In this document: piece after piece, positions 1-64,000 of the stretch | How the letters are laid out: the number at the start of each line of letters is the position of its first letter | Numbering within the stretch: the stretch's first letter is position 1 | Source of the DNA: a virus | Lineage: Duplodnaviria > Caudoviricetes | Length of the DNA stretch: 64,000 nt | Strand: one strand, 5' to 3' | Virus record (IMG/VR): IMGVR_UViG_3300017700_000931 | Location: 32,001 to 96,000 of that record | Made by a program: the position numbers and the translations under genes | Notes under the pieces: generated by a model | The model's database searches: none | Seen by the model: only the letters and a program-made list of their open reading frames with translations | Told to the model about the DNA's origin: nothing

Positions 1-42
1 ATTCTTAACGCTGGTTTCTGTTTTTGTACTTGTGTTTCTCAT
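1..42 (-). CDS. hypothetical protein, N-terminus only (runs off window)
   Basis: ATG at 42 (MRNTSTKTETSVKN) downstream of TAATTTTG box at 72-79. Confidence 0.5.
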   Translation of the reverse strand, partial: MRNTSTKTETSVKN

Positions 43-129
43 GTTACTTTAGTTTTATTTAGATTATACCGCAAAATTATCAAGTAATTTCCAATACCAC
101 AAGGGTTTTAACTAAAATAATTAATTTTG

Positions 130-218
130 TAGGGGTGGTGGGACTCGAACCCACAGGTGTATCTTACGTTTGCCGTGAATTTTAAGCCCACCGCCTTTGC
201 CAATTTGACCACACCCCC
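130..218 (-). tRNA. tRNA-Leu(UAA)
   Basis: Cloverleaf; anticodon arm GTGGG-CTTAAAA-TTCAC; long variable arm; TTCGAGT T-loop; no encoded CCA. Confidence 0.9.
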
Positions 219-227
219 ATTTAATAG

Positions 228-298
228 TAGCCCCAGATGGAATCGAACCATCGCTTTCTCCACGTCAAGGAGATATACTCCCATTATATTATGGGGCC
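228..298 (-). tRNA. tRNA-Val(GAC)
   Basis: TCTCC-TTGACGT-GGAGA anticodon arm; TTCGATT T-loop. Confidence 0.9.
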
Positions 299-303
299 AT
301 TTG

Positions 304-389
304 TAGCGGGAGGTGGATTCGAACCACCGCAAGCCTTCTTAGGGTCTCTAGGTTATGAGCCTAGCGAGTTACCACTTCTCCATCCCGCA
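304..389 (-). tRNA. tRNA-Met(CAU), initiator-like, with long variable region
   Basis: CTAGG-CTCATAA-CCTAG; U1:U72 mismatch; 17-nt variable region. Confidence 0.8.
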
Positions 390-394
390 ATTTG

Positions 395-478
395 TACCGA
401 AGGTGGGATTCGAACCCACACGCCCTTTCGGACACTGGTTTCTAAAACCAGCACGTCTAACCGTTCCATCACTTCGGC
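395..478 (-). tRNA. tRNA-Leu(UAG)
   Basis: CTGGT-TTTAGAA-ACCAG; long variable arm. Confidence 0.9.
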
Positions 479-484
479 ATATTG

Positions 485-572
485 TACCCCTACTCAGACT
501 CGAACTGAGAACGTTTCTTATGTTTTCCACGGCTTCTTAGACCGTAAGCTTTACCAGTTTGCTCATAAGGGC
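485..572 (-). tRNA. tRNA-Leu(AAG)
   Basis: ACGGT-CTAAGAA-GCCGT; long variable arm; A34. Confidence 0.85.
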
Positions 573-628
573 ATGTTCGGGCTACTATTCATTCGTCAAT
601 ACCGCCCGACCGTATTGATTCCAAATTG

Positions 629-714
629 TTGCAAAGGTAGGACTCGAACCTACAATTGGGTTTGCGACCCTCTCCCTCTCCGGGAGATGCGTATACCGAT
701 TCCGCCACATTGCA
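629..714 (-). tRNA. tRNA-Leu(GAG), non-canonical G33
   Basis: TCTCC-CGGAGAG-GGAGA; long variable arm GGGT-CGCAA-ACCC. Confidence 0.8.
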
Positions 715-741
715 AGGATACTTGTACTTCGTATCCCTTTG

Positions 742-827
742 TAGCCGAGGCGGGACTCGAACCCGCACGGGCATTTCTGCCCACCGGATTTTAAGTCCGG
801 CGTGTCTACCAATTCCACCACTCGGCC
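742..827 (-). tRNA. tRNA-Leu(UAA)
   Basis: CCGGA-CTTAAAA-TCCGG; canonical Leu D-arm. Confidence 0.95.
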
Positions 828-835
828 ATCAGTTG

Positions 836-916
836 TAGGGGCGGTGGGATTCGAACCCACATGCTCTAGGCGGTAGCTTTTGAAACTACTGCGTCTGCCA
901 ATTCCGCCACGCCCCC
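836..916 (-). tRNA. tRNA-Leu(CAA)
   Basis: GTAGT-TTCAAAA-GCTAC; long variable arm. Confidence 0.9.
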
Positions 917-923
917 ATTTATG

Positions 924-995
924 TACCCTCGACTGGAATCGAACCAGTGCTTTCTGCATGTAAAACAAACGTGACTACCATTACACCACGAAGGC
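924..995 (-). tRNA. tRNA-Val(UAC)
   Basis: TTTGT-TTTACAT-GCAGA; TTCGATT T-loop. Confidence 0.85.
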
Positions 996-997
996 AA

Positions 998-1204
998 TTA
1001 TATTCTATCAAAGTATTTAATCCAAACATCTAAATCCTCAAGTTCTATTTTAGTCAATTTACCAACACTACCTCTAATCGTATGTGATATTTTCAAATCA
1101 CCATTTTCAATCGTAATGAATGTAAATCCCCTAGTCCACCCTTTTGCATCAGTGACGAAGTTTCTCATTTTAAACATCAACTCCAATTCATTAGTGCGTT
1201 CCAT
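998..1204 (-). CDS. hypothetical protein inside tRNA cluster
   Basis: ATG at 1204 (MERTNELE...), fills gap between two tRNA-Val genes. Confidence 0.55.
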   Translation of the reverse strand: MERTNELELMFKMRNFVTDAKGWTRGFTFITIENGDLKISHTIRGSVGKLTKIELEDLDVWIKYFDRI

Positions 1205-1223
1205 AACCGGATTAATTACTATG

Positions 1224-1295
1224 TTGGAGCAGAGGGATTCGAACCCCCGACCTAGTGCATGTAACACACCAACTCTACCGCTGAGCTATACTCCA
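1224..1295 (-). tRNA. tRNA-Val(UAC)
   Basis: GGTGT-GTTACAT-GCACT; canonical D and T arms. Confidence 0.85.
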
Positions 1296-1330
1296 ATTTG
1301 ATAGGAATTACAACCTATCGTATTATTTTG

Positions 1331-1416
1331 AGCATGTGATAGGATTCGAACCTATGATGAGGGTTGCCCCATACGGTTTTGCAGACCGTTGCCTTCGACC
1401 ACTCGACCACACATGC
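1331..1416 (-). tRNA. tRNA-Cys(GCA) with long variable arm
   Basis: ACGGT-CTGCAAA-ACCGT; U73; variable hairpin GGG-GCAA-CCC. Confidence 0.85.
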
Positions 1417-1430
1417 ATTTTATTTTGGTC

Positions 1431-1464
1431 AAAAAAAAAGCTCGAACTTTTTGAGTTCGAGCTT
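1431..1464 (-). terminator. intrinsic terminator of attenuator 1
   Basis: AAGCTCGAAC-TCAAAAA-GTTCGAGCTT followed by a U-run. Confidence 0.85.
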
Positions 1465-1488
1465 GAATATCTTTGGTATTAATCTTTA

Positions 1489-1581
1489 TTAACTTCCAAT
1501 CACATAGACATAGCTCGAACACTCTAACACCAATAGGCATAAGACTGAGTTAAGGAGCACTATGTTTACAAAATTGTTCAT
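1489..1581 (-). CDS. leader peptide 1 (MNNFVNIVLLNSVLCLLVLECSSYVYVIGS), Leu/Val/Cys-rich
   Basis: 30 codons between promoter and terminator; contains GTTCGAGCT (1512-1520), complementary to the terminator 5' strand. Confidence 0.8.
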   Translation of the reverse strand: MNNFVNIVLLNSVLCLLVLECSSYVYVIGS

Positions 1582-1596
1582 TGAAGATTTCTACGT

Positions 1597-1653
1597 TTTA
1601 TTATTAAATATATCACAAAGATACTAATGTTATTTGAATTAGCAATGATTTTT
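1597..1653 (-). promoter_or_regulatory. tRNA-cluster promoter, copy 1 of a 57-bp identical repeat
   Basis: Identical to 26496-26552; contains TATCTTTG (Bacteroidota -7 box) at 1616-1623 and an upstream TTG. Confidence 0.85.
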
Positions 1654-1704
1654 ATAAATTATTTTTAAAATATTTTTTAATCGATTGATTTTGTGATATT
1701 TAAC

Positions 1705-1929
1705 TCATGATAAATTAACTGATAATTCTCCATTATTAAACCAACTTTCGGTATAAGTGATACTATAGTCGGTTAATGTTTTACCTACAATTCTTTTCAT
1801 TTCATCACTATTACCTGTGATAATGATTACCGATTTGGAGCCACCCATCAGGTGGTATCCAATGAATTTATCTACCTCTCTGGATACATCCGCATGTTTT
1901 ATACCATGTAAATCTAAACTATTTTTCAT
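1705..1929 (-). CDS. stand-alone Smr-domain protein
   Basis: LDLHG ... IITGNS motifs. Confidence 0.75.
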   Translation of the reverse strand: MKNSLDLHGIKHADVSREVDKFIGYHLMGGSKSVIIITGNSDEMKRIVGKTLTDYSITYTESWFNNGELSVNLS

Positions 1930-2386
1930 TATTAATTTTTTTCAATATGTTAAGTACATTTATTACTGTTGCTTCATTATTGGTTTTGGAACCTAGCCAT
2001 AATAAATATCTTTTCATCTCATCTAATTCTAATAATGTAAGTTTACTAAGCCACTTACCTTTAAATTTACCAGTTATAAATGTGTAATCATCAGATACTT
2101 TCCTAATGACACCACATCTAGGATTTTTATTTGTATTTCTTATTGAGACCGGATGGATTAATTTACTACCTTCCAATTTTTTACACTCAATAACATACCT
2201 GTTACCCTTTCTTAGGGTTATTGTATCAAAAATTTTAGCACGGTTGGAGTGATATTCACCTGACATGTCTTCTCCGGCATCATTTCTCACACCGGACCAC
2301 ATCATTTGTAAATCACCAACAAAGTTATCTGATTTTTTTGGTTCTAAGTCTTTTAAACCATTAAATGTTGCATACAATCTAATCAT
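1919..2386 (-). CDS. hypothetical protein
   Basis: 155-aa ORF overlapping neighbours in an operon. Confidence 0.65.
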   Translation of the reverse strand: MIRLYATFNGLKDLEPKKSDNFVGDLQMMWSGVRNDAGEDMSGEYHSNRAKIFDTITLRKGNRYVIECKKLEGSKLIHPVSIRNTNKNPRCGVIRKVSDDYTFITGKFKGKWLSKLTLLELDEMKRYLLWLGSKTNNEATVINVLNILKKINNEK

Positions 2387-2906
2387 TTATTGGTCCCTCA
2401 TATTTTTCATCAGAATATTTAGATGATGTCACACAATCATAATCCATATCCCATGATGTTATTACAAAATTAAGTGATAAACACACAACACCATCGATAA
2501 TTTCTCTCCTTGCATGAAAATGACCTCGTCTATAATCAGAATGGCCATAATCATTTTCTTCCCACGTAGAAATTTCATTTAATAAATCACTAGCCGTTTC
2601 TTTTAAACGTTCTATAGATGTGATATCAATAATTCTGTTATGGTATCTATTAGAAAATGCCTCATAGTATTTTTTTATTAAATCAAAATCCATGTCTTCT
2701 AAAATCCAATGAATTTGTTCTTTAGTTGACATTTGTGGTAAAGTCAATAATGGCCTGTTTTTTAATTCAGTTGTTATCCGGCTTATTAATTCCTTATCTA
2801 GATTGGGTTTAGTAAGTTCTGAATGTAACTTAGTTTGTAAACCTTTATATGTGTACGTTGGGAATTCCATTGAGGCAAAATTACGTAATTTTTTATTAGT
2901 CTGCAA
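2379..2906 (-). CDS. hypothetical protein (start uncertain)
   Basis: ORF track; operon context. Confidence 0.55.
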   Translation of the reverse strand: MQTNKKLRNFASMEFPTYTYKGLQTKLHSELTKPNLDKELISRITTELKNRPLLTLPQMSTKEQIHWILEDMDFDLIKKYYEAFSNRYHNRIIDITSIERLKETASDLLNEISTWEENDYGHSDYRRGHFHARREIIDGVVCLSLNFVITSWDMDYDCVTSSKYSDEKYEGPIND

Positions 2907-2907
2907 T

Positions 2908-2937
2908 AAAAAAAGCCATACTTTTGGTATGGCTTTT
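2908..2937 (-). terminator. intrinsic terminator
   Basis: AAAAGCCATAC-loop-GTATGGCTTTT inverted repeat with U-run. Confidence 0.7.
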
Positions 2938-2959
2938 ACTTGTAAAAAATTTTTGAAAA

Positions 2960-3586
2960 TTATCTTTTACCATCTGCTTGTACTGTGATGCTTTGACCAC
3001 CTCTAGCTTGAGCTTCTTGAACTCTTGCTTCTCTATCAGCAGTGATTTGAGATTTGTAATCGTTAATTTGATTAACGTAAGAATCAATTTTATCTTTAGC
3101 TGTTGACAATTCTGCCTTCATTGTTGCAGAAGCAGCAGCAAATTCCAATTCTTTTGCTCTGATTTCTCCATTATGTCTTGCTGTGATAATAGCGATAGCT
3201 TTTTCAGTTTCAGCTTTAACATTTTTATCAAATGATGTTTTAGTAGATTCCAATTCACTCTTTAGTGAAGCTAGTTCACTAGCATCAATTGATACTTTAC
3301 CTTCTGATTTTAAGATTTCGTTTACCAATGAAGAAGCAGATTCTTTTGCTCTCAATTTAAGGTCTGCTTGCATTTCTCTTTCCTTTTCAGTGAAATTAAC
3401 ACTCAATTTCTCAAGTTCCGCTTGTTTTAATTCAATGTTTGTCACTAAATCTTCATATGATTCATTAGTTGCTTGTAAATCTGAAACGATTTTTGCTAAT
3501 GCTTCTGTTGCTTTGTTAATTTTTTGTGTACTAGCTTGTGCGATGCTGGTTACTTTGTTTATTTCATTACTTCCTTTTGTTGCCAT
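2960..3586 (-). CDS. coiled-coil hypothetical protein
   Basis: 208-aa heptad-rich ORF; TATCTTTG box at 3629-3636. Confidence 0.7.
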   Translation of the reverse strand: MATKGSNEINKVTSIAQASTQKINKATEALAKIVSDLQATNESYEDLVTNIELKQAELEKLSVNFTEKEREMQADLKLRAKESASSLVNEILKSEGKVSIDASELASLKSELESTKTSFDKNVKAETEKAIAIITARHNGEIRAKELEFAAASATMKAELSTAKDKIDSYVNQINDYKSQITADREARVQEAQARGGQSITVQADGKR

Positions 3587-3810
3587 TTTAATTTTTTTAA
3601 GGCTTTGTTATGGTTTTTATTTCTAGTACAAAGATACGAAGAAACCTAGATATAGGCAAGGGTTTTTCGAACTTTTTTTTATTTTTTTTAAAGTATTTCA
3701 GTACTGATTATCAGTACTTTATGTATTTTTAATGAAAATATTTTTAATATATTAAAATAGGTCGACATTAGTCCTAAATGTTATAGTGGTGATTGAGATA
3801 TTTATAACAT

Positions 3811-4551
3811 ATGAAGCTAGTGAAATTATATGAAAGTGTTATAAAAGAAGGTCAAGTTGAGTCTTGTATTTCACAATTTGGTATGGAATTATTTTCGCCG
3901 GAATTCGGTGGTGATGAACCTAACACCGAATTAGAAAATGATTATATTGAATTAATTCATAAATTCTCTGGCAAACCACAAGGTACTAGAATCGATACTA
4001 ATATGTATAATATGGCCAACAAATTAAAAACGTGTGTTTCATATTATCCTGATATTCTTCAATCGAGAGGTTACGCTTTTAGAGGTATTAAGATTTCTAT
4101 TGCTGACTTCTTAAAATCATTCCCAGAAATAAAAGAAAGAATTAGAATGGGGCAACCATTTCAAATGGTTTATAATGCTAAAACACCGATACAAAGTTGG
4201 GGTGATGATGAGGATTCAGCTAATGATGATTTTGGGTATCGTGGGACTAGTATTGCTTCAGTATTAGATAAATTTGATGCTGCTAGAAAATCTGGAACAC
4301 TAAATGAATTCATTCAACATATAATTCACCATAATTTGGATACTGAGATTCCAATCATGATTAAATACAGAATCCAAGCTGATGATTTTATTTTCAAAGG
4401 TAAGTATTTTAATTACCTATCCAATAATGATAATAACGAAATTCTAAGAATTGATAATCGCCCAATAGAAGTATTGGCTAAGGTTAGTCCGATGGAATTT
4501 TCAACAAAATTATTTGATTTATTACAAATACTTTCTAGTTCAAAGTATTAA
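3811..4551 (+). CDS. hypothetical protein, possibly virion-associated; weak ADP-ribosyltransferase-like motifs
   Basis: ATATTTATA at 3798; N-terminal LYE/IKE; AFRG..QSW..NEI spacing. Confidence 0.55.
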   Translation: MKLVKLYESVIKEGQVESCISQFGMELFSPEFGGDEPNTELENDYIELIHKFSGKPQGTRIDTNMYNMANKLKTCVSYYPDILQSRGYAFRGIKISIADFLKSFPEIKERIRMGQPFQMVYNAKTPIQSWGDDEDSANDDFGYRGTSIASVLDKFDAARKSGTLNEFIQHIIHHNLDTEIPIMIKYRIQADDFIFKGKYFNYLSNNDNNEILRIDNRPIEVLAKVSPMEFSTKLFDLLQILSSSKY

Positions 4552-4786
4552 CTTCTATTAGAATACCTAGAATTCCACCCATATCGGTGGCATGAAACAT
4601 TAGTTTCTCTCCAAAATGTTTATGCAACGATTCTTTGATTTTTGTACCATCACAATTTGGTTTTAATTGAAATTTTATTTCTTTATCAGTCACATTTTCA
4701 TCATCATCGAAAGTTATTTCGTCAATCCCATATTTACTTTTCAAGTAAGCAGCAATTTCTATATGCAATTCTTGTATCTCTGTCAT
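4535..4786 (-). CDS. hypothetical protein
   Basis: ATG at 4786; ATATTTAT motif upstream. Confidence 0.55.
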   Translation of the reverse strand: MTEIQELHIEIAAYLKSKYGIDEITFDDDENVTDKEIKFQLKPNCDGTKIKESLHKHFGEKLMFHATDMGGILGILIEVNTLN

Positions 4787-4844
4787 ATCAATAAAGTTAT
4801 ATATAAATATTGACAAACACAACCAAAAGAACTATAATTATCAA

Positions 4845-5156
4845 ATGGGAACAGTATACTTACTAAATGCTTGGGGGACCAATAAATACAAGATTGGGTT
4901 CACAAAAAGGGATATCAATTTAAGAATTAAACAATTACAAACTGGTTGCCCGGATGAAATTGTTTTAGCTAGAAAATATGAATGTGAAAATTATCAAAAA
5001 GTAGAAAAATGGCTCCATAAACAACATAGCTCCAAACGTGTTGAAGGTGAGTGGTTTTTACTGGAGGATGCTGATGTTTATAGTTTTATAAACGATTGTG
5101 ATAAGATTCATACCACAATAAAGTTATTAATCGAAGACAATCCTTTTTATAAATAA
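4845..5156 (+). CDS. GIY-YIG/T5orf172-family nuclease
   Basis: VYLL...YKIGFT...RIKQLQTG...GEWF pattern. Confidence 0.8.
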   Translation: MGTVYLLNAWGTNKYKIGFTKRDINLRIKQLQTGCPDEIVLARKYECENYQKVEKWLHKQHSSKRVEGEWFLLEDADVYSFINDCDKIHTTIKLLIEDNPFYK

Positions 5157-5183
5157 AAATGGGACCCACTGGGTCCCATTTTA

Positions 5184-6185
5184 TTATGTTAGAAATTCTT
5201 TATAAAAAAATTCAAACTTTTCATAAATTTTATCAGTGGTTTCATCCAAAAGAAATTTATCATATTCTTCTGAGGAACCAAAGTAATCTTTAAACGAAGT
5301 TAGAGCTCTACCCAATTCTTTACCCTTAATACCATAACGTCTCATGATAACATCACCACTAAACTTTGACTTAATGTAAAGTTTTTTACATTCCAAGTAT
5401 TCTAATTCACGCATTTTCTCAGTCATTCTGGCTTCTGGGAAAAATTTATTTGCCCTAGCTACTGAAATTGCTTTGTCTTCGAATTCATAAGACTTGTCCG
5501 AATAGTGTTCAGCAATGTATGTCAAAAATGACATGTATGATTTTCTTTTAATATTTCGCTCACGATTTATTTTATTCAAATTTTTCAATTCAAACATTTC
5601 GGCATCGAAATATTGATTTTTAATTACGTATTCGAATATATCTTCAAGTGTAGAAAAACCTTTTTGCCACTCTGAATAATCAAATCCTAAGAATTCAAAT
5701 ATCTTAGGATAATCCTTAGAAATCATTACTGAACCAATTTTTTGGTCTTTAAAGTAATGGTTATACCATAAACCTTCTTGACCATATTTTAATCCAAGCT
5801 TCTGAGCAATTCTACCAATAAAATTACCTAGGTCATTAAACGCCAAGTAATGATAATTGGAATCAAAGTCTGCTGCGGAACAAGTAATTAAATCAACTTG
5901 AATTTCTTTATAATCAAATGACCAAGCATTACCATTATGAAAAATTTCATTAGGCATGAATGTCTGGGTAATATATGAATGCATATTCCCAAAAACATTT
6001 GAATTATCATCCATAGAGATGATGATATCAATATCACCAAAACTTTCCTTTGTTGAATAAAATAAAGGTACTTCAACTCTTTTGAAAGTTTGTCTAAGAA
6101 TGTTAACTAGCTTATCTGAAGCCACATCAAATTCTTCTCTAGAATAACGTCTAGTATATGTTGACTTTAATGCTAATCCACCCAT
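5184..6185 (-). CDS. Pol-beta-superfamily nucleotidyltransferase-like protein
   Basis: KESFGDIDII motif and downstream QVDLI; GLKYGQEGL. Confidence 0.65.
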   Translation of the reverse strand: MGGLALKSTYTRRYSREEFDVASDKLVNILRQTFKRVEVPLFYSTKESFGDIDIIISMDDNSNVFGNMHSYITQTFMPNEIFHNGNAWSFDYKEIQVDLITCSAADFDSNYHYLAFNDLGNFIGRIAQKLGLKYGQEGLWYNHYFKDQKIGSVMISKDYPKIFEFLGFDYSEWQKGFSTLEDIFEYVIKNQYFDAEMFELKNLNKINRERNIKRKSYMSFLTYIAEHYSDKSYEFEDKAISVARANKFFPEARMTEKMRELEYLECKKLYIKSKFSGDVIMRRYGIKGKELGRALTSFKDYFGSSEEYDKFLLDETTDKIYEKFEFFYKEFLT

Positions 6186-6186
6186 T

Positions 6187-7755
6187 TTATTTTCTGTTAG
6201 TTTCCATATAACGGAATACATCCGCAACTTTTTGCATTACTGCTCGGTGTTCTTCATTACCACCTTTAGTAGAGAACAATTCTTTACCCAAAATTTGTAA
6301 TGCATCACTAACACTATCGTGTTGTTTGATTGCTCTACATTCAGCAAATTTAATTTGTTTTTTATACGAATCCGCAGCTGAAACAATATCTTCATTACTG
6401 ATTTGATTCCCTTGTCTGTGAATCATGTATGCTTTTGCTTTATCGATTACCTCAGAAGCGAAAGCCGGAACAATACCACACAATGAGTTAATTGCAGCAG
6501 TATGGTCACCTTCAACCATTAATGACTTACCTTCTTTATCAACAACCAATTTATCGATAAATTGTTTTGCTGTTTCTTCATCCAAAACACCAAAGTTAAT
6601 TAATGAACCAATACGTTTACCTCTTAAGAATGTTGGCTCAATTACTTCAATGTGATTTGTCGTAAAGATTGAGATGATTGGGAGATTTTTAGTGTCTCCG
6701 CCATCAAGAGTATTTACAATTTCTTGAATTTTTTCACCACGCTCTCCTCGAAGAACTTGGTCAATATCTTCAGTAAACAAAATAACTCCATTACCATTTC
6801 TGGCATAGTTTTCAGCAATTTTCAAAGCCTTAGCTGAATGTTTACATTCTTTAACATAAATGAAGGTCCAACCAAACTCTCTGGCAATTTTACCAAGCCA
6901 AAAAGCGGTTAAGGTTTTACCAGTACCATAGATACCTTCCATTAGTACTCCCAATTTTATATCAAGACCTTCTTTGCGGCATTTTTCAGTTTCCTTGATT
7001 CTGGCTAGAATCGGAATAAGACCATCAAGGATGTCTTTTGAAAATAAAATTTTATTTTCATCGATAGTTGATAAATCCATGAAACTTGGTTCATTAGCAT
7101 AGTCATCGTCATCAAACTCAAGTTCAATTGCTTGAGCTAAATACAATGCTTCTTTCGCTAATATCTCGTTAGTCATATCAATGACTTTTCTGATGTCTGG
7201 TTCGAATTTTTTTCTGATTCGAGCATGAACTGTTATAGTAGTATCCTCATAATCATAATCAAGGTCGATATAACACTCATCATCAAAACCCGGAAGTTGA
7301 ATTCGTCCCCACGGAACTTTTACTTCTTCTCCATTTGGTAATGAAACACTGATTAATTCAGGAATTTTATCACCAGACATACCACCAGTACTAGTTTGGT
7401 TAAAAACACCCAAAACCTTTTCAACTGCTTTTGAAATAGCATATGCTCCTTCATGTTGAAAACATTTTAATTCATAATGAATTTCAACTAGTTGTTTTGT
7501 TGCATGAATTTTATCATTCATGAACTTTAAAGCATATTCAAAACCTTTTTCTTGGGCTAGACCAACCATTTCGGTTAACTCTGCTTCATTCATTTCCGTT
7601 TGAGTTGGTTTGAACATGTCTGTATTGACAGTAGATTCCTCTGTTTCATTTTCTACAGATGTTTCAGAACCCAATTTTTTAATCGGATTTGATTTTTCAG
7701 AAATGCTAGTTTCACCAGCGTTTTTTTCTTTTGTAAGTTCGTTCGTGTTAGCCAT
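6187..7755 (-). CDS. AAA+ ATPase
   Basis: Walker A GIYGTGKT, Walker B-like LFTEDID, TTN sensor, RGKR finger. Confidence 0.85.
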   Translation of the reverse strand: MANTNELTKEKNAGETSISEKSNPIKKLGSETSVENETEESTVNTDMFKPTQTEMNEAELTEMVGLAQEKGFEYALKFMNDKIHATKQLVEIHYELKCFQHEGAYAISKAVEKVLGVFNQTSTGGMSGDKIPELISVSLPNGEEVKVPWGRIQLPGFDDECYIDLDYDYEDTTITVHARIRKKFEPDIRKVIDMTNEILAKEALYLAQAIELEFDDDDYANEPSFMDLSTIDENKILFSKDILDGLIPILARIKETEKCRKEGLDIKLGVLMEGIYGTGKTLTAFWLGKIAREFGWTFIYVKECKHSAKALKIAENYARNGNGVILFTEDIDQVLRGERGEKIQEIVNTLDGGDTKNLPIISIFTTNHIEVIEPTFLRGKRIGSLINFGVLDEETAKQFIDKLVVDKEGKSLMVEGDHTAAINSLCGIVPAFASEVIDKAKAYMIHRQGNQISNEDIVSAADSYKKQIKFAECRAIKQHDSVSDALQILGKELFSTKGGNEEHRAVMQKVADVFRYMETNRK

Positions 7756-8014
7756 TTTTTAGTTCTTGAGCTTGTTTGTATAAAAATTCCATTTGTTTTT
7801 TCGTGTCAGTTAAACAATCAATTCTAACTTTTTTATCAGGACACGTTCTGATATTAGAATCACCAAATTTATATCTAGTTATTGTTTTTTTCTTTAAAAA
7901 ATTATCAATCTGAGTAAGTGTTCCGGTTAAGCCTTTACAAGTGATAAGGATTTCACCATCTACTTTAGTAAAAGTGATTGGGTAACCACCAAAAGTTAAT
8001 TCTTGATTATCCAT
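7748..8014 (-). CDS. hypothetical protein
   Basis: ORF with TACATTTG box at 8019-8026. Confidence 0.6.
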   Translation of the reverse strand: MDNQELTFGGYPITFTKVDGEILITCKGLTGTLTQIDNFLKKKTITRYKFGDSNIRTCPDKKVRIDCLTDTKKQMEFLYKQAQELKNG

Positions 8015-8067
8015 AGTGCAAATGTATAAATAATATTTCGATAATCCAAATTATTTTCGAAAATAAT

Positions 8068-8673
8068 TTAAAATTTAATTAAACCACCATTAATTAAACC
8101 AATAATATATTGAGAGTGTTGCAGATTCATTTTTTTTGCTGTAGTGGCTCCGGCATCATTTTTTACTTCTGGTTTTCTATCTACTGCACTACCAATAGTC
8201 ATGTGCATACCAAAATGTGGTTTGCCTAATCCTAATTCGCTTCTTATTGCTTGTAGTTCACCCCTTTCATTATGAGGAATTATTAACCACCAATGAAGTC
8301 CGTTATCGGAAAATCGTGGCTTAATATCTAAAACAATTTTTATTTCTTTTTTGTGCCACTTAGCTTTAACCTTATCCCAATTACCATTCATATCACTAAC
8401 ATGGTCATTAATGAATGAAATATGTGTACCTCTAAGTGGTTTAGTCAATTCTAGTCCAAATCTTTTTTTTATGAACCAAGCATAATACTCAGTAGTATCA
8501 TCCTTAATAATAACCATAGCTAATCTTTTCCAAGATGATTGGGATTTGTGTTTGTTTGTTTTATCATCTGGGTCAAAATAAATTTTGCCTGTTAATGTTA
8601 TTGTATCCATATCCTTCATAATTTGGAGGGGCAATTGGTGGTTGAATGTTGTGTCTATTTTCTTCTTTTTCAA
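8068..8673 (-). CDS. 2H phosphoesterase-like protein
   Basis: Two HxS/T motifs: HISF and HMTI. Confidence 0.6.
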   Translation of the reverse strand: MKKKKIDTTFNHQLPLQIMKDMDTITLTGKIYFDPDDKTNKHKSQSSWKRLAMVIIKDDTTEYYAWFIKKRFGLELTKPLRGTHISFINDHVSDMNGNWDKVKAKWHKKEIKIVLDIKPRFSDNGLHWWLIIPHNERGELQAIRSELGLGKPHFGMHMTIGSAVDRKPEVKNDAGATTAKKMNLQHSQYIIGLINGGLIKF

Positions 8674-9205
8674 TAAATCGTATTCTAGTTCTAAATGTTG
8701 CTGGGTCTACTAATCTAATCGTTTGATAACCCAACATATCCATTGTGCCAATAACATCATCTAGGTTTGAACAATTAGATAATGAAAATCTTGCTGTTTC
8801 ATTATCCAAATGATTAGATAATTGCATTATCATAACCCTAACTAATTCATCTAAACCATATGGTCCTAGTGAATCAAAATCACTGGCGAATTCAACATTA
8901 ATTGTTTTACCACGAGGATACTTATCCCAAGCACCATCATGCTTAGTGTAACCATATAATTTTAACCATTCAGCAATAACTAAATTAATAAGACTTGCAC
9001 CAAAAGGATAAAATAATTTTAATTCTTCTTCGATTTGAATACCTAAAACTAATTCATCAGACCATTTATCTTTTATAATAAAATCTTTAGGGATTACAAC
9101 TCGGCTATTATTGTAATCATCCTTTTGGCTTACAACATAATTTTTAACTAGATAATCAAAAACTAATGTTTGCTTGTGAAATAAATCATCTAAATTATTT
9201 TTCAT
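8573..9205 (-). CDS. hypothetical protein
   Basis: ORF, ATG at 9205. Confidence 0.6.
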   Translation of the reverse strand: MKNNLDDLFHKQTLVFDYLVKNYVVSQKDDYNNSRVVIPKDFIIKDKWSDELVLGIQIEEELKLFYPFGASLINLVIAEWLKLYGYTKHDGAWDKYPRGKTINVEFASDFDSLGPYGLDELVRVMIMQLSNHLDNETARFSLSNCSNLDDVIGTMDMLGYQTIRLVDPATFRTRIRFIEKEENRHNIQPPIAPPNYEGYGYNNINRQNLF

Positions 9206-9241
9206 ACACAACCCTATGAAAAATAATTTATTAAGTCAAGA

Positions 9242-9988
9242 TTAACCTTTAGCCAAAGCAAAATTTTTCAAAAAATCTCGTAAAAAAACATTTTTCTCAC
9301 CACCCATTTTTATAACCCAGCTAGCATAATTTTTTTTATTATCTTCTTCCCAACGAATAATATCATCAGTAGAAATTACTTCTGGGTTAAATGGTGTTTC
9401 CACATAATCTTTATACAGTTTCTTATTGAAAACACGTTCATCAACAATAAATGAAATACCTGTTAACATAGAATTTAGGTCCGGCTCATAAAATGTCGAT
9501 ACCTTAACATTCGCTTCTTTTAATTTAGCTAAATGTTGTTGCATCGAACCAATATACATTATCTCTCTAAATCCTTGTCTAACTTTATGACCTTCATTAG
9601 AAGTACCGCCATTTAAAAGAATACTTGTTTTCCATTCTTTAGCCCATCGAACGTATTGTTCATCCATTTCATCTGGGTCAATAACATATTTCACCACAAA
9701 ATCAGTATTTGAGTGTTCATGTTGAATACCCATTTGAATCCCCAACAAATTATATGGGACCAATGAATACATTCGTAATTCTAAGTATTTTTCAGACTTC
9801 AAATGAAGCTTACCATAAGTAACCTTAACACCTTTCAGATTAACTTTCAATAATGAACGAAATGTTTCCTCGTTACATTCTTGAGTGTAGAACATTTCTT
9901 CATCATCGGGATGGTTTTCCAATCCAGAAACTCTTATTTCAGATTCTATCGCCCACTCATAGGGTGTTTTTCTAATTTGTTTGTCCAT
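9242..9988 (-). CDS. phage Pth2-like (peptidyl-tRNA hydrolase fold) protein
   Basis: RMYSLV..GIQMGIQHEH, W..KTSILLNGG, FYEPDLNSMLTGISF recalled as Pth2-like pattern. Confidence 0.55.
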   Translation of the reverse strand: MDKQIRKTPYEWAIESEIRVSGLENHPDDEEMFYTQECNEETFRSLLKVNLKGVKVTYGKLHLKSEKYLELRMYSLVPYNLLGIQMGIQHEHSNTDFVVKYVIDPDEMDEQYVRWAKEWKTSILLNGGTSNEGHKVRQGFREIMYIGSMQQHLAKLKEANVKVSTFYEPDLNSMLTGISFIVDERVFNKKLYKDYVETPFNPEVISTDDIIRWEEDNKKNYASWVIKMGGEKNVFLRDFLKNFALAKG

Positions 9989-10202
9989 TATCTGGTTTTT
10001 GTTTATCGAAATCATAATTCGGCTTTAAGGGTTTGTATCTAAACTCAGTATCAGTTGTTTCAGCTTTAACCTCTTTGGTGGTGCTCTTTAACATCTCAGG
10101 TCTATTCTCTTCAATCCAGACAATATAGCTTGGGTCATTTTCGGTAACCCAACTTAATGTTTTACCTTTATGTTTACCACTTCTGAATATTAGTTCACCC
10201 AT
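9972..10202 (-). CDS. small protein with FRSGKHKGK motif (DUF3820/ExoX C-terminal-like)
   Basis: GKHKGKTL...SYIVW. Confidence 0.55.
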   Translation of the reverse strand: MGELIFRSGKHKGKTLSWVTENDPSYIVWIEENRPEMLKSTTKEVKAETTDTEFRYKPLKPNYDFDKQKPDNGQTN

Positions 10203-10273
10203 TTGACCACAAATATAAATAAAAAAAGGGAGACTACCAAATAATCTCCCTTTTTTATTATAATTTTTTATTT

Positions 10274-10684
10274 TTATACGATAACACCCTCTATTTCATA
10301 TTCCACAACATCTATTGGTTTAGATGAAGCTTTTTTAGTGTAATATGATACATCATCAACATAAAAGGTGTAATCACCATACCAATCTTCATTTACAAAT
10401 GAAGAATAGATTAAATTGATTAAGATTTCATTATCAATAATATCCCCGGATTCATTGTAATAAACCCAATCATCTATATTGTTACCACTTCTATCATTTT
10501 TTCGCTTGGCTAAGTATGATTCATCACGACCTAATGATAACGAATATTTTGATTTAATTGTGATTATTGTTTCGTTATCTGAATTTGATAACACAAACAT
10601 TAGTGTGGTGATAAATGCACCAAATGCGAATAATAAAACCATATTATCTGAATATTTCTTTAAATAGTGTTGGATTGGATACAA
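10274..10684 (-). CDS. membrane-anchored hypothetical protein
   Basis: N-terminal hydrophobic segment. Confidence 0.5.
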   Translation of the reverse strand: MYPIQHYLKKYSDNMVLLFAFGAFITTLMFVLSNSDNETIITIKSKYSLSLGRDESYLAKRKNDRSGNNIDDWVYYNESGDIIDNEILINLIYSSFVNEDWYGDYTFYVDDVSYYTKKASSKPIDVVEYEIEGVIV

Positions 10685-10841
10685 TCCAATTATAAATCAA
10701 ACTTTGAAGGTTTGGTGGTAATGGGAATCCTTGCATATACACCACATCCATAACAATATGGAATTCTGTGTTACTTGGAAACTCTAGGCCGTGTTGTAAA
10801 CTTGCAGCCTTTTTTAATAAATGAATTTTATTTGCTATCAT
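10644..10841 (-). CDS. hypothetical protein
   Basis: ATG at 10841. Confidence 0.5.
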   Translation of the reverse strand: MIANKIHLLKKAASLQHGLEFPSNTEFHIVMDVVYMQGFPLPPNLQSLIYNWIVSNPTLFKEIFR

Positions 10842-10907
10842 AACTTTTTTGATAATGATAACTATAAATATCAACAAATAAAGGATAAAGACCAAAAAAG
10901 GGTTGGC

Positions 10908-11960
10908 TTATAAGCCAACCCCCTCATCAAGTTTTTGAAAAAACCACTTCCTAGCTTTATCTGCAACAGATTTTGTTATCTCTTTAACCTCAAATCCATT
11001 ACCGACAATAGTATCTAATTCTTCCTTCACAACGTCTCCACTAACCCAACTTAAATAAACACCAGTACTTTTTCTTGAAAATTCATGGTGATTTTCTTTT
11101 AAGTATGTGAATCCTTGAAGTAATCTTGATTCAGTTAAAAATGAATCGACTAATTCATTGATAGAATTCATTCTTTCAATATCCACTGGAATTTTTTCCT
11201 TGGTGCCAGATGATTTATGCTCATCACCTTTGGTTTTAAACCAATATCTAGATTGATACCAACCTTCAGTGGTACAAACCCAAACAATTCCCTCACCAAC
11301 ACCTTCTTTACCGAAAGCTTTACCAACCGGACATTCTTTTTCAACCATTTCTACCAATTTAGTCATCTCATCGGCAGCTAATTTTGGTTCATTAAAATCA
11401 ATGGTCATTGAATATGTTGGGAAGTCTAGGATGTTGTAAATTCGTTCTTCAGGACTTTTAACCAATGATAATTGTTCATCCTTCAACCAAATATTATCAA
11501 TTTTGATGGCAAAAATGACAAACATTTTATCTAGGCCATTAATAGCAACACCTTTTTGAATACTTTTACCACACCACTCACCATATAACCTTACTACTTC
11601 AGGTGTATAACCTAAATCATCCCCAAAAACCTTCATTATTTTTGAAAGTAGGGCATTATTATCAATAGTGTTAGCGAATGAAGAGAATCCAGCATTATCA
11701 TTCAATGGAGTAATAATACTTTCTTTAGACTGTGTTTGCATTTCATATTCAAAAGCAAGGGGATTCCATACCCAAACAATTCCAGCATTGGTTCCATGTA
11801 ATTTAACCGAACCCCTGAACGTTAAAACAGGTAACGATGCAGATTCATCATACATTGGCTCACCTTGTTCATCATTTCCGATATACCTAGCTCTATGTGC
11901 TACTTGATAAATAACATTTCTGAAGAGCTCAATGCTAGGGAATTTATAAACTTTTTCCAT
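10908..11960 (-). CDS. RNA ligase, Rnl2-like
   Basis: Motif I KLHGTN, YGEWCG, GEGIVW, FKTK. Confidence 0.85.
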   Translation of the reverse strand: MEKVYKFPSIELFRNVIYQVAHRARYIGNDEQGEPMYDESASLPVLTFRGSVKLHGTNAGIVWVWNPLAFEYEMQTQSKESIITPLNDNAGFSSFANTIDNNALLSKIMKVFGDDLGYTPEVVRLYGEWCGKSIQKGVAINGLDKMFVIFAIKIDNIWLKDEQLSLVKSPEERIYNILDFPTYSMTIDFNEPKLAADEMTKLVEMVEKECPVGKAFGKEGVGEGIVWVCTTEGWYQSRYWFKTKGDEHKSSGTKEKIPVDIERMNSINELVDSFLTESRLLQGFTYLKENHHEFSRKSTGVYLSWVSGDVVKEELDTIVGNGFEVKEITKSVADKARKWFFQKLDEGVGL

Positions 11961-12496
11961 TACTCATTATCTAATTTAATTTCTTTTATTATCGAACCAG
12001 TTGGTAAATAAAGGTGATATTTTTGATAACCTGCATTACCAGATATTGGCAACCACCATGAATCATTTAATTCTTTTACAATGTAAACTTCAAGTCTTGG
12101 TGTATCAAGCGAATCCACTTCATAGATTGTTGTCAGATTCGCACTAATAGAACGTCTAACGATTCCACCACTATCATCTTTACGATAATAATTATAAACC
12201 TGTTTCTCACCTATGTGGCCGGAACCCAAAATGAAATTGCCATCAGTGTTATTTCCATCATTAATCGAAACTAATTCATGAACCACTTTTTCAGTGTATG
12301 GCATATCCTTCATGAAGAGTTGACCACCTAGACCCCATATCATAGGGGTAAGTAAACCAGTAATAAAAATAGCCATCACAATACCACAAAAATAATTAAT
12401 TATTTTTTTAATTATAGTCTGCCCGTATGATAAATCCCTAACGATTGCGATTGAACAGATTATACTAATAACGAAAATTATACAAAATATTATCAT
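11960..12496 (-). CDS. membrane protein
   Basis: Two N-terminal TM segments; ATGA overlap with ligase stop. Confidence 0.65.
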   Translation of the reverse strand: MIIFCIIFVISIICSIAIVRDLSYGQTIIKKIINYFCGIVMAIFITGLLTPMIWGLGGQLFMKDMPYTEKVVHELVSINDGNNTDGNFILGSGHIGEKQVYNYYRKDDSGGIVRRSISANLTTIYEVDSLDTPRLEVYIVKELNDSWWLPISGNAGYQKYHLYLPTGSIIKEIKLDNE

Positions 12497-13887
12497 ACTA
12501 ATGTTTTTACCATGTGTTCGATTTCCTTAGCTGATTCTAATGAATCACAAGTGTTTTTATCCGTCCTTAATTCCACTACGGATGGATGTAAAGTAGACCA
12601 ATTACCATCTGAATCTTGGGATAATCCGCAACATCTTATTTCTACAACGCTACCCATTAATTTTTCTTGATTTTCGGTAACGTACTTCATCATTTCTTCG
12701 TTCATACCTGATGGATTTGTTTTTAACAAACCACAAGATGACTCAGTTCTAATTGTTGAAATAACATTTTCATTCTTGGTGCCCTTAGTTCCATAATTAA
12801 AACCAACGATTTTTAAATCAATAGACATTTCAAGTTTCATTTTTACTTGCCAGTTGGGTTTGCCATCTTTCCAAGCTCCATCATGCGCCTTAAGAATAGT
12901 TCCTTCGAGACCTTTAGCTAATGCTGTTTGAAAATGGGCCATCGCATCTGAATAAGATTCACATAGAACATTTTCTACCACACATACCTTGTTGTTTTCA
13001 TTTTGATTACCAAATAAAACACCCTCTAAATTTTTAAGTCTTTCATGATATGGTACTGATGTTTTTTTATTAAAATACTCATCAGTTGTAATCATATCCC
13101 AAACTGTAAACCGGATACCATTTATTGCATCAATATAAGGACCATGTTTTTTATCGAACGCACTTATTTTTTTAAGTGTTTCTACTTCACCTCTTTCTTC
13201 ACGCTTACCTTCGATATCTACGATTGATGCAACCATACCATTCGCAGTATATCTGTCGTATCCATCAATAGTTAATTCACCATTCAAAACAACGTCATTC
13301 AATAATTCCAATTCTTTTAAAAATGGTGCATTACCAACGAATGTTGTTTCACTTTGTCTTGAAACCAATTCAACTTCACCACCACGAATAATCGCATTAC
13401 AATAACGACCATCCATTTTTATTTGTGAAAAGGCTTTTTTACTTTTGTTGAAAATATCTTTAGCCAATTTTTCTGAAAATGATTTAGCTCCCATGTATGG
13501 TGTTTCTTCAATCAAATTAGGGATGACTTTATTTATCCCAGAGTCCATACCAATTTTCAAGTCTTTTTGAATGATACGTTCAATAACATAAGCATCATCT
13601 GATAATACTGATGAAAGAATATCTCTTAAATATTCAATAGCATCATTACCAGTGACTTCTCGATTGATTAATTTATCAAGTTTTTTCAATGCTTCATCAA
13701 GAGTTAAAGATGAATTACCATCCTTTGTGTATTCTGGAATTTGCTTAATATAAAACTTAATGCGTTTTGAATCGGCCAGATAAAGAACTCGTTTTAATAA
13801 TTCATTATCCTTGTATTTACCAAGAATCGCTAATTTAGCAAGCTTACCATTATCAGCCGCAATTTCATCTAAAATTTGTTTAATCAT
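12493..13887 (-). CDS. ATP-dependent DNA ligase
   Basis: KMDGRY, LNGEL, EGTILK, KMK motifs; C-terminal OB fold. Confidence 0.9.
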   Translation of the reverse strand: MIKQILDEIAADNGKLAKLAILGKYKDNELLKRVLYLADSKRIKFYIKQIPEYTKDGNSSLTLDEALKKLDKLINREVTGNDAIEYLRDILSSVLSDDAYVIERIIQKDLKIGMDSGINKVIPNLIEETPYMGAKSFSEKLAKDIFNKSKKAFSQIKMDGRYCNAIIRGGEVELVSRQSETTFVGNAPFLKELELLNDVVLNGELTIDGYDRYTANGMVASIVDIEGKREERGEVETLKKISAFDKKHGPYIDAINGIRFTVWDMITTDEYFNKKTSVPYHERLKNLEGVLFGNQNENNKVCVVENVLCESYSDAMAHFQTALAKGLEGTILKAHDGAWKDGKPNWQVKMKLEMSIDLKIVGFNYGTKGTKNENVISTIRTESSCGLLKTNPSGMNEEMMKYVTENQEKLMGSVVEIRCCGLSQDSDGNWSTLHPSVVELRTDKNTCDSLESAKEIEHMVKTLV

Positions 13888-14117
13888 TTTTTTTGTTTTG
13901 GTAATTCATATTTTTCACTAAGCATTTCGATAACCCAATCGATGTTTTTATCGTCTTCACTATCACCAATGTGTAAGTTGGCCTTAATTTCATCCCATGC
14001 TTTATCTTCAAGAGCTTTTTTTTCTTCGGCTTCTTTAAGAGCGGCGGCTTCCATTATTTTTTTATCGGACTCACGCATTTCATGCTCTGCCCGTTCATTT
14101 TTCCAAGTTTCTGACAT
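13884..14117 (-). CDS. hypothetical protein
   Basis: ORF coupled to ligase start. Confidence 0.6.
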   Translation of the reverse strand: MSETWKNERAEHEMRESDKKIMEAAALKEAEEKKALEDKAWDEIKANLHIGDSEDDKNIDWVIEMLSEKYELPKQKK

Positions 14118-14118
14118 A

Positions 14119-14625
14119 TTAAGCTGCTTGTTTTTCTAATTTTAATAATTTTTCAAGGTGGGCCCACATTGGCTTACCTTGTTCTGGTGTGTTTGCAAAT
14201 AAAAACCCACGGAATTGTTCGTATTCTGAAGCATACATATCAACTTTACCACCATGTTCAATGTTTGCAATTCTATCAGCCAATTTAAGAATAATTGAAT
14301 CTGGGTTGGAGGCTGTTTTAGGTAATGTTTTTGCTTTTTTCTCAGCTCTATCTCTACCTAATTCATCAGTCACACAATAAACCATTTCAGCCACAACAAA
14401 TCCAAAATGTCTTTTAACTTTGTTATAAGACAATGGTGTATCCTCAATAATATCGTGCAAGTATCCGGCTACAATGAATTTACCAGAGAAACCAAAACGT
14501 TTCAATACATCAACAACATCATCTAAGTGTTTTTTATAAGGAAAAATTCCATCATAATCTTGGTTTCCATGGGCTTTAATGGAAACCATTCTAGCCTCTC
14601 GGTATATTTTATCAGAGTATTCCAT
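14119..14625 (-). CDS. HD-domain small alarmone hydrolase (Mesh1/SpoT-HD-like)
   Basis: HGNQ..PY..HL, LHDIIEDT, KLADRIANI. Confidence 0.85.
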   Translation of the reverse strand: MEYSDKIYREARMVSIKAHGNQDYDGIFPYKKHLDDVVDVLKRFGFSGKFIVAGYLHDIIEDTPLSYNKVKRHFGFVVAEMVYCVTDELGRDRAEKKAKTLPKTASNPDSIILKLADRIANIEHGGKVDMYASEYEQFRGFLFANTPEQGKPMWAHLEKLLKLEKQAA

Positions 14626-14684
14626 AAAAATTTGTTTAATGCAAATTTACACATAATATTCCAGTAAAACAAATTTTTATAAGA

Positions 14685-15209
14685 TTATTTAGTACGCTTT
14701 GATTTTTTACCATTCCACTCATCCTTTATTGCTAACCAAGGGAATAATTTATAAAATTTTGACCAGACTCTTTTAGACCTTTTTTTACTTGGATATCGAA
14801 TAGAATTACCACTACTTCCGCCACTGCCAACTTTAACATCTTTGTTATCCCGACCCTCTTTTATTGGAGTCTTTGACATTTCAATTTCTTGTAAATTTTT
14901 TTTCCTTCTTATTTCATACCATTTAGAAAGTACGTCATCACGCTTTAAGCCTAATTCTATTGATATGATTATTATTTGAATTGGTGCCCTAAGCCATCCA
15001 TTTTTTAAGTACTGAGTGGGTTCATAAGGGGCTGTTAAACAATCATAAGCAGAGATACCCATAGCAATTGCTATTTGGGCCTCTTGAAGTGTTTTATCAT
15101 AATCAAACATTAGTTCTAATCCATGAGCTTCATGCATTAAAAATTCCATTCTACGATGCATTTGTCTTCTATCTCTAGCCATGATTATTCCACATCCGGT
15201 TTTAACCAA
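14685..15209 (-). CDS. hypothetical protein
   Basis: 174-aa ORF. Confidence 0.5.
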   Translation of the reverse strand: MVKTGCGIIMARDRRQMHRRMEFLMHEAHGLELMFDYDKTLQEAQIAIAMGISAYDCLTAPYEPTQYLKNGWLRAPIQIIIISIELGLKRDDVLSKWYEIRRKKNLQEIEMSKTPIKEGRDNKDVKVGSGGSSGNSIRYPSKKRSKRVWSKFYKLFPWLAIKDEWNGKKSKRTK

Positions 15210-15379
15210 TGTGTTACGATTTGATTAGTGCAACCCCAATGAGGTTTACCATTGGTTAAATGAAAATTAACGTGTATGATTCCAATATCACCCATCATTC
15301 TTTTAGTAAAGACAATATACTTACCATCTTTTTTTGGTAACTCACTAACGGGTGTTTTTGTAAAGTTTTCTCCTAACAT
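15185..15379 (-). CDS. hypothetical protein
   Basis: 64-aa ORF. Confidence 0.5.
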   Translation of the reverse strand: MLGENFTKTPVSELPKKDGKYIVFTKRMMGDIGIIHVNFHLTNGKPHWGCTNQIVTHWLKPDVE

Positions 15380-15390
15380 AATTCAAATGT

Positions 15391-15421
15391 AAAAATGCTC
15401 TAGGTTAACCTAGAGCATTTT
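15391..15421 (-). terminator. intrinsic terminator overlapping Rnl1 stop
   Basis: AAATGCTCTAGG-TTAA-CCTAGAGCATTTTT. Confidence 0.7.
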
Positions 15422-16537
15422 GTATAATAATTTATTATCATAACCGGACATGAATTCTCTTACTGTAGAAACCTTATTATCCTTAAGAGAAAAATACATA
15501 CCAGTGAAAGGTTTTAAGTCTAATTTATTAGCGACCTCGAAAACTGCCATGGCATATTTTTTTTGTTCTGCTGGTGTAATATTTTTAGGTTTTCTAAGTT
15601 TTAATTCTTCCCACCCAGCTTCCAATCTTGAAAGTAGAGCAACATAATTAGTGCTCAATTTTTCAATCTCTTCTTTTCGTTCTGGAAAAGTAGCAACGAA
15701 CTCTTCAATTTCATTTGTCTTAACAACATCCATAATTGCATGCTCAGATGTTTTAGATTTCAAATGGTGCACAGCTACATATGCTGGGTTCTTAACCTTA
15801 ATTCGGTTAAAATTACCATCAACAACAACATAACCCTCTTCGTGCCAAATCATGTTTTCAAATGTTCGCAACAAAGCACCAACATTACCATGGTTAAGGT
15901 CGTATGACTTAACTACTGGCACATTCAGGAATTCTTCAGCTTTATTTTTTAAAACACCGTATGGTAATTCTTGCAATGAAAGTCTATTTCTCATCGCCAA
16001 TAAAGTAGCTGAAGACTCACCATGTGGTTTTACCACAATGTTGTATGGTGTTGTTAATTCAAAAACATAAATGAAGTCTTTTTCTAAAAACTTTGAATCT
16101 GGAGTTAATGAATATTTATCCTTAAGCGTACCCCAAAATAATTCGCTAAAAGTAGTACCCATTTTATTGTTTACTTCACCTTCACCTTCGGCAGTACCAG
16201 TAGTACCAGCGAACCATTTGTTGTTATTCCAATCCCAATAAACTTGAATCATGGAACCATCCATTTTTTCTAAAACATGAGCAGTATCCCAGTCAATTTT
16301 TGCTGCGTGACCTTCTCCGCTATTGAAGAATTTGAAAAACGGTAAGGACATAACTTTCCAAGTACCTTTTTCTAGAATTAATCCTCTAGCTTCTTGAACA
16401 ATAGGCTCACCCATTGAAGACTCAATTTGGTCATATTTAATAAGGACCTTATTTTCATAATCTCTAGACTTAAGGGCAAAATCCTTAAGTGTTTTTTCAA
16501 GACCATGTAATTTTATATATTCAACAATTTTTAACAT
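15410..16537 (-). CDS. RNA ligase 1 (T4 Rnl1-like, tRNA repair)
   Basis: EARGLIL, FFKFFN, EKMDGS, EEGYVV, KVKNPAY. Confidence 0.9.
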   Translation of the reverse strand: MLKIVEYIKLHGLEKTLKDFALKSRDYENKVLIKYDQIESSMGEPIVQEARGLILEKGTWKVMSLPFFKFFNSGEGHAAKIDWDTAHVLEKMDGSMIQVYWDWNNNKWFAGTTGTAEGEGEVNNKMGTTFSELFWGTLKDKYSLTPDSKFLEKDFIYVFELTTPYNIVVKPHGESSATLLAMRNRLSLQELPYGVLKNKAEEFLNVPVVKSYDLNHGNVGALLRTFENMIWHEEGYVVVDGNFNRIKVKNPAYVAVHHLKSKTSEHAIMDVVKTNEIEEFVATFPERKEEIEKLSTNYVALLSRLEAGWEELKLRKPKNITPAEQKKYAMAVFEVANKLDLKPFTGMYFSLKDNKVSTVREFMSGYDNKLLYKML

Positions 16538-16541
16538 TTTA

Positions 16542-17108
16542 TCAATTTTTTAATTCTTTAATACGAATTTTAATATCATGAGGAGCTGTTTCATCACCAC
16601 CAAAATAAGGGTACAGAATATAATTCATACCTCTATCATATTTGTTGGTTCTATCCATTGAAATAACCACATTATCGACTGTGAAAACGTATGAATCCGG
16701 TTCAACTAGAATAGAATATGTATGCGTTTCATTAAAACCAACTGAAGTAATGTATTCATTCGACATTACCTCGTTATTATAAACGTAAGCATAAATTTCA
16801 ATAATATTATCGGTTGTGGACCATCTCCAGCCAAATCTGGCTGAATTCTTTTGGTGGTGTTGGTTATTGTCAGCAAAACCATACAATTTATTAATCGCAT
16901 ACTGGTTTTCTGGCAAAACACTTTCGTATTTAGCAGACTCATCAAATATTGCCTCAAATACCAATTCATTTGAAGACATCGTATTGAAGCTATTTGTAGA
17001 CTTATGGTTCCCTTCTTTTATTGTGTAAATTTTAAAACCATTCGCATCCTCTTTCTTACAACTATTGAGTGTAAGAATAACAATAATAAAATAGATTAAA
17101 TTTTTCAT
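16542..17108 (-). CDS. lipoprotein
   Basis: Signal MKNLIYFIIVILTLNSC followed by KKED; TATCTTTG at 17129-17136. Confidence 0.75.
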   Translation of the reverse strand: MKNLIYFIIVILTLNSCKKEDANGFKIYTIKEGNHKSTNSFNTMSSNELVFEAIFDESAKYESVLPENQYAINKLYGFADNNQHHQKNSARFGWRWSTTDNIIEIYAYVYNNEVMSNEYITSVGFNETHTYSILVEPDSYVFTVDNVVISMDRTNKYDRGMNYILYPYFGGDETAPHDIKIRIKELKN

Positions 17109-17177
17109 AACACAATCTTTTAATTGCTCAAAGATAAGCATTATTTTTTAATCTACCAAATTTAAAGTTGATTTTAA

Positions 17178-17576
17178 TTACAGGTCATCGTCGTCATCAT
17201 CGTTATCCCCCATTAATCCAAGGATACCATTGATGTCATCAAGATTTTCACTAGTCATACCATTCATACCACTCAAGCCATCGAATTTAGCCATCATGTT
17301 ACTACGTATGAGTCCACCGATTGGGGATTTCATCAAATCGTCCAGAATGTTTTTAGCTGTTAACATCGAACAGACATTATTGAATTCACCCATATCCTTA
17401 GAATTGAGTATTAAACCACCCAATAGGATTAATGTATTACCAACGGATAAAACGCAATAATCATCATTATTTTTACCCTCAATGAGTAAGCTCTTCCCCA
17501 TTTTAATTAGTTTAGCACTAATAACCATTCTACGTGCTTGATTTTCTGGGGATTCTATGAAGTCTTTTTTATCCAT
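17178..17576 (-). CDS. hypothetical protein
   Basis: 132-aa ORF with acidic tail. Confidence 0.6.
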   Translation of the reverse strand: MDKKDFIESPENQARRMVISAKLIKMGKSLLIEGKNNDDYCVLSVGNTLILLGGLILNSKDMGEFNNVCSMLTAKNILDDLMKSPIGGLIRSNMMAKFDGLSGMNGMTSENLDDINGILGLMGDNDDDDDDL

Positions 17577-17638
17577 GATAATTTTTTTATTTTAAGTATT
17601 CTACGAAGTTATCGAAAATTTTTTTAATTTATTGGTTT

Positions 17639-18034
17639 TTATGCAAACATTTTGAATTTAATTCCTAAATCATTTAGAGATTCACCAACAAGGGAATTAT
17701 ATCTACCAAAAGACCCAGACATAATTTCAGCAAAATGTGTCCATTTAACAACATGTGGCTCATCTGTTTGTATAGTGCCAGCCCAATCCTTAACCAAGTA
17801 TGTATAACCCATATAACCATCTTTATGAATGGCAAAAACCAATTCCATAGTCTTAGTATCAATACTTAATCCGGTTTCTTCATAAACTTCTCTACTCAAA
17901 GCATTTTCCATCGAATCATCCTCTGGGTCCACTTTGCCACCAGCAAGGCCGAAATCATTGTGGTCAGTTTTTCTAGAAACTGCTAAAACTTCACCCTTAT
18001 CATTTAAGATGATTGCTTGTACGGTATATTTCAT
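17639..18034 (-). CDS. Nudix hydrolase
   Basis: GGKVDPEDDSMENALSREVYEETG Nudix box. Confidence 0.9.
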   Translation of the reverse strand: MKYTVQAIILNDKGEVLAVSRKTDHNDFGLAGGKVDPEDDSMENALSREVYEETGLSIDTKTMELVFAIHKDGYMGYTYLVKDWAGTIQTDEPHVVKWTHFAEIMSGSFGRYNSLVGESLNDLGIKFKMFA

Positions 18035-19029
18035 TCTGCTAAATTTGAATTACTGAATTGGTTCATACCTGTTACTTCCATGATTAGAACTTCTTTTAAC
18101 CAATCAGGAAGATTTAATTCATAGGTTTCGGATGGAAGCTCAATTTCCGCAATTACAAGTCTTAAACCATGACCAACAATGTCAGACCTAGTTCCCATCA
18201 AATCAACTTCCCATTTTAGTCCACCATCAATGTTTTTAATGAATCTACTTTTTCGAAGAGAACGTTTTTCTTTCACTGATAATGTAACATAGTCCTCCCT
18301 AGTTATTTCAATCTCATCTTCTTCGTTAGACATATGAGATATTCTATTTTTAGTTGTTTGAGTATATTCAATATCTGTAGGTAAATCTCTTTGAGTTTTT
18401 CTTATTCTTTCAACCACTGGAGCACCCTTTTCCGATAAATAAATTTGATGAATTGATAATTCATCATCCCACTTAACATTTGGTAATCGTTTAAGTAAAA
18501 ATCTCCTTTCGATTTCAATATTTATTGGTTTTTTCGGTTCCGGCTGGCTTTTCAATTCAGTCCTTAATTCCATCCACATATTACCTAATATGTTAGCTCC
18601 TTCCCAAGTACCATCTGGTAGCTTCATTGCACCCCAAAAAAGATTACTGTTTTTTGCTCCACGAGCAGTAACATCTTCGTAAATTGGTATCTCTCCAGAA
18701 CCAAGTAATATTTCTTTAAGTTCAGAATGTTGTTCAATTTTAAGCTTAATACAAAGCCTCATATTGGCTAAATCTTCTTCAGAAGTTGGGACTACTGACA
18801 TCCAATCACGATTTGCTTTTGCAACTAACTTAGCAGTAAAACCATTACTTGCTAATCTAATTTCTTCACGTATTGGGGAATTCTCAGGGAATCGCATTGC
18901 TTGAAATAATGCTTCAGTACTTTTCCACTCTATTCCATCATGAATGATTCTAAAATTTGACATATTACCCATCCAACCGAATGGTAAATTTGATTTTGTA
19001 AAGGCGATTTCTGTTATCTGATTATTCAT
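18031..19029 (-). CDS. NADAR (YbiA-like)-CYTH fusion
   Basis: N: LSNM/STEALFQAM..FWG..GANILG; C: EIERRFLL, EVDL, IAEIEL. Confidence 0.8.
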   Translation of the reverse strand: MNNQITEIAFTKSNLPFGWMGNMSNFRIIHDGIEWKSTEALFQAMRFPENSPIREEIRLASNGFTAKLVAKANRDWMSVVPTSEEDLANMRLCIKLKIEQHSELKEILLGSGEIPIYEDVTARGAKNSNLFWGAMKLPDGTWEGANILGNMWMELRTELKSQPEPKKPINIEIERRFLLKRLPNVKWDDELSIHQIYLSEKGAPVVERIRKTQRDLPTDIEYTQTTKNRISHMSNEEDEIEITREDYVTLSVKEKRSLRKSRFIKNIDGGLKWEVDLMGTRSDIVGHGLRLVIAEIELPSETYELNLPDWLKEVLIMEVTGMNQFSNSNLAE

Positions 19030-19340
19030 GATTCAATTATTTTTCGATATTTGGCAGTCATTACATTTAATAAATGAGTTTCAACACTCAAAGGAAATTT
19101 TTTATTCTTAACTAATCTTTTTGATTCAGTAATAAATAAATTACCAAAATATTTTAAATGAACACTTGATTTCATTAATCTCAAAGCATTCAATTTTTGG
19201 TCATACTTACAGAATATTGTATTAACTTCATGTATGTGTGCCGGATATTCTTTATTCAATATTTCAGCCAATTTTATTCCAGCTACCATATCGGTACCAC
19301 ACCAAGTAGTATGGTCAGCTATGTAAATTCTGTTTTTCAT
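19026..19340 (-). CDS. hypothetical protein
   Basis: ORF in operon. Confidence 0.55.
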   Translation of the reverse strand: MKNRIYIADHTTWCGTDMVAGIKLAEILNKEYPAHIHEVNTIFCKYDQKLNALRLMKSSVHLKYFGNLFITESKRLVKNKKFPLSVETHLLNVMTAKYRKIIES

Positions 19341-19343
19341 ATT

Positions 19344-19790
19344 TTATTTTGCTAAGCTCCTTACCGCAACTAACAATTCAGTCATTGAATGTACTTGTCT
19401 GACACCATACCTTGTAGCTACAATATCTACATTACCTTTTCTCCAAAAACCCTCTGGACAATACAATATCATCTTACCGCTGGCAGCATAAAGACCAAGC
19501 TCTAATAATGAAATAGGACTTTTTGTGTTCTCATCAAAATACATGAGAATAATATCAGATTTATCAAGATGGTCCAATTCCCATTCTACTTGTTCTCTGA
19601 ATTGTGGGTTATGAATAGATTGTTCCCAAGAACTATCCCAATTGTCTCTACGTGGATTAAAAATTATAACATTATAATCCTTTAGTTCTTCTTCAATTTT
19701 AGATTGCCAGTCTTCAGCAACACCCATTTCAATTGACCCAGCTAAAAATATGGATATTTTTCTAAACGGTGGTTTAATTACTTCTGCCAT
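19344..19790 (-). CDS. nucleoside 2-deoxyribosyltransferase-like protein
   Basis: IFLAGSI..WQ..FNPRR..QVEWE..SPISLLELG. Confidence 0.8.
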   Translation of the reverse strand: MAEVIKPPFRKISIFLAGSIEMGVAEDWQSKIEEELKDYNVIIFNPRRDNWDSSWEQSIHNPQFREQVEWELDHLDKSDIILMYFDENTKSPISLLELGLYAASGKMILYCPEGFWRKGNVDIVATRYGVRQVHSMTELLVAVRSLAK

Positions 19791-20227
19791 TATTTTAATT
19801 TATTTGAATCAAATTCATCATAAACTAACTTAGTTTTACTTTCTTGAATTTTACCATTCTGAACATAATAACGAGAAGGTGGGTCACCAAATCCTTGGTC
19901 CCAAGTAATATCTAATTGAAATAAAGCCGTTGGGTGTGATTTCGAAAAAATAATTAAATCTTCTTTTATATTACCACTTCCGGTTTCATTAACCCCACCT
20001 GAATTATTTATTAAATAATCTGCTGATGCACTCTCTGCTCTAAATAATTTAATAATATCTTTGACTTCAACTTCTTGCGATGATTTTCCTAACATATTAC
20101 CACACTTAGAACAATAAACTGCGTCTAATGGATAATGTGTCATGCAATTTCTACACTGCATGGATGGTTCGCTAGATAAAATTGATGGTTTTAAAACCAT
20201 CAATTTATGTTTATTATGGTAACTCAT
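19790..20227 (-). CDS. zinc-ribbon hypothetical protein
   Basis: CxxC..CxxC. Confidence 0.55.
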   Translation of the reverse strand: MSYHNKHKLMVLKPSILSSEPSMQCRNCMTHYPLDAVYCSKCGNMLGKSSQEVEVKDIIKLFRAESASADYLINNSGGVNETGSGNIKEDLIIFSKSHPTALFQLDITWDQGFGDPPSRYYVQNGKIQESKTKLVYDEFDSNKLK

Positions 20228-21147
20228 TATTTCGTTTTTATTTCTGTAACAATTCCACTTAAATTAATATGAGAATTTAGTTTTACCCAATTAACAATGT
20301 CATTTGACATGACTGGTTTACCACCATCAGCAACATTTACTGCTAATGTAATGTGTGGTATTGCATTAGTACTTGGGTATCCAATCACTTTAACAGCAAT
20401 TACCTTATCAGTCATACCAATTTCAGTAGCCATTAAATTAACTTTCTTACCATTATCTTCCTTCATTTCGTCTGGAAGACCCTTTCCAAATATAATTGTC
20501 ATGTGGTGAGCAATTGGCTCCCAATCTTTAGGTATTTTATTAGCTAAAGCAGTGAATAATTTGCTTCTGGAAGCATCATCTAAAACAACCGCAGAAAATA
20601 AAATCTTAGGTTTATTTTTGAACATAGGTTTTGCTTTAATCACCTTTTCAAGTGTTAAAGGACCAATAGAATTCATTGACTCAATCATCATTTCAATCTT
20701 ATCTAATGGAACACCATGGGTATTTCTTTCAGCTAATTCCTCAGCCAATAATCCGGCAGTACCGACCTCAACAAATTCAATGTTTTCATCAGCATAACCA
20801 AGCTTTAAAGCAAACTCAACCAAATCTTTTGGCTCATTGGCTTTAATATTTGTGTTATCAATAATAACTGGGGAAATATCAGCTACCATAGAAGCCTTAG
20901 CGTTTTTATTGTTTTCGCTATGTACTTTATGTAGTGGTGAAAAATCTTTGGCTTCAATCATATCAGCAAAAAACTTATTGTAGTCATGTTTTGACTCAAT
21001 AATATCATCCGCTGAATGAATCACACCATTTTTAACAAGCCTTTTAGCTGCGGTAGATTTTCCAGAACCCGGAATACCACGCATAATAACCAACACATTG
21101 TTTGGTTTAGTAACTTCTATACCTAATGAATTTTTCATGATTAACAA
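20227..21147 (-). CDS. polynucleotide kinase-like (AAA_33) fused to 2H phosphoesterase
   Basis: GIPGSGKS, IIDNTN, RNTHGVP; HHMTI and HITL. Confidence 0.8.
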   Translation of the reverse strand: MLIMKNSLGIEVTKPNNVLVIMRGIPGSGKSTAAKRLVKNGVIHSADDIIESKHDYNKFFADMIEAKDFSPLHKVHSENNKNAKASMVADISPVIIDNTNIKANEPKDLVEFALKLGYADENIEFVEVGTAGLLAEELAERNTHGVPLDKIEMMIESMNSIGPLTLEKVIKAKPMFKNKPKILFSAVVLDDASRSKLFTALANKIPKDWEPIAHHMTIIFGKGLPDEMKEDNGKKVNLMATEIGMTDKVIAVKVIGYPSTNAIPHITLAVNVADGGKPVMSNDIVNWVKLNSHINLSGIVTEIKTK

Positions 21148-21350
21148 GAACCAAATTTATAAGACATGAACATACCATCACTATCACTCCAATTGAAGCC
21201 CAAATCATCCAGTCTTTTTATATCTTCTGGAGAAATACCATCCTTCGTGATTTCTTGATTGATATACATTACTTCATGTTCGCAATGTGTTGGGCAGTCA
21301 ATGTCTTTATATTTTTGAAATATTTGTAACGCTTCAATTAATTCTTTCAT
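21141..21350 (-). CDS. hypothetical protein
   Basis: ORF; TATCTTTG at 21355-21362. Confidence 0.6.
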   Translation of the reverse strand: MKELIEALQIFQKYKDIDCPTHCEHEVMYINQEITKDGISPEDIKRLDDLGFNWSDSDGMFMSYKFGSC

Positions 21351-21390
21351 GAAGCAAAGATAGGAATAATTATTTAATTCACCAAATTTT

Positions 21391-22014
21391 TTAGTAAGTA
21401 AATTCGTCTAACATGATATATGGTTTATCCATAGCATTTAAAGCAATCTCAACTTCTTTAAGACACTCATGGATATGTCCCCCACATAATACTATATTTG
21501 AATAATTTGACATTTCATCCATTAAATCTGGAATGTGTAATGCATCGTCAGAAAATTCAACTAACGCTCTAATATCTTCATCACCATACTTATCAATGAA
21601 ACCATCCCAAAATTCTTCACCGAGGTCCCTAGAATCATTAACACCCTCAGCAATCATATATTTCACCAAATTAACGATTTTATCTTCGTCAATACCTTGG
21701 TCCATACAATACCTGAAGAAAGCATAACCCTTATCGTAATAGTGTGCATTAAAAGCTATATCTTCATCTAACCCTTGTTCGTACCACCAATTTTTATAAT
21801 CGTTCTCAGATATCATTCCTAATGTATCCGCACCATTATAAAGAAATGTTACCCTAGAAAGGAGTGGCATATTTTCATTGATAACATCAGCTAATTGAGA
21901 AGCCATTCTACCAAAACCACTTTGATATTCTGGTTGGATGTCAACGACTACTAAGTGCTTACCCGTAAGGTCCTCATTTAATACTTGTTCTAATATTGGT
22001 AATAATTTAATCAT
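21391..22014 (-). CDS. isochorismatase-like hypothetical protein
   Basis: LVVVDIQ near N-terminus; CGG..ECL. Confidence 0.5.
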   Translation of the reverse strand: MIKLLPILEQVLNEDLTGKHLVVVDIQPEYQSGFGRMASQLADVINENMPLLSRVTFLYNGADTLGMISENDYKNWWYEQGLDEDIAFNAHYYDKGYAFFRYCMDQGIDEDKIVNLVKYMIAEGVNDSRDLGEEFWDGFIDKYGDEDIRALVEFSDDALHIPDLMDEMSNYSNIVLCGGHIHECLKEVEIALNAMDKPYIMLDEFTY

Positions 22015-22889
22015 GAATAATAAGATTGATATACATCACTAGTTAAACCATAATCTATAATGATGATTCTATCTTGACCATCTCTTTTAACTAATCCAAA
22101 AGTACTAAGTTTTTTTAAATCACCAGCCGGAATGCCATAATTACCAATGTATTGAAATATACCATACATGAATTCATTTTCCCACATATCAGCATAAACT
22201 TCTTTATCAATATGCATTTTAAATGGTTGTTGGCCACGTCTACTATTGACATCTTCACCGTAATTATGTACCGCTGCAACAAATTGTTCAAATGAATAAC
22301 CAGTAACTCTTTTGAAATCACCCTTATTAACTTTTCTAGCTAATTCCATTTCAATCCACAAATCATTTTGGTCATATTCAAATACACGAGCAACAATATC
22401 TTCCAAATCGGAATAATTGCTATAACTAGCTTCAACTTCATTTTGGGCTAACCCTTTTTTATTCTTGGCTAATTTAAGTACCTTTTCATCATCTACTTTA
22501 AAAACAATTCTGGAACTACCGGATGAGATTCTTTGTAAATTTTGTTGACAATACTTGATTCTTTGGTTGAATGATTTTAATGTTTTGAATTCATCAATAT
22601 TAAAATTTGATGGGTACTCTTCATCAACCATCATATTTTCTATGATATTAAAGGTTAATGACTCAGTATTTTGTGTTTCTTCGAGTTTTTTAATGATTCT
22701 CATTTTTAGAGCTGGTTTACCATTAATATGTAAGTCACCCTTATCTTCATCCCAATCAATATCCTTAACAACAACTTTTTTGTTTTTGAATTTACCCATT
22801 AGAATTGTATCACCAACTTCAATTGGTAACTCAATTACTTCCGATAACTTTTGTTTTAGTATTTTTTTTATGATGTCCTTCATAATCAT
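22011..22889 (-). CDS. hypothetical protein with kinase-like C-terminal region
   Basis: GSSRIVF..VLKLAK..EME..IIDYGL. Confidence 0.55.
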   Translation of the reverse strand: MIMKDIIKKILKQKLSEVIELPIEVGDTILMGKFKNKKVVVKDIDWDEDKGDLHINGKPALKMRIIKKLEETQNTESLTFNIIENMMVDEEYPSNFNIDEFKTLKSFNQRIKYCQQNLQRISSGSSRIVFKVDDEKVLKLAKNKKGLAQNEVEASYSNYSDLEDIVARVFEYDQNDLWIEMELARKVNKGDFKRVTGYSFEQFVAAVHNYGEDVNSRRGQQPFKMHIDKEVYADMWENEFMYGIFQYIGNYGIPAGDLKKLSTFGLVKRDGQDRIIIIDYGLTSDVYQSYYS

Positions 22890-22932
22890 AAATATTTGCT
22901 AGTTATGAAAAGACGTATTGGTAATTTTATTG

Positions 22933-23019
22933 CGGAAGAAGTAGGTCTCGAACCCAATGCGATTTTCACGCACCAATGGATTAGCAATCCACGCTCACAC
23001 CCCGATGAGTCCATCTTCC
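22933..23019 (-). tRNA. tRNA-Ser(GCU)
   Basis: GTGGA-TTGCTAA-TCCAT; long variable arm; G73. Confidence 0.85.
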
Positions 23020-23081
23020 ATTTATAACCACTATTATAATAGGTGGTTAGTCTTTTTATGACTAACCGAATATTTATTAGT

Positions 23082-23489
23082 ATGGAAACTAAAATATGCC
23101 CTACTTGTAATATCGATAAATCAATCGATGAATACTATTCACAAAATGATAGACCAAATGGTCAATCGTCTTGTAAAAAATGTTTTAATATTTATTGTAG
23201 TGAACGATGGATAAAGACTAAAATTAAAGCGATAGAATATAAAGGTTCTAAATGTCTTGATTGTACCCATTCATATCCTAATCAACCTTATGTTATTTTT
23301 GATTTTCACCATAGAGACCCATCAAAAAAAGATGCTGATTGGAACAAATTAAAAAAACGTTCTTGGAATAAGATTACTCAAGAACTTGATAAATGTGATT
23401 TACTTTGTTCAAATTGCCACCGTATTAGGCATCACAATATTAAATTAACAGTACCCCTATCAGGACTCGAACCTGAACTAAATGCTTAG
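23082..23489 (+). mobile_element. HNH homing endonuclease inserted in the tRNA array
   Basis: Zn CxxC pairs, FDFHHRDP..CDLLCSNCHRIRH; opposite strand; 3' end overlaps tRNA-Arg antisense. Confidence 0.85.
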
Positions 23490-23523
23490 AAGGCATTTGT
23501 GCTATCCATTACACCATAGAGGC
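23452..23523 (-). tRNA. tRNA-Arg(UCU)
   Basis: AATGC-CTTCTAA-GCATT. Confidence 0.9.
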
Positions 23524-23530
23524 AAATTTG

Positions 23531-23602
23531 TGACCCCGACAGGATTCGAACCTGTGACCGTCGGTTTAGAAAACCGATGTTCTTCCGCTGAACTACGGGG
23601 CC
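23531..23602 (-). tRNA. tRNA-Arg(UCU)
   Basis: TCGGT-TTTCTAA-ACCGA. Confidence 0.85.
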
Positions 23603-23612
23603 AATAATTTTG

Positions 23613-23685
23613 TAGTTCCCAAGAGATTCGAACTCTTACTTCAACGTTCGTAGCGTTGGGTGCTATCCAGTTACACCAAGGAACC
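23613..23685 (-). tRNA. tRNA-Arg(ACG)
   Basis: CAACG-CTACGAA-CGTTG. Confidence 0.9.
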
Positions 23686-23695
23686 ATTTATTTGG

Positions 23696-23772
23696 TACAG
23701 ATGATAGGATTCGAACCTACATTGCGCTCCGTTACAGCTTCTAGTTTCGAAGACTAGGCTGGCTACATCTGT
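23696..23772 (-). tRNA. D-armless tRNA-Arg(UCG)-like
   Basis: Acceptor ACAGATG/CATCTGT, CTAGT-CTTCGAA-ACTAG, canonical T arm, no D arm. Confidence 0.65.
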
Positions 23773-23773
23773 A

Positions 23774-24007
23774 TTAAAATATCATTCTTTTCCTCACAAT
23801 TAAATCATGGTCATTATATGATTTAAAATCCCATCTAATTTTATCCACTTTTTGACCTTTTTCTAACCTCATTCCTTTTATTTTATTATTCTCACAAACA
23901 CTACCAATAAAATAACCAAACTTTCTAAGTATTGGATTGATGAGGACCTTTAACAAAGACCTATGATTAACAATTTTGTTATCTTTATAAAGTATTCCCA
24001 ATTTCAT
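23774..24007 (-). CDS. hypothetical protein inside tRNA cluster
   Basis: 77-aa ORF filling gap. Confidence 0.6.
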   Translation of the reverse strand: MKLGILYKDNKIVNHRSLLKVLINPILRKFGYFIGSVCENNKIKGMRLEKGQKVDKIRWDFKSYNDHDLIVRKRMIF

Positions 24008-24008
24008 G

Positions 24009-24080
24009 TGACTCCGACAGGAATCGAACCTGTATCAAAAGTTTAGGAAACTTCTATTCTATCCGTTGAACTACGGAGCC
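24009..24080 (-). tRNA. tRNA-Arg(CCU)
   Basis: GAAGT-TTCCTAA-ACTTT. Confidence 0.9.
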
Positions 24081-24118
24081 ATTATCATTAATAATAAATA
24101 CTCTATAAAAATCAAGAG

Positions 24119-24190
24119 TAGCGATATACAGAATCGAACTGTAATTTCAAGGATATGAGCCGAGTGTAATAACCACTATACGATATCGCC
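24119..24190 (-). tRNA. tRNA-Met(CAU), elongator-type (weak anticodon stem)
   Basis: CTCGG-CTCATAT-CCTTG. Confidence 0.7.
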
Positions 24191-24292
24191 ATGTAAAAGT
24201 AATTTAATTATTGGGAGGTGCCCGACTTCTCCTTTTTGTATGGGTCTTTGTCAAATGAGCCAAATTTCAAACTCAACAATAAATTACTTTTG

Positions 24293-24380
24293 CTACTGGG
24301 GTGGGATTCGAACCCACGGTGGAGAATTAACTCGTCAGATTAACAGTCTGATGCATTCGGCCAACTATGCGAACCCAGTA
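24293..24380 (-). tRNA. tRNA-Asn(GUU) with long variable arm
   Basis: TCAGA-CTGTTAA-TCTGA; G73; variable hairpin GAG-TTAATT-CTC. Confidence 0.85.
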
Positions 24381-24390
24381 ATAAATATTG

Positions 24391-24463
24391 CTCTCCTACT
24401 TGGATTCGAACCAAGGACCCTTCGCTTAACAGGCGAACGCTCTAACCGCTGAGCTATAGAAGA
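24391..24463 (-). tRNA. tRNA-Asn(GUU)
   Basis: TTCGC-CTGTTAA-GCGAA; G73. Confidence 0.95.
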
Positions 24464-24544
24464 ATGTAAAATGGAGCTGAGATATTGGATTAATCGGTTT
24501 AATCCTACACCCACTTATTCAAAATATTCGTGGACTCCATTTTG

Positions 24545-24618
24545 TGGGCCTTGTTGGATTCGAACCAACCACCTACTGATTATGAGTCAGTTGCTCTAAC
24601 CGAATGAGCTAAAGGCCC
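24545..24618 (-). tRNA. tRNA-Ile2(CAU), lysidine type
   Basis: ACTGA-CTCATAA-TCAGT; GGGCCTT acceptor and D arm like ileX. Confidence 0.8.
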
Positions 24619-24623
24619 AATTT

Positions 24624-24710
24624 AAGAGTGGAGGATTCGAACCTCCGCAGGGTGCTACCCGTCCCACGACCTTCCTTTGGAATCGAACCAAACTTCAACC
24701 ATTGACTCTT
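24624..24710 (-). ncRNA. tRNA-like RNA with two T-arms
   Basis: TTTGG-TTCGATT-CCAAA and GGAGG-TTCGAAT-CCTCC within AAGAGT/ACTCTT closing stem. Confidence 0.55.
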
Positions 24711-24712
24711 AG

Positions 24713-24789
24713 TACTGACGATGGGATTCGAACCCACTTGTAACCTATTACCCTTTCAACAAGATATAAGCTTGAGGGGATACATCAGC
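24713..24789 (-). tRNA. D-armless tRNA-Ile(UAU)-like
   Basis: Acceptor GCTGATG/CGTCAGT, CAAG-CTTATAT-CTTG, canonical T arm, no D arm. Confidence 0.6.
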
Positions 24790-24919
24790 ATTTGTAGTTT
24801 TATGCCCTAGAGAAACTACAACTCCGTCTCATTTCCGGCTAACGTCTGGTACCATCTTTTAGCCTTATAATCGATACCACATAGTGTGCATGCAAGCAGA
24901 GGCATATGGTGACTTCGAG

Positions 24920-25003
24920 TTGTGTCGGTGGGAGTTGAACCCACTTTGAGGATATACCTCCCAGCTTATCAGGCTGGTGCCTAAACCGTCCGACCCCGAC
25001 ACA
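24920..25003 (-). tRNA. tRNA-Ile(GAU) with long variable arm
   Basis: CCAGC-CTGATAA-GCTGG; variable hairpin GAGG-TATAT-CCTC. Confidence 0.85.
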
Positions 25004-25064
25004 ATAATCTAATTCTAAGCTTCCGTTACCTGAACGGTCTATGAATTAGTAACAGTCTAGCTCG

Positions 25065-25136
25065 TTGTCTCGCCCAGACTCGAACTGGGAATACATCGGT
25101 ATCAGCGATGCGTGATAACCATTTCACCACGAGACA
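25065..25136 (-). tRNA. tRNA-Ile(GAU)
   Basis: CATCG-CTGATAC-CGATG. Confidence 0.85.
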
Positions 25137-25147
25137 ATTTAAATTAG

Positions 25148-25218
25148 ACGAAATGATGAGAGTCGAACTCATACCAACCCCTTCGCTGGGGCCGTTCTAG
25201 CCATTAAACTACATTTCT
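25148..25218 (-). tRNA. degenerate tRNA (anticodon ambiguous, CGA or GCG)
   Basis: Good D and T arms; irregular anticodon arm GGCCCCAGCGAAGGGGTT; A1:G72 mismatch. Confidence 0.5.
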
Positions 25219-25256
25219 ACTCTCCTTTACTAGTATTTCAGAGAGACTTGCAAGTG

Positions 25257-25328
25257 CGGACAGGGTCAGACTCGAACTGACATCCCCTCGCTTAACAGGC
25301 GAGTGTTTTACATTAGTACTACCTGTCC
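25257..25328 (-). tRNA. tRNA-Asn(GUU)
   Basis: CTCGC-CTGTTAA-GCGAG; G73. Confidence 0.85.
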
Positions 25329-25385
25329 ATAGGTAAAAGAGCCTTGCACTCTATTTGGAAGTCACATCTATGCTTCTAAGTCAAG

Positions 25386-25459
25386 GGTGACTGACGGGAA
25401 TCGAACCCGCATTAACAGGACCACAACCTGTCGTGTTAGACCATTACACTACAGTCACC
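25386..25459 (-). tRNA. tRNA-His(GUG)
   Basis: ACAGG-TTGTGGT-CCTGT; G-1:C73. Confidence 0.9.
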
Positions 25460-25469
25460 ATATATTTTG

Positions 25470-25557
25470 CGGATAGAAAGAGATTCGAACTCTTGCAACG
25501 ATTCAACGTTCTACTGCCTTTCCAAGACAGCCTCTTTAGCCACTTGAGTACCTATCC
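25470..25557 (-). tRNA. tRNA-Ser(GGA)
   Basis: CTGTC-TTGGAAA-GGCAG; long variable arm. Confidence 0.9.
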
Positions 25558-25563
25558 ATTTTG

Positions 25564-25645
25564 CGGAAGACAAAGTAATCGAAACCTGTACGATGTACGT
25601 ACCCCACGGGTTCAAGCCGTGTTTGCCACCTTGACGGTGCCTTCC
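25564..25645 (-). tRNA. tRNA-Ser(UGA), weak T stem
   Basis: CACGG-CTTGAAC-CCGTG; G73. Confidence 0.75.
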
Positions 25646-25652
25646 ATTTTTG

Positions 25653-25739
25653 CGGAGAGGGTGGGACTCGAACCCACACACCTCTAGGGCCTACGGTTTT
25701 CAAGACCGTTGCAGTTAGGCCAACTCTGCTTACCTCTCC
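25653..25739 (-). tRNA. tRNA-Ser(UGA)
   Basis: ACGGT-CTTGAAA-ACCGT; long variable arm. Confidence 0.9.
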
Positions 25740-25741
25740 AG

Positions 25742-25829
25742 TAGACATGTATGAGATTCGAACTCATGGTCCCTACACGGGACACCTGTTTCACACAGGC
25801 CGCTTTAAACCACTCAGCCAACATTATCT
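25742..25829 (-). tRNA. atypical tRNA-Ser(UGA)-like, G33, distorted 8-bp acceptor stem
   Basis: GCCTG-TGTGAAA-CAGGT; variable arm GTCCC-GTGTA-GGGAC; A73. Confidence 0.55.
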
Positions 25830-25830
25830 G

Positions 25831-25920
25831 CACACCCGTAGGGATTCGAACCCTCAGCCAATCGTAAGACTTCCGTAGAAACTGATTTGGAGCCAGCTGG
25901 TCACGCCAATGAGCGGGTGT
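25831..25920 (-). tRNA. tRNA-Trp(CCA) with 25-nt variable region
   Basis: GCTGG-CTCCAAA-TCAGT; G73; short D arm. Confidence 0.7.
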
Positions 25921-25930
25921 GTATAAATTG

Positions 25931-26009
25931 CACGGATGGAAGGAATCGAACCCTCTAGACTTTCGTCACGGTTTTGGAGACCGCTGTCCCACCATAGGAC
26001 ATCACCCGT
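25931..26009 (-). tRNA. tRNA-Trp(CCA) with variable-arm hairpin
   Basis: GCGGT-CTCCAAA-ACCGT; GAC-GAAA-GTC; G73. Confidence 0.85.
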
Positions 26010-26065
26010 GTATTACCAATACGTCAAAGAACTATTGAATCTACATTTAGATTCACATTTTGTTG

Positions 26066-26137
26066 GGTGTAAGGACGGTACCGACCCGTCTTCTCTAGGT
26101 TCACAGCCTAGCACTTCACCTTAAAGCTTCAAACACC
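26066..26137 (-). tRNA. tRNA-His(GUG), atypical T-loop
   Basis: CTAGG-CTGTGAA-CCTAG; G-1:C73; T-loop GTCGGTA. Confidence 0.7.
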
Positions 26138-26308
26138 ATTTATCTTAACAAATATAATCATGTTTCCATGTTCCTTTTTAAAAACCAGCTCACCATGATA
26201 TCCGGTGGCAATAGCTATTATTGTATATTTGTCAATTATCTTATCGAAATTTTTTTTAAAGTATTCCAACTTTTCACTCCCTAACTTTCTCACTAAATCC
26301 TCTTCCAT
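26129..26308 (-). CDS. hypothetical protein, first gene after attenuator 2
   Basis: ATG at 26308 (MEEDLVRK...). Confidence 0.55.
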   Translation of the reverse strand: MEEDLVRKLGSEKLEYFKKNFDKIIDKYTIIAIATGYHGELVFKKEHGNMIIFVKINGV

Positions 26309-26327
26309 AACCAAAAATTTTAAGCAC

Positions 26328-26356
26328 AAAAAAAGCTCGACCTTGTGAGTCGAGCT
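26328..26356 (-). terminator. intrinsic terminator of attenuator 2
   Basis: AGCTCGAC-TCACAAG-GTCGAGCT followed by U-run. Confidence 0.85.
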
Positions 26357-26384
26357 AAATCCTTATTACCTATATCTTGTTACA

Positions 26385-26477
26385 TTATGATACTTTGGTT
26401 ATGGACATACCCGACTCGGTTGAAGAATTACGTCTCCAATTACTAATCGAAATCATATGTATGTGCATTGTCATCAT
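26385..26477 (-). CDS. leader peptide 2 (MMTMHIHMISISNWRRNSSTESGMSITKVS)
   Basis: 30 codons; 18 of first 19 are Met/His/Ile/Ser/Asn/Trp/Arg; GAGTCGGGT (26409-26417) pairs with terminator 5' strand. Confidence 0.85.
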   Translation of the reverse strand: MMTMHIHMISISNWRRNSSTESGMSITKVS

Positions 26478-26495
26478 TTTGTAAAAATTGTTTTG

Positions 26496-26552
26496 TTTAT
26501 TATTAAATATATCACAAAGATACTAATGTTATTTGAATTAGCAATGATTTTT
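26496..26552 (-). promoter_or_regulatory. tRNA-cluster promoter, copy 2 of a 57-bp identical repeat
   Basis: Identical to 1597-1653; TATCTTTG at 26515-26522. Confidence 0.85.
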
Positions 26553-26557
26553 GTGAA

Positions 26558-27175
26558 TTATTTTTTCTTTTTTTTAGTTTTCCTTGATTTTACTGGTGTT
26601 TTGACAGATGCGGCGATAGAATCTTTTTTTGTCATTTCAACATAATTGAATGGTTTTTCCACTCCTCCGCTAAAATGTGCTGCCGCAGATAATGCAATTT
26701 CTAACTTTTCGTATGGCTTCATTTTAACATTTTGAAGAGCATACATGGCACCATCTGCTATTTCTTCACCACACCCAACTGATATAAAATTATCTTTAGT
26801 CATTGCTACTTGATAATCTTCATCAATCATATAAAGTTCACCTTTATATCCGACTAAGAAGGTCCCACCTTTATCATCACCATCTTTAAATCTTTGACTA
26901 TACCCACCTTTTCTAAAACACTCCTTGACTGAGTCAATAAATGTTGTTATCATGAAATCAAAATCAGATTGACCTTTCTTTTGTTTTGGTGCTTTATAAT
27001 GTGAAGACATTAATAATTGTCCCATCCTAAAACTTGATGTAAAACCCATTATAAATGGTCCTGTTTTGAAAACCTTAGTATCTCGTCTAATATGGATAGA
27101 TAATCCGCCAACACCAGCACTATCACCACCAATTATAACTTTATCCTGTTGAATTAATCCTACTATACATGTCAT
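26558..27175 (-). CDS. HslV/proteasome-like Ntn peptidase
   Basis: MTCIVG..GGDS N-terminal Thr nucleophile; K in TKVF; SVGCG. Confidence 0.75.
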   Translation of the reverse strand: MTCIVGLIQQDKVIIGGDSAGVGGLSIHIRRDTKVFKTGPFIMGFTSSFRMGQLLMSSHYKAPKQKKGQSDFDFMITTFIDSVKECFRKGGYSQRFKDGDDKGGTFLVGYKGELYMIDEDYQVAMTKDNFISVGCGEEIADGAMYALQNVKMKPYEKLEIALSAAAHFSGGVEKPFNYVEMTKKDSIAASVKTPVKSRKTKKKKK

Positions 27176-27225
27176 AGAGCGAAATTACACAAAAAAAGAC
27201 TCACTTACAAGGGTGAGTCTTTAAA

Positions 27226-28377
27226 TTATTTGAGTAATTCTTTGAAATTATCAATTTCCTTAGCATTTATGAATCGACCCATCGCTGGGCCATCTTCTAT
27301 TCCAGCATCAGTAGCATCTTTACCAGTAACACTTAAATTAAACTCTAAAAATGCTGCTAACATATTATCATCAAAAGAAATTAGCTTACCAAATTTCTTA
27401 ATTGAATCAGAATTAACGCCGGAACGCACTTGAAGCTTTTTATAGCCAACAATTGAATTAATTGCAAAATCCTTCAATGAAATTAAAAATGTAATAGCTT
27501 TGACTTCATTAGCTGAATATGTCAATTTGTTTAAATCTTTAGCCAATTGTGTTGGGTCATTATTTACTAATAACCAAGCAATTAATATGGCTGGGTCTCT
27601 TTCTTCAATAAAATCTTTGTTAACATCCAACCCAGTGAAAATCCAATCAAACAAATTGTATTTATTAATCAATTGTAAAAAATGAATTACCGATTTACTA
27701 GTTTTTAATCCCTTCAAGAATTCATCTCTGATTCTTTCTGGAGAAATATCTTTAAGACTTGCATCCTTTTGTAATGCTTTATCAACCGCTGGGTCTAATT
27801 CGGAACCAAACCTTCCCGCAAATCTAATTGCTCTCAGAATTCTAAGTCTATCTTCACCAAATCTATCTTCAGCAGAACCAACTGTTTTGACAACACCATT
27901 TTTTAAATCATCAATACCACCAACAAGGTCAACGACTTCGCCAGTATCGATATCATAAAATAATGCGTTAATTGTAAGGTCACGTCTTTTTACATCTGTT
28001 TCAATATTGGTGAATTCAACCTCATCCGGTCTTCTACCTGAACCAATATCTTTTCTGAATGTCGCTATTTCATATTCACCTGAATCGGAAAATACATTAA
28101 TAACACCAAATTGTTTTCCAGTTGGGAGTGTTTTGAGTCCAGCTTCTTTCATCATGGATTCAACCTTGTCTGGAACTGCATCAGTAGCTAAGTCCCAATC
28201 TTTTGGTATTTTACCAAGTAACGCATCTCTAACAGCACCACCAACCACAAATAATTTGTGCCCATTAGCAACAAATATGTTTTTTATTGCAATAATGTCT
28301 TGTGGAACCGGAATGTTCATTTTTACTCGACTTTCCATAATAAGACTTCTGATTTTATTTTTAATAAATTCTTTCAC
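27226..28377 (-). CDS. cca: CCA-adding tRNA nucleotidyltransferase
   Basis: VGGAVRDALLG, DWDLAT, RRDLTINAL, EDRLRILRAIRF; likely GTG start at 28377. Confidence 0.9.
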   Translation of the reverse strand: MKEFIKNKIRSLIMESRVKMNIPVPQDIIAIKNIFVANGHKLFVVGGAVRDALLGKIPKDWDLATDAVPDKVESMMKEAGLKTLPTGKQFGVINVFSDSGEYEIATFRKDIGSGRRPDEVEFTNIETDVKRRDLTINALFYDIDTGEVVDLVGGIDDLKNGVVKTVGSAEDRFGEDRLRILRAIRFAGRFGSELDPAVDKALQKDASLKDISPERIRDEFLKGLKTSKSVIHFLQLINKYNLFDWIFTGLDVNKDFIEERDPAILIAWLLVNNDPTQLAKDLNKLTYSANEVKAITFLISLKDFAINSIVGYKKLQVRSGVNSDSIKKFGKLISFDDNMLAAFLEFNLSVTGKDATDAGIEDGPAMGRFINAKEIDNFKELLK

Positions 28378-28412
28378 TTGCAAATATAAGTATTAATTTT
28401 TGGATGACCTAA

Positions 28413-30491
28413 TTATTTGATTGTTTTCTTAATGATTTTAACACCCTCATCAAATAATTGGCCTTGGTGAATAAGATTCAATAATGTATTTAAATTGATA
28501 TTACCAGAATTTTTACCAATAGTAACATTGTACCTACCATTTAAAGTACTATCAATATTCACATGATTAATTCTAAGTTGTTTTCCTTTATCAATTTCAT
28601 ATGTTTTATTAAGTTCTAATTTATGTTCACCCAATGCTTCCTTAGCTTCAATATATTGTCCTAATGCCTCATTGTCACCTCTAAATTCATAATCAATACT
28701 AACCAAATGCTCTAATATACCATTCAAATCATCTCCTTCAATATATTCGTTATCTAATAAAGCACTAACTTCCCAATGTGATATCTTATCAGGGTCTTTT
28801 TCATAAACAAAGCCAGCATATATTGCATCTGATTCACCACCACTTCTTAATCTAGATAATGTATCTGTTAGTACATTAGGATTAACATCATCAGCACTTA
28901 ATGCTTCATAAAATATTTCACTATAACCACCATCAGCCATATCTTCCGTACTAGTTTCTAAGACGAAATCCCAAAACTTATCAGATGCACCTTGGAAAAA
29001 ATCACGTAATTCATCAGCATTTTCAATATGGTCGAAAAAATATGTTGCTGGTATCGGTCTATCGTTTTCATCCATCAATGAATCAGTCTCAAAATGTAAT
29101 TGATACTTTTTACTACCATCAGCATTAGTATCTTTGTTAACAATTACGTATAATGGACCATCTTTACTATATCTTTCAAAATAATTGTCTGATTCTTCAG
29201 CGGCAGTACACCATTGAGTTCCTTTACCTATTAAGCAAGAAGCCCTTTCGGTTTTAGGTATCATTACCAACCAGTTTTCGTTTTCAAAAACCTTATCAAT
29301 TTCTTCTTTTTTTATCTTTCTAAGTTCGTCTGATTTACTGGTTGCTTGTGTTGGTTCGCCCTCAGCAAATGGCTTAACTACTAGATATAAATCACCAAGT
29401 GTTTTAAATTTATTTATATCTCTATTTTCTTTAGGAATCTTATTAATGAATTTACCAAATAGATTTAAGTACTCTTTCGCTTTATAAAAATCTTCTTCTT
29501 TTAAATTACCAGTTTTAAGTAAATTATATAACCAAGTGAAATATCCTTTATTAAAATTATCACCTTTTTTTGGATACAGGTCATTCAATTTATTGAATAA
29601 TTCGACATCACCTTTTAGTGCTGGAAATTTTTCTTTATTAGAATAGAATTGAGTCCATGCATCACCAACATTTATTTCGGTAACTAAAGCTTCCCTTAGT
29701 AGTTTTTTAATGACAGTATTTTTAAAATGATGCGCTAATTCTAATTCAGGTTTATTTGGTTCAGATTTTTTTACTGGTTCCATTTGTTTTTGATTTGATT
29801 CTGGTTCTTCAGTTGATTTTATTTCTGATTTTTTAACTAATTTTTTGTCAACAATTTCATAATTAGTATCATCAATCATACCGACATTATTATAATCAAA
29901 TCCATCTAATATTGCTATTTTTTGTTTTGGGAAACTACCCTTAACGATTGCAAAACATGCTTGACCAACTACTTCAGTAAAGATAGCCGGAATAGCTTCT
30001 TTTGGTGCTAATTTAGCATGCCTATTATATGAGGCGATTTCACCTTTAGCTGAAAAATCATGATTACCTAATATGTGCACAATATAATCATGAACTGTTC
30101 TAAAAACAATATTATCAGCAACGCTAAAAATTGGGTGATTAGAATGGTCAATACTAACCTTTAGGGTACCAGTTGCTTCAAAATCAGATTTCATCTCCTG
30201 TTGAGATTGATATTCTTCTCCATCTGCTTGATAAATAATTTTATAATCCTTACCTAAGATGTTGATAGTACCAACTTTACTTTTATCAGTAGAATAAAAC
30301 ACCACATTAACCTTAGATAACAATCTTTTAAATAAAGTATAATTAGATTGGTTTAAAGTATTCCAATGTTTAACTACCGATGAATCATAATCCGGTGCTT
30401 CCATATATGCTTGTGTGACTAGTTCACTGTATAGTGTCCAATCCTTTAGCATCAATTTTTCATTTAGTCTATTTTTGAGAAAAGTGTTCAT
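28413..30491 (-). CDS. large hypothetical protein (multi-domain, probably virion-associated)
   Basis: 692 aa; ATATTTAT upstream; LNE/LRE motifs; LIGKGTQWC..GPLYVI repeat-like domain. Confidence 0.7.
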   Translation of the reverse strand: MNTFLKNRLNEKLMLKDWTLYSELVTQAYMEAPDYDSSVVKHWNTLNQSNYTLFKRLLSKVNVVFYSTDKSKVGTINILGKDYKIIYQADGEEYQSQQEMKSDFEATGTLKVSIDHSNHPIFSVADNIVFRTVHDYIVHILGNHDFSAKGEIASYNRHAKLAPKEAIPAIFTEVVGQACFAIVKGSFPKQKIAILDGFDYNNVGMIDDTNYEIVDKKLVKKSEIKSTEEPESNQKQMEPVKKSEPNKPELELAHHFKNTVIKKLLREALVTEINVGDAWTQFYSNKEKFPALKGDVELFNKLNDLYPKKGDNFNKGYFTWLYNLLKTGNLKEEDFYKAKEYLNLFGKFINKIPKENRDINKFKTLGDLYLVVKPFAEGEPTQATSKSDELRKIKKEEIDKVFENENWLVMIPKTERASCLIGKGTQWCTAAEESDNYFERYSKDGPLYVIVNKDTNADGSKKYQLHFETDSLMDENDRPIPATYFFDHIENADELRDFFQGASDKFWDFVLETSTEDMADGGYSEIFYEALSADDVNPNVLTDTLSRLRSGGESDAIYAGFVYEKDPDKISHWEVSALLDNEYIEGDDLNGILEHLVSIDYEFRGDNEALGQYIEAKEALGEHKLELNKTYEIDKGKQLRINHVNIDSTLNGRYNVTIGKNSGNINLNTLLNLIHQGQLFDEGVKIIKKTIK

Positions 30492-30516
30492 GATTATAAA
30501 TATTCCCCAATAAACT

Positions 30517-30549
30517 AAAAAAACCCACCAATTAATTGGTGGGTTTTAA
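30517..30549 (-). terminator. intrinsic terminator after nadR-like gene
   Basis: AAAACCCACCA-ATTAAT-TGGTGGGTTTTTT. Confidence 0.75.
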
Positions 30550-30559
30550 GTTCTAATGA

Positions 30560-31690
30560 TTATCTTTCAAAGGATATTTTCTCCCAAGGTTTTTCTCTTA
30601 ATTCTCTTTGTTTTTCTTTAATGATGCTGATAGCATTCTGTAGACGTTGGTCACCTTTGCCCATCACAATCTTAAAATTAGCGTTATTAGCTTCTAATTG
30701 AGCCTTAATACGTAGAAAATGAAGAAGTCTATCTTTCTGTTCTGAGAAATCTCTTGTTCCATCATCTTTCCAAGCGATATCTGGGTAAGTTAATAAATAA
30801 AGGTCAATTTTACCAACATTTTGGTAAAATCCATTACCAAAAATTTGTAGTTTGATTAATCCATCGATTTTATCGGAATAATAGGTAACATCATCAGATT
30901 TATCAGAATTGTACCAATCATTCATATCGGTATACATTGATAAAAATGTTTTAGTAACAATTGCCTCAGTATCTACAAATATATATCGGCAATCCTTACG
31001 GTCCCTTTCACATATTCGCTCCGCTCTTAACATTGATTGATAATGTTCGCCAGCAATATGATAAAAATCTTCCGGTTTTAGGTCCTTGGTTTTAACTTTA
31101 TTTTCTGTATACCAACGTCCATATTCATCAACAACCATACCATCATATATTTCACCTAATTGGGTGGTCAGTGTTGATTTACCAGTAGATTCAGGACCAA
31201 TGATTGCAATTTTCATCCTGAAATAAGATTTTACTTCATCTGGAATATAGGCCCAATTATCAAAAGGATTTCTTCTAATGTCTGTCCCGGATATTGGAAA
31301 GGCTACTCGGTTCTTATCCACTAATACTGGCTCAACATTAAGACATTTAGCGAAAGCAAATACATAATCTTCCGAGGCGAATACTGCATCCAATTCTGGA
31401 ATATATGAATAAACTGAATCGTGCCAAATTTGCCAAAAATTTTCATTATCCTCTGGATATTGTGGGTTCTCATCTGGGCAATGGATAACGTTGATATTTT
31501 TTTCATTAATAAAAATATCCTTGGCCATCTTAAACCGGATTTCACCATCAATTGGCTCACAAAGACGTGAGCAAACCATAACATGAACTACTTCACATTG
31601 TTTAGCAGCCTCTCTTATCATATGGACATGCCCATTATGTATGGGCATAAATTTACCTAAGCAAAGTCCGTTTTTAAATCTTTTTTCCAT
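30560..31690 (-). CDS. nadR: NadR-like NMN adenylyltransferase / ribosylnicotinamide kinase
   Basis: GKFMPIHNGH (HxGH), ISGTDIR, GPESTGKST Walker A, DTEAIVT, W..DGTR. Confidence 0.85.
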   Translation of the reverse strand: MEKRFKNGLCLGKFMPIHNGHVHMIREAAKQCEVVHVMVCSRLCEPIDGEIRFKMAKDIFINEKNINVIHCPDENPQYPEDNENFWQIWHDSVYSYIPELDAVFASEDYVFAFAKCLNVEPVLVDKNRVAFPISGTDIRRNPFDNWAYIPDEVKSYFRMKIAIIGPESTGKSTLTTQLGEIYDGMVVDEYGRWYTENKVKTKDLKPEDFYHIAGEHYQSMLRAERICERDRKDCRYIFVDTEAIVTKTFLSMYTDMNDWYNSDKSDDVTYYSDKIDGLIKLQIFGNGFYQNVGKIDLYLLTYPDIAWKDDGTRDFSEQKDRLLHFLRIKAQLEANNANFKIVMGKGDQRLQNAISIIKEKQRELREKPWEKISFER

Positions 31691-32220
31691 AAAAAATATG
31701 CTTTAATCGACATTAAAAATAATACCACTTCTAGTATGGCAATAATATATAACCCTTGGTATAGCATCATACCACAAACTAATGTATTAACCACCATCCA
31801 TAATATCCACCCCTCTAGGTATTTATTACCCATATAATGGGTTGCCAATATAGCTATACCACTACTCATAGCATCTATATAGGGGGAGGGAGAATCAGTA
31901 TAGGTATCCATTATCCTACCCATAGGGATAGAAATAAGGGTGAAAATGATGATATGTGTTAAAAAATTAACATTTTGTGTTATTTTAAGCTCTAAATACT
32001 CTTCATGGGCACCTTTTCCCCATTTATACCATCCAAAAATGTTTGCAATGAAGAAAATTATCTGCAAAATTGCTTGTAAATAAATTTTTTCATTAAAATA
32101 AATGACGAAAAAGAGAATTATTGCAACAATTCCGAAAAACCAACACCAAATATTTTGTTTTGCTGTCAAATAAACACAAATCAATGTGAAAATCATTGCA
32201 GATATCTCCAAAAATTTCAT
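31657..32220 (-). CDS. pnuC: PnuC nicotinamide riboside transporter
   Basis: Multi-TM; AKQNIWCW, GWYKW, DA..S, KYLEGWILW. Confidence 0.85.
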   Translation of the reverse strand: MKFLEISAMIFTLICVYLTAKQNIWCWFFGIVAIILFFVIYFNEKIYLQAILQIIFFIANIFGWYKWGKGAHEEYLELKITQNVNFLTHIIIFTLISIPMGRIMDTYTDSPSPYIDAMSSGIAILATHYMGNKYLEGWILWMVVNTLVCGMMLYQGLYIIAILEVVLFLMSIKAYFLWKKDLKTDFA

Positions 32221-34193
32221 TATAAAGACATTTTGATTGTGATATAACCACTTAATGGTGCATTTACATAGAAATACCTAAGATTATCTACAACATACCC
32301 ATTAGTATAGTACCGTACACTGGTAATATTGTTAACCCTACCACTAATAGTATAGTCTTTATAGGTATACCCTATACTACCCCCATATATGATAAAAGAG
32401 GGGGTGGTGTAATTATTACTAAAATCTAAATACGAACTACTATGGTATTTGGCTGTAAAGGCTAAATTAAATGGTCCATACTTATAATTCAATTCAGCAT
32501 TGCTAACTACCGGAGGTGTATACAATGGTTGGAATTTCATTCCATTATCGTTTATTCGATTATAAGATAGGTTCGTATTATTATTCAGGGTCAATCTACC
32601 ATTTTCATTATCCAATAAAATAATTGATGTCTCGATTTCAATTCCACTTCTAAATGATTTATCAACATTCATCATTAATGGTAAACCGTTAGAGCCTAAA
32701 GCACCTATCAGGGTTATTTCATTTTTGAAATCCATGAAGTATAGATTACTTTTAAATTTGAATCTTTCACTCAAATAACTAAAACCAACCTCATAATCCG
32801 TAACCATTTCTGGATTTACTGCTGAATATGAAATTAGATTATCTTCGCCCATGAACATATCATTACGAGTAGGTTCTCGGTGAGATACTCCAACTGAAGC
32901 ATATGCTCTAAAATGTCTACAATAATTAAATACTACACCAGCTTTAGGATTAAAGAATAACCAATTTAAGTCCGGCATGACTACATCACCATTATATTCA
33001 AATGTAACATATCTTAATTGGGCATCCCCGAACAATGTGTACTTTCCGATGTCATAACCACCTTTCATGAATCCACTCAATTCATTCTTAAAACCTTTAT
33101 TAGTGTATAACCTATTTTCAACGTGAGGTAAAAGAGCCATACCATGTTCTCTATTGTACATATTACCATGGATTCCAATATTAGCATTTAATTTATCACC
33201 AGAATATTTGTAGTTGGACATCAGGCCATAAAAATTAGAGGCTAATTGGTAATTCAAAACATCGGTACCAGCACCTAATGGATTTAAATCCAAATCCCAC
33301 TCACCATCAAGACGATTATAATAAATTGTTGTATTAATTAATGATTTATTACCCAATCTTTGAGTATGTTGTACTTGAATAAAATTTTGAATGAAATTAT
33401 CATCCTCAACTGGTGTGTTATAATTAGTTCTTGGGTCTGCATTAATATCCAATTCGGAAACTGCATTCCAAGACATTTGATTTAATGACCGACCAGTGAA
33501 TCCTGAAAATTTGATTACACTATTTTTTAAATGGTAACCACCGCTCATGAAGAACGAATAACCCTTACTTCCAGAATTATATTTGTAACCATCAGTATCA
33601 AATGTAGAAAAATTAGTATAGATTGCTAACCCTTTATCATTAATCCCAGTGCTGTGCGAAACATTAAATCGTTTTGTATTAAAAGAGCCATAACCTAATT
33701 CTACTTCGGTGAATTCTTTCACACCACTTGGACTCTCAAAATTGATTGAACCAGCATAAGAGGAAACACCATTCGTAGATGTTCCAACACCACGTTGAAT
33801 TTGCATTGATTGAATATTATTTGAAAATCCGGGGTAGTTAGAGAAATAAACACCTTGGTCTTCTGGTTCATTAAGGGGAACACCATTAAGTGTCATATTA
33901 ATTCTAGTTTGGTCAATCCCTCTAATTCTAAAATAAGTATAACCTTGTGGATGACCACCATCCGTTGATGATGTGATTGAAGGGGTTTTATCCAAAACTT
34001 GTGAAACTTCTTCACCTTGATATCCGGTTTTAATATCATCTCGACCAAGTGTTGTTTCAGTGACTGGAGTTTTGTTATCAGCTCTAACGCCAGTAACACT
34101 TACACCCTCAAGTGTAATCATCTTAGTTGTATCTTCCTGAGCATGAACAAAAACAAGACTCAACAGAGTAATACAAAATAATAATTGTTTCAT
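32220..34193 (-). CDS. TonB-dependent receptor
   Basis: Signal peptide; plug YFRIRGID..RINMTLNGVPLND, GVGTS..GSINF; beta-barrel ending in hydrophobic C-terminus; TATCTTTG at 34212-34219. Confidence 0.9.
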   Translation of the reverse strand: MKQLLFCITLLSLVFVHAQEDTTKMITLEGVSVTGVRADNKTPVTETTLGRDDIKTGYQGEEVSQVLDKTPSITSSTDGGHPQGYTYFRIRGIDQTRINMTLNGVPLNEPEDQGVYFSNYPGFSNNIQSMQIQRGVGTSTNGVSSYAGSINFESPSGVKEFTEVELGYGSFNTKRFNVSHSTGINDKGLAIYTNFSTFDTDGYKYNSGSKGYSFFMSGGYHLKNSVIKFSGFTGRSLNQMSWNAVSELDINADPRTNYNTPVEDDNFIQNFIQVQHTQRLGNKSLINTTIYYNRLDGEWDLDLNPLGAGTDVLNYQLASNFYGLMSNYKYSGDKLNANIGIHGNMYNREHGMALLPHVENRLYTNKGFKNELSGFMKGGYDIGKYTLFGDAQLRYVTFEYNGDVVMPDLNWLFFNPKAGVVFNYCRHFRAYASVGVSHREPTRNDMFMGEDNLISYSAVNPEMVTDYEVGFSYLSERFKFKSNLYFMDFKNEITLIGALGSNGLPLMMNVDKSFRSGIEIETSIILLDNENGRLTLNNNTNLSYNRINDNGMKFQPLYTPPVVSNAELNYKYGPFNLAFTAKYHSSSYLDFSNNYTTPSFIIYGGSIGYTYKDYTISGRVNNITSVRYYTNGYVVDNLRYFYVNAPLSGYITIKMSL

Positions 34194-34251
34194 AATGGTT
34201 TATTTAGTTGACAAAGATAATAAATTTTTTTTGATTGACCAAATTTAATGA

Positions 34252-34281
34252 AAAAAAAATGGAACCCTAGGGTTCCATTTG
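34252..34281 (-). terminator. intrinsic terminator
   Basis: AAATGGAACC-CTAG-GGTTCCATTTTTTT. Confidence 0.75.
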
Positions 34282-34283
34282 AT

Positions 34284-34688
34284 TTATTTCTTAGGTTCTA
34301 AACCAAGAAGGTGTATTACTATTTCACCAATTGTTTTTCCATCATTAAGGTCTTTATAAACCTTATCCATTCTTATTCGCATTTCTTTGAAATTAGGAAT
34401 AGATGTTGTTTTAACTTCTGATGAAAATAATTTATCAGATAAAACCTTTTTAGCATTATTCCCATGGTGTTCAACATAGTGATTGATATTACCTGAGAAT
34501 ACTGTTGTATCTTTACCATTAGATACAATACTAATAAAATAATCTTCACCATTTACATTATAGGTGAAAACCTTTTGAAAGTAATTGTTGTCAGTGATAA
34601 ATAAATGCTTAGCTGTTTGTTTAAGATAAGCAATAATATTTGATTTAATTTGTACCTTTTTTTCTTGTGCGTTTTCAATTGTTTCCAT
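34284..34688 (-). CDS. hypothetical protein
   Basis: 134-aa ORF. Confidence 0.65.
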   Translation of the reverse strand: METIENAQEKKVQIKSNIIAYLKQTAKHLFITDNNYFQKVFTYNVNGEDYFISIVSNGKDTTVFSGNINHYVEHHGNNAKKVLSDKLFSSEVKTTSIPNFKEMRIRMDKVYKDLNDGKTIGEIVIHLLGLEPKK

Positions 34689-34701
34689 TTGTTTTGTTTT
34701 T

Positions 34702-34797
34702 TTAATTAAACTTTATTACTTTTGGGACAATCCGAACCATATTCGTTCATCCATTCTTACTCGAAGAATTTTAAGGTGGCTTTACTTTCTATTTCAT
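34702..34797 (-). other. mini-ORF with TAG, TAA and TGA in one frame (MK*KVKPP*NSSSKNG*TNMVRIVPKVIKFN*)
   Basis: ATG at 34797 with A-rich upstream; stops at codons 3, 9, 17, 32. Confidence 0.35.
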
Positions 34798-34817
34798 AAT
34801 TTATAACATTTATGTTG

Positions 34818-34888
34818 AGGTAGGGGGCAGAATCGAACTACCATATCACGACTTGCGGTCGTGCACTTAACCAATCAGTCACCCCACC
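34818..34888 (-). tRNA. tRNA-Cys(GCA), C33
   Basis: CACGA-CCGCAAG-TCGTG; U73. Confidence 0.8.
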
Positions 34889-34893
34889 TTTTA

Positions 34894-35154
34894 TTACCAA
34901 ATATTGGCTATAATTTCAGTATTTATTATTTCAATTTTTAATTTGGCTCTAAATTTAATACTACCCTTGGTGTGTGGATTTTCTGGTGTTTCTTTAGTAG
35001 AGAATCCAACTCCGGGAGACACATCAATATGATTAACATAATGCGTCAGACCCATATGTTTAATCACCCACATTGGTATCGTATTATCTTCGAGATTTTT
35101 CTTATTAAAGTGAAAAATTATTTCTCGTCTTTTTGTGTCATCAATGATTAACAT
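34894..35154 (-). CDS. hypothetical protein
   Basis: 86-aa ORF whose start overlaps the Pth2-like stop. Confidence 0.65.
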   Translation of the reverse strand: MLIIDDTKRREIIFHFNKKNLEDNTIPMWVIKHMGLTHYVNHIDVSPGVGFSTKETPENPHTKGSIKFRAKLKIEIINTEIIANIW

Positions 35155-35501
35155 GATAATACCCCTTTCCCCATTAATGGTAATGAACTAGTTAATTTAC
35201 GACTAGCCTCAGATGGGGCCAATGCAATTGCTGTTAATTCATTATTGATATCCGGTTCCCTAAATGGTGTTATCTTAATATAACGTTCAGCTGCTTTTAG
35301 AATGAATTGTTTTAACTCATCTTCATTAGCTACGGTTAGGAAAATTAAATAATTGGAATTTGTGTGCCAGTCTTTGGCCTCCGTTGGATGTCCATGTTGG
35401 AAATCGATTGCAGCATGAGCTGCTTGTACTGCTTGATAAGCAAGTGGTAAATCACGTCTAGTGATGACAATTAATTTGTTATTTTCAATCTAATTTTTCA
35501 T
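35148..35501 (-). CDS. Pth2-like peptidyl-tRNA hydrolase with in-frame UAG at codon 4
   Basis: ATG AAA AAT TAG ATT..., then 113 open codons: KLIVITRRDL..QAVQAAHAA..FREPDINNELTAIAL; missed by ORF track. Confidence 0.8.
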
Positions 35502-35522
35502 ACTTCTACTTTTTATTTTTAG

Positions 35523-44382: not shown

Positions 44383-45051
44383 TTGATTATGGCTTACAGA
44401 GTTGTCTTAACAAAAAATGGTGAATATAAAAAAACCTTGTATAAATCAATAGGTAAAGAAGCGTCATTCATAAATTATCGTGTTTATAAAAAAATGAATG
44501 AAGCGGTATTATTTCCTCGTAAATACATTAATTATAATGGAATCAAAGATGTTCATTATCAAATTCTATTAGTTAAAGATATTGAGGAAGGTGATACCAA
44601 TAGATTTGTTAGGGATTACATGGGTAAAATATACCAAGAACAACCATTAGGTGGGATATGGACCATTTTAGATTCTAGTGAATACAACTTCGAAGAAACA
44701 TTTTGGGTGTTCGGACATGATGCAAAGAATAATAGACTTACAATCCATGATATCATTAAAAAATTGATGGTAGGTGTTAACAAACATAAAATGGTGAAAC
44801 AAATACTAGTTGTTCATAACAAATTAATTATTCACTCCGAAGAGGAATTCGAAATGATTATTTGTAAGAACAACATTGATGCAAAACGACTACATGATGC
44901 ACTATTTATGGCAGCTAGAAATGGTAGAATTAAAAGCCTCTTATTTTTAGGTAATGCGAGTCCGGCAACAATTAGTTCGATGTATGAAATCATACACGAA
45001 AAAACAAAATGGCCTTTAACCAAAATTAGACGAACATCTACACGCCCTTAA
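44383..45051 (+). CDS. hypothetical protein
   Basis: 222-aa ORF. Confidence 0.7.
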   Translation: MIMAYRVVLTKNGEYKKTLYKSIGKEASFINYRVYKKMNEAVLFPRKYINYNGIKDVHYQILLVKDIEEGDTNRFVRDYMGKIYQEQPLGGIWTILDSSEYNFEETFWVFGHDAKNNRLTIHDIIKKLMVGVNKHKMVKQILVVHNKLIIHSEEEFEMIICKNNIDAKRLHDALFMAARNGRIKSLLFLGNASPATISSMYEIIHEKTKWPLTKIRRTSTRP

Positions 45052-45280
45052 TCAATAATAATTTTTTCTTGCGTGATAATTTCTTTATTTGATATTCAAC
45101 TTTGGATGCTTCGGACCTATTGGGTTGTTCCCAATATGCCTTAAGGACAACCGGACATCTACTTCGTGTATATTTAGCTCCAGTACCATTATTGTGGGCC
45201 CCAATACGCTTTTTTAAATCATTGGTTATACCAGTGTATAGTGTTCCATCAGAGCATTCTACAATATAAACAAACCACAT
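45038..45280 (-). CDS. GIY-YIG nuclease (YhbQ-like)
   Basis: VYIVEC.DGTLYTGIT..RI..HN.G.GAKYTR..E..IKKL. Confidence 0.9.
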   Translation of the reverse strand: MWFVYIVECSDGTLYTGITNDLKKRIGAHNNGTGAKYTRSRCPVVLKAYWEQPNRSEASKVEYQIKKLSRKKKLLLIKGV

Positions 45281-45282
45281 AT

Positions 45283-45909
45283 TTATTCCTCCTCTAAGGT
45301 TGATTCAATTGTATCGATAATTTCTTTAGATACTCGATTATATTCTTCAACATCAGGATAATTTAAAATATTGATTACCCCAGTATATTTTCTTAATTTC
45401 TGATTAATATAATCAGCATTTTCAATCATATCATAAATTTTAATAACTACTTCATCCATCTGTCCTTCTATTTGTGTAAACTCTGGTAATAGAATTCTAT
45501 TACCATAAAATTCTCTAGATTCCATTTCATGTGTGACAATTATTTCACCAAGTTTTAGATAATCATCAAATTCTATTCTATATCTACCAGCTATAACTTG
45601 ATGGCCAGAACCATCAGTTTGTATGTATTCTAAAGTATCTATTAACGGACCCAATTTAGAATGCATAAATAATTTATTAGCACCACCTTTTAACGTATTT
45701 CTATGAATATATGCAGAAAGTTGGTTTATTTTAGTGATTAGAGTTTGATTCCAATCACTTTGAGAAATACTATGAGGGTCATATTTATCTCCACCATTAT
45801 AGTCCCAATCAAGAATTAAATTATCTTCAAATTGTGTTAAATCTTCTGGATAAACATATGTAATACAACCAGTATTATCTACAAGTCTTAATTTAGGCAT
45901 CTTTTTCAC
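45283..45909 (-). CDS. protein containing a major-capsid-protein-like fragment
   Basis: WDYNG..Q.DWNQTLITKINQLSA.IHRNTLKGGAN..LEY..GRY. Confidence 0.6.
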   Translation of the reverse strand: MKKMPKLRLVDNTGCITYVYPEDLTQFEDNLILDWDYNGGDKYDPHSISQSDWNQTLITKINQLSAYIHRNTLKGGANKLFMHSKLGPLIDTLEYIQTDGSGHQVIAGRYRIEFDDYLKLGEIIVTHEMESREFYGNRILLPEFTQIEGQMDEVVIKIYDMIENADYINQKLRKYTGVINILNYPDVEEYNRVSKEIIDTIESTLEEE

Positions 45910-46225
45910 CTATTTCAATTTCGTTATCAGGATTATCCTTTCCTTCATCAGCACCTTGACCAATGTCTAAGAAATTTTCAGCAATATTATCAACCATTCT
46001 CATGATTTTAGCCATTTTAGTTGGTTCTATTTGAACCGGATTGATGCATTCGACTCTTTCTTCACCATCAGTAGGTAAGAAGAAAGCCATGGCGTTTGCT
46101 TCTCTCATTGCAATCATTCTATCAACATGCTCCGCAAAACCAGTTGCAATAGCTCTATTGGAGAGTAATTCTCTATCCAAATAAAAAACTAAAATTAGTG
46201 GATATGATTTATTAATTTCTGACAT
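45893..46225 (-). CDS. hypothetical protein
   Basis: ATG at 46225. Confidence 0.6.
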   Translation of the reverse strand: MSEINKSYPLILVFYLDRELLSNRAIATGFAEHVDRMIAMREANAMAFFLPTDGEERVECINPVQIEPTKMAKIMRMVDNIAENFLDIGQGADEGKDNPDNEIEIGEKDA

Positions 46226-46472
46226 AATTTTCTTCGATTTGTTTAATGTTATTTTGATGTTCCTCATAAGAAATTATGTGAACAGGTAAATCATTACCAT
46301 ATTTAGCTTGGGAGTCTTTGACTGCTGCATTCATGAAGATATCTCCACACGTATTTATACATGATACGGCAATATCATCATTGGTCATTACATAGACCAA
46401 ATATTCTGGAATGGTGTCTTTATTATTGATTGAGCTTCTAAGATTATCAATGTGCTTTATTACGATTTTCAT
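46212..46472 (-). CDS. hypothetical protein
   Basis: 86-aa ORF. Confidence 0.55.
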   Translation of the reverse strand: MKIVIKHIDNLRSSINNKDTIPEYLVYVMTNDDIAVSCINTCGDIFMNAAVKDSQAKYGNDLPVHIISYEEHQNNIKQIEENYVRN

Positions 46473-46581
46473 TCTGTTTTTTTATTTTAGAATTTGTTAT
46501 GATTCAAATCTATTTAAAACAAATGAAATAGTAAACAACAAAAAAGGTCTAACTTTAAAGTTAGACCTTATATTGTTGCAA

Positions 46582-46737
46582 TCTCAGAATACGGGGGCTT
46601 TTTAATTCCAAACCCAGTTAGGAACGATGGTTTTTTTGTTGAGCTAGATGCCCGATTTTGTAGGTACCAATCAAAACCTACTTTCTGTAGAATGTATCAA
46701 TTTGTTTTTTTACAGTTGCAGAAAGTATTCTTCTAGA
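46582..46737 (-). ncRNA. candidate ncRNA (AGAAGAAT..CTGCAA / ATTCTG stem family)
   Basis: TCT-AGAA-GAATAC-TTT-CTGCAA ... GTATTC-TG-AGA, between a hairpin and a terminator (46540-46569). Confidence 0.55.
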
Positions 46738-46789
46738 TAGCGTAAAAACCGAATGGGTATCAACCTAAATCAATACCCATTCATTATTT

Positions 46790-48220
46790 TTAAATTGAAA
46801 CTGCCGAGTAACGGTCAGCACCAATAATATTCATCATCATTGAATAAGGGTTTAAATCCTTACCAGACAATAGACTTGTCAATAATGCCGGACTGAATCC
46901 AGATACTAACGCAGTTCCATTTTTATCGTGTTGAACTGGTTTATTTTTATCACCATGTGATTTAATATTCCAGAATACGATTTTTGGTAAAACGTAACCA
47001 GCTTCAGTATACATGTTTTCAATCATTTTAATGGCTGTTGCATTATAACGAGTACATGAATCAAATTCCATATCACTAAGGATTAGAATCATTGTTGGCA
47101 TTTCTTCAGCCGGAACTGAATGTTTAACCGCTTGGGTTAGAACTGTCTTAAATGCAGCTTCCAAATTAGTATTCATATCCCATTGTGCTCTGGATAATTG
47201 ATTACATCTTTCGGACAATTTACCTTTAAGAATTTGCAATTCTGGACGAGCCGAGAATGTCAAGAACGCATCTTTGAACAAACCAACGTTTCTCTCAGAG
47301 ATATACAATCCAAGTGATAATGCAACATCCATTGCACTAACATTTGGGTTATTACCTGCCGCAGTACACATTGAACCAGATACATCCACCATTGGTAGAA
47401 CTCTTTCTTCATTTCCAGACATATAGTTTGGAAGTGCGTTCCATTGTGCATCAGCTCCCCTAGCATTACCATTTCTAAGGTTCTTAATAATATCATAAGG
47501 GTAGACAGCACCAGCATTAATCTTTGTTTCACCTTTTTCAAGTGAATTCAAATACTCAGTGAATCTAGCATGGTCATTCTTACCAAATGCTTTCATGTAA
47601 TCAGACATCGCTTTAGATGGAACGTGAGCATAATTAATAGCTTGCCATTCTTTAGCACACATTAATTGTTCTACGGTTTTTGACAACCCGACAATCAATT
47701 TTCTATAGTCCTTTGGAGCTAACTTAAGATAAGTTCTAATTGCATTAGCTTGTTTTTTGTTAGCACGATTTTTTCCATTACCTCTTGGGCACCATTTAGC
47801 GCACAATTGATTTCCGGCTGACAAACCTTTAGAGATTAATTCTAGTGCATCCTTTTCCAATTCTGTACCAATTAATTCTACAACATCTGACCATCTTCCA
47901 TATTCTGGAATTAGGTGAATGTTTTTTCTCATGACTTCAGTATGGTTATTAGCCAAGTGTGTCATGATATCAATTGCTGTTTGTCTTTCACCAGCACCAC
48001 CTCTAACATCTCTTACCCAGAATAAGATTTTCATTGCAGTCAATGCATCTTCTGAATAAGCTTTTATGAAGGCGTTAATTTTTCTTTGTTTTTCAGCACC
48101 CCTTACGGCACCAATCATTGAAAATAAATCCACACAGTGGTTAAGGGTTGAGGAATTTGTAGACATTCCATTTTGAGTCACTGAATCCTCAGTTCTCATA
48201 GCATTTAATAATTTGCTCAT
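46790..48220 (-). CDS. DUF2828-type TROVE/Ro60-like protein with vWA domain
   Basis: NGM..STL..CVDLF, RDVRGGAGER, YGRWSD, AKWCPR, VDVSGSM, FLTFS, LSDMEFD, VFWN, SGFS. Confidence 0.8.
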   Translation of the reverse strand: MSKLLNAMRTEDSVTQNGMSTNSSTLNHCVDLFSMIGAVRGAEKQRKINAFIKAYSEDALTAMKILFWVRDVRGGAGERQTAIDIMTHLANNHTEVMRKNIHLIPEYGRWSDVVELIGTELEKDALELISKGLSAGNQLCAKWCPRGNGKNRANKKQANAIRTYLKLAPKDYRKLIVGLSKTVEQLMCAKEWQAINYAHVPSKAMSDYMKAFGKNDHARFTEYLNSLEKGETKINAGAVYPYDIIKNLRNGNARGADAQWNALPNYMSGNEERVLPMVDVSGSMCTAAGNNPNVSAMDVALSLGLYISERNVGLFKDAFLTFSARPELQILKGKLSERCNQLSRAQWDMNTNLEAAFKTVLTQAVKHSVPAEEMPTMILILSDMEFDSCTRYNATAIKMIENMYTEAGYVLPKIVFWNIKSHGDKNKPVQHDKNGTALVSGFSPALLTSLLSGKDLNPYSMMMNIIGADRYSAVSI

Positions 48221-48319
48221 TGCGTTAAAGTTTTAAAATAAATTCGTTATATTGAATTTCAGCGTGGTACAAAATTACTATTTATTTTTTAAATGGCAAG
48301 TCTTTTTGAAAAAAAATTT

Positions 48320-48883
48320 TTAATATTCTTGACCTCCAAACATTTCACCATTAATGTCTGAATCATAAGTTGTTGTTGTAAATGTAAAATAGTGATTAAT
48401 GGCATCATAAGTTGTTGTTCCGAATTCAAATCTAAATAAAACACTCCCAATATTATAAGGTCCATATAATGTTTCTGGACATCCTTGTGAATCAGTAGTG
48501 TTTAAATGAATTATCATGGTATAATAACCATCTTCTTCCATATTATTACCATTTATTAAGTCATCACTAGTAAATTTCAATGTTGGTTCTGAAAAATTAA
48601 TATCATTAGGGTGTAAAACTAATGTATTAATTTTAATCCCACTAATATATTGGTCTATGACAATGCTATCTAAATCTTCAACAAACGCATTCGTTTTGAC
48701 AGCGAATTTAATTCCACCAGTTGTTTCAGTAGTATCAACTGGTGGCACAGTGGTTGTGTCAACCGGAGGTGGAGTATCAGTAGTATCAACCGGAGGTGGG
48801 GGTGGTGGAGGACCAGCATCTTTTTCACAAGAGGTAAATCCAAGACCAACAATCATCACAAACAAAAAGATTAAATTTTTCAT
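48320..48883 (-). CDS. lipoprotein with poly-Pro/VDTT repeats
   Basis: LGFTSC-EKD; PPPPPPVDTTDTPPPVDTTTVPPVDTT. Confidence 0.75.
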   Translation of the reverse strand: MKNLIFLFVMIVGLGFTSCEKDAGPPPPPPPVDTTDTPPPVDTTTVPPVDTTETTGGIKFAVKTNAFVEDLDSIVIDQYISGIKINTLVLHPNDINFSEPTLKFTSDDLINGNNMEEDGYYTMIIHLNTTDSQGCPETLYGPYNIGSVLFRFEFGTTTYDAINHYFTFTTTTYDSDINGEMFGGQEY

Positions 48884-48941
48884 AATTTTTATTATTAATT
48901 TATACAAATATAAGTATTAATTTTCAATCCACCAAATTTTT

Positions 48942-49133
48942 TTAAGAATTTATTAGTTCAATCAATTTAACATTTAATAAATCAATCTTTCTTTGGTTCT
49001 CATCAATTTGTTTTTGAATGTTTGGTGGAATATTACCAGCATACTCACTTTTAAGTTTGGAGTTATTCTTTTCTAGTAAGCTACCTTGATTTACATAATC
49101 ATCGTATAATGCTGCTTTTTGGTCATTTTTCAT
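48942..49133 (-). CDS. hypothetical protein
   Basis: 63-aa ORF. Confidence 0.55.
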   Translation of the reverse strand: MKNDQKAALYDDYVNQGSLLEKNNSKLKSEYAGNIPPNIQKQIDENQRKIDLLNVKLIELINS

Positions 49134-49625
49134 TTAATTAATTTTTATAAACCATGCATTTATGGTTGTCGCCGAGTTTTGTATATCTTCAAACTCAATG
49201 TTATTTATTACCTCATCCTCGAAAAAATACATTCCAAGTTGGCCAGAATAGTGACTACCACCAAATGGGGCAAAGAAGTATAGGCTCAAATCCTTATTAG
49301 TTGAACCAGTAATATTACTCAATTGGTAATTTCTAACACCCCCATTATTAAGTGTATAATGAGTATTGTCTACGAATTTTATTGTATCATTTGGGAACTC
49401 AATATTGAGTGGTGAAAAAACCACCTTTGTTAGAACCCATTCAGTACCAATTAATTCATTAACTGAACCACCGGACCCATTGGGTAACGTACCTCCGTTT
49501 GTATAGTCATCAGACCATAGTGTTGAGTCTATTTCCTCTTCAGGGACATCAATATATGGGGGTAATTCTTTTTCACACGAAATGAAAATAAGGCTTAAAA
49601 CTGTAAATAAAAGTAAATTTTTCAT
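49134..49625 (-). CDS. lipoprotein
   Basis: LIFISC-EKE. Confidence 0.75.
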   Translation of the reverse strand: MKNLLLFTVLSLIFISCEKELPPYIDVPEEEIDSTLWSDDYTNGGTLPNGSGGSVNELIGTEWVLTKVVFSPLNIEFPNDTIKFVDNTHYTLNNGGVRNYQLSNITGSTNKDLSLYFFAPFGGSHYSGQLGMYFFEDEVINNIEFEDIQNSATTINAWFIKIN

Positions 49626-49697
49626 AATTAGTTGGTTTTAATGTACTACAAATATAATACAAATAAACCAATAATCCTAATTATTATAATAATATTT

Positions 49698-49922
49698 TTA
49701 CTGACCTTCTAAAATCTCCTCAATCATGCCGATGATTTCTTTAGACATTCTGTAGTATTCATCATCTTCTCTGGCCTCTATAAACATTTCTGCTGCTCGT
49801 TCACAATAACAACCCTCACACATGAAATGGTAAGACATCCTTGGTCCACCAATTATATGTGTTTCACAGAAATTGCAAAGTTCATCTTGGTCAATTTCTT
49901 CCTCGATTTCTTCATCCATCAA
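49698..49922 (-). CDS. hypothetical Cys-rich acidic protein
   Basis: CxxC..CxxxxC. Confidence 0.5.
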   Translation of the reverse strand: MMDEEIEEEIDQDELCNFCETHIIGGPRMSYHFMCEGCYCERAAEMFIEAREDDEYYRMSKEIIGMIEEILEGQ

Positions 49923-50320
49923 TTATTTTTATTTAAATTGGCTTGGATTATGAATTCCTTATGGACGGCATCTCGATACATATCTCGGTCTCCGGTGACA
50001 TTATTTCTTTCATAACATCTGGTACAAGTGAGTTCTCCTTTATTAATGACGAATGGCCAATCTGTTACAAATTCATTTTTACAACTCGGACATGTTTTCG
50101 TTTCTGGCTTTTCAGCTAGAACTTGAAATGGGAATTTGTTTGGGATTGCATCGATTCGTTCATCAACCCAAACAAAACCCTCTTTACAGGTTCTTACTTT
50201 GTGTATTGAACCATGGTTATATAAATCACAATGTTTATTGTGCTCACTGGATATCATTTGAATTAAAAATGGTGGACTCAATGTTCTACCAACACGTTTT
50301 TCGTTCTCTTCTTGATTCAT
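49919..50320 (-). CDS. hypothetical zinc-finger protein
   Basis: CPSC..CTRC. Confidence 0.5.
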   Translation of the reverse strand: MNQEENEKRVGRTLSPPFLIQMISSEHNKHCDLYNHGSIHKVRTCKEGFVWVDERIDAIPNKFPFQVLAEKPETKTCPSCKNEFVTDWPFVINKGELTCTRCYERNNVTGDRDMYRDAVHKEFIIQANLNKNN

Positions 50321-50925
50321 AATTTTTTCTTTTGATTTTCTAACCACGTTTTAACATACTGGGTTCGGTGGTATGAACAAATACCATGTTTTAAAATACC
50401 CTCACCATGTTTTTTGCAGTAATAACCCTTACTACCATTGAAATTATATTGTGGGTGTATCTTATGGACCTTAGTCATGTAATCATCACGACTAACCTTA
50501 GCTAAAATAGATGCGGCAGCGATTGATAAAAATGTATTATCACCCTTCACCACACAAGTATAAGGAACGTTGTTCCAATCAAGCCATTGGTCGCCATCAA
50601 TCAATAAATGTGTTGGTTTAACCGATAAGTTATCCAAACACTTATGCATTGTTAAAAAAGTAGTGGCATTAATACCCTCTGCATTAATAAGCTTAGCTGA
50701 ACCAGCCTGTATTGAATATGTAATGGCATTTTCAATGATAATTTCATATGCTTTTCTACGTTTAGTTTCTGTTAATTGTTTTGAATCAATTATTAATTTA
50801 TGTTCAAAGTCTGGCGGAAAAATCACAGCAGCAGTCACTACTGGTCCAGCAAAACAGCCTCTACCTACTTCATCCAAACCAGCAACATATCTGATGCCAC
50901 TTTCTCTGGAATAATTTCTAAGCAT
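50317..50925 (-). CDS. rnhB: ribonuclease HII
   Basis: AGLDEVGRGCFAGPVV, DSKQL, LLIDG, KGD..IAAASILAKV.RD. Confidence 0.95.
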   Translation of the reverse strand: MLRNYSRESGIRYVAGLDEVGRGCFAGPVVTAAVIFPPDFEHKLIIDSKQLTETKRRKAYEIIIENAITYSIQAGSAKLINAEGINATTFLTMHKCLDNLSVKPTHLLIDGDQWLDWNNVPYTCVVKGDNTFLSIAAASILAKVSRDDYMTKVHKIHPQYNFNGSKGYYCKKHGEGILKHGICSYHRTQYVKTWLENQKKKL

Positions 50926-51124
50926 AAAATTTTTTAAGTTTTGGTTTTATAGAATCATTACCCAATGACTCCAAATCCGGTTTCTCAACAATAGGTAATG
51001 TATTTCTGATAAATTCTCTAAAATCAGCATCAGATAGCTTATCATTGTCAACATTAGCCATTACAGTTCCAATAAAATTTTTTGCTGGAACTTTCCAATT
51101 ATTTGGTGTTTTATTATCACTCAT
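50918..51124 (-). CDS. hypothetical protein
   Basis: ORF; TATCTTTG at 51130-51137. Confidence 0.6.
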   Translation of the reverse strand: MSDNKTPNNWKVPAKNFIGTVMANVDNDKLSDADFREFIRNTLPIVEKPDLESLGNDSIKPKLKKFYA

Positions 51125-51148
51125 AATCGCAAAGATATGAATAATTAT

Positions 51149-51400
51149 TTAACTTTCCAAATCATATGTGAATTTGGCTCCCTTTTTAATAAATTTAACC
51201 AATATCCCACCTAGTTCTATTTCAAAGACTTCTTGATGCTCAAAACCTACTAAACCACCAGTTAATTTGATGCATAATTCTTCATCCAATTGTCTGTGTC
51301 TAATTTCATCTAATTCATAGATAAGTGTAAGACCAACTTTATCAATTTGGTCGTTATCCACGATATTGCTTATTGTTTGTATGATTTTTTCGTATGTCAT
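51149..51400 (-). CDS. hypothetical protein
   Basis: 83-aa ORF. Confidence 0.6.
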   Translation of the reverse strand: MTYEKIIQTISNIVDNDQIDKVGLTLIYELDEIRHRQLDEELCIKLTGGLVGFEHQEVFEIELGGILVKFIKKGAKFTYDLES

Positions 51401-51401
51401 T

Positions 51402-51728
51402 TTAAAATTTTGTAAATATGCTTTTAAACCAAGTAAAAAATCGTTTTATTAAGGATGGTTTAATGATTTTAACCCTATTTGGGTTTTCTTTGATTTTAGT
51501 CCCCAGACCAGTTTTTAATTCATTAATAAATCGCTCTTTGGCTAAATCAGTTTTTATTTTAGTGGATTTAATATCTGATTCAATCATATCATAACTTTCA
51601 CGACTAGCAATTTCTTCTTCTTTCTCAATTTCATTAATCAATTTTCGTTGTTTAACACCATTGACAGCTAATATCTCATGAATGCTCATATAACCATTTT
51701 CAATACTATAATCCTTTTTGTTCGCCAT
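51402..51728 (-). CDS. hypothetical protein
   Basis: 108-aa ORF. Confidence 0.6.
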   Translation of the reverse strand: MANKKDYSIENGYMSIHEILAVNGVKQRKLINEIEKEEEIASRESYDMIESDIKSTKIKTDLAKERFINELKTGLGTKIKENPNRVKIIKPSLIKRFFTWFKSIFTKF

Positions 51729-51729
51729 T

Positions 51730-52128
51730 TTATTTCAACAATTTATCAATCTTATCAATGATATTCGGATATAAAGGTTCTGGTAGATTGCTTAAATCAC
51801 ACCAGATATAATCCAAATTTTCATAGTCCAATGTAGGTATAAATTCATTATCAGTCAAGCCTTCATAATAATAAAACTTACCATTTCGCTCATTTTCGTC
51901 ATGAATTCTAGTAAATTCAATAATATTTGGGTCTATTTGACACTCTTCATAAATTTCTCGTTTAAGACCTTCTAAAACATCTTCACCATCATTTATTCCA
52001 CCACTAATTAATCCCCAAGTTAGTGGATGAATCGCATTTGGATTTCTTAACATCAAAAACACCCTATTAGTATCTTTAGCTTTCACTAAAACACCAGCAA
52101 ATTTATCTTCAGTCCTTTTTTCCATCAT
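51730..52128 (-). CDS. Nudix hydrolase
   Basis: WGLISGGINDGEDVLEGLKREIYEE. Confidence 0.85.
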   Translation of the reverse strand: MMEKRTEDKFAGVLVKAKDTNRVFLMLRNPNAIHPLTWGLISGGINDGEDVLEGLKREIYEECQIDPNIIEFTRIHDENERNGKFYYYEGLTDNEFIPTLDYENLDYIWCDLSNLPEPLYPNIIDKIDKLLK

Positions 52129-52193
52129 TACTTTATCTATAAATATTTACTTATTATCACCAAATCTGTAAGTTTAAAATAAAACATTTACTT

Positions 52194-52538
52194 ATGGTAT
52201 CTTTATTAATTTTTATTCTAGTTGCTTACGGAGCAAGCAATATTATGGTTTTTAGTTCAATTTTCAGTAGATTTAGGGAACTAGTTGGGGTGAACCGAGA
52301 TAATCCACCGTTTTTTGGTAAATTATTTGGTTGTATGATGTGTCTACCTTTTTGGTGGGGAATCATTTTATCACTATTTTTATTTTCACCAACGCTTAGT
52401 ACAAATTTAATGAAAAATATCGATATTTTCGAACTATTTACCATTAATAAAATTATTTTAAGCACATTTTTTGATGGATGTTTAGCATCCGGGGCAGTAT
52501 GGTTAATTCATACAATTCAAGAGAAATTAGAAAAATAA
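52194..52538 (+). CDS. membrane protein (DUF1360-like)
   Basis: TM segments; LFGCMMCLPFW. Confidence 0.65.
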   Translation: MVSLLIFILVAYGASNIMVFSSIFSRFRELVGVNRDNPPFFGKLFGCMMCLPFWWGIILSLFLFSPTLSTNLMKNIDIFELFTINKIILSTFFDGCLASGAVWLIHTIQEKLEK

Positions 52539-52564
52539 TAAAGGCCCCATTGGGGCCTTTATTA

Positions 52565-53215
52565 TTAAATAGCTAGTTTTTCGTCAACACATACTGGGCA
52601 TACTTCATCACCAATACATTTACATACTAATTCTGGTTCCGTATAATCTTCCAATTCTATAGAGCCCTTTGGTGGTAATTCTATTTTTTGATTCCCTACC
52701 TTAGCTCTATTAGGAATTTTTTTTTGTGATACTTCTTCAGTTGGTTTTTTGACTTCAATTGGTTTGTCCTCAACAATATTTTCGATTGGGGCTGGGTCAA
52801 CATCAGAAATTGTTATTTCGTTATCAAAGTCATTCGGCATAATATCAGGAATTAATTTTTCCCCACCAAGGACAAACTTCATACCCAATAATTTGTTTAA
52901 TGAATTTTTTTTGAAAACTTCTTTCAATTCTTCGGTTTTAACCTTTAGTAATTCATACTTTTTTTCTCTTTCGATGTTGATATTAATTACTTGTTCGATA
53001 AAGTCTAATACATCGTCTAAACCTAGGTCTTCTTTTTCAGTATAAAACATATAATAATTTAAGTCCTTATCTTCGCCCTTTACTGCACTAACAAGTTTAG
53101 ATTGTGGAACCCCCCAACCATCCTTAAATACAACATCAACTACCGCTGTTCCATTTGCAAATCGCATTTGCAAAACATATGGTTGTAATGATTTTATTCT
53201 TTGTTCAAAATTCAT
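52565..53215 (-). CDS. hypothetical protein
   Basis: ATG at 53215; C-terminal C.C..C..C. Confidence 0.65.
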   Translation of the reverse strand: MNFEQRIKSLQPYVLQMRFANGTAVVDVVFKDGWGVPQSKLVSAVKGEDKDLNYYMFYTEKEDLGLDDVLDFIEQVININIEREKKYELLKVKTEELKEVFKKNSLNKLLGMKFVLGGEKLIPDIMPNDFDNEITISDVDPAPIENIVEDKPIEVKKPTEEVSQKKIPNRAKVGNQKIELPPKGSIELEDYTEPELVCKCIGDEVCPVCVDEKLAI

Positions 53216-53225
53216 AATTAAATTT

Positions 53226-53396
53226 TTATTCGCCTGATTGTGGCTGAGTAGGTTTTTTTGGCTCAATAGCAATTCGTAAAGTTTGTAAAGCAACACTTAC
53301 GCTAGCAGCCTCATCAATAGATGTTAATATACCACCATTTGCGATGCAAAGATTTGATACATTTTTTAAAATCTGTAATGCTTGTTCTGGATTCAT
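53226..53396 (-). CDS. small hypothetical protein (not in ORF track)
   Basis: MNPEQALQILKNVSNLCIANGG..., 56 aa. Confidence 0.55.
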   Translation of the reverse strand: MNPEQALQILKNVSNLCIANGGILTSIDEAASVSVALQTLRIAIEPKKPTQPQSGE

Positions 53397-53411
53397 TTTT
53401 TTTAGTAATTT

Positions 53412-53618
53412 TTATATTGTTATTCCTGTGAATATACTAGATATCATATAGGCTAAAGATAAGCCCAAAAATATTAAAGATGTTGTACCCATTCGATATT
53501 TAATTGGTGTTTCTTCATCCGATTTAACCCATGCTTGAATAAAATAATACGCATGTCTAATAACGTTAAGGGTACTTAACACAAATACCATCACTAATAT
53601 TTTGTTTATAATTTCCAT
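53412..53618 (-). CDS. small membrane protein
   Basis: Two TM segments. Confidence 0.55.
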   Translation of the reverse strand: MEIINKILVMVFVLSTLNVIRHAYYFIQAWVKSDEETPIKYRMGTTSLIFLGLSLAYMISSIFTGITI

Positions 53619-53622
53619 AGTA

Positions 53623-53796
53623 TTAATTCTTATTCGCTTGTGAGATTTCGATTCTCATTTCTTGTGCTACTCGTTTAATTTCTTGTAAACCTTTTCTAAC
53701 TCGCACTCCGGCTATTTTAGTTCCTTTTTCAAAAAATTTTTCTGAATCTGCCTCAATTGAAGCAATTAATTGTTTTAATTCATTAAGCTTTTCCAT
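53623..53796 (-). CDS. histone H1-like (Hc1-family) protein
   Basis: EKFFEKGTKIAGVRVRKGLQEIK, typical Bacteroidota Hc1-like pattern. Confidence 0.75.
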   Translation of the reverse strand: MEKLNELKQLIASIEADSEKFFEKGTKIAGVRVRKGLQEIKRVAQEMRIEISQANKN

Positions 53797-54016
53797 CTTG
53801 TTCTATGTTTTTTTCATTTGTTATAGGCAAATATGTTTTCCATTTATTCACCATTAGGTCATTTTTTACGAGATTATCTAAGGCAACCTTAATTTGATTA
53901 ACTTTATCTGGTATATTACCATTTAGATTGATTACTCGCTCTAACTCTTCTTCTAACTGTAATCTGTCATTGACTAAGTCAGTTAATACAATATTGAATA
54001 TGTTAAATGCATCCAT
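53783..54016 (-). CDS. hypothetical protein
   Basis: 77-aa ORF. Confidence 0.55.
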   Translation of the reverse strand: MDAFNIFNIVLTDLVNDRLQLEEELERVINLNGNIPDKVNQIKVALDNLVKNDLMVNKWKTYLPITNEKNIEQDGKA

Positions 54017-54055
54017 GATAGGGTAATAATACTAGAAGTATTTTAAAAATAAAGT

Positions 54056-54547
54056 CTAAAAATCAAGTTTTTTACCATTTTTCATGGATTTTTCGAACAT
54101 TTGATAGACATCAATGAACGTATCGACATCAGAACGTGTCTTAACTATCTTGTAATTGAAGATGTATTTCCACAATTTAATTATATTGTGATTTATGTTT
54201 GTATCGGAATTTTTTTCATCAACAGAATAATATACTTCAACCATAAAGTTTGAGAAATAATCAAATAATTCTTGATTATTGCCAATATGTATTCCCTCCA
54301 GTTCAAAATTTTTAATAGTCCTATTCCAACACCACTTAAAATGATTCAATCTTTGTTCATCGTTAGTAATGGAATCACCCATATAGGTATCAAAAATTAA
54401 ATCAGATAATGACACCACAAAATCACAAAACAAATCACATTTTTCAAACATTATATAGTTAGAGCTATATAATAACTCAATGCTTGTTTTGCTTAATGGG
54501 TTGGTAATATAGCTCAAAAATTCCTTTGTATTTTTTAACTTACTCAT
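54056..54547 (-). CDS. hypothetical protein
   Basis: 163-aa ORF. Confidence 0.65.
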   Translation of the reverse strand: MSKLKNTKEFLSYITNPLSKTSIELLYSSNYIMFEKCDLFCDFVVSLSDLIFDTYMGDSITNDEQRLNHFKWCWNRTIKNFELEGIHIGNNQELFDYFSNFMVEVYYSVDEKNSDTNINHNIIKLWKYIFNYKIVKTRSDVDTFIDVYQMFEKSMKNGKKLDF

Positions 54548-54582
54548 ATCCTAATATATGATATGTTTAAAGAAATTAAATA

Positions 54583-55581
54583 TTATTTCAAGCTTTTTAT
54601 CATTTTTATCAAGTTCGGTTGTGGAGACATATCAAATTTGTCTTTTCTAACATTGGTGTGTGTCCATAAACCATATTTTTTTGCATTATAAGCATCGGTA
54701 TTGAATTCAAATGCTTCTGCTGGTGTCTTACTTTCTAATTCTTCTAATAACCCCTTAGTGATGTCAATAGTTGGGTAGATTTCTTTGATGTGTAGAATTA
54801 ACAATCTAAGACTTTCTATTTGTGCATCAGAATATTTATGCCAATATTGATAACCTCTGAATTTGTAACCCAAATCAATAACTTGGTCCAATGGTACCTC
54901 AGTATTTACGTAAGTAAAAAATTTATCATCCTTTTTAGTTACATAACCAAAGTTATTCACCTCAATACCTACTGATAATTTAGATGCATTAAAATTACCG
55001 ACTTCACCTAAATGCCAACCAATATAATTGTTAGGTATACATTCTACTACCACACCATCATATACCACTGTACCTTTAATACTTGGTCCACCAATAACAT
55101 ATTGTGTTCCAACACGACCTCTATCATCACCATTCCATGAATTAATACAATTATATGGGTTATCCCATCCGGCAGTATGGTGGATAAATAAATTCTTTGG
55201 CAATATCTTTCCGTAGTCCTTAACGTATTCATCAGTATCCAAGTATGCTTTATCAATCTTAAGACCTAATGTGGTATTATATGAACCCAAATATGCTAAT
55301 TTACCATCAGTATCATTAGCGGGTGGTGATTTCACAACATCATCCTTTGGTGCTACTGTGTCTTGTCTATCAGTATCGATACCTTCTAAAAGATATTTCA
55401 ATGTAGTTGGACCCACTTTACCATCATCCTTAATTTTTTTTGATAATTGGAAGGCTTTCACTGATGCCTCAGTCTTAGGACCAAAGTCCCCATCAATCTT
55501 CCCATCATAAAAACCTTTGTTTTTTAATAATTGTTGAATTTCCTTAACAGCTCTGCCGTTATCCCCTAATTTTACTACCAT
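54583..55581 (-). CDS. endolysin: peptidoglycan-binding domain plus amidase_2
   Basis: GKIDGDFGPKT..FQ..DGKVG; IHHTAG, VGIEVNN, WTHTNVR.DK.D. Confidence 0.85.
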   Translation of the reverse strand: MVVKLGDNGRAVKEIQQLLKNKGFYDGKIDGDFGPKTEASVKAFQLSKKIKDDGKVGPTTLKYLLEGIDTDRQDTVAPKDDVVKSPPANDTDGKLAYLGSYNTTLGLKIDKAYLDTDEYVKDYGKILPKNLFIHHTAGWDNPYNCINSWNGDDRGRVGTQYVIGGPSIKGTVVYDGVVVECIPNNYIGWHLGEVGNFNASKLSVGIEVNNFGYVTKKDDKFFTYVNTEVPLDQVIDLGYKFRGYQYWHKYSDAQIESLRLLILHIKEIYPTIDITKGLLEELESKTPAEAFEFNTDAYNAKKYGLWTHTNVRKDKFDMSPQPNLIKMIKSLK

Positions 55582-55654
55582 AATAACATTTTATTAATAA
55601 ATAGTTTGGTGGATTGGAAAATTCTACTTATCTTTGTGACAAGCATCTAACATT

Positions 55655-56035
55655 ATGAAGAAGATTTATAACATAGTTTGCATACCGAGTTTACTTTTAC
55701 ATGAGTTATTACACATAGTAATGACCATTGTGGTTTTCTCAAGCTGGATGGGCATTAAAATTAAAAAACATGCTGATTTCAATAAAACATTTGGATTCAC
55801 ATTCATTGTTTTTAGTGTTTCCAAATATCGGTTTCAAAACACCTTAATACATTTAGCTCCGTTTTTTGCATTTTCATTACCACTAGTATTTTTCTTTATG
55901 GACCCATACATAGGTATTCTTGTTTGGTTATACCAATTGATTACAATACCAGTCGCCATGCCTAGTAAAGAAGATTATTTGGCTATTGCGAACTATAAAA
56001 CTAATGCTGAATTAATTCACGAATTATACGAATAA
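55655..56035 (+). CDS. membrane zincin-like metalloprotease
   Basis: LLHELLH, LAP, S..D; TATCTTTG at 55629-55636. Confidence 0.65.
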   Translation: MKKIYNIVCIPSLLLHELLHIVMTIVVFSSWMGIKIKKHADFNKTFGFTFIVFSVSKYRFQNTLIHLAPFFAFSLPLVFFFMDPYIGILVWLYQLITIPVAMPSKEDYLAIANYKTNAELIHELYE

Positions 56036-56080
56036 AAAAAGCCACCCATGGGTGGCTTTTGTTTTTTTATATTTTTTTGG

Positions 56081-57340
56081 TTATGCACCAACTGTTCCAG
56101 AACTTGAACCAGCAGCCATTTTACCTAAACCGGATGCACCAGCTTTGTAAATCAACATACCTTTAATTGGCATCAATTTTCCTCTAAATTTATTTGCAGT
56201 ACCTTGTCTGATAAGTGATTCTTTATCAACTTTCATTCCTTTTTCAATTGCCTTATCGATAATTGCTAGAAATTCTTGTTCTCTTTGTTGAACAACATCA
56301 CCCTTTTCCATACCCAAGAAATCTCTCCAACCTTCATCGATTAATGATTCCATCACTTCTTCTCCTTCAGTTTCTTCAACTTCTGTCAATTCAGCTTCTT
56401 CTTCTGATTCAGTCAATAATGATTTAGTCTTATCCATGATTTGTCTGAATGTAGCATTTTCAGTCAATCTTTCATCACCTTTAAGTAAACCAAGAGTATC
56501 TTTTGATTTATACCCCATAAGGTGTTTCATTTTTTGAATGTCCTCGTTAACCATGTTAGCGTCGCAAGCTGTTTCAACAATAGCTCTACCTTCAGTAGCT
56601 GAACCTTCCCATCTAATGTTATAAGTTTCATTACCATCAGTCATTTCGAATTCTTTCAAATCTACTCTATATGTTTCAGGTATTAATCTCAATGCATTTC
56701 CTACGCCATCGAATGGTTTTTTAAACCTTAGTCTTTTTTTCATTTTTGTTTCGTTTAACTGTTTATTGTTATTTGCTTTATTTTCAACAGCGACTTTTCT
56801 AGCTTTACCTCTGGTTTTTTCATTACCAGAATTTTCAATATCATCACCGAATTGAATTAATTTATATTCAGCATCATTTCTTTTTTTAGTTGACGCTTTA
56901 ACTGCTTTTACTATTTCTTCACCAGTATGTTTACCACCAGATGAACCCCACACTTCTTCAGTGTTTCCGTTATCTTTACCAGTGTAGGTTTTATTCCCCA
57001 TTTTAGAATCACCTTTTAGAGCCATTTCAGCTCTTTCTTTGAAATTCTCAGTTGGTTCATTATCATATTTCAACATTTCTTGTCCATTAAGAATTTCCAT
57101 CTCATCATGGTATTCTTTTTCTTCTGAACTCAGTTCACGTTTTACTGGAACAATGGCATCTTTATCCTCTTGTTTTGCAGCTTTATCGTAATCTTTCATT
57201 TTTTTGTTAACATCAGTATAGTATTCACTATTTACCTTTTTTTCGGCTTTTTGAACCTTTTCAGCAGTAGCAAGACCATTAGGTTTATCTTCATTAATGA
57301 GATTACCGGATAAGTGTTTATTTATTAAATTTTTATACAT
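56081..57340 (-). CDS. hypothetical protein (probably virion/head-associated)
   Basis: 419 aa; INE/LNE/LTE motifs. Confidence 0.65.
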   Translation of the reverse strand: MYKNLINKHLSGNLINEDKPNGLATAEKVQKAEKKVNSEYYTDVNKKMKDYDKAAKQEDKDAIVPVKRELSSEEKEYHDEMEILNGQEMLKYDNEPTENFKERAEMALKGDSKMGNKTYTGKDNGNTEEVWGSSGGKHTGEEIVKAVKASTKKRNDAEYKLIQFGDDIENSGNEKTRGKARKVAVENKANNNKQLNETKMKKRLRFKKPFDGVGNALRLIPETYRVDLKEFEMTDGNETYNIRWEGSATEGRAIVETACDANMVNEDIQKMKHLMGYKSKDTLGLLKGDERLTENATFRQIMDKTKSLLTESEEEAELTEVEETEGEEVMESLIDEGWRDFLGMEKGDVVQQREQEFLAIIDKAIEKGMKVDKESLIRQGTANKFRGKLMPIKGMLIYKAGASGLGKMAAGSSSGTVGA

Positions 57341-57432
57341 CTTAAAATAGTTTTATAGTCATACCTGTAATCCAAATCTAAACTTCAGAATGTTTTGACA
57401 TTTTATTATAAATATATGAAATAAGAGTAAAA

Positions 57433-59772
57433 TCACCCTTTTTTTCTTTGAATTATCTTTTTAACTTCATCAATGGTTCTACCAGTTTTTTTGGCTACCT
57501 CGTAATATACTGCATCATCAGAAATAACAGAATCTTTCGTTTGTTTCAATTTAACCACCTTATCAACGGCACCAGTACTGCAACCACCATTTTGGGCCTT
57601 TTTATTGTTGTTTAATTTAGTACAATCGTCCAATTTGACAAAACCACCTTCTGGATAAGCGGTTGATGTAGTATTCACCGATTCCTTTATAGTCTTATCA
57701 ACAATCTTTCCCTTTGGATACATCGTTTTTTTACCAAATCTCATATTTGCTTTATCTTTGGCCCAGATTTTTGGTTGAACAAAAGACCCACTTGAAGCAG
57801 CTGTTGTTGTTTCCTCCACTTCATTTGGTTTAAGAGCTTCTTTAAGACCATCAAATACAATTGAATATAATTCGTCAAATACAGAATAGGCATCACGAAT
57901 TTTTTCAGATTCTTGATTGAAAATCAATTTATCTTTTTTTGTTTCTTTATTAAAAATATACAATAATTCACTATTGGAAATTTTACCATCTTCTCTTAAT
58001 AATGAAATAGAATACTCTAGTGTTTTTTCATTATCATTTTTATTAATGACTTTATCAATAATAAAAACACCTAACGCCGGGTGTTGAAAATTTTTGTATT
58101 TTAAATTACTCAATTTTTCATTTTCAGAATCATTACCTTCAACCTCACCAACAATTTTTTTCATTTCAGACGCTGGGTCATTCTTATTGATTGTTGTTGA
58201 TGAACCCATCGGTGCAACAAATGCTCCACTGGATGATGCTGTTGTTTCACTCAAGGATAAATTACTAAGTGTTGATATCAATTCTTGTTTTTTTGCTGGG
58301 TCACTAATATGTTTAACTAACGCCATCAATTCATCAATCATTTCTTGGTCAATTTCAACTAATTGTTTACCATTTTCATAATCAGAATAGCCTTTACCTA
58401 GCGATAAATTAGCATAGTTATCATTAACATAGGAATCTATGATATTACTATCCATTTCCCAATCCCCATATTCAACATCCATCATACCGTCTTCATCTCG
58501 ACCTATTGGTGTTTCATCACGACTAGCATAATTAGCGAATTCATTTTTATCAACTGTTTCAACATTAAAAACATAGTACTTACCATCCTTTTCAAAGATT
58601 GCATTTTCTTGATGCCACCATAGTAAATCTAATGGTCTATTTTGTGGGGTTATTCCCGGATTAGGTTCTTTTTGATTCCAAGGCGCACTAGGGTCTTCAT
58701 TAGCACCCATTGGATAGTTATCCTCCTCAATTGGTTTATCAGTTTCTGATTTTCTTCTTTTTAGTTCTTCAGCTCTTTTTTGTTTAATTTTAGAAGCGAT
58801 TGATTCAGGTGATGGTTTTGGACCTTCCTTCCTTTTCAATTGTTGTTGAAGATTTGTTTTGATTTTATCAGATGATTCCGCAATTTCTGGAACATACTCT
58901 TTGTATAATGCTTTTACATTATCGTAGAAATTTGGTTTTAATATTTTAATCAATTTTTTACCATTAATTAAATTATGACCAATCATCCCAATTTCAAACA
59001 TTTTTTTGGTTAAATCGTTTTTACTAACACCACGGTCTCTCCAAAATTTATTTATATGCTCATCAGTTGGGTCCGTTAAAAGTTCTTTAAGGAATTTTAT
59101 TACCTGTTGACCAAATTCAATGATATCTACTTGCGAAGCCGGATTACCCTTATTTTCATTAAAGGATTTAGTTGTTTTAATATTTTCTTTTTCAGTTTGA
59201 GGCTTAAAATCACCCCTAAGTGTATCTTCAAATTTTATATTGGCTTTAGGTATTGACCTACCAGCAGATTTAAAATTATTAGTTACCTTTGTTGATGGCC
59301 TCATTGGTTTTGGTGGCATTTTAAATTCATGTTCGTTGGATTCACCGACTGAATTAGTTGGGCATAGTTCTTTTGGGTTACCAATTAATTGAACTCCCAA
59401 TCCTTCACCTTCTTCTTTTACAATTTCTTCTTGAAGTTCTTTATTATAGAATCCTTTCGCATAAGCGGCACACATTTCTTTACCATTATTAAAATCACTA
59501 CTATCCTTTGAATATGGTTGCCAAGTTTTAGCCCTATCACTATAGAAACTTCTACCTAGATAAAAACCTTTTGGTGTTTTATACATCATGATATCACTCA
59601 CTGGCTCATTATCACGGCTCTTAGCGACCACTTCGAATTTCTCATCAATTCTATTTTCAAACAATCGATTATATTGTTCACTAGTAATTTTTACCAACTT
59701 TTTTTTTGGTAATTGTTCTTCTAGACTTTGTAACATCACAATTTGTGATTCAGTTAATTTAATTTTTCCCAT
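57433..59772 (-). CDS. large hypothetical protein (probably virion/head-associated)
   Basis: TAATG coupling with upstream gene; ETT..SSG.F repeats. Confidence 0.65.
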   Translation of the reverse strand: MGKIKLTESQIVMLQSLEEQLPKKKLVKITSEQYNRLFENRIDEKFEVVAKSRDNEPVSDIMMYKTPKGFYLGRSFYSDRAKTWQPYSKDSSDFNNGKEMCAAYAKGFYNKELQEEIVKEEGEGLGVQLIGNPKELCPTNSVGESNEHEFKMPPKPMRPSTKVTNNFKSAGRSIPKANIKFEDTLRGDFKPQTEKENIKTTKSFNENKGNPASQVDIIEFGQQVIKFLKELLTDPTDEHINKFWRDRGVSKNDLTKKMFEIGMIGHNLINGKKLIKILKPNFYDNVKALYKEYVPEIAESSDKIKTNLQQQLKRKEGPKPSPESIASKIKQKRAEELKRRKSETDKPIEEDNYPMGANEDPSAPWNQKEPNPGITPQNRPLDLLWWHQENAIFEKDGKYYVFNVETVDKNEFANYASRDETPIGRDEDGMMDVEYGDWEMDSNIIDSYVNDNYANLSLGKGYSDYENGKQLVEIDQEMIDELMALVKHISDPAKKQELISTLSNLSLSETTASSSGAFVAPMGSSTTINKNDPASEMKKIVGEVEGNDSENEKLSNLKYKNFQHPALGVFIIDKVINKNDNEKTLEYSISLLREDGKISNSELLYIFNKETKKDKLIFNQESEKIRDAYSVFDELYSIVFDGLKEALKPNEVEETTTAASSGSFVQPKIWAKDKANMRFGKKTMYPKGKIVDKTIKESVNTTSTAYPEGGFVKLDDCTKLNNNKKAQNGGCSTGAVDKVVKLKQTKDSVISDDAVYYEVAKKTGRTIDEVKKIIQRKKG

Positions 59773-60026
59773 TACGATTCTTTGTTTTTCAAGCTGGACT
59801 GCCAAAAATTCCTTTTAGTCCACAATGTTTTATATAATTGAGCAAGCACATTTTTACTGATATCTACCATGAATTTCTCCAAATCTGGGTCATTCTTGAT
59901 TTTATCCTTAACAATTTTCGCCACTTTATCAGATAGTGCATTAGAATCTAATACCTTATCGATTTCACGATTTACATCTGATTTAGTCAATTCTTCGTTA
60001 AGCCTATTTTTGATGAACTCTTTCAT
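59772..60026 (-). CDS. hypothetical protein
   Basis: MKEFIKNRLNE; ATATTTAT at 60040-60047. Confidence 0.65.
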   Translation of the reverse strand: MKEFIKNRLNEELTKSDVNREIDKVLDSNALSDKVAKIVKDKIKNDPDLEKFMVDISKNVLAQLYKTLWTKRNFWQSSLKNKES

Positions 60027-60104
60027 TTCATGTTTATTAATAAATATTGAGCTTAAAGCAAAAAAGCCCACCATTATGGTGGGCTTTTTATTGTGAATGT
60101 GTCT

Positions 60105-60911
60105 TTAAAATCTAATCAGTGAGTATTGTATGGAGATACCGAAACTAAACCCGATACCAAGGTTTGCTGTTGGCATCGTATTAATGTTAACCCCAAAACC
60201 AGCATATGGTCCAATACCCCATCTTTTTGGTTCGGTGAATTTTTTCATTACTGGATGATTTTTTGGGTCAATAATAGCACCATCTAATTGTATGTTTTCA
60301 AATCCGGGGAAACCAGACCTCACAAATATTTCGATATTACCATCTTTCTCTCTTAATCCCGTAACTAAATCAAATTTAAAATAATCCTTAGTTATAATTG
60401 TTTCCAGCGGTATAATATTTCCACTGGAATCTATAGTAAATTTACTAATACCGGATAGGTGCCTCTCATTATTTTGATTATAGATAGTATCATTTGACCA
60501 AGATAAGCCATTTTCTCCATTTGGGTAGCTGATTAATGTATTGGTCAAGTATGTTGTATCTCTTTCAATCTTAGATACCAATTTGATGATTTCATTAACC
60601 TTACCTTTTTCTTTTTTGACTTCTTCAGCTAAATCTGCATTCAAATCTTCTAAATCTCGCTTCTCAGCAATTAAAATGTTTTTTGAATACTCAAGTTCGC
60701 CAACTTTATTTTCAGACACTCTGACTGAATCATTTAACGCTTTGATATTTTGCTCTGAGAACATCAATTTGGTTTTTAAATTAGAGTATCTATTGAATCC
60801 AATACCAAATGCTAATGTTAAAAGCAATAGAACTATAACTAAGATGTTTCTTTGTCTTTTGGTAGAAACAATACTAGTTAATTTTGTTGAAATATTTTCT
60901 TCTTCACTCAT
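60105..60911 (-). CDS. membrane-anchored coiled-coil protein (spanin-like)
   Basis: N-terminal TM, coiled coil, C-terminal KRWGIGPYAGFG beta segment. Confidence 0.5.
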   Translation of the reverse strand: MSEEENISTKLTSIVSTKRQRNILVIVLLLLTLAFGIGFNRYSNLKTKLMFSEQNIKALNDSVRVSENKVGELEYSKNILIAEKRDLEDLNADLAEEVKKEKGKVNEIIKLVSKIERDTTYLTNTLISYPNGENGLSWSNDTIYNQNNERHLSGISKFTIDSSGNIIPLETIITKDYFKFDLVTGLREKDGNIEIFVRSGFPGFENIQLDGAIIDPKNHPVMKKFTEPKRWGIGPYAGFGVNINTMPTANLGIGFSFGISIQYSLIRF

Positions 60912-60913
60912 AA

Positions 60914-61333
60914 TTATGATTTTTGTGATGGTTTATATTCGGAAGCTAGTTTTTGAAACCATTCTGACTTCCAATTGTCATAAAACCCCTTAAGTTTTTT
61001 GATTTTATCTGATACTTCATCAGTAATTTGTATATTACTACCAGTGATGTATAAACCATTAGAATCTTCTAGTGTCATTTGAAATTCGATACCACCCATA
61101 CCTTGGATTACACCACCAAAAACGACGTTATTAGCCTCTGGGTACACATTAAACACAGTAAATTGTGTGGAACCATCAATAATTTCTCTAAATTTTTGTT
61201 CTTCAGCTTTCCTCTCTTCACCACTCAATTGTATTACACCATTGTTTGGTGTTGAATTTTGATTAACACCGGAGTTTTCTCTAATAATATTCAACATCTT
61301 CATTGTGATGTCGTGTTCATTAAGGTTTTTCAT
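60914..61333 (-). CDS. hypothetical protein
   Basis: 139-aa ORF. Confidence 0.6.
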   Translation of the reverse strand: MKNLNEHDITMKMLNIIRENSGVNQNSTPNNGVIQLSGEERKAEEQKFREIIDGSTQFTVFNVYPEANNVVFGGVIQGMGGIEFQMTLEDSNGLYITGSNIQITDEVSDKIKKLKGFYDNWKSEWFQKLASEYKPSQKS

Positions 61334-61338
61334 TTCAA

Positions 61339-61959
61339 TTATTTTAATTCTAAATTATTTTTAAACTCATCAAATTTAAATGCCGGACTAATATCAGAAA
61401 AATACTTAGTAAAATTGGCTCTATAAAGAATCCCTTCGAAATCACCAGCACTTTCAATATTAGTGTTATGAGATAAAGCGACCAATGGTATATTAAATCT
61501 CTCACAAATATATTTACATAAATTAATCAAGGAATTCATTTGTTCTTCAGTGTATGGACACCAGTATGAATGGTTTCTCCATCTTTTTTCAACAACTTCA
61601 TCCTCTTGATTATAAATATCACCAAGCCAAGTAAGGTATCTGTTATTTTGTAAATCCTTATATAACCAACCTTGATTTTCAAGAATAATTGGGATTGCGT
61701 GTTTATCGATTTCTTCGATTCCAACAAAATCTGAATGATATTTTGGGTCGTAATGGATGTGTATAGTTCCATCTCTGAGGATTGTGAATGGGGCCGTAGC
61801 TTTATACTTACCATTCAATCGTGTTTGCCATTTATTCAAATGGTCCAAATTATTAGACATTGAATGACCAATAATGATTTGTGTTTTTTTATATTCAGTT
61901 TGATAAAATTGATTCGACCCTAATAAGTGGGTGTTTTTCATTAAAACATGATTAATCAT
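61339..61959 (-). CDS. amidase_2-like protein (possibly degenerate)
   Basis: IIIGHS..FTI.RDG.I..IILEN..SHN..DISP. Confidence 0.6.
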   Translation of the reverse strand: MINHVLMKNTHLLGSNQFYQTEYKKTQIIIGHSMSNNLDHLNKWQTRLNGKYKATAPFTILRDGTIHIHYDPKYHSDFVGIEEIDKHAIPIILENQGWLYKDLQNNRYLTWLGDIYNQEDEVVEKRWRNHSYWCPYTEEQMNSLINLCKYICERFNIPLVALSHNTNIESAGDFEGILYRANFTKYFSDISPAFKFDEFKNNLELK

Positions 61960-61961
61960 AT

Positions 61962-63275
61962 TTAATCAATTCTTGGTCTTTTAAAATAAAACTTCTTTGG
62001 TTCATTAGTTCTAATTTCTTTGTTAGAACCAACTTTTTTAGGTTGGGGAACATTAACTGAATAACCCCTACTACCTTGTTTTATCTCCTTTATTTCTTCA
62101 CGTTTAACAGTACCAGTAGGTATAACAGGTTCTTGTTTGGCTTCTACAATATCTTCTGGTTTCAATACTTCTTCTTGTTCATCAATAATTTTGACTTCTT
62201 CCACTACATCAATAACCTCTGGAATATTGATTACCTCTGGCATAACGGTTTCCTCATTGATGCTATCCTCAATATTTTCATTAGTACTACCAGATGGTTC
62301 CGGCTCATCAATTATTTCATCCACCACTTCAGTATCTATAATATCAACTGTATTAATATTTTTCGGTGTAATTAAAATTGGTTTATCTGCATCAGGTAAT
62401 TTTACTGGGTCGTCACCATCTGGTTTTTTTTTGTTTAATTCAAAAACCTTATTAGCGGCTAATAATAATGAAATGGCCATTGGGTCGAAGATAAAGATGA
62501 TTAACAAAACTATCCAATTGATAATTGAATCCATAGGTCTACCAGTTAATGTTGAAATGTATTTTAACGGACCTATTTCAGCAGCTACATCTGATGTTGA
62601 TTTTAATTCTAAAATTTGAACCTGATATGAACTAACTGAATCTTGTAATGCTGAATTTGATTTAACTATGGTATCAATATCAGAAGTTAATTTTTGAATC
62701 TCGGTATTCGCAATATCAATTTCACCCCTAGTTCTTTTAGCGTTGGTGCTTTGCCCCTTTGAGACATATTCATCCAACCTAGCTTCTTGTTGTGCTCTTA
62801 AATTAGATAACATACCGACCCTATCACGTTTGGTGCCGATTACTTTATTATTATCATCAATTTTTATTTGAAAGATATCTCTTTTACCCTCAAGGATTAA
62901 AACTTCACCCTCATGAACTTCCATTTTATTGGCAGTATCTTGATAGGCATTTGTTAAAAAACCATAAATACCAACTGATGTTAAAAACATTGTTGCAATC
63001 ACACCAATACCCAAATATGTTCGTAATGAAACTAATCGTTTAAAAAAATAACTAATCTTAGTGTGCCCCTCACGAGACGGCATCGTTTTCTTACCATATC
63101 TATGAAGATATAATGTAGTAACAACCTTAGCTGATTCTATAATGGCCATAACAACCATAACAATCATAGCCTCACCAGCAAATAACTTTCCCCATCCAGC
63201 AACTGATATGTATGCGGCTGAACCTGCTAATGTGATAGCAAATAATCCTAAAATATATCCTAAGTGTAATTTCAT
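61962..63275 (-). CDS. membrane coiled-coil protein
   Basis: N-terminal TMs, coiled coil, GPLKYI..IFIFDPMAI. Confidence 0.65.
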   Translation of the reverse strand: MKLHLGYILGLFAITLAGSAAYISVAGWGKLFAGEAMIVMVVMAIIESAKVVTTLYLHRYGKKTMPSREGHTKISYFFKRLVSLRTYLGIGVIATMFLTSVGIYGFLTNAYQDTANKMEVHEGEVLILEGKRDIFQIKIDDNNKVIGTKRDRVGMLSNLRAQQEARLDEYVSKGQSTNAKRTRGEIDIANTEIQKLTSDIDTIVKSNSALQDSVSSYQVQILELKSTSDVAAEIGPLKYISTLTGRPMDSIINWIVLLIIFIFDPMAISLLLAANKVFELNKKKPDGDDPVKLPDADKPILITPKNINTVDIIDTEVVDEIIDEPEPSGSTNENIEDSINEETVMPEVINIPEVIDVVEEVKIIDEQEEVLKPEDIVEAKQEPVIPTGTVKREEIKEIKQGSRGYSVNVPQPKKVGSNKEIRTNEPKKFYFKRPRID

Positions 63276-63327
63276 ATAATCCTTTTATTATAAATATTCA
63301 ATACCTAAAAAAGGGCTTAAGCCCTTT

Positions 63328-64000
63328 TTATTCATTCATTAATTCATAAAGATTATGAACATTATGTCTGAGTTTTCTGATAGCCTTTTCTTTAATTTGA
63401 CGAATTCTTTCTTTAGTTAAATCATATCTATCACCAATAGCTTCTAGGGTCATTGGCTCACAATCCGTATTTAATCCAAAATAACATTCAATGATACTTC
63501 TTTCTCTTTCATCAAGAATATCAAGTGTTTTATACAATTCATTCTTAACCCTATCATTATCGGTATCAAAAATACTAATGTCTTCCTGTGTTTCATCTGG
63601 AATTACTTCCAATAATTCATCACCATCTTCATTTATTTTTTGATTCAAAGAACCACATGATGGAATATTAGTTACCTCTTCGAAAGATTCTTGTTCACCA
63701 TTTCTAGTTAAAACTTCGTCACCATCGATTGGGGTTCTACCGTTTTCGGTTTCAAATCTTTCGATTTGTTTTCTAATTTTATAAAGTTTGTTGATTACAT
63801 TAGCCGGAAGTCTAATTGACCTAGAATGGTCATTTAAACTTTGCATAATTGATTGTTTAATCCAATAAACAGCGTAAGAAATAAATCGAAACCCTCTTGT
63901 GTGGTCAAATCTCATTGCGGCTTTAATTAAGCCGTAATTACCTTCACTAATCAAGTCAGCCAGTGTTAATCCCTGACCTTGATATTCTTTTGCTATTGAA
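63328..64000 (-). CDS. RNA polymerase sigma factor (RpoD/sigma70 family), 5' end off window
   Basis: DLISEGNYGLIKAA.RFD..RGFRFISYAVYWIKQSI; TLEAIG..LTKERIRQIKEKAIRKLR. Confidence 0.9.
   Translation of the reverse strand, partial: SIAKEYQGQGLTLADLISEGNYGLIKAAMRFDHTRGFRFISYAVYWIKQSIMQSLNDHSRSIRLPANVINKLYKIRKQIERFETENGRTPIDGDEVLTRNGEQESFEEVTNIPSCGSLNQKINEDGDELLEVIPDETQEDISIFDTDNDRVKNELYKTLDILDERERSIIECYFGLNTDCEPMTLEAIGDRYDLTKERIRQIKEKAIRKLRHNVHNLYELMNE

Follow-up and report, generated by a model that had tools for sequence, protein, structure and literature searches.

A likely leader-peptide transcription attenuator upstream of a phage tRNA operon, one of four paralogous cassettes in a large phage genome

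Unit S1 (1653–1431, minus strand) is likely a ribosome-mediated, or leader-peptide, attenuator that controls transcription of a phage tRNA operon, and it is one of four paralogous units in the same genome. The probability of this reading is put at about 0.77; it rests on comparative sequence evidence, with no expression data. The evidence that carries it – the anatomy of the sequence, the enrichment statistics, the conservation among paralogs and orthologs, and the co-variation between the terminator and a leader segment referred to as region 2 – is shown below. Coordinates refer to the window, the whole stretch of DNA that was analysed (64,000 nucleotides, bases 32001–96000 of a viral record of 362,532 bp that has direct terminal repeats), unless they are given as genome positions.

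The S1 locus and its promoter

The genome has a GC content of 33% and 57 tRNA genes, which are clustered and nearly all on the minus strand. A gene for a CCA-adding enzyme adjoins unit S2, and a tmRNA is also found near the tRNA arrays. The tmRNA is phage-encoded (41052–41434, minus strand; Rfam RF00023, 89.7 bits). A previous reading of the window, made from the sequence alone, had proposed a promoter, a 30-codon ORF (1581–1489), a terminator (1464–1431) and tRNA genes, in that order. This layout held: all the parts claimed for S1 were found at these positions on the minus strand.

1616–1645 (minus): promoter, with TTG (−33) at 1645–1643, a 19-nt spacer and the −7 box TATCTTTG at 1623–1616
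1489–1581 (minus): leader ORF of 30 codons with a TAA stop at 1491–1489, encoding MNNFVNIVLLNSVLCLLVLECSSYVYVIGS
1525–1569 (minus): sensor stretch, codons 5–19, in which 11 of 15 codons are Val, Leu or Cys
1555–1566 (minus): region 1, AACATAGTGCTC, codons 6–9, candidate partner of region 2 and the TATG that follows it
1512–1520 (minus): region 2, the putative antiterminator strand GTTCGAGCT, codons 21–24, a perfect 9-nt complement of the terminator 5' arm
1455–1464 (minus): region 3, the terminator 5' arm AAGCTCGAAC, from sequence and folding
1431–1447 (minus): region 4, with the 3' arm GTTCGAGCTT at 1447–1438 overlapping a run of nine T at 1439–1431
129–1416 (minus): tRNA cluster, Cys(gca), Val(tac), Val(tac), Leu(caa), Leu(taa), Leu(gag), Leu(aag), Leu(tag), Met(cat), Val(gac), Leu(taa)

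TTG/TAnnTTTG is the sigma-A promoter consensus of the Bacteroidota. The S1 promoter lies inside a 64-nt block (1660–1597) that is repeated upstream of other tRNA clusters, with copies at 26559–26496 (97% identical) and at genome positions 16247, 31794, 70787 and 14478. In related phages the TTG and TAnnTTTG boxes are kept and the spacers differ. An exact scan of viral contigs for the promoter core found no match. Comparison of positions 1–4000 with cultured phages by blastn gave only tRNA-level matches, and a tblastn search with the 692-aa neighbouring protein found no close cultured relative.

One promoter copy (38787–38190, minus strand) is 94% identical to the S3 copy; behind it is a 30-codon ORF (MITANRKTKT...) with no match to the tRNA downstream, and there is no terminator. 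About 500 nt without an Rfam match then precede a lone tRNA-Met(cat), and may perhaps be an unrecognised structured RNA. The sixth copy (genome 14478–13940, minus strand, outside the window) is followed by a 100-aa ORF and then by Gly(tcc) and Lys(ttt) tRNAs, without leader or terminator, and divides the cluster downstream of S3.

Sensor codons of the S1 leader

The S1 leader begins with an ATG about 28 nt downstream of the predicted transcription start site. Twelve of codons 5–21 encode Val, Leu or Cys, as had been claimed, and all the Val, Leu and Cys codons of the sensor stretch are readable by the tRNAs encoded downstream. The best 12-codon window of the leader has 10 codons for amino acids of its own tRNA set, a count reached by none of 200,000 windows from the phage proteome.

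The six Leu codons of the leader (CTC, CTT, TTA, CTA, TTG and TTA) are the exact Watson-Crick complements of the anticodons of the six tRNA-Leu genes (gag, aag, taa, tag, caa and taa). CTG is absent from the leader, and tRNA-Leu(cag) is absent among the 57 tRNAs of the genome. This mirror, too, had been claimed previously and held in this phage. Given how the phage itself uses codons, exactly this multiset of Leu codons has a probability of 0.005, in a post hoc test, and at least five distinct Leu codons in six draws a probability of 0.027. The sensor uses 9 distinct codons where 6.4 are expected (P = 0.022) and is biased to rare codons (P = 0.0016): GTT, the commonest Val codon, is missing from the leader, and CTC, which makes up 1.8% of Leu codons, is present. 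In the four leaders of the genome taken together, the sensor codons are more diverse (40 distinct vs 32.1 expected from phage usage, P = 0.0008) and rarer (P = 0.0002) than phage usage predicts. Diverse and rare codons fit a leader that probes many isoacceptors and is sensitive to their supply, although this is inferred from sequence alone.

As a generality, the codon-for-anticodon match failed. The exact mirror holds in two of the five phages with an S1-type (Leu/Val/Cys) cassette and fails in three. In the related phage G001, the three Leu codon types used in the leader correspond to the three anticodons present. The leaders of G004, G007 and G008 have four to five Leu codon types and only one tRNA-Leu gene downstream, so a one-to-one mirror is not a rule, and a strict match was rejected as a general property of these leaders. 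The robust feature is a match at the level of amino acids, together with diverse and rare synonymous codons.

In the S1 cluster the two tRNA-Val(tac) genes are separated by a small ORF (about 1207–998), similar to the small protein gene of the S2 operon described below.

Four paralogous cassettes in one genome

The first 64 nt of the S1 region recur in the phage's own genome, and a search of that genome with the region identified four cassettes, S1 to S4. Each has a Bacteroidota-type promoter, a leader of 29–31 codons, an intrinsic terminator and a tRNA cluster. Each unit covers 3–7 amino acids, and between them the four cover all 20.

26328–26544 (minus): S2, with TTG at 26544–26542, TATCTTTG at 26522–26515 and the leader at 26477–26385
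26416–26409 and 26356–26334 (minus): S2 proposed switch, region 2 and the terminator, respectively, the latter followed by a T run
Genome, about 16250–15995: S3, preceding Pro, Gln, Tyr, Thr, Gly and Lys tRNAs; leader contains TYQPKQYTQGGKP
Genome, about 31794–31553: S4, preceding Phe, Glu, Gln, Asp and Ala tRNAs; leader contains FDFAFEAAEAD

The tRNAs downstream of S2 are Trp, Ser, His, Asn, Arg, Ile and Met (26009–22932), and 17 of its 19 sensor codons belong to its own set. When leaders were scored against clusters in an amino-acid matrix, the diagonal, in which each leader is paired with its own cluster, accounted for 64 codons; among the other 23 assignments the best reached 45, and the mean was 31. 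The best 12-codon windows of S1 to S4 contain 10, 12, 12 and 11 own-set codons, with an empirical p ≤ 8e-5 for each (200,000 random proteome windows). In all four units the most stable upstream partner of the terminator 5' arm falls at leader codons 21–26. The energies of these pairings are −14.3, −9.7, −14.7 and −9.5 kcal/mol, and 0, 9, 1 and 80 of 500 shuffles, respectively, were as good.

The paralogs bear directly on a rival explanation, that the S1 ORF, with a terminator of its own, codes for a small hydrophobic peptide of the membrane and that its richness in Leu, Val and Cys simply reflects a transmembrane helix. In favour of this, the S1 peptide taken alone resembles a transmembrane segment, and the orthologs of the S1 leader share a conserved LxLCL motif. 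Against it, the S2 to S4 leaders are polar or charged and match their own tRNAs, and they share with S1 the promoter, the N-terminal box, region 2 and the layout of the terminator. The region after the sensor, moreover, is not conserved as a peptide and instead tracks the terminator. The membrane-peptide reading is considered very unlikely and was rejected on the evidence of the paralogs.

Cassettes in related phages

At least eight contigs of related phages have the same design, and four more S1-type cassettes are among these. In total there are 20 distinct cassettes, four in this genome and about 16 in relatives, which retain the ORF, a sensor stretch suited to the tRNAs behind it, and a segment at codons 20–26 that varies together with the terminator 5' arm of its own cassette. 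The sequence-only reading would have been refuted if related phages did not conserve the ORF and the antiterminator. That outcome was not met: both are conserved in the relatives' cassettes, with the exception of one S4 lineage that has no detectable antiterminator.

Some of the relatives were found independently of the leader, through the CCA-adding enzyme encoded beside S2, which identified three contigs at 49–66% identity. Two of the three have cassettes: one contig (L004) has an S2-type cassette, and another (L005) has two, including a Leu/Val-rich one before two tRNA-Leu genes. In the record of the first of these, G001, cassettes of the S1, S4 and S3 types also lie within a span of 6 kb. 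The S1 ortholog there encodes MITRNNILLVLNLCLLVVNWSDCVVS, and the tRNAs that follow it are Cys, Val, Leu, Met, Val, Leu and Leu. Nine more contigs were found when the sensor stretches of S3 and S4, which are nearly invariant, were used as probes of viral contigs, and because these nine were ascertained by the leader they are silent on prevalence. S1-type cassettes are found in G004 and G007 (before Cys, Val and Leu tRNAs) and in the complete, 339-kb G008 (before Cys and Leu tRNAs). These three were found without the use of S1 sequence, only by scanning next to tRNAs. A DNA search of the relatives' records with S1 and its tRNAs gave only short T-arm matches, and no relatives were found for the 205-aa protein encoded upstream of S2.

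Where the tRNA content of a cluster has changed, the leader can change with it. The G002 cluster has been re-assorted (Pro, Gln, His, Arg, Ser, Phe, Glu, Asp), and its leader likewise contains F, D, H, E, Q, S and P. The tracking is not without flaws. Only Tyr and Pro tRNAs follow the S3-type leader of G008, although it retains codons for Gln, Lys, Thr and Gly. The S4 cluster of G004 includes a tRNA-His with no His codon in the leader, and the His, Arg and Asn tRNAs of G008 have no cassette. At the place in G008 where an S2-type cassette was to be expected, upstream of tRNA-His (contig L028, 7445–7591, minus strand), the 3' end of a protein gene (...GIEGIAVYPSQVVTLG) is found and no leader. 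By look alone, this end may resemble the C-terminus of a transposon-type nuclease.

The sensor stretches of this phage and G001 are identical at the nucleotide level over about 38 nt in S3, about 27 nt in S2 and 29 nt in S4 (for example in L003 and L007). The CCA-adding enzymes of the two phages share only 66% of their residues, and the identity of the sensor nucleotides despite this divergence indicates selection on synonymous sites in the leaders.

A second rival explanation is that the 5' leader is structured and untranslated, for example an element for the processing or stability of the tRNA precursor, and that the ORF is incidental. A random 28-codon frame would be open 22% of the time in a 33% GC genome, and the S1 region does fold better than its shuffles (z = −3.9). 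Against this reading, an ATG-initiated ORF of 24–36 codons is kept in all 20 distinct cassettes despite insertions and deletions, each unit of this genome matches its tRNAs in amino acids at the probability given above, and the synonymous choices are non-random. This reading, too, is held to be very unlikely, and the incidental ORF was rejected on the paralog evidence.

Co-variation of leader and terminator

No two of the five S1-type phages have the same terminator, and in each the leader has a segment at codons 20–27 that matches its own. In S1 the pair is GUUCGAGCU/AGCUCGAAC in this phage vs GGUCGGACU/AGUCCGAUU in G001, and two of the nine antiterminator pairs are fully compensatory between the two (A-U to G-C and G-C to A-U). 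In the S4 orthologs the terminators are unrelated (GCUCGACCA vs GGCUCUCC), and again each has a leader segment to match.

A MAFFT alignment of six S1-type cassettes placed region 2 and the 3' arms in register and left the 5' arms out of register, so a duplex test of own against swapped arms was relied on instead. With the region 2 window of each of the 20 distinct cassettes paired to its own arm, the summed duplex energy was −225.6 kcal/mol. With permuted arms the mean was −151.8 kcal/mol (sd 10.4), and none of 20,000 permutations matched the own-arm sum. Within the S1-type cassettes alone, 2 of 720 permutations were as good as the own arms. The test is conservative because near-identical orthologs share arms. 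The exception is the S4 lineage of G004, G006 and G007, in which no antiterminator complementarity was detectable (−4.8 kcal/mol). Terminators and antiterminators thus co-evolve across both paralogs and orthologs.

Terminator, antiterminator and folding

The S1 terminator is a stem of 11 bp (1464–1438, about −15 kcal/mol) followed by nine T, and ends 14 nt before the tRNA-Cys gene. The earlier claim that codons 21–24 are a perfect 9-bp complement of the 5' strand of the terminator held. The 9-mer of region 2 occurs three times in the 64 kb, all within S1: at 1520–1512, at 1447–1439 and, as its complement, at 1463–1455. The chance expectation is 0.06, and none of 100 shuffles reached three. The duplex of regions 2 and 3 has an energy of −14.3 kcal/mol, and none of 500 shuffles was as good.

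Folds were computed with ribosome footprints masked and the 3' arm not yet made. All nine bases of region 3 then pair with region 2, and with the ribosomal A site at codons 18–27 none or few do. A stall at codons 5–17 would therefore leave the antiterminator free, and a ribosome over region 2 would abolish it. These folds support the earlier proposal that a stalled ribosome frees the antiterminator, and the comparative evidence supports its wider claim, that the mechanism is attenuation of the his/trp/leu type acting on tRNA genes.

The companion proposal, that full translation allows termination, was upheld only in part. In S1 the gap between region 2 and the stop codon is 20 nt, and a terminating ribosome covers none of the nine nucleotides, so masking of region 2 at the stop codon cannot be the means in this unit. 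Across the cassettes this gap ranges from 6 to 38 nt; the spacing between stop codon and terminator arm is conserved, mostly at 22–30 nt. Masking of the trp type would be complete in G004 and G007 (8 of 8 nt covered), partial in G001 and absent in S1.

At equilibrium, regions 2 and 3 of S1 pair even without any ribosome, which means that termination must depend on kinetics; in S2 the unconstrained minimum free energy fold likewise already contains this pairing. Region 1 is a possible anti-antiterminator or pause stem. In the candidate stem an ACAUA box at codons 5–9 pairs with UAUGU just past region 2, and the same site is found in most cassettes. The stem could conceivably supply the kinetic control, but it is weak: in S1 its energy is no better than that of shuffles (38 of 200 as good), and most cassettes are within the range of their shuffles.

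These weaknesses support a third rival explanation, in which the leader is translated and the terminator is real but works as a constitutive partial stop, holding tRNA transcription at a fixed, low level or shielding the tRNA genes from upstream genes, with the composition of the ORF and the 9-mer having another role or none. Equilibrium folds alone predict no switch, the stop-codon geometry of S1 is not classical, and the stem of regions 1 and 2 is weak. This explanation is nonetheless judged unlikely. It leaves unexplained the four leaders, each of which spells its own tRNA set, and the co-variation of region 2 with its own arm over 20 cassettes.

Proposed mechanism

In the attenuation model, host RNA polymerase would start at the TTG/TAnnTTTG promoter and a ribosome would translate the 30-codon leader. 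With charged tRNA for Leu, Val or Cys in short supply, the ribosome would stall within codons 5–17, leaving region 2 free to pair with the emerging 5' arm of the terminator; no terminator would form, and the polymerase would enter the Cys/Val/Leu/Met tRNA genes. If decoding were fast, the ribosome would pass over region 2, or region 1 would recapture region 2 behind it, and with region 2 covered or recaptured the terminator would form and transcription would stop at the T run. As the 20-nt gap rules out masking by a ribosome at the stop codon, S1 would have to rely on passage of the ribosome over region 2 or on kinetic trapping by the upstream stem. The net effect would be a multivalent negative feedback on tRNA supply. 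Translation of the leader, termination, the sign of the response and its physiological trigger are all inferred, with no RNA or ribosome data, and coupling of transcription and translation in the presumed Bacteroidota host is assumed.

If this model is correct, the phage probably reserves each tRNA set for times when ribosomes are slow on the matching codons, a likely consequence for which there are no expression data. A feedback loop would be closed from the speed of codon decoding to the transcription of tRNA genes, which would explain how large phages regulate big tRNA arrays, and the question of why phages carry tRNAs would become directly testable with reporters. The cassettes could also be used as small, natural sensors that report how available specific charged tRNAs are.

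A bolder reading, considered possible but clearly less likely than not, is that the four cassettes form a decoding-surveillance system in which the leaders are codon checklists, and that it acts as an inducible counter-measure and not merely as a homeostat. Possible triggers are host defences that cleave tRNAs, phage-induced decay of host tRNAs, and mismatch in codon usage. Were this so, the phage would switch on just the subset of tRNAs whose decoding had slowed.

Comparison with known systems

Leader-peptide attenuation is a textbook mechanism for operons of amino-acid biosynthesis. S1 has four of its defining features – a short ORF, clustered regulatory codons, an intrinsic terminator, and an antiterminator of regions 2 and 3 that excludes the terminator and lies downstream of the regulatory codons – with translation of the leader inferred. 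An upstream stem overlapping the regulatory codons is no more than a weak candidate, readthrough that depends on leader translation and charged tRNA is a prediction, and the trp-type masking of region 2 at the stop codon is absent in this unit. The mechanism is likely of a known kind applied to tRNA genes, a target without precedent in the literature searched. No description of leader-peptide control of tRNA genes was found in the full-text literature searched, nor any of translational sensing upstream of phage tRNA arrays. An attenuator of a tRNA-Phe gene of E. coli was considered as a precedent and rejected after a check at pheV of strain K-12, where only about 100 nt are found, with a promoter and neither an ORF nor a terminator.

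The closest parallels are ilvL (of ilvGMEDA), ivbL (of ilvBN) and leuL, the multivalent leader-peptide attenuators of branched-chain amino-acid operons in enterobacteria. Like S1, they have a short leader ORF with clustered Leu and Val codons that include rare ones, an intrinsic terminator, a strand within the leader that complements the terminator 5' arm, and OR-type sensing of several amino acids. They control biosynthetic enzymes, whereas S1 stands before tRNA genes, is phage-borne and has a Bacteroidota-type promoter. There is no similarity to S1 in sequence or by covariance model, and the S1 stop codon, unlike theirs, is too far from region 2 for masking.

The pheST operon of E. coli has an attenuator with the leader peptide pheM. 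As in the proposal for S1, a gene of the translation apparatus is attenuated, and the decoding rate of a codon class feeds back on the supply of aminoacyl-tRNA. The target of the pheST attenuator is a synthetase and a single amino acid is sensed, whereas S1 to S4 would act on the tRNAs themselves, with 3–7 amino acids per unit. T-boxes, which are typical of Firmicutes, bind uncharged tRNA directly and need neither a ribosome nor an ORF. They resemble the proposal for S1 in that antitermination reports tRNA charging through competition between a terminator and an antiterminator. The reading by S1 would require the ORF and a ribosome, and S1 has no T-box match.

When S1 was searched against the Rfam leader families, Thr_leader scored 23 bits (cut-off 55) and Trp_leader 15.4 (cut-off 41), and Leu_leader, His_leader and T-box were below threshold. 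In the window as a whole, only tRNAs and the tmRNA reached the Rfam gathering score. In other respects this phage resembles other large phages with tRNA arrays, with clustered, co-oriented tRNA genes, a CCA-adding enzyme gene and a tmRNA nearby.

Other features of the tRNA operons

A small protein gene (about 55–60 aa, MEE..VRKLG...) is conserved between the S2-type terminator and the first tRNA, so that the operons proposed to be attenuated are not purely tRNA.

26303–26150 (minus): small protein gene in this phage
L004, 13538–13702: small protein gene in G001
L028, about 7650–7845 (minus): small protein gene in G008

Two tRNA-like sequences in the S2 cluster (26066–26136 and 23696–23772, both minus strand) score 37 and 39.9 bits, respectively, in Rfam and were not called by ARAGORN. 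Outside the window (genome 25456–25530, minus strand), ARAGORN called a tRNA with a two-base anticodon ('ga'), which may have an unusual anticodon loop or may be a miscall. It is also found where the S4-type cluster ends in L010 and L033. Its position is conserved in a related phage, and a third phage has a tRNA-Ser(aga) there.

Follow-up and report, generated by a model that had tools for sequence, protein, structure and literature searches.

Why should a phage genome carry one and the same stretch of 57 nt beside two clusters of tRNA genes, and what might the two copies do there? The purpose and control of phage tRNA genes are still debated. Using computational methods throughout, we analyzed a window of 64,000 nt (the whole stretch of DNA examined) from a 362-kb phage genome, in which this repeat had been noticed. 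The identity of positions 1597-1653 and 26496-26552, both on the minus strand, was confirmed, and the cassette occurs in exactly two copies in the genome. It had also been said to head both tRNA clusters. This is correct as to transcription, but the wording needed changing: all features lie on the minus strand, and with transcription as the reference the cassette therefore precedes the clusters. Cluster C (129-1416, minus strand), annotated with ARAGORN and Rfam, encodes tRNAs for Cys, Val (three), Leu (six, with anticodons CAA, TAA, GAG, AAG, and TAG), and Met. Cluster D (22932-26136, minus strand) encodes two His, two Trp, three Asn, and two Ile tRNAs, three tRNAs with the anticodon CAT, and tRNAs for Ser (anticodons TGA, GGA, and GCT) and Arg (anticodons GCG, CCT, TCG, ACG, and TCT).

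The cassette has the architecture of a Bacteroidota-type promoter, TTG-N19-TATCTTTG with A-tracts upstream. The consensus for Bacteroidota sigma-A (sigma-ABfr) comprises a -7 element, TAnnTTTG, and a -33 element, TTTG (PMC7366714 and references therein); measured against it, the cassette has TATCTTTG with (A)TTG 19 nt upstream. In the cluster C copy, a proximal A-tract is followed by the -33 TTG (1645-1643), the 19-nt spacer, and the -7 box TATCTTTG (1623-1616), and the 3' part of the cassette is predicted to be about the first 10 to 15 transcribed nucleotides. A conserved distal A/T element lies beyond this copy and reaches about position 1675. The cluster D copy has its -33 TTG at 26544-26542 and its -7 box at 26522-26515. 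Unlike plain Bacteroidota sigma-A promoters, the cassette is extended: it has two A/T elements upstream, and both TTGCTAATT and the initial transcribed stretch are conserved. The promoter motif class is enriched genome-wide (126 matches versus 26 in shuffled sequences), and the extended version occurs at eight sites in the genome, six of which adjoin tRNA or tmRNA genes. The original observation that the tmRNA promoter shares sequence with the cassette proved right. The 16-mer ATCACAAAGATACTAA, common to both, has an exact match at 41465-41480, some 30 nt ahead of the tmRNA gene (41052-41434, minus strand), and the promoter there (41469-41498, minus strand) belongs to the same extended class, TTG-N19-TATCTTTG. 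With up to two mismatches, ATCACAAAGATACTAA had four matches in the window versus 0.12 expected.

On the 5' side of the identical tract, the C and D copies are still 85% similar over 96 nt; directly 3' of it, the sequences are unrelated. Each copy is followed by a leader ORF on the minus strand, and the two are indeed equal in length, as had been claimed: leader C (1489-1581) and leader D (26385-26477) both consist of 30 codons plus TAA. Among residues 4 to 19 of leader C, 11 of 16 are Leu, Val, or Cys, with the Leu codons in the order CTC, CTT, TTA, CTA, TTG, and TTA. This leader probes all nine anticodon species of cluster C; non-cognate residues make up 15 of 29. In leader D, all 16 residues at positions 4 to 19 are Met, His, Ile, Ser, Asn, Trp, or Arg, and the leader probes 11 of the 13 anticodon species in cluster D (Arg CCT and TCG are missed). 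Of 948 small ORFs in the genome, the leaders scored highest; the score of leader C was reached by only four of these and that of leader D by no other.

As the original proposal had predicted, two further modules exist; they lie outside the window, at genome positions 13229-15932 (Pro, Gln, Tyr, Thr, Gly, and Lys) and 30312-31540 (Phe, Glu, Gln, Asp, and Ala), and the four modules combined cover all 20 amino acids. Both of these remaining large clusters have a homologous promoter, a leader of 29 to 31 codons, and a terminator. Their leader cores (A and B) match their own cluster at 14 and 11 of 16 residues and foreign clusters at 0 to 4. When every leader was compared with every cluster over residues 4 to 19, the diagonal of the 4-by-4 matrix read 14, 11, 11, and 16 of 16, versus 0 to 4 off the diagonal, with binomial P values of 5e-9 to 5e-4. 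The enrichment in codons for the sensed amino acids that marks attenuator leaders was found in A, B, C, and D. An N-terminal M-x-T-x-N-N-I motif is common to leaders of types B, C, and D, and a stretch around the antiterminator is conserved in all leader types, the differences being confined to the core. This shared framework around a differing core supports the proposal of a duplicated module re-tuned to each cluster, with two qualifications. Promoters A and B are homologs of the 57-nt cassette rather than exact copies (64 to 81% in the core), and several isolated tRNA genes (e.g., tRNA-Phe at genome position 26985) show the promoter class and lack a leader.

In every module, an intrinsic terminator stands between leader and tRNA genes, 23 to 31 nt from the stop codon, with a hairpin of -13 to -19.5 kcal/mol followed by T6 to T9. 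Terminator C (1431-1464, minus strand; -15 kcal/mol, then T9) has its 5' arm at 1464-1454, its 3' arm at 1448-1438, and its T-run at 1437-1431; the corresponding parts of terminator D (26328-26356, minus strand) lie at 26356-26348, 26342-26334, and 26333-26328. Both contain the GCTCGA core that had been pointed out. Four of the 10 strong minus-strand terminators at 8 to 60 kb of the genome lie exactly between module promoters and tRNAs. The antiterminator also occupies the same position in both leaders, as had been proposed: the segment complementary to the terminator 5' arm (segment 2) corresponds to codons 20 to 24, and across modules it always falls at about codons 18 to 26. In module C, segment 2 (1510-1524, minus strand; core GTTCGAGCT) is a copy of the terminator 3' arm, and its duplex with the 5' arm (-15.9 kcal/mol) ranked first among the 13 terminators tested. 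In module D, segment 2 (26406-26420, minus strand; core GAGTCGGG) is complementary to the terminator 5' arm plus loop (-15.5 kcal/mol). Own pairs of segment 2 and terminator arm averaged -14.1 kcal/mol versus -9.0 for foreign pairs, and none of 200,000 permutations reached the observed sum of the own 2:3 duplexes, indicating covariation.

Folding of the nascent RNA indicated how a ribosome could set this switch. In module C, segment 1 (1540-1569, minus strand), about codons 5 to 14 and hence within the regulatory codons, is predicted to act as an anti-antiterminator by pairing with segment 2 ahead of terminator synthesis. Pairing of segment 2 with regulatory codons before segment 3 exists was predicted in 13 of 13 modules (P, 0.57 to 0.84), the upstream partners being codons 4 to 16 (to 18 in B). 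Segment 2 then pairs in the model with the 5' arm unless a ribosome is at codons 19 to 28; with the A site at these codons, segment 2 of module C is occluded, and the ribosome-occupancy model was also applied to module D. Control of the antiterminator by ribosome position was thus seen in silico. With the ribosome at the stop codon of leader C or D, the equilibrium model leaves the segment 2 core uncovered, and the probability that segment 3 is paired returns to about 0.8. Termination must therefore rest on kinetics or on 1:2 re-pairing, and we rejected simple equilibrium masking by the ribosome as its sole cause.

The best reading of these sequences is that the tRNA operons would be under ribosome-mediated (trp-type) attenuation with feedback on tRNA supply, each block probably being made only when ribosomes run short of its tRNAs. 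According to this model, the 57-nt repeat would be a strong promoter for two of the four tRNA operons in the phage, and every operon would open with a leader-peptide attenuator. A ribosome would translate the ORF of 29 to 31 codons, in which codons 4 to 19 would be decoded by the tRNAs encoded downstream. If these tRNAs were plentiful, the ribosome would enter codons 19 to 28 and cover segment 2, or segments 1 and 2 would re-pair; either way, the terminator hairpin would form and transcription would end after about 180 nt. If any cognate tRNA were scarce, the ribosome would stall on segment 1, segment 2 would pair with the terminator 5' arm, and RNA polymerase would read into the tRNA genes. 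The outcome would be negative feedback on tRNA supply through four channels partitioning the 20 amino acids. The mechanism assumes that the leaders are translated and that transcription and translation are coupled in the host. We hold the explanation as a whole (a Bacteroidota-type promoter repeat, leader-peptide attenuators on tRNA operons, and gene conversion of the promoters) to be likely. On balance, we also favor, with less assurance, a four-channel tRNA homeostat, in which stalling at a checklist of own codons would detect the loss of particular host tRNAs (through host shut-off, starvation, or tRNA-cutting defense nucleases) and replace just those, with the promoters kept uniform by repeated gene conversion; it would be the first known case of tRNA genes under ribosome-mediated attenuation. 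Our literature search found no description of leader-peptide attenuation of tRNA genes.

Homologous modules were found in a 353-kb relative (G001) and in five metagenome contigs (L024, L050, L052, L064, and L067). Their leader cores match the same amino-acid sets, and their ORF segments and terminator arms covary. Modules A and D of G001 retain segment 2 and the terminator but are missing the start codon and roughly the first 11 codons, so the sensor there is either dispensable or lost. A search of viral contigs with the exact 21-nt promoter gave no match, so a degenerate 30-nt pattern was needed. It hit 62 metagenome loci, of which 5 were modules with tRNAs and the others ordinary promoters of unrelated contigs. 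By blastn, the 7.9 kb adjoining cluster C had no relative among cultured phages.

The same features could be read without attenuation. The promoter-ORF-terminator units might be independent small genes, for small hydrophobic or polar peptides or small RNAs, that merely adjoin tRNA clusters, the tRNAs arising unregulated from read-through or other promoters. Each unit does have its own promoter and terminator, leader C is hydrophobic and resembles a membrane peptide, and the two truncated units of G001 still have their tRNA clusters. Against this reading stand the amino-acid match to the downstream tRNAs in four of four modules here and in relatives, the covariation of part of the ORF with the terminator arm, and the C-type orthologous leaders, in which Leu, Val, and Cys come in varying order and composition rather than sequence is kept. 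Codon diversity is also raised, with 41 distinct cognate codons in the leaders versus 33.2 +/- 2.3 predicted from codon usage (P = 0.0007). A motif scan found no second promoter-like site inside cluster C or D, and the leader peptides matched no Pfam family. We regard this reading as very improbable. We give hardly any credence to an RNA-only sensor of the T-box type, in which the leader RNA would bind tRNAs through codon-like triplets and set the choice between terminator and antiterminator without translation. That choice is present and its output concerns tRNA, but the cognate triplets stand in one unbroken frame from ATG to TAA of conserved length (23 to 34 codons), they number 11 to 16 rather than one specifier, and neither leader (C or D) matched a T-box in Rfam even at an E value of <=10.

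Ribosome-mediated attenuation has precedents in the leader-peptide attenuators of enterobacterial amino-acid operons (trpL, hisL, leuL, thrL, pheL, and the multivalent ilvGMEDA leader). Like the trpL type, the phage leaders are short ORFs rich in regulatory codons, with four RNA segments and predicted 1:2, 2:3, and 3:4 alternatives and an intrinsic terminator shortly after the stop codon; as in the ilv and thr leaders, one leader would sense several amino acids. Unlike them, the phage modules would gate tRNA genes instead of biosynthetic enzymes, so the loop would feed back on tRNA supply itself. A phage core names as many as seven amino acids and samples the codons of isoacceptors, and the promoters of this phage are of the Bacteroidota type. 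At the gathering level, no Rfam leader family was reached (Thr_leader RF00506, 23 bits versus a cutoff of 55; Trp_leader RF00513, 15 to 18 bits versus 41). The predicted sensing of tRNA status and choice between terminator and antiterminator recall the T-box riboswitches of Firmicutes. T-boxes work without translation, read one specifier codon, carry the conserved T-box sequence, and control aminoacyl-tRNA synthetase and amino-acid genes, none of which applies to the phage modules. Phage tRNA sets have been described as replacing host tRNAs lost to degradation or anticodon nucleases (PMC10264068, PMC11555353, and PMC10802454), and the large complement here, covering all amino acids, is similar. 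These papers appear to treat the purpose of phage tRNAs; the subject here is putative attenuation of the tRNA genes.

If the attenuation model is correct, the phage would gauge host translation capacity in real time, tying tRNA synthesis to the speed at which the same codons are decoded. The mechanism would connect phage tRNAs directly with the depletion of tRNA by host shut-off or anticodon nucleases, explain the sorting of tRNA genes into amino-acid-specific blocks, and extend textbook trp-type attenuation to a new class of targets. The compact modules (about 180 nt) could act as natural reporters of tRNA supply.

That the C and D promoters are exactly identical appears best explained by recent gene conversion between paralogous promoters; judged from sequence comparison, it does not stem from a recent duplication of the module as a whole. 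Of the 105 promoter pairs compared, the three with the longest identical runs were all paralogues within a genome, a different pair in each: C-D here (57 nt), C-B in L067 (57 nt), and A-D in G001 (49 nt). Orthologous promoters shared a median identical run of 12.5 nt and a mean identity of 73%. Alternatively, the identity might have arisen with no gene conversion, through strong purifying selection for an optimal promoter or because the promoter region was duplicated very recently. In favor of this view, the promoter architecture, upstream A/T elements included, is conserved in all modules, and the identical tract spans the same functional range (proximal A-tract to about +15) in C-D here and in C-B of L067. 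We nevertheless think this explanation unlikely: within this genome, promoters A and B depart from C and D; orthologous promoters diverge between genomes; the identical pair varies from genome to genome; and the leaders flanking the identical tract cannot be aligned. Besides gene conversion, which we infer from the pattern alone, selection specific to a lineage could have some share in the state of the promoter. If gene conversion is the cause, the promoters would clearly exemplify concerted evolution of regulatory DNA within one virus genome. As other sources of the repeat, we rejected insertion of a mobile element, because all four promoters align past the identical tract, and an assembly artifact, because the four modules stand in collinear order (D, C, B, A) in this genome and in G001, with unique flanks.

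A 59-codon ORF (26132-26308, minus strand) lies between terminator D and the first tRNA, within the putatively gated transcription unit. It matched no Pfam family and, used as search bait, matched only G001. The ORF is kept in G001 (L011:1689-1859, 75% identity) and in L050.

The 57-nt segments at 1597-1653 and 26496-26552, originally noted to be identical, were confirmed as such by sequence comparison. All of the features concerned lie on the minus strand. The window covers bases 32001-96000 of a single virus record of 362,532 bp (57 tRNA genes; G+C, 32.7%), in which the 57-mer occurs exactly twice. On the minus strand, this cassette consists of an A-tract, TTG, a 19-nt spacer, TATCTTTG, and 19 further bases, in agreement with the promoter consensus of the Bacteroidota primary sigma factor (TAnnTTTG at -7 and TTTG near -33; PMC7366714). 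The pattern TTG-N18-20-TAnnTTTG had 126 matches in the genome, mostly on the coding strand, compared to 26 in shuffled sequence. An extended version (TTGCYAnTT and upstream A/T elements) was found at eight sites, all on the minus strand between 16 and 80 kb of the genome: those of the four tRNA clusters, that of a solitary tRNA-Phe, that of the tmRNA, one that precedes a noncoding stretch ending in tRNA-Met, and one other. The 16-mer reported to be common to the cassette and the region upstream of the tmRNA (41052-41434) is also real and lies at 41465-41480. Scanning of the two clusters that follow the cassette revealed no further promoter-like sites inside them. Given the consensus match, the enrichment in the genome, the locations of the extended sites, and the lack of any other site in these clusters, the assignment of the cassette as a putative promoter is well supported by sequence.

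The cassette copy at 1597-1653 is followed by a leader open reading frame (ORF) of 30 codons ending in TAA (1581-1489), a terminator (1464-1431), and tRNA cluster C (129-1416). The copy at 26496-26552 heads the corresponding unit D, with a 30-codon ORF also ending in TAA (26477-26385), a terminator (26356-26328), and tRNA cluster D (22932-26136). In both units, a gap of 24 to 28 nt separates the ORF from the terminator, a G+C-rich hairpin with a T-run, and the tRNAs come after the hairpin. Cluster C contains only Cys, Val, Leu, and Met tRNAs, and 11 of the 16 residues in the core of its leader (residues 4 to 19) are Leu, Val, or Cys. Its six Leu codons include five different ones, one per Leu anticodon of the cluster; CTC, which makes up 2% of the Leu codons in the genome, is among the codons used. 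Cluster D contains only His, Trp, Ser, Asn, Arg, Ile, and CAT-anticodon tRNAs, a tally that takes in four genes missed by ARAGORN at default settings; all 16 core residues of leader D belong to this set.

The original prediction of further leader-matched units held, as the genome outside the window contains another two units headed by homologous promoters. The leader of unit A starts at genome position 16153 and heads Pro, Gln, Tyr, Thr, Gly, and Lys tRNAs, with a core match of 14/16. That of unit B (genome start, 31705) heads Phe, Glu, Gln, Asp, and Ala tRNAs; its core matches at 11 of 16 positions and uses each of the four Ala codons once. When every leader was scored against every cluster, the diagonal of the 4-by-4 matrix ranged from 11 to 16 and the off-diagonal values from 0 to 4. 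Among 948 ATG-started ORFs of 25 to 40 codons from the whole genome, leaders A, B, and D were unique in reaching their own scores, and leader C was one of four. The leaders contain 41 distinct cognate codons, compared to 33.2 ± 2.3 predicted from genome codon usage (P = 0.0007), and the four units jointly cover all 20 amino acids. Together, the outside units and the leader/cluster match provide computational support for a duplicated regulatory module re-tuned to each cluster. The isolated tRNA-Phe (genome 26985-27058) has an extended-class promoter (genome 27173-27202; sequence L010) without a leader ORF or terminator; gating does not extend to every tRNA gene of the phage.

The ORF of each unit contains, around codons 18 to 26, a sequence (segment 2) that nearly duplicates the terminator 3' arm and is thus able to pair with the 5' arm (segment 3). 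When the nascent RNA was folded as far as the loop of the terminator, the 2:3 pairing probability was 0.72 to 0.88. With a ribosome modeled as a 28-nt footprint placed by its A-site codon, this pairing was retained with the A site at codons 2 to 17, the regulatory codons, and lost at codons 19 to 28. In all 13 modules, segment 2 was predicted to pair with codons 4 to 16 (segment 1; extending to codon 18 in B) before segment 3 is synthesized. As modeled, the switch has the four-segment logic of the trp attenuator: a ribosome stalled on segment 1 would free segment 2, which would capture segment 3 and prevent the terminator. The weak point is the ribosome at the stop codon, where the equilibrium model allows 2:3 pairing to re-form in C and D, so that termination would have to rest on timing or on re-pairing of segments 1 and 2.

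The units would work like the leader-peptide attenuators of amino acid operons, most closely the multivalent ilv and thr leaders, but they control no biosynthetic genes. They did not qualify as members of the Rfam leader families (Thr_leader, 23 bits versus 55; Trp_leader, 15 to 18 versus 41), and comparison with Rfam revealed no T-box features. Full-text literature searches for tRNA genes controlled by ribosome-mediated attenuation returned no description of such a system. Papers on phage tRNAs (PMC10264068, PMC11555353, and PMC10802454) concern the role of these tRNAs against tRNA loss.

Using a degenerate promoter pattern, we identified relatives: a complete genome of 353,143 bp with terminal repeats (G001) and five metagenome contigs carrying modules (L024, L050, L052, L064, and L067). 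All four clusters recur in G001, in unchanged order. The leader cores of the relatives matched the same amino acid sets at 9 to 16 of 16 positions, and the downstream tRNAs fit where visible. In C-type orthologues, Leu, Val, and Cys appear in shuffled order and the composition is kept, which argues for selection on codon content and not on the peptide. Terminator arms vary (GCTCGA, CCCGAT, CCCAG, and GCCTTCC), and segment 2 varies along with them. The mean duplex energy was -14.1 kcal/mol with the own terminator versus -9.0 with foreign ones, and none of 200,000 permutations reached the observed own-duplex sum. An N-terminal M-x-T-x-N-N-I is common to types B, C, and D, and TATG(T) lies beside segment 2 in all types; because of these shared motifs, the sequences fit a common origin of the modules with re-tuned cores.

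The exception is G001 modules A and D (L013:1500-1560 and L011:1500-1560), in which an identical 49-nt promoter is fused to the leader mid-ORF; the start codon is absent along with roughly the first 11 codons, and segment 2 and the terminator are kept. The first transcribed bases of this cassette resemble the tmRNA promoter of our genome (window 41469-41455). G001 cluster B includes a tRNA (L017:2269-2341) whose anticodon, TTA, would decode TAA as a stop codon reader. In most of the related modules, the predicted transcript begins with a small G+C-rich hairpin (L012:1545-1562; directly after the -7 box in L050, L052, L064, and L067), a feature that modules C and D of our genome do not have.

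We compared 15 promoters (105 pairs) with regard to the cause of the 57-nt identity. The three longest identical runs were all between paralogues within a genome, a different pair in each: C and D in our genome (57 nt), C and B in L067 (57 nt), and A and D in G001 (49 nt). Orthologous promoters shared a median run of 12.5 nt. Promoters A and B of our genome have a core identity of 64 to 81% with C and D, and the leaders adjoining the 57-nt tract are unalignable. These observations would best be accounted for by recent gene conversion of short tracts between the promoter copies; selection alone would predict uniform copies. What appears to be new here, beyond attenuators, is concerted evolution of the promoter cassette within each genome.

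Several minor observations concern RNAs in or near the clusters. The Met, Cys, Asn, and Ile tRNAs at 303-389, 1330-1416, 24292-24380, and 24919-25003 (minus strand) are unusually long (85 to 89 nt) and belong to classes in which the variable arm is normally short. Cluster D includes a degenerate tRNA-like element at 24713-24789 (minus strand; Rfam tRNA, 25.6 bits; cutoff, 29) in which a T-arm-like repeat is present. Inside gated unit D, between the terminator and the first tRNA, lies a 59-codon ORF (26132-26308, minus strand) that matched no Pfam family and is kept in G001 (L011:1689-1859) and L050. Between an extended-class promoter (38763-38734) and tRNA-Met (38116-38188), 38189-38735 on the minus strand comprises about 520 nt in which no ORF is conserved. 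Rfam matched no family there apart from a weak tRNA-like part at 38417-38511. This candidate large structured RNA displays block-wise conservation with G001 (L016:1530-2263; alignment A3), which carries extra inserted blocks.

What the first reader, a model, noticed from the sequence alone, without database searches (positions are those of the whole stretch)
23696..24789. Two D-armless tRNA-like genes share a new architecture
Arg(UCG)-like 23696-23772 and Ile(UAU)-like 24713-24789 keep the acceptor stem, T arm and a 7-nt anticodon loop but lack a D arm. In both, the anticodon helix extends by 4 bp past a 3' bulge (CAGC/GCTG with AA bulge; CCCT/AGGG with TTGAA bulge), followed by 13-14 nt starting TAA(C/T). 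The shared design in two different sequences argues against decay. They may be unusual functional tRNAs or anticodon decoys.
Basis: seen in the sequence. Interest (0 to 1): 0.65.

Follow-up and report, generated by a model that had tools for sequence, protein, structure and literature searches.

The report
Phage tRNAs with re-threaded D arm
Two genes in a giant phage's tRNA cluster are very probably working arginine and isoleucine tRNAs of a widespread, almost phage-only class in which the parts of the D arm lie on both sides of the anticodon arm instead of forming their own hairpin, a layout that gene finders miss and that I found in no paper.

Summary
Both elements are real, on the minus strand, at the stated coordinates: a 7-bp acceptor stem, anticodon arm (UCG; UAU), T arm, and no D hairpin. 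They are not decayed copies. A covariance model built from them and their relatives separates a family (at least 47.7 bits) from ordinary tRNAs (at most 37.6 bits). I collected 95 distinct members from IMG/VR contigs. Cultured phages also carry it: Pseudomonas PA11, Maribacter Panino, Streptomyces Mildred21 and Rhodococcus Peregrin.

Two of its pairs are paired in 93 of 93 parsed sequences. The stretch after it is a D-loop equivalent, U-A-R-N(1-3)-G-G. Its R covaries with the base before the T stem (92 of 93), like the 15-48 pair. The base after GG is A in all 65 Arg members and U in 27 of 28 Ile members, which are the known position-20 identity elements.

So the D stem and D loop are present but re-threaded around the anticodon arm. 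Members carry only Arg or Ile-type anticodons. In this phage they supply the anticodons missing from its ordinary set, and AUA is 23% of Ile codons. Expression and charging are untested.

Earlier notes of this scan reached the same reading on other genomes.

The parts
23696..23772 (-). Re-threaded tRNA-Arg(UCG) gene, 77 nt; followed by an encoded CCA at 23695-23693
   Evidence: Family model R1 scores it 69.2 bits. Rfam RF00005 scores it 39.9 bits. ARAGORN makes no call. The CCA is seen.
23766..23772 (-). Arg gene: acceptor stem 5' strand, which pairs with 23697-23703; discriminator A at 23696; U8-A9 at 23765-23764
   Evidence: 7 of 7 Watson-Crick pairs. The acceptor pairs covary across the family.
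23758..23761 (-). Arg gene: 5' strand of the D-stem equivalent (CAGC, equivalent to positions 23-26), continuous with the anticodon stem
   Evidence: It pairs with GCTG at 23735-23738. The family core pairs are paired in 93/93, 93/93 and 65/93 sequences and covary.
23741..23757 (-). Arg gene: anticodon arm CTAGT / CTTCGAA / ACTAG; anticodon UCG at 23750-23748
23735..23740 (-). Arg gene: 2-nt bulge AA (23740-23739), then the 3' strand of the D-stem equivalent, GCTG (23738-23735, equivalent to positions 10-12 plus one)
23721..23734 (-). Arg gene: D-loop equivalent TAACGGA (23734-23728: U13, A14, A15, C, G18, G19, A20), then linker GCGCAAT ending in the U that pairs with A15
   Evidence: Motif and covariation. 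It resembles the D arm of the phage's own ordinary tRNA-Arg (GTTC AACGGATA).
23704..23720 (-). Arg gene: T arm GTAGG / TTCGAAT / CCTAT
24713..24789 (-). Re-threaded tRNA-Ile(UAU) gene, 77 nt; no encoded CCA (followed by CTA)
   Evidence: Family model R1 scores it 72.7 bits. Rfam RF00005 scores it 25.6 bits, below the cut-off. ARAGORN makes no call.
24783..24789 (-). Ile gene: acceptor stem 5' strand, which pairs with 24714-24720 (two G.U pairs); discriminator A at 24713; U8-A9 at 24782-24781
   Evidence: The ortholog in L001 carries compensatory changes.
24776..24780 (-). Ile gene: TCCCC; the CCC at 24779-24777 is the 5' strand of the D-stem equivalent
   Evidence: It pairs with GGG at 24751-24753. 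The alternative register CCCT/AGGG is also possible.
24759..24775 (-). Ile gene: anticodon arm TCAAG / CTTATAT / CTTGT (U.U at the top); anticodon UAU at 24768-24766
24751..24758 (-). Ile gene: bulge TGAAA (24758-24754), then the 3' strand of the D-stem equivalent, GGG (24753-24751)
24738..24750 (-). Ile gene: D-loop equivalent TAATAGGT (24750-24743; U20 after GG), then linker TACAA. Its last base is A, so the 15-48-type pair is A.A, the only exception among 93 sequences
24721..24737 (-). Ile gene: T arm GTGGG / TTCGAAT / CCCAT

Best explanation
Both genes encode working elongator tRNAs, Arg(UCG) for CGA/CGG and Ile(UAU) for AUA. They belong to a phage class in which the D/anticodon domain is circularly permuted.

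Chain order: acceptor 5' strand, U8-A9, D-stem strand equivalent to 22/23-25, anticodon arm, a 2-5-nt bulge, D-stem strand equivalent to 10-12, U13, D loop (A14, R15, ..., G18, G19, N20), a variable linker ending in Y48, T arm, acceptor 3' strand.

Inferred fold: the short D-stem helix stacks on the anticodon stem, as in an ordinary tRNA. The D-loop bases dock on U8, Y48 and the T loop, so the L shape is kept although no D hairpin exists.

Inferred function: the RNAs are cut out of the array transcript and finished by the phage's CCA-adding enzyme (27226-28383). The host ArgRS and IleRS charge them, through A20 plus C35 and through A73, U20 and the anticodon respectively.

What is shown and what is inferred: shown are the conservation, the covariation, the identity-element pattern and the synteny. 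Inferred are the folding into an L, the processing, the charging and the decoding. Why this layout is kept is unknown. My guess is one rearrangement that worked and then radiated, possibly helped by escape from enzymes that read the ordinary D arm.
For: (1) A distinct family exists. Model R1 gives at least 47.7 bits to family members and at most 37.6 bits to ordinary tRNAs. There are 96 matches (95 distinct) in 59 sources.

(2) All helices covary. Acceptor, anticodon and T stems are 97-98% paired. For the D-stem equivalent, pair 12-47 is CG85/UA6/AU2 and pair 13-46 is GC63/CG19/AU11/GU1/UA1 with none unpaired. A parse anchored without the model gives 93/93, 93/93 and 65/93 paired, against shuffles at 172 +/- 6 of 279 (observed 251).

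(3) D-loop signature. U-A-R-N(1-3)-G-G is invariant. R pairs with the base before the T stem in 92/93 (A-U 76, G-C 15).

(4) Synthetase identity elements track the anticodon. The base after GG is A in 65/65 Arg members and U in 27/28 Ile members. N73 is A in 28/28 Ile members. These are the bacterial determinants listed in PMC9976931, Table 1.

(5) The body sequence tracks amino-acid identity even with the anticodon loop and position 20 removed: 4 label changes on the tree against 24.6 when shuffled.

(6) Synteny. The order Ile-GAU, re-threaded UAU, Met, Asn..., Arg-CCU, re-threaded UCG, Arg-ACG, Arg-UCU, Ser-GCU is shared with L009, L019, L022 and L001. In relatives, re-threaded genes fill slots that ordinary Arg and Ile genes fill here.

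(7) The same 3' context as ordinary tRNA genes. C follows N73 in 92/93 family genes and in all 31 ordinary tRNA genes of the window. A CCA-adding enzyme gene lies next to the array.

(8) Need. UAU and UCG are absent from the phage's 57 ordinary tRNAs. ATA is 23% of Ile codons (18.8 per 1000) and CGA is 8.5% of Arg codons. No TilS, IleRS or ArgRS gene was found in the genome.

(9) In the 49.6-kb Pseudomonas phage PA11, a re-threaded Arg(UCU) is the only tRNA-like gene in the genome. Related Pseudomonas phages keep it.
Against: Expression, end processing, modification, charging and ribosome use are therefore all inferred.

RNAalifold run on the plain MAFFT alignment did not call the 3-bp D-stem equivalent.

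The pair of that helix nearest the anticodon stem is unpaired in about a third of members.

The phylogenetically independent-pairs test lacked power, with 1-4 usable pairs.

The Ile gene of this window has an A.A at the 15-48-type pair and two G.U pairs in the acceptor stem, so it could be a weaker copy.

Host IleRS enzymes normally see G34 or lysidine-34, not U34.

CGA can already be read by the ordinary Arg(ACG) tRNA if A34 is deaminated.

In 14 of 68 loci a re-threaded and an ordinary tRNA share an anticodon.
Confidence: 0.7

Rival explanations
1. tRNA-shaped decoys or sponges. The RNAs would be made but not used in translation. They would soak up host anticodon nucleases or other tRNA-binding defence or regulatory proteins that target Arg and Ile tRNAs.
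For: The anticodon loops are very well conserved. The family is confined to two amino-acid identities. In 14 of 68 loci a re-threaded gene duplicates the anticodon of an ordinary one. The non-standard core could make the RNA resistant to cleavage or to charging.
Against: A decoy has no need for A20 in every Arg member, A73 and U20 in Ile members, a 7-bp covarying acceptor stem, or the 3' context shared with real tRNA genes. In this phage the two genes carry anticodons that no ordinary phage tRNA supplies. PA11 carries such a gene as its only tRNA-like gene.
Confidence: 0.12
2. Truly D-armless tRNAs with an extended anticodon stem and a long, unstructured variable region. The GG stretch would make no D-loop-like contacts, and the molecule would be flexible like mitochondrial tRNA-Ser(AGY).
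For: The secondary structure is the same as in my reading. Rfam aligns the stretch as a variable-region insertion. RNAalifold finds only three helices.
Against: An unstructured linker would not keep U-A-R..GG invariant. It would not covary its R with the base before the T stem in 92/93 sequences. It would not carry the position-20 identity base that matches the anticodon. The stretch together with the preceding strand also copies the 5' half of ordinary Arg and Ile D arms.
Confidence: 0.1
3. Decaying or chimeric pseudogenes left by recombination within a crowded tRNA array.
For: The array holds other odd tRNA-like pieces, for example 24622-24712. The Ile gene falls below Rfam's cut-off and has an A.A at the 15-48-type pair.
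Against: There are 95 distinct members with compensatory changes in every helix. They occupy syntenic positions across diverged phages whose CCA-enzyme is 49-66% identical. The family is present in phages of Pseudomonas, Maribacter, Streptomyces and Rhodococcus.
Confidence: 0.03
4. Precursors that are cut and re-ligated at the RNA level into an ordinary cloverleaf tRNA, by analogy with permuted tRNA genes.
For: Moving the segment from the 3' helix strand through the D-loop motif back in front of the 5' helix strand restores ordinary tRNA spacing. ARAGORN then with the same anticodon, against 4/93 for the native sequences.
Against: This would need two internal cuts and two ligations with no bulge-helix-bulge or intron-like signals. 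A control with the helix strand reversed was called almost as often (88/93), so the test mainly shows spacing. The acceptor ends are already in normal order.
Confidence: 0.02

Closest known systems
Canonical bacterial and phage tRNA-Arg and tRNA-Ile (Rfam RF00005), for example this phage's own Arg(CCU) at 24008-24080 and Ile(GAU) at 25064-25136
   Same: 7-bp acceptor stem, U8, 5/7/5 anticodon arm with U33 and A37, T arm with TTCGAAT, the A14/R15/G18-G19 motif, an R15-Y48-type covariation, A20 (Arg) or U20 plus A73 (Ile), and an overall length of 74-91 nt.
   Different: There is no D hairpin between positions 9 and 26. The strand equivalent to 22-25 comes first and runs straight into the anticodon stem. 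The strand equivalent to 10-13 and the D loop come after the anticodon arm. The molecule therefore has a three-way rather than a four-way junction. ARAGORN misses it (4/93). Rfam's cut-off is reached by 16 of 41 members, at only 31-40 bits.
D-armless mitochondrial tRNAs of animals, for example tRNA-Ser(AGY) and nematode tRNA-Ser(UCU) (reviewed in PMC7609411 and PMC9427863)
   Same: No D hairpin, and an anticodon helix that is longer than 5 bp.
   Different: Mitochondrial forms replace the D arm by a short connector on the 5' side, have short variable loops and have lost the G18-G19/T-loop contacts. Here the 5' connector is 1-2 nt, the long stretch lies 3' of the anticodon arm, and the full D-loop signature is kept. 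The context is bacterial translation, not mitochondrial.
Circularly permuted tRNA genes of Cyanidioschyzon merolae and other algae (PMC3728597, PMC4033280)
   Same: Segments of a tRNA are encoded in a non-standard order.
   Different: There the whole gene is permuted, with the 3' half before the 5' half. The mature tRNA becomes an ordinary cloverleaf after circularisation and cleavage. Here only the inner D/anticodon domain is permuted, the acceptor ends are in normal order, and the permuted order is most likely that of the mature RNA.
TilS-independent tRNA-Ile(UAU), as in Mycoplasma mobile (my own knowledge; named in scan note e1-126203)
   Same: A UAU anticodon that reads AUA without lysidine. 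This phage has no TilS gene.
   Different: Those tRNAs are ordinary cloverleaves with a co-adapted IleRS. Here the fold is re-threaded and no phage IleRS was found.

Membership tests
Canonical tRNA (Rfam RF00005 / cloverleaf) | 7-bp acceptor stem closing the molecule, with a discriminator base | tested here: met
   Both genes have 7/7 pairs (two G.U in the Ile gene). The pairs covary in the family.
Canonical tRNA (Rfam RF00005 / cloverleaf) | D hairpin (stem 10-13/22-25 enclosing the D loop) between position 9 and the anticodon arm | tested here: not met
   cmscan deletes the D arm, leaving 2-4 nt. ARAGORN makes no call in any mode.
Canonical tRNA (Rfam RF00005 / cloverleaf) | Anticodon arm 5 bp / 7 nt with U33 and a purine at 37; T arm 5 bp / 7 nt with a T-Psi-C-type loop | tested here: met
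   The Ile gene has a U.U at the top anticodon-stem pair.
Canonical tRNA (Rfam RF00005 / cloverleaf) | Score at or above Rfam's gathering cut-off (29 bits) | tested here: inconclusive
   Arg gene 39.9 bits (met); Ile gene 25.6 bits (not met). 16 of 41 family members in 14 loci pass, at 31-40 bits.
Canonical tRNA (Rfam RF00005 / cloverleaf) | Core tertiary signature: U8, A14, R15-Y48, G18-G19 | tested here: met
   All are present, but in a different chain order. The R15-Y48-type pair holds in 92/93; the window's Ile gene is the single A.A exception. Actual 3D contacts cannot be tested with these tools.
   72.7 and 69.2 bits. They are the only two such matches in the 362.5-kb genome.
   CAGC/GCTG with an AA bulge; CCC/GGG with a TGAAA bulge. 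Family covariation.
   TAACGGA in the Arg gene and TAATAGGT in the Ile gene.
   UCG and UAU here. Family counts: TCT 30, TCG 19, TAT 17, ACG 10, GAT 10, CCT 6, CAT 1.
Animal mitochondrial D-armless tRNA | The D arm is replaced by a 5'-side connector loop, with a short variable loop and no G18-G19 motif | tested here: not met
   The 5' connector is 1-2 nt. A 13-14-nt stretch with the full D-loop motif lies 3' of the anticodon arm. ARAGORN's mitochondrial modes do not call the genes.
Circularly permuted tRNA gene (algal type) | [quoted passage not shown] | tested here: not met
   The acceptor 5' and 3' strands lie at the two ends of each gene in normal order.
Functional, aminoacylated elongator tRNA | A mature RNA with a CCA end, charged by the cognate synthetase and used on ribosomes | not testable with these tools
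Only indirect support is available: identity elements, synteny and 3' context.

The most novel reading that the evidence does not exclude
These are fully functional tRNAs whose D/anticodon domain is circularly permuted. That would make them the first natural non-cloverleaf tRNA class to work with bacterial synthetases, EF-Tu and ribosomes. The class is spread through phages of at least four bacterial phyla. It may persist because the altered core escapes host or phage enzymes that recognise the ordinary D arm of Arg and Ile tRNAs.
Probability: 0.6. Interest if true: 0.9.

Novelty: new variant of a known kind. Interest (0 to 1): 0.82.

Why it matters
[quoted passage not shown] A natural, widespread class with a different chain topology but a preserved core signature would matter in four ways.

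- It would show that the cloverleaf connectivity is not required for translation in bacteria.
- It would give tRNA engineers a naturally tested alternative scaffold.
- It would expose a systematic gap in phage annotation. ARAGORN of 93 members. GenBank leaves the gene unannotated in PA11, Panino and Peregrin, and labels it tRNA-Phe in Mildred21.
- Codon-usage and host-prediction studies that count phage tRNAs miss these AGA, AUA and CGA decoders.

Cultured phages with laboratory hosts carry the family, so the question is directly testable.

Tried and rejected
- ARAGORN in relaxed and mitochondrial modes: no call for either gene.
- Looking for a hidden ordinary D stem or an alternative anticodon arm by eye and by MFE folding: none found. 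The MFE folds keep the extension helix in the Arg gene but are otherwise uninformative.
- RNAalifold on the MAFFT alignment A1: it returns only the acceptor, anticodon and T stems. The 3-bp helix is too short, and four rows are shifted by one column.
- The first viral and prokaryote scan pattern also matches ordinary tRNA-Thr(CGU), through its anticodon loop plus T arm. Raw hit numbers (at least 120 each) are therefore not family counts; only model-confirmed hits were used.
- In-silico 'un-permutation' followed by ARAGORN gives 92/93 calls. Controls gave 88/93 (reversed strand) and 44/93 (shuffled segment). This shows that the segment lengths fit an ordinary tRNA, not that the helix forms.
- Independent-pairs test on the tree: too few supported branches to reach significance.
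- The small ORF at 23775-24007, just upstream of the Arg gene, as a possible partner: no relative in any fetched locus, so I dropped it.
- A phage-encoded ArgRS, class-I IleRS-type enzyme or TilS: none found.
- Seven literature searches and three papers read found no description of this layout. One catalogue of candidate viral structured RNAs lists tRNA-Arg-overlapping motifs without describing them (PMC10690425).
Full report
**Setting.** The window is bases 32001-96000 of a 362,532-bp virus record with direct terminal repeats and 32.7% G+C. ARAGORN finds 57 tRNA genes in the genome, nearly all on the minus strand. Rfam adds a tmRNA at 41052-41434. A CCA-adding enzyme gene lies at 27226-28383 (PolyA_pol head domain, E 5.8e-37). 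The closest GenBank relatives of that enzyme are uncultured 600-kb phages at 31-36% identity. I do not name a host.

**Checking the observation.** Both elements read on the minus strand as 77-nt RNAs.
- Each has a 7-bp acceptor stem, U8-A9, a 5/7/5 anticodon arm and a T arm with loop TTCGAAT. The loops are CTTCGAA (anticodon UCG) and CTTATAT (UAU).
It does so only by deleting the D arm and inserting 17-18 nt in the variable region.
- ARAGORN does not call them in any mode.
- In the Arg-like gene, the anticodon stem is flanked by CAGC and, after an AA bulge, GCTG.
- The next 13-14 nt begin TAAC and TAAT.

**Are they alone?** No.
- A relative whose CCA-enzyme is 66% identical (L001) has an ortholog of the Ile-like gene in the same slot, between Ile-GAU and Met. 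It carries compensatory changes in the acceptor stem, the T stem and the flanking helix.
- Two anticodon-arm patterns found 22 and 7 more viral stretches.
- I built covariance model R1 from 19 of these sequences, with four helices. It gives a bimodal result: at least 47.7 bits for the family and at most 37.6 bits for ordinary tRNAs.
- In this phage's genome only the two reported genes fall in the upper mode, at 72.7 and 69.2 bits.
- In all I hold 96 matches, 95 of them distinct, from 59 sources.
- With one shared pattern, 65 family matches (54 distinct sequences) were found in the 80 viral loci listed. Only 2 of 80 prokaryote-genome loci hold one, and both come from one MAG. That pattern also hits ordinary tRNA-Thr(CGU), so the raw hit numbers mean little.

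**Anatomy of the family.** The layout is: acceptor strand (7 nt), U8-A9, 1-2 nt, a 3-nt strand, 1 nt, the anticodon arm (17 nt), a bulge of 3-5 nt (2 nt in the window's Arg gene, where the fourth C-G pair takes one base), a 3-nt strand, then U-A-R-N(1-3)-G-G-N, a linker of 4-20 nt, the T arm, the acceptor strand and N73.

The two 3-nt strands pair.
- In a parse anchored only on the anticodon arm and on the UA-R..GG motif, the three pairs are paired in 93/93, 93/93 and 65/93 sequences.
- The pair types vary: CG/UA/AU; GC/CG/AU/GU/UA; AU/GC/CG/UA and others.
- Shuffling the partners gives 172 +/- 6 paired cells of 279, against 251 observed.

On the model-fitted alignment the tool counts 95.3% of all pair cells as paired. 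Shuffles give 61.5% and slid registers 38-46%. The middle pair of the short helix has no unpaired case in 95 sequences.

Caveats:
- That alignment leans towards the model.
- RNAalifold on the plain MAFFT alignment did not call the 3-bp helix.
- A tree-based independent-pairs test had too few supported branches to say anything.

**The stretch after the helix is a D loop.**
- U-A-R..GG is invariant.
- The R pairs with the last base before the T stem in 92 of 93 sequences (A-U 76, G-C 15). G-C occurs in several separate Ile and Arg lineages, as the 15-48 pair does in ordinary tRNAs.
- The base after GG is A in all 65 Arg members and U in 27 of 28 Ile-type members.
- N73 is A in all 28 Ile-type members.
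- A20 is the main determinant for bacterial ArgRS. A73 and U20 are listed for bacterial IleRS (PMC9976931, Table 1 and the arginine section).
- The 3' helix strand plus this stretch reads like the 5' half of the phage's own ordinary D arms. For example, GTGT AACTGGATA in Arg(ACG) and GTTC AACGGATA in Arg(CCU) compare with CTGT AACGGA in the Arg-like gene.

**What the layout means.** In an ordinary tRNA the D stem stacks on the anticodon stem.
- Strand 22-25 runs on into 27-31.
- Strand 39-43 abuts strand 10-13 across a nick.
- The D loop follows position 13.

Here the strand that runs into the anticodon stem comes straight after A9. The strand after the anticodon stem is joined to it by the bulge and is followed by the D loop. 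This is a circular permutation of the D/anticodon domain: closed at 44|10 and opened at 21|22. The same stacked helix and the same loop remain available for the U8, Y48 and T-loop contacts. This step is inference from established tRNA geometry; I could not model it.

Two observations fit a geometric constraint.
- The 5' connector plus the bulge add up to 9 nt in 76 of 93 members.
- Moving the segments back into ordinary order makes ARAGORN of 93 with the same anticodon, against 4 of 93 for the native sequences. The controls (88/93 and 44/93) show this is mainly a test of spacing.

**Function.** The evidence points to working tRNAs.
- Members carry only Arg anticodons (UCU, UCG, ACG, CCU) or Ile-type ones (UAU, GAU, one CAU).
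- With the anticodon loop and position 20 removed, a tree still needs only 4 Arg/Ile changes, against 24.6 for shuffled labels. One Ile clade is not rejected (p-AU 0.78).
- The gene order around both window genes is shared with L009, L019, L022 and L001. In those relatives, re-threaded UCU, ACG and GAU genes sit where this phage has ordinary ones.
- C follows N73 in 92 of 93 family genes and in all 31 ordinary tRNA genes of the window. Only the Arg-like gene has a full CCA.
- UAU and UCG are absent from the phage's ordinary set.
- ATA makes up 23% of Ile codons and CGA 8.5% of Arg codons in 250 long ORFs.
- The genome has no ArgRS, IleRS-type or TilS gene, so host enzymes must do the charging.

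**Cultured phages.**
- Pseudomonas phage PA11 has a re-threaded Arg(UCU) at about 47672-47751 (70.2 bits). It is the only tRNA-like gene in that 49.6-kb genome, it is not annotated, and related Pseudomonas phages keep it.
- Maribacter phage Panino has one (64.1 bits) that is not annotated as a tRNA, although its neighbours are.
- Streptomyces phage Mildred21 has four. One has a CUUCGAA loop but is annotated tRNA-Phe(gaa).
- Rhodococcus phage Peregrin has a weaker UAU member (42.5 bits) of the same subtype as the window's Ile gene.

A lone gene kept in a small phage argues strongly against decay. It also argues fairly well against a decoy.

**Weak points.**
- There are no RNA data.
- The window's Ile gene has the family's only A.A at the 15-48-type pair and falls below Rfam's cut-off.
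- Charging of a U34 Ile tRNA by a host IleRS is not a given.
- In 14 of 68 loci a re-threaded gene and an ordinary gene share an anticodon.
- Why only Arg and Ile occur, and why the layout is kept, remains a guess.

**Novelty.** Seven full-text searches and three papers read turned up no description.
- The 2020 review of non-canonical tRNAs mentions neither phages nor permutation.
- A 2024 paper's abstract says all known bacterial tRNAs are cloverleaves (PMC11551756).
- A 2023 catalogue of viral structured RNAs lists motifs that overlap tRNA-Arg calls, without describing them.
- Earlier notes of this scan (e1-5373595, e1-5402883, e1-5362881, e1-5406132) reached the same reading on other genomes. 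I saw them only after writing down the same idea. They are unchecked notes, not independent evidence.

Noticed in passing
window 24622-24712 (-): A 91-nt tRNA-like element lies directly after the Ile-like gene. It has an acceptor-type closing stem and two T-arm-like hairpins (TTCGATT and TTCGAAT loops), the first of them where an anticodon arm should be. It gives weak Rfam matches only (tRNA-Sec 18.8 bits). It is absent at the same spot in L001.
   Followed up: partly
window 24919-25003, 24292-24380, 303-389, 1330-1416 (-): Ile(GAU), Asn(GUU), Met(CAU) and Cys(GCA) tRNAs of 85-89 nt have long variable arms. The Asn one is drawn by ARAGORN with an 8-bp acceptor stem and a 4-bp T stem. Such arms are unusual outside Leu, Ser and Tyr.
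   Followed up: no
genome (window = genome minus 32000): 15044-15110, 25232-25292, 67523-67588 (= window 35523-35588), 13134-13224, 25350-25440, 26787-26875, 290084-290180, all (-): My T-arm-plus-acceptor scan finds further tRNA-like genes that ARAGORN does not call. They include 61-67-nt ones with very reduced D regions (loops with GUA, CAU and CUA). One 89-nt gene has a UUCG hairpin inserted in its D loop. They do not belong to the re-threaded family.
   Followed up: no
window 23775-24007 (-): A 77-codon ORF lies inside the tRNA array and ends 3 nt before the Arg-like gene. It has no Pfam match and no tblastn relative in any fetched locus.
   Followed up: partly
AUA decoding, the presumed job of the Ile-like gene, would therefore be sensed by it.
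   Followed up: partly
all tRNA genes of the window; family genes in L001-L102: The base after the discriminator is C in all 31 ordinary tRNA genes of the window and in 92 of 93 family genes, usually as CAA, CAT or CTA rather than CCA. Only the Arg-like gene encodes CCA. This suggests a shared 3'-end processing or repair rule tied to the phage's CCA-adding enzyme.
   Followed up: partly
L009:4102-4190, L022:11282-11370, L024:4580-4670, L082:2998-3088, L052:5764-5853 and others: Family members of 86-91 nt carry an extra hairpin in the linker before the T arm. Its stem is TTGA/TCAA and its loop is close to GATAACT, which recalls an Ile(GAU) anticodon loop. It could be a variable arm, or a relic of a second anticodon arm like the two-arm phage tRNAs noted elsewhere by this scan.
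   Followed up: no
NC_042008.1 91367-91442 (L272:2495-2570): Streptomyces phage Mildred21's 'tRNA-Phe(gaa)' is a re-threaded family member with loop CUUCGAA, so it is Arg(UCG) by the family register. This is a likely misannotation caused by a shifted loop call.
   Followed up: partly
own genome, all ARAGORN tRNAs: G1.U72 closes the acceptor stem in 13 of 57 ordinary tRNAs and in about a third of family members (34 of 95). That is an unusually weak first pair for elongator tRNAs.
   Followed up: no

What the first reader, a model, noticed from the sequence alone, without database searches (positions are those of the whole stretch)
26328..26552. Leader-peptide attenuator for the His/Trp/Ser/Asn/Ile/Met/Arg tRNA cluster
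The leader is MMTMHIHMISISNWRRNSSTESGMSITKVS (26477-26385). Eighteen of the first 19 codons belong to exactly the seven amino acids whose tRNAs lie downstream (22933-26137), and all seven are represented. It includes ATA, AGA, CGT, TGG, AGT, TCA and TCT. GAGTCGGGT at codons 21-23 pairs over 9 bp with GCTCGACTC of the terminator. The geometry is the same as leader 1 with a different, matched composition, and the two instances cross-validate each other. It is a multiplexed seven-amino-acid sensor.
Basis: partly seen in the sequence, partly recalled or inferred. Interest (0 to 1): 0.97.

Follow-up and report, generated by a model that had tools for sequence, protein, structure and literature searches.

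The report
Leader-peptide switch gating phage tRNA genes
A 30-codon mini-gene, written almost entirely in the seven amino acids whose tRNA genes lie just downstream and followed by a switchable transcription stop, probably lets a giant phage make those tRNAs only when ribosomes read these codons slowly; I found no description of such control for tRNA genes.

Summary
Window 26328-26544 (- strand) holds a Bacteroidota-type promoter, a 30-codon ORF, a 9-bp antiterminator, a 9-bp terminator with a U7 run, a conserved 59-aa ORF, and then about 24 tRNA genes for only His, Trp, Ser, Asn, Ile, Met and Arg.

Seventeen of codons 2-20 belong to those seven amino acids (p 3e-6 to 1e-7). The same cassette heads all four tRNA clusters of this 362-kb phage, and each leader matches its own cluster.

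A composition-blind scan of related uncultured jumbo phages found 50 such modules.
- The cluster-C core NIHMISISNWRRNS is conserved.
- Every substitution in codons 5-18 stays inside the seven-residue set, including Ser box switches.
- The antiterminator strand co-varies with at least 8 different terminator stems, always near nt 60-73 of the ORF.
- Genomes with re-partitioned clusters have leaders re-written to match.

No experiment exists, and I found no paper describing it. The scan had already flagged the three sister attenuators elsewhere in this same genome.

I class it as a new variant of a known kind, of high interest.

The parts
26515..26544 (-). Promoter: TTG (26544-26542), 19-nt spacer, -7 box TATCTTTG (26522-26515); predicted start near 26510
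   Evidence: Matches the Bacteroidota sigma-A consensus TTG-N19-TAnnTTTG (PMC9723704). It is 49/49 nt identical to the promoter of leader 1. 44 of 50 related modules have a TAnnTTTG box within 90 nt upstream of the leader ATG.
26503..26510 (-). ATATTTAA motif at or just after the predicted start site
   Evidence: ATATTTA[AT] lies within 70 nt upstream of the ATG in 36 of 50 modules, against about 1.5% expected. Its role is unknown.
26385..26477 (-). Leader ORF, 30 codons plus TAA; no Shine-Dalgarno; A at -1 to -3 and at -11 and -12
   Evidence: An ORF of 24-36 codons is conserved in 50 modules. Genes of this phage lack SD and have A at -3 and -11..-13.
26421..26474 (-). Sensor codons 2-19: 17 of 18 code for M, H, I, S, N, W or R, with codons cognate to 11 of the 12 anticodon species ARAGORN finds in the cluster
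26409..26417 (-). Region 2: 5' strand of the antiterminator (GAGUCGGGU, codons 21-23)
   Evidence: The equivalent strand starts at a median of nt 62 (IQR 60-65) in 49 modules.
26357..26408 (-). Stretch enclosed by the antiterminator: codons 24-30, the stop codon and a 28-nt spacer
   Evidence: domain -22.3 kcal/mol, z -4.7. The distance from stop to terminator stem is conserved at 24-27 nt (IQR).
26347..26356 (-). Region 3: terminator 5' arm (26356-26348), shared with the antiterminator (26355-26347)
26328..26342 (-). Region 4: terminator 3' arm (26342-26334) and U7 run (26334-26328)
26129..26308 (-). Conserved 59-aa ORF, the first gene behind the attenuator; function unknown
   Evidence: tblastn gives 40-73% identity at the same position in about 30 related loci. 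No Pfam or PHROG match.
22932..26136 (-). Regulated tRNA cluster, about 24 genes: His, Trp x2, Ser x4, His, Asn, Arg, Ile x2, Ile(UAU)-like, Met, Asn x2, Met, Arg x5 and Ser
1431..1645 (-).

Best explanation
This is a ribosome-mediated (leader-peptide) transcription attenuator that gates a phage tRNA operon. Transcription starts at a host-type promoter. A ribosome then translates the 30-codon leader, whose codons 2 to about 16 are cognate to the tRNAs encoded downstream. If any of these codons is read slowly because its charged tRNA is scarce, the ribosome lags behind. Region 2 (codons 21-23) stays free and pairs with the terminator's 5' arm as soon as that arm is made. No terminator hairpin forms, and RNA polymerase runs on into the 59-aa ORF and the tRNA genes. 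If decoding is fast, the ribosome is on region 2, or inside the loop that the antiterminator would have to close (codons 24 to stop), while regions 3 and 4 are transcribed. The terminator hairpin and U7 run then stop transcription at 26334-26328. The result is negative feedback on the supply of seven amino acids' tRNAs, with any one shortage enough to open the switch. Shown by sequence: the parts, their conservation, the set-restricted substitutions and the covariation. Inferred: translation of the ORF, termination in vivo, the timing of ribosome against polymerase, and the predicted default of read-through without translation.
For: (1) The anatomy is confirmed. (2) Composition: 17 of 19 codons are in the set, and the leader is the top of 948 null ORFs. 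(3) All four tRNA clusters of the genome carry the same cassette. The leader-by-cluster count matrix is diagonal at 17, 11, 11 and 14 against off-diagonal values of 0-6. (4) A composition-blind pipeline finds 50 modules in relatives. Amino acids with a tRNA in the cluster are missing from the leader in only 7 of 247 cases. The true pairing is the best permutation in 12 of 12 genomes. (5) In cluster-C leaders every amino-acid state at codons 5-18 stays within the seven-residue set, for example I/S/H/M/N at codon 9. Ser switches between TCG, AGT, AGC and TCT, and Arg16 between CGT and CGC. (6) Re-partitioned clusters have matching leaders. In G013 one leader has 15 codons of its own-specific residues and 0 of the other's, and the second has 13 against 2. 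The merged Cys/Val/Leu/Asp/Phe/Ala cluster of G004 has a leader mixing those residues. (7) Antiterminator covariation: matched duplexes average -12.7 kcal/mol against -8.5 for mismatched pairs (p 2e-19), across at least 8 different stem sequences, always near nt 60-73. (8) Modelling a ribosome at codon 14 gives the antiterminator; at codon 18 or at the stop it gives the terminator. (9) Leader-peptide attenuation is reported for flavobacterial amino-acid operons (PMC9723704).
Against: There are no experimental data. No conserved 1:2 anti-antiterminator helix was found, so the timing model is inferred rather than copied from trp. The sister leader 4 has a weaker antiterminator with one A-C mismatch, which MFE folding does not predict. 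Some related clusters lack a leader: G003 B2, G004 A and G011. Thr codons 3 and 20 are unmatched and Arg-CCU is not sampled. The cross-genome statistics are not corrected for shared descent.
Confidence: 0.85

Rival explanations
1. The hardware is the same and the leader is translated, but the output is not transcription termination. Ribosome position on the leader would instead control processing or stability of the precursor, for example access of RNases to the 5' end of the tRNA precursor. The hairpin with its U-run would be a protective or processing structure.
For: In clusters A, B1 and B2 the first tRNA starts only 10-25 nt after the U-run, so the hairpin lies close to an RNase P site. 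No termination data exist.
Against: The hairpin has the full form of an intrinsic terminator: a GC-rich 9-bp stem followed directly by U7. The co-varying competitor for its 5' arm is what a terminator/antiterminator switch needs. In cluster C a 59-aa ORF and about 190 nt separate the hairpin from the first tRNA.
Confidence: 0.06
2. It is an untranslated cis-acting RNA element. The open frame and its composition would be by-products of conserved RNA sequence or structure, for example direct codon-like contacts with tRNAs as in T-box leaders.
For: Nucleotide conservation of the cluster-C core is high. Translation has not been shown.
Against: Four unrelated leader sequences all keep an ATG, a frame of 24-36 codons and a stop at a fixed distance. 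Substitutions respect amino-acid set membership across codon boxes, such as TCG to AGT, which makes sense only in frame. There is no T-box or other Rfam match. The start context matches that of the phage's genes.
Confidence: 0.04
3. These are ordinary small genes or chance ORFs followed by ordinary terminators, and the match to the tRNA clusters is coincidence.
For: AT-rich genomes hold many small ORFs. Ile, Asn and Ser are common residues here.
Against: Searches put the chance of the composition at 1e-3 to 1e-7 per leader. It recurs in four families and in re-partitioned genomes.
Confidence: 0.01

Closest known systems
Multivalent leader-peptide attenuators of enterobacterial amino-acid operons (thrL: Thr+Ile; ilvL of ilvGMEDA: Ile+Leu+Val; also trpL, hisL, pheL, leuL). 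From established knowledge.
   Same: A short translated leader is rich in the relevant codons. An intrinsic terminator competes with an antiterminator, and the position of the lead ribosome decides between them. More than one amino acid is sensed by one leader.
   Different: The regulated genes here are tRNA genes, not biosynthetic enzymes, so the sensor reads the product class it controls. Seven amino acids are sensed here, and 13 in relative G013, instead of one to three. No conserved 1:2 hairpin was found. Region 2 lies inside the ORF, about 22 nt before the stop. The system is viral and in a Shine-Dalgarno-less setting. There is no sequence or Rfam similarity.
pheST attenuator (pheM leader) of E. 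coli. From established knowledge.
   Same: Leader-peptide attenuation controls a component of the translation apparatus (Phe-tRNA synthetase) in response to decoding of its own amino acid's codons.
   Different: It regulates a protein-coding synthetase for a single amino acid, not tRNA genes.
T-box riboswitches
   Same: These are transcription attenuators that monitor tRNA status and control translation-related genes through a terminator/antiterminator choice.
   Different: A T-box binds one uncharged tRNA directly and needs no ribosome or ORF. It has a specifier loop and a conserved T-box motif, and it regulates aaRS or amino-acid genes. No T-box match was found here, and this element has a conserved ORF.
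Leader-peptide attenuation in flavobacterial amino-acid operons (PMC9723704)
   Same: It shares the probable host phylum, the promoter type and the mechanism class.
   Different: Those are host biosynthetic operons. Nothing there concerns tRNA genes or phages.

Membership tests
Ribosome-mediated (leader-peptide) transcription attenuators | A short ORF with start and stop in the 5' leader of the regulated unit | tested here: met
   30 codons at 26477..26385. An ORF of 24-36 codons is conserved in 50 modules.
Ribosome-mediated (leader-peptide) transcription attenuators | Leader enriched in codons tied to the regulated function | tested here: met
   17 of 19 codons are in the cluster's amino-acid set. 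Substitutions stay within the set. Composition tracks cluster content.
Ribosome-mediated (leader-peptide) transcription attenuators | Intrinsic terminator between the leader ORF and the regulated genes | tested here: met
   A 9-bp stem with 5 GC pairs, a 5-nt loop and U7 at 26356-26328.
Ribosome-mediated (leader-peptide) transcription attenuators | A mutually exclusive antiterminator whose upstream strand a ribosome can mask | tested here: met
   26417-26409 pairs with 26355-26347. The pairing co-varies across at least 8 stem types, p 2e-19.
Ribosome-mediated (leader-peptide) transcription attenuators | A 1:2 (anti-antiterminator or pause) hairpin, as in trp | tested here: not met
   Matched duplexes average -6.3 against -6.7 kcal/mol for mismatched ones, with no consistent position. 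This hairpin is a feature of the trp subtype, not of the class.
Ribosome-mediated (leader-peptide) transcription attenuators | Translation of the leader and stall-dependent read-through shown experimentally | not testable with these tools
Curated Rfam leader families (His, Trp, Thr, Leu and others) | Covariance-model match | tested here: not met
   No leader family matched at E <= 1 in 22500-27000.
T-box riboswitch | Rfam T-box model match, which covers the specifier loop and T-box motif | tested here: not met
   No match. The element instead has a conserved ORF.

The most novel reading that the evidence does not exclude
The four attenuators together form an on-demand tRNA supply circuit. The phage reads, codon by codon, which host tRNAs are missing, whether through a codon-usage mismatch, phage-induced host RNA decay or host anticodon-nuclease defences. 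It then transcribes only the matching replacement set. The switch is ON by default and is shut off only by proof of fast decoding. This would be the first known feedback from decoding speed to tRNA gene transcription. It would also be a regulated counter-defence, and leaders in metagenomes could be read as lists of co-regulated tRNAs.
Probability: 0.3. Interest if true: 0.95.

Novelty: new variant of a known kind. Interest (0 to 1): 0.9.

Why it matters
Why phages carry tRNA genes has been debated for decades. The proposals include codon compensation, replacement of degraded host tRNAs and escape from tRNA-targeting defences (PMC10264068, PMC11555353, PMC11464382). How their expression is controlled is hardly addressed. 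A 2026 survey of phage tRNAs does not mention attenuators, leaders, terminators or regulation at all.

Here the regulatory logic can be read directly from sequence. tRNA output is coupled to how fast ribosomes decode exactly those codons, which argues that these phages tune tRNA supply to demand.

The system extends leader-peptide attenuation in three ways: to RNA genes, to viruses, and to multiplexed sensing of up to 13 amino acids. It also shows evolution acting on set membership of codons rather than on a peptide sequence. Finally, it offers a compact natural sensor design for tRNA availability.

Tried and rejected
- Rfam at E <= 1 over 22500-27000 gave no known leader, T-box or riboswitch.
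- A trp-like 1:2 hairpin was tested by matched against mismatched duplex energies, with no signal.
- The MAFFT alignment of 21 cluster-C leaders (A2) misaligns the variable terminators. I therefore did not use it for formal pair counts and relied on anchored duplex tests instead.
- An exact promoter pattern in viral contigs gave no hits.
- A single-protein search for loci with the HslV-like neighbour found nothing. The CCA-enzyme alignment worked instead.
- The phages collection holds no close relative.
- Tenacibaculum phage pT24 has four tRNAs only 117 nt after a gene, which leaves no room for a leader.
- The promoter copy at 38734-38763 heads a region of about 500 nt without an ORF, not a leader.
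- In relatives, G003 cluster B2 has a ~95-aa ORF in place of a leader. I found no leader before the G004 cluster that starts with Pro, nor in G011.
- Seven literature searches found no paper on attenuators of tRNA genes.

Full report
**What is there**

The window is bases 32001-96000 of a 362,532-bp phage record with direct terminal repeats, 32.7% G+C and 57 ARAGORN tRNA genes. The following elements lie in order on the minus strand.

- Promoter: TTG, 19 nt, then TATCTTTG (26544-26515). This is the Bacteroidota sigma-A form TTG-N19-TAnnTTTG (PMC9723704).
- 5' UTR: about 33 nt, A-rich, with no Shine-Dalgarno sequence.
- Leader ORF: 30 codons, 26477..26385.
- Terminator: a 9-bp hairpin followed by seven T (26356-26328).
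- A 59-aa ORF at 26308..26129.
- tRNA genes from 26136 to 22932.

ARAGORN, Rfam and relaxed ARAGORN together give about 24 tRNA genes. All of them decode His, Trp, Ser, Asn, Ile, Met or Arg. Two are Rfam-only genes with a tiny D arm, carrying anticodons UAU and UCG.

Genes of this phage lack SD motifs (4.8% against 8.7% in a control). They carry A at -3 and at -11 to -13. This fits a Bacteroidota host (abstract of PMC6847099). The host assignment is an inference.

Every detail checks out.
- Eighteen of the first 19 codons fall in the seven-residue set.
- The listed codons are present.
- The 9-bp pairing of 26417-26409 with 26355-26347 is real.

Seventeen of codons 2-20 are in the set, against a mean of 6.95 for 948 small ORFs of the same genome. 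Only the leader itself reaches 17. The binomial p is 2.7e-6, or 1.4e-7 with long-ORF residue usage. At the codon level, 11 of the 12 anticodon species ARAGORN finds in the cluster have a cognate codon in the leader; only Arg-CCU is missing.

**The same cassette four times**

The promoter recurs exactly at 1645-1597 in the window, and with three mismatches at genome position 16232-16193. A fourth, more diverged copy lies just left of the window. Each copy is followed by an ORF of 29-31 codons, a hairpin with a T-run, and a tRNA cluster.

The four clusters split the amino acids as follows:
- P, Q, Y, T, G, K
- C, V, L, M
- F, E, Q, D, A
- H, W, S, N, R, I, M

The matrix of leader codons against cluster sets is diagonal, at 17, 11, 11 and 14, with off-diagonal values of 0-6.

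I found all four before I opened the scan's earlier notes. Those notes describe the same system and report follow-ups on two sister leaders.

**Relatives**

The neighbouring CCA-adding enzyme has thousands of relatives, and the closest ones lie on uncultured contigs of up to about 359 kb. An alignment-based scan of IMG/VR returned 80 loci. I fetched further tRNA regions from 12 long records.

I then ran a pipeline that ignores composition. It looks for a hairpin with a T-run less than 500 nt before a tRNA, and takes the longest ATG ORF of 18-50 codons ending 0-45 nt before the stem. After removing ORFs that overlap tRNAs, 50 modules remain.

The cluster-C leader is conserved in about 25 loci with the core NIHMISISNWRRNS. 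At codons 5-18 every observed residue state stays inside the seven-residue set. Examples are I/S/H/M/N at codon 9 and M/R/I at codon 8. Ser moves between the TCN and AGY boxes, and Arg16 between CGT and CGC. This is selection on which tRNA is called, not on a peptide sequence.

Across all modules, an amino acid with a tRNA in the cluster is absent from leader codons 2-20 in only 7 of 247 cases. In all 12 genomes with two or more modules, the true leader-cluster pairing scores best among all permutations. These counts are not corrected for shared descent.

**Independent rearrangements**

These rearrangements are the strongest test.

- In G013 (310 kb, CCA enzyme 51% identical) the tRNAs are split differently, into a 13-amino-acid cluster and a 10-amino-acid cluster.
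  - The first leader has 19 of 19 codons in its set and covers all 13 amino acids.
  - Counting only set-specific residues, the two leaders score 15:0 and 2:13.
- In G004 a merged Cys/Val/Leu/Asp/Phe/Ala cluster is headed by a leader mixing exactly those residues.
- In G010 the Cys/Leu cluster has no detected tRNA-Val, and its leader has only two Val codons among codons 2-20, against three to six in the other Cys/Val/Leu leaders.
- tRNA gene copy number and leader codon count correlate, with Spearman rho 0.45.

**The switch**

Terminator stems differ widely among modules, with at least 8 sequence types in the cluster-C family alone. In nearly every module, the best complement to the terminator's 5' arm lies inside the ORF. 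It starts at a median of nt 62 (IQR 60-65) and ends near nt 73.

Matched leader-terminator pairs average -12.7 kcal/mol, against -8.5 for mismatched pairs (p 2e-19). This is compensatory change that preserves an antiterminator.

Three folds describe the window's leader.
- The nascent RNA that ends before the 3' arm folds into the antiterminator.
- The antiterminator domain alone reaches -22.3 kcal/mol with z = -4.7.
- The complete RNA prefers the terminator.

I modelled a ribosome as blocking the RNA up to 12 nt past the A site. With the ribosome at codon 14 the fold gives the antiterminator. At codon 18, or at the stop codon, it gives the terminator. I found no conserved 1:2 hairpin.

The stop codon lies a median of 22 nt after region 2. 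The terminator stem starts 24-27 nt after the stop.

From this geometry I infer three things.
- A ribosome anywhere from region 2 to the stop sits on, or inside, the loop the antiterminator must close, and so favours termination.
- A ribosome held at codons up to about 16 leaves region 2 free.
- Without translation, the default should be read-through.

**Comparison with known systems**

The mechanism class is classical leader-peptide attenuation, closest to the multivalent thrL and ilvL leaders. pheST is the known case where attenuation controls a translation component. These comparisons rest on established knowledge.

The differences are as follows:
- The target is a set of tRNA genes.
- The degree of multiplexing is higher, at 7 to 13 amino acids.
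- Only three RNA elements are involved.
- The system is viral and works without Shine-Dalgarno sequences.

No Rfam leader or T-box model matches. Seven full-text searches found no description of attenuators of tRNA genes. A 2026 survey of phage tRNAs contains none of the words attenuator, leader, terminator or regulation. The library searched is incomplete, so prior work cannot be excluded.

**Limits**

- Nothing here shows translation, stalling or termination in cells.
- No cultured relative was found, and no RNA data could be reached.
- One sister antiterminator is weak.
- Some related clusters have no leader, so the device is common but not obligatory.

**Verdict**

This is a new variant of a known kind of regulator. 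My confidence in the mechanism is about 0.85, and I rate interest at 0.9.

Noticed in passing
window 26129-26308 (-): A 59-aa ORF lies between the attenuator and the first tRNA. It is conserved at 40-73% identity at the same position in about 30 related phages. It has no Pfam or PHROG match. It is co-regulated with the tRNAs, and its function is unknown.
   Followed up: partly
window 24713-24789 and 23696-23772 (-): Two tRNA-like genes are seen only by Rfam. Both have a very short D arm and a long variable arm, with anticodons UAU (Ile, reads AUA) and UCG (Arg). Several other tRNAs for Asn, Ile, Met, Cys and Thr are 85-89 nt long, which is unusual for these amino acids.
   Followed up: partly
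window 38200-38763 (-): A promoter 68-74% identical to the leader promoters is followed by about 500 nt without a convincing ORF, ending at tRNA-Met 38116-38188. The only Rfam match is a borderline 95-nt tRNA-like hit at 38417-38511. This is a candidate unknown RNA gene.
   Followed up: partly
window 41052-41498 (-): A phage-encoded tmRNA (89.7 bits) sits directly behind another promoter of the same family.
   Followed up: no
window 26503-26510 and the equivalent places in 36 of 50 related modules: The motif ATATTTA[AT] lies 6-49 nt upstream of the leader start codons, against about 1.5% expected by chance. It may be a start-site element, a second promoter or a translation element.
   Followed up: partly
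window 23043-23489 (+): A 148-aa Cys/His-rich ORF lies on the opposite strand inside the tRNA cluster. It looks like an HNH-type homing endonuclease, but Pfam gave no match.
   Followed up: no
L087:10655-10940 (G003): In one relative, the Phe/Glu/Asp/Ala cluster is preceded by a promoter and a ~95-aa ORF instead of a leader and terminator. By eye the ORF resembles an antibiotic-biosynthesis-monooxygenase fold; I ran no family search on it.
   Followed up: no

Follow-up and report, generated by a model that had tools for sequence, protein, structure and literature searches.

A complete tailed phage genome of 362 kb was found to carry three translationally coupled genes for a TonB-dependent outer-membrane receptor, a PnuC-type inner-membrane facilitator and a NadR-like enzyme, in this order. 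The triad is probably a host-derived operon for the import and activation of an NAD precursor, with which a huge phage of Bacteroidota would keep NAD+ up during infection. The sections below establish the integrity and coupling of the genes, their motifs and folds, and their conservation, selection and origin. The operon was located in a stretch of 64,000 nucleotides (positions 32,001 to 96,000 of IMG/VR record IMGVR_UViG_3300017700_000931), here called the window.

Phage genome

The IMG/VR virus record has direct terminal repeats and 100% completeness, and includes genes for a tail sheath, a tail fibre, a DNA polymerase and RNR. As a Terminase_6C search of the phage was negative, its identity rests on the tail sheath and fibre, the polymerase, the terminal repeats and its relatives, which include the published huge phages LR745206 and LR756502. 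A second NAD+ salvage pair, consisting of NAMPT and NMNAT/Nudix, is present in the same phage (G000:C1, ~354.5-357.2 kb), together with a Nudix-NADAR cluster. TonB_C, SIR2, NAD-dependent ligase, 5'-nucleotidase (NadN-like) and Macro were sought in the phage and none was found; lacking an NAD-dependent ligase or SIR2, the genome gives no pointer to a specific NAD+ need of the phage.

Organization of the operon

The three minus-strand ORFs (30560-34193) encode the receptor (657 aa, 32220..34193), the PnuC-type facilitator (187 aa, 31657..32220) and the NadR-like protein (376 aa, 30560..31690), which is predicted to be bifunctional (NMN adenylyltransferase and ribosylnicotinamide kinase). The stop codon of the receptor gene and the start codon of pnuC have base 32220 in common, and a further overlap, of 34 nt, joins pnuC to nadR. 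The promoter, TTTG-N20-TATCTTTG (34212..34243, minus strand), is of the Bacteroidota type and was read directly 18 nt before the receptor ATG, the receptor gene being the promoter-proximal member of the triad. An intrinsic terminator with a 12-bp stem and a T run (30520..30547, minus strand) is found 3' of nadR, and the terminator hairpin of the upstream 134-aa gene (34257..34280, minus strand) forms the 5' boundary of the operon. The preliminary description of this DNA had proposed that three coupled genes share a single promoter and terminator, and this layout was confirmed, as were the ORFs; its end coordinate of 34219 is the first base of the promoter -7 box.

The promoter motif in the form TTTG-N19-21-TANNTTTG occurs 13 times in the window versus 2.7 +/- 1.5 expected, a count reached in none of 100 shuffles, and the same motif was seen 5' of the receptor gene in five of nine other phage loci examined. 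For the flanking genes of 134, 86 and 692 aa no credible PADLOC or Pfam match was obtained at loose thresholds.

Distribution and origin of the triad

The same triad was found in at least 15 other huge-phage contigs, among them published phages of 634, 642 and 735 kb, a 368-kb contig and IMG/VR contigs. Of 79 chromosomal loci of Bacteroidota, 65 have the same gene order, and in 14 of these NAMPT is encoded immediately 5' of the triad; in the bacterial subgroup closest to the phages, macro-domain and ADP-ribosylglycohydrolase (ARH) genes flank it as well. Such repeated occurrence of the arrangement, across many phage contigs and so many bacterial loci, is far beyond chance.

A phylogeny of PnuC, which had been suggested earlier as a check, was built together with those of the other two proteins (LG+G4, quick search, SH-aLRT as the measure of support). 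The receptor, pnuC and nadR trees are congruent and join the phages to one Bacteroidota subgroup (SH-aLRT 100% for the split); this subgroup, characterized by a PnuC of 190 aa, is the sister of the phage copies in all three trees. Because the three gene trees agree, the operon moved as a single unit, and the phylogenies indicate that the triad is host-derived, the whole operon having been captured from Bacteroidota. The 735-kb phage seems to represent a capture of its own.

Purifying selection acts on each of the three genes, with dN/dS values of 0.06 for the receptor, as compared with a 94%-identical relative, 0.24 for pnuC and 0.09 for nadR, and on this basis the possibility that the triad is non-functional cargo was rejected.

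The NadR-like enzyme

The NadR-like protein consists of CTP_transf_like and AAA_28 domains with no HTH, the NMNAT motif starting from residue 12. Against the NCBIfam equivalog models it scored 208.6 bits (E 1e-61) with TIGR01526, under the curated cut-off of 341, and 147.6 bits with NF005988, under the cut-off of 201; the protein is a divergent member of the family, placed by its motifs and fold. Matches in the PDB were 9x6f, 8x7f and 1lw7 (E ~1e-30), the best in sequence being 9x6f, a 357-aa NMN adenylyltransferase (E 8e-31). This entry is taken to be Bas30_86, the HTH-less NadR of the NARP3 pathway (Yan et al., Sci Adv, August 2026, PMC13464706), as the residue numbers in that paper fit the 9x6f sequence with an offset of 6. 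Mapping by hand (chain numbering offset +6) showed that only 9 of the 16 residues highlighted in Bas30_86 are identical in the phage protein, and therefore the canonical motifs were used instead. GKFxPxHxGH, ISGTxIR, Walker A GPESTGKS, Walker B DTE and DDGTR are invariant in 17 relatives, and the kinase domain has two insertions in the window's lineage. The AF2 model (pLDDT 89.5) superimposes on full-length NadR structures with TM 0.69-0.75. Both catalytic domains are intact, and the earlier assignment of the partner gene as NadR-like was borne out.

PnuC and its substrate

The PnuC protein was recognized by PF04973 (E 2e-42), by TIGR01528 (83 bits, cut-off 42) and by phrog_1880, and matches the structure 4QTN (E 8e-5). 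Its ligand-binding motif WxxW(x)3N reads WILWMVVN; at the last position of the general form, WxxW(x)3D/N, the window protein has N, whereas other phages and the majority of bacterial copies linked to NadR have D. A substrate call from this motif was rejected, as the D/N position fails to separate nicotinamide riboside (NR) from thiamine transporters.

A search of the region 5' of the operon with Rfam (E<=10) gave no match to TPP, NAD+-I or NAD+-II riboswitches, and the same was true of 12 bacterial triad loci, in agreement with the preliminary description, which had seen no TPP riboswitch. As none of these riboswitches is present, thiamine uptake is unlikely. Given a NadR-like partner, whose catalytic domains are both intact, and the absence of a TPP riboswitch, the predicted substrate is best read as nicotinamide riboside and not thiamine.

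Import of thiamine or of another B vitamin through the receptor and the Pnu protein was weighed nonetheless, as the Pnu family also includes transporters of thiamine and riboflavin, homologues that are difficult to distinguish by sequence, the motif is uninformative at its final position, and Bacteroides uses a TonB-dependent receptor with PnuT for thiamine in its OMthi-pnuT-tnr3 operon. Here, however, the trapping enzyme is NadR and not thiamine pyrophosphokinase, nadR overlaps pnuC and co-evolves with it, the TPP riboswitch is absent both from the phage and from the bacterial loci, and the bacterial orthologues are flanked by NAMPT, macro-domain and ARH genes, so that we regard a vitamin other than an NAD precursor as most improbable.

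The outer-membrane receptor

Pfam matches to the receptor were Plug (E 1e-12, residues 40-148) and TonB_dep_Rec_b-barrel (E 2e-21, residues 229-623), and its N-terminus has a signal peptide and a TonB-box-like stretch, MKQLLFCITLLSLVFVHA/QED..ITLEGVSVTG. In the AF2 model (pLDDT 75) the barrel is confident and the plug is of low confidence; Foldseek aligned the model over its full length to PqqU, FecA and YncD (TM 0.77-0.80), and a full-length fold match to BtuB was also obtained. The protein thus has the signal peptide, TonB-box-like N-terminal strand, plug and 22-strand barrel of a classical TonB-dependent transporter.

The homologue in LR745206 and Mar_Mega_1 was annotated as SusC, for carbohydrate uptake (Michniewski et al. 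2021). A SusC-like protein would have approximately 1000 aa, an N-terminal extension and an adjacent gene for a SusD-like lipoprotein. The present receptor has 657 aa, its gene is flanked by pnuC downstream and by the unrelated 134-aa gene upstream, and the window ORF list contains no second receptor-like or large ORF beside it, at the position expected for SusD; the SusC-like identity was rejected.

A role of the receptor separate from NAD, such as the SusC-like sugar uptake proposed for the megaphages, surface remodelling or superinfection exclusion, could draw on that published annotation and on the Lak phages, in which a distant receptor homologue (27% identity) occurs without pnuC or nadR within 5 kb. 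Such a role is nevertheless very unlikely: the length of the protein and its full-length match are those of classical small-molecule transporters, the SusD-partner position is empty of any large or receptor-like ORF, the receptor gene overlaps pnuC at its stop codon, its tree agrees with those of pnuC and nadR, and the receptor is the most strongly conserved of the triad genes. The SusC sugar-importer interpretation published for the megaphage receptor is corrected by this finding. As NR is small, it is not evident why its uptake should require a TonB-dependent receptor, and the actual ligand may be NMN, NAD+ or another compound.

Proposed function

The following pathway is suggested by the gene content. 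The triad would most likely be transcribed by the host RNA polymerase from its host-type promoter. The receptor would be exported via the Sec pathway and inserted in the host outer membrane where, the phage having no TonB of its own, it would be powered by the host TonB-ExbBD, and would capture a scarce extracellular NAD precursor, nicotinamide riboside or possibly NMN or NAD+. Nicotinamide riboside would then diffuse through PnuC across the inner membrane, be trapped as NMN by the kinase domain of NadR and be converted to NAD+ through the adenylyltransferase domain. The operon would act alongside the second route of the phage, NAMPT with NMNAT/Nudix, and its likeliest use would be to sustain NAD+ over a prolonged infection, particularly once NAD+-depleting defences are triggered. 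It is from the features described above that we infer the substrate at each membrane, the dependence on TonB, the timing of expression, the counter-defence purpose and the rescue from NAD+ depletion by the triad.

The same mechanism may instead provide general metabolic support, namely extra NAD+ while a 362-kb genome undergoes its long and expensive replication. In favour of this, the operon simply reproduces a salvage operon that serves housekeeping in the hosts, its promoter is of the host type, genes for NAD synthesis are widespread in jumbo phages alongside NAD-using enzymes (PMC11662467), and no recognisable defence or anti-defence gene stands next to the operon in the window. Against this, the two-gene version that has been tested, NARP3, works as counter-defence, an Acb2/Tad1-family gene lies directly 5' of the receptor gene in a 71% relative, the second salvage route and the Nudix-NADAR cluster suggest a specific NAD/ADP-ribose pressure, and the search of the phage found no NAD-dependent ligase. 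Metabolic support in place of counter-defence is accordingly a possible but rather doubtful purpose, and the two are not exclusive.

Should the receptor indeed supply PnuC and NadR, the rebuilding of NAD+ by phages would exceed cytosolic enzymes and an inner-membrane channel and include a phage-made outer-membrane transporter; NARP3-type pathways would extend far past the phages of Enterobacteriaceae, to the largest phages known, and a large family of Bacteroidota TonB-dependent receptors would gain a testable function in vitamin-B3 scavenging. A wider proposal, which we judge evenly balanced between right and wrong, is that the receptor represents a new TonB-dependent substrate class for NAD precursors (NR, NMN or NAD+), widespread and undescribed in Bacteroidota, and that huge phages captured the whole pathway from the outside to the cytosol, so that cells under infection would make an outer-membrane gate encoded by the phage, with which to scavenge NAD precursors and outlast NAD+-depleting immunity. 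If true, this would be the first phage counter-defence extending to the cell surface.

Comparison with known systems

Close counterparts are the chromosomal operons of Chitinophaga, Mucilaginibacter, Niastella, Flavobacterium, Zobellia, Prevotella, Dysgonomonas and others, which share the gene order and the overlapping junctions, with 38-44% identity in the receptor. The phage copies differ in having longer branches, and the window NadR in its lineage-specific insertions; the phage triad is also without the adjacent NAMPT, macro-domain or ARH gene. Our literature search found no paper on the Bacteroidota receptor-pnuC-nadR operon, the function of which is predicted, and no outer-membrane NR, NMN or NAD transporter of such a type.

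The thiamine uptake operon OMthi-pnuT-tnr3 of Bacteroides (bioRxiv 867226; for the mechanism of PnuT, PMC5749112) is built on the same plan, with genes for a TonB-dependent receptor, for a Pnu facilitator and for a kinase that traps the substrate, but it is under TPP riboswitch control and ends with thiamine pyrophosphokinase, whereas the window operon has no riboswitch and ends with NadR. KVP40 NadV/NatV and NARP2 (NAMPT with NMNAT/Nudix) are, like the window operon, phage pathways of NAD+ salvage; they start from intracellular nicotinamide and PRPP, and involve no import.

The preliminary description had regarded import as a departure from described phage pathways. An import-based phage route was already foreseen in the NARP1/2 paper, a PnuC/NadR-type uptake route has been noted in jumbo phages (PMC11662467), and the route has been published and tested as NARP3 (PMC13464706), in which the PnuC-like transporter Bas30_87 of TrudiRoth and the HTH-less NadR Bas30_86 take up NR, restore NAD+ and overcome the Sir2-HerA and DSR1 defences. 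The part of the claim that stands is the outer-membrane receptor, which goes beyond what has been described and is the only novelty relative to NARP3. Both systems couple a phage-encoded PnuC-type transporter with an HTH-less NadR in one operon and share the predicted chemistry, from NR import to NMN and NAD+. NARP3 is a two-gene module, to which the window operon adds a third, coupled upstream gene for the TonB-dependent outer-membrane receptor. The published survey located NARP3 mostly in phages of Enterobacteriaceae, whereas the present version, with its predicted function, occurs in huge phages of Bacteroidota and is of independent origin, its NadR having ~28% identity to that of enterobacterial phages. 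In functional terms the operon would be NARP3 extended by a step at the outer membrane, and put together separately, from an operon of Bacteroidota.

Operon organization and genome context

The minus strand was found to carry three coupled genes, encoding a TonB-dependent receptor with plug and barrel domains (657 aa, 32220-34193), PnuC (187 aa, 31657-32220; PF04973, E 2e-42, with TIGR01528 exceeding its cut-off) and a NadR-like protein (376 aa, 30560-31690), which combines a cytidylyltransferase-like NMNAT domain with an AAA_28 kinase domain and has no HTH. The receptor stop and the pnuC start have one base in common, and pnuC overlaps nadR by 34 nt. A Bacteroidota-type promoter (TTTG, 20 nt and TATCTTTG; 34212-34243) is located 18 nt 5' of the receptor ATG, the gene upstream of the operon ends in a hairpin terminator (34257-34280), and a second terminator, a 12-bp hairpin with a T run (30520-30547), is found downstream of nadR. 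The single promoter, three coupled genes and single terminator of the preliminary description were correct.

Across the window, 13 copies of the promoter pattern were counted where 2.7 were expected, and none of 100 shuffles reached that number. Of nine other phage loci examined, five have the same motif in front of the receptor gene. These TTTG-N19-21-TAnnTTTG sites (about 5-fold enriched; for example at 8019, 10210, 17129, 21355, 35729, 40356, 48905 and 51130) lie mostly 5' of minus-strand genes, and can serve as pointers to the phylum of the host and to the genes transcribed by its polymerase. On the 3' side of the operon, a CCA-adding/poly(A) polymerase-family gene (385 aa, 27226-28383, minus strand) is intact; in its counterpart in a 94%-identical relative (L093, 9632-11928), an I-HmuI/NUMOD-type homing endonuclease gene interrupts the coding sequence, leaving fragments of 128 aa and 295 aa.

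The whole window comes from one IMG/VR virus record of 362,532 bp, which has direct terminal repeats and a completeness rating of 100%. The window includes 31 tRNA genes and a tmRNA, with nearly all genes on a single strand. Genes for tail sheath, tail fibre, DNA polymerase and ribonucleotide reductase are present elsewhere in the genome, which is that of a huge tailed phage. Its promoters and nearest homologues suggest a host in the Bacteroidota. Comparison with a relative of 94% nucleotide identity gave dN/dS values of 0.06 (receptor), 0.24 (PnuC) and 0.09 (NadR); in phages, selection keeps all three genes intact.

Encoded proteins and predicted substrate

The receptor carries a signal peptide of Sec type (MKQLLFCITLLSLVFVHA/QED), and the segment ITLEGVSVTG resembles a TonB box. 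In its AlphaFold model (pLDDT 75) the barrel is confident and the plug poorly modelled, and TM-scores of 0.77-0.80 were obtained with the full-length classical transporters PqqU, FecA, YncD, FyuA and BtuB. The receptor belongs to no PHROG family. A SusC-like identity was rejected, as the protein has only 657 aa and a SusD-like neighbour is absent; the earlier assignment of the receptor of Mar_Mega_1 and LR745206 to SusC for carbohydrate uptake (PMC9723777) is not supported by the present evidence. A distant homologue (27% identity) occurs in Lak megaphages (Lak-A1, L086 5001-7043), and neither pnuC nor nadR is found less than 5 kb from it; NadR-like matches are found elsewhere in Lak genomes.

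PnuC aligned to 4QTN, the solved nicotinamide riboside (NR) transporter (E 8e-5), and its ligand-binding motif WxxW(x)3N is preserved. The NadR-like protein retains GKFxPxHxGH, ISGTxIR, the P-loop GPESTGKS, the Walker B DTE and the DDGTR lid, all five invariant across 17 phage and bacterial relatives. Its model (pLDDT 89.5) gave TM-scores of 0.69-0.75 to full-length NadR structures, some of them with NR or NAD bound, and two lineage-specific insertions form helices that leave the core undisturbed.

Both earlier observations that bear on the substrate, a NadR-like partner and no visible TPP riboswitch, were borne out, the former by its two domains, canonical motifs and NadR folds. Neither a TPP nor an NAD riboswitch was detected 5' of the phage operon, even at E<=10, or in 12 bacterial loci. 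The trapping enzyme is NadR, whereas in the Bacteroides OMthi-pnuT-tnr3 system it is thiamine pyrophosphokinase. NAMPT is the gene next upstream of the receptor in 14 bacterial loci, and in the bacterial subgroup nearest to the phages the cluster adds a macro-domain protein, two ADP-ribosylglycohydrolases and a nucleoside-deoxyribosyltransferase-like gene. These neighbours are independent evidence linking the receptor family to NAD metabolism, and the predicted outer-membrane ligand is NR, NMN or NAD+.

Flavobacterium-type chromosomes carry an eight-gene NAD/ADP-ribose island of deoxyribosyltransferase-like, NAMPT, Macro, two ADP-ribosylglycohydrolase, receptor, PnuC and NadR genes (L073, 406-8553; also L040, L059 and L015), and in Mucilaginibacter NAMPT immediately precedes the receptor. 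The literature search found no paper on this island or on the bacterial receptor-pnuC-nadR operon.

Proposed mechanism and role

Judging from the known families, the operon would most likely be transcribed by host polymerase, and the receptor would be assembled in the host outer membrane and energized by host TonB, no TonB gene being found in the phage. A NAD precursor would then arrive in the periplasm, NR would be passed inward by PnuC, and NadR would phosphorylate and then adenylate it to NAD+.

Near 355 kb the same phage has a NAMPT-like gene (559 aa, NAMPT_N and NAPRTase) directly adjoining an NMNAT/Nudix gene (322 aa), both on the minus strand outside the window (about 354528-357178 of the full genome contig G000:C1; loci L088 and L091). 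The pair resembles KVP40 NadV/NatV or NARP2, and therefore two routes of NAD+ salvage are encoded in the phage. Adjoining the pair are genes for a truncated FtsH-like M41 peptidase and a dCMP deaminase. A second cluster of NAD/ADP-ribose flavour (17639-19790, minus strand) encodes a Nudix protein (17639-18034), a NADAR-domain protein (18031-19029), a 104-aa unknown protein and a Nuc_deoxyri_tr2 protein (19344-19790), which shares 56% identity with the product of the first gene of the bacterial island. In a relative with a 71%-identical receptor, the gene immediately 5' of the receptor gene (L095, 1433-1657, plus strand) encodes a 74-aa member of the Acb2/Tad1 hairpin family (E 1e-12); in the window this position is taken by an unrelated gene (134 aa, 34284-34688) of unknown function. 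Together, the NAMPT-like and NMNAT/Nudix pair, the second cluster and the relative's Acb2/Tad1 gene favour a role of the operon in resisting NAD+-depleting defence. A plain metabolic boost is a serious alternative, and is compatible with such counter-defence. A related 25.8-kb phage-like contig (that of P0087) has a SIR2-family gene about 3 kb 3' of the triad (12469-13209, minus strand).

Distribution and origin

The triad was found in published huge phages of 634 and 642 kb, in a 735-kb phage with the genes spaced more loosely, on a 368-kb contig and on several metagenome contigs; among receptor-carrying IMG/VR contigs, 12 of 14 have it. In the INPHARED collection the receptor is restricted to this megaphage group, unlike NadR-like genes, which occur in 801 phage records. 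In a prokaryote survey of one genome per species the receptor was found in Bacteroidota, followed by PnuC and NadR in the same order and with similar overlaps in 65 of 79 loci. In seven bacterial loci (L009, L022, L037, L039, L043, L064 and L071) NadR directly follows the receptor with no PnuC gene between them, so that the inner-membrane step must be encoded elsewhere or achieved otherwise.

The receptor, PnuC and NadR trees agree, each with 100% SH-aLRT for a split joining the phage copies to one bacterial subgroup, whose PnuC is 190 aa long and whose members include a Flavobacterium contig of 1.5 Mb. Therefore, the operon was transferred whole between Bacteroidota and huge phages; as these are quick LG+G4 trees with no rooted outgroup, the direction and number of transfers are tentative. 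The receptor of the 735-kb phage branches elsewhere, and may represent a separate capture.

Comparison with known pathways

The preliminary description had proposed an import-based NAD+ route distinct from described phage pathways. Its mechanism was right and its novelty overstated: NARP3, published in August 2026, consists of a phage PnuC and an HTH-less NadR, and imports NR, synthesizes NAD+ and rescues phage from Sir2-HerA and DSR1 (PMC13464706). This module had already been predicted in the NARP1/2 paper, and pnuC-nadR clusters were noted earlier in gut jumbo phages (PMC11662467); none of these three papers mentions a TonB-dependent receptor. The import predicted here is like that of NARP3, but the present operon is of independent Bacteroidota origin and differs by the addition of a dedicated outer-membrane receptor.
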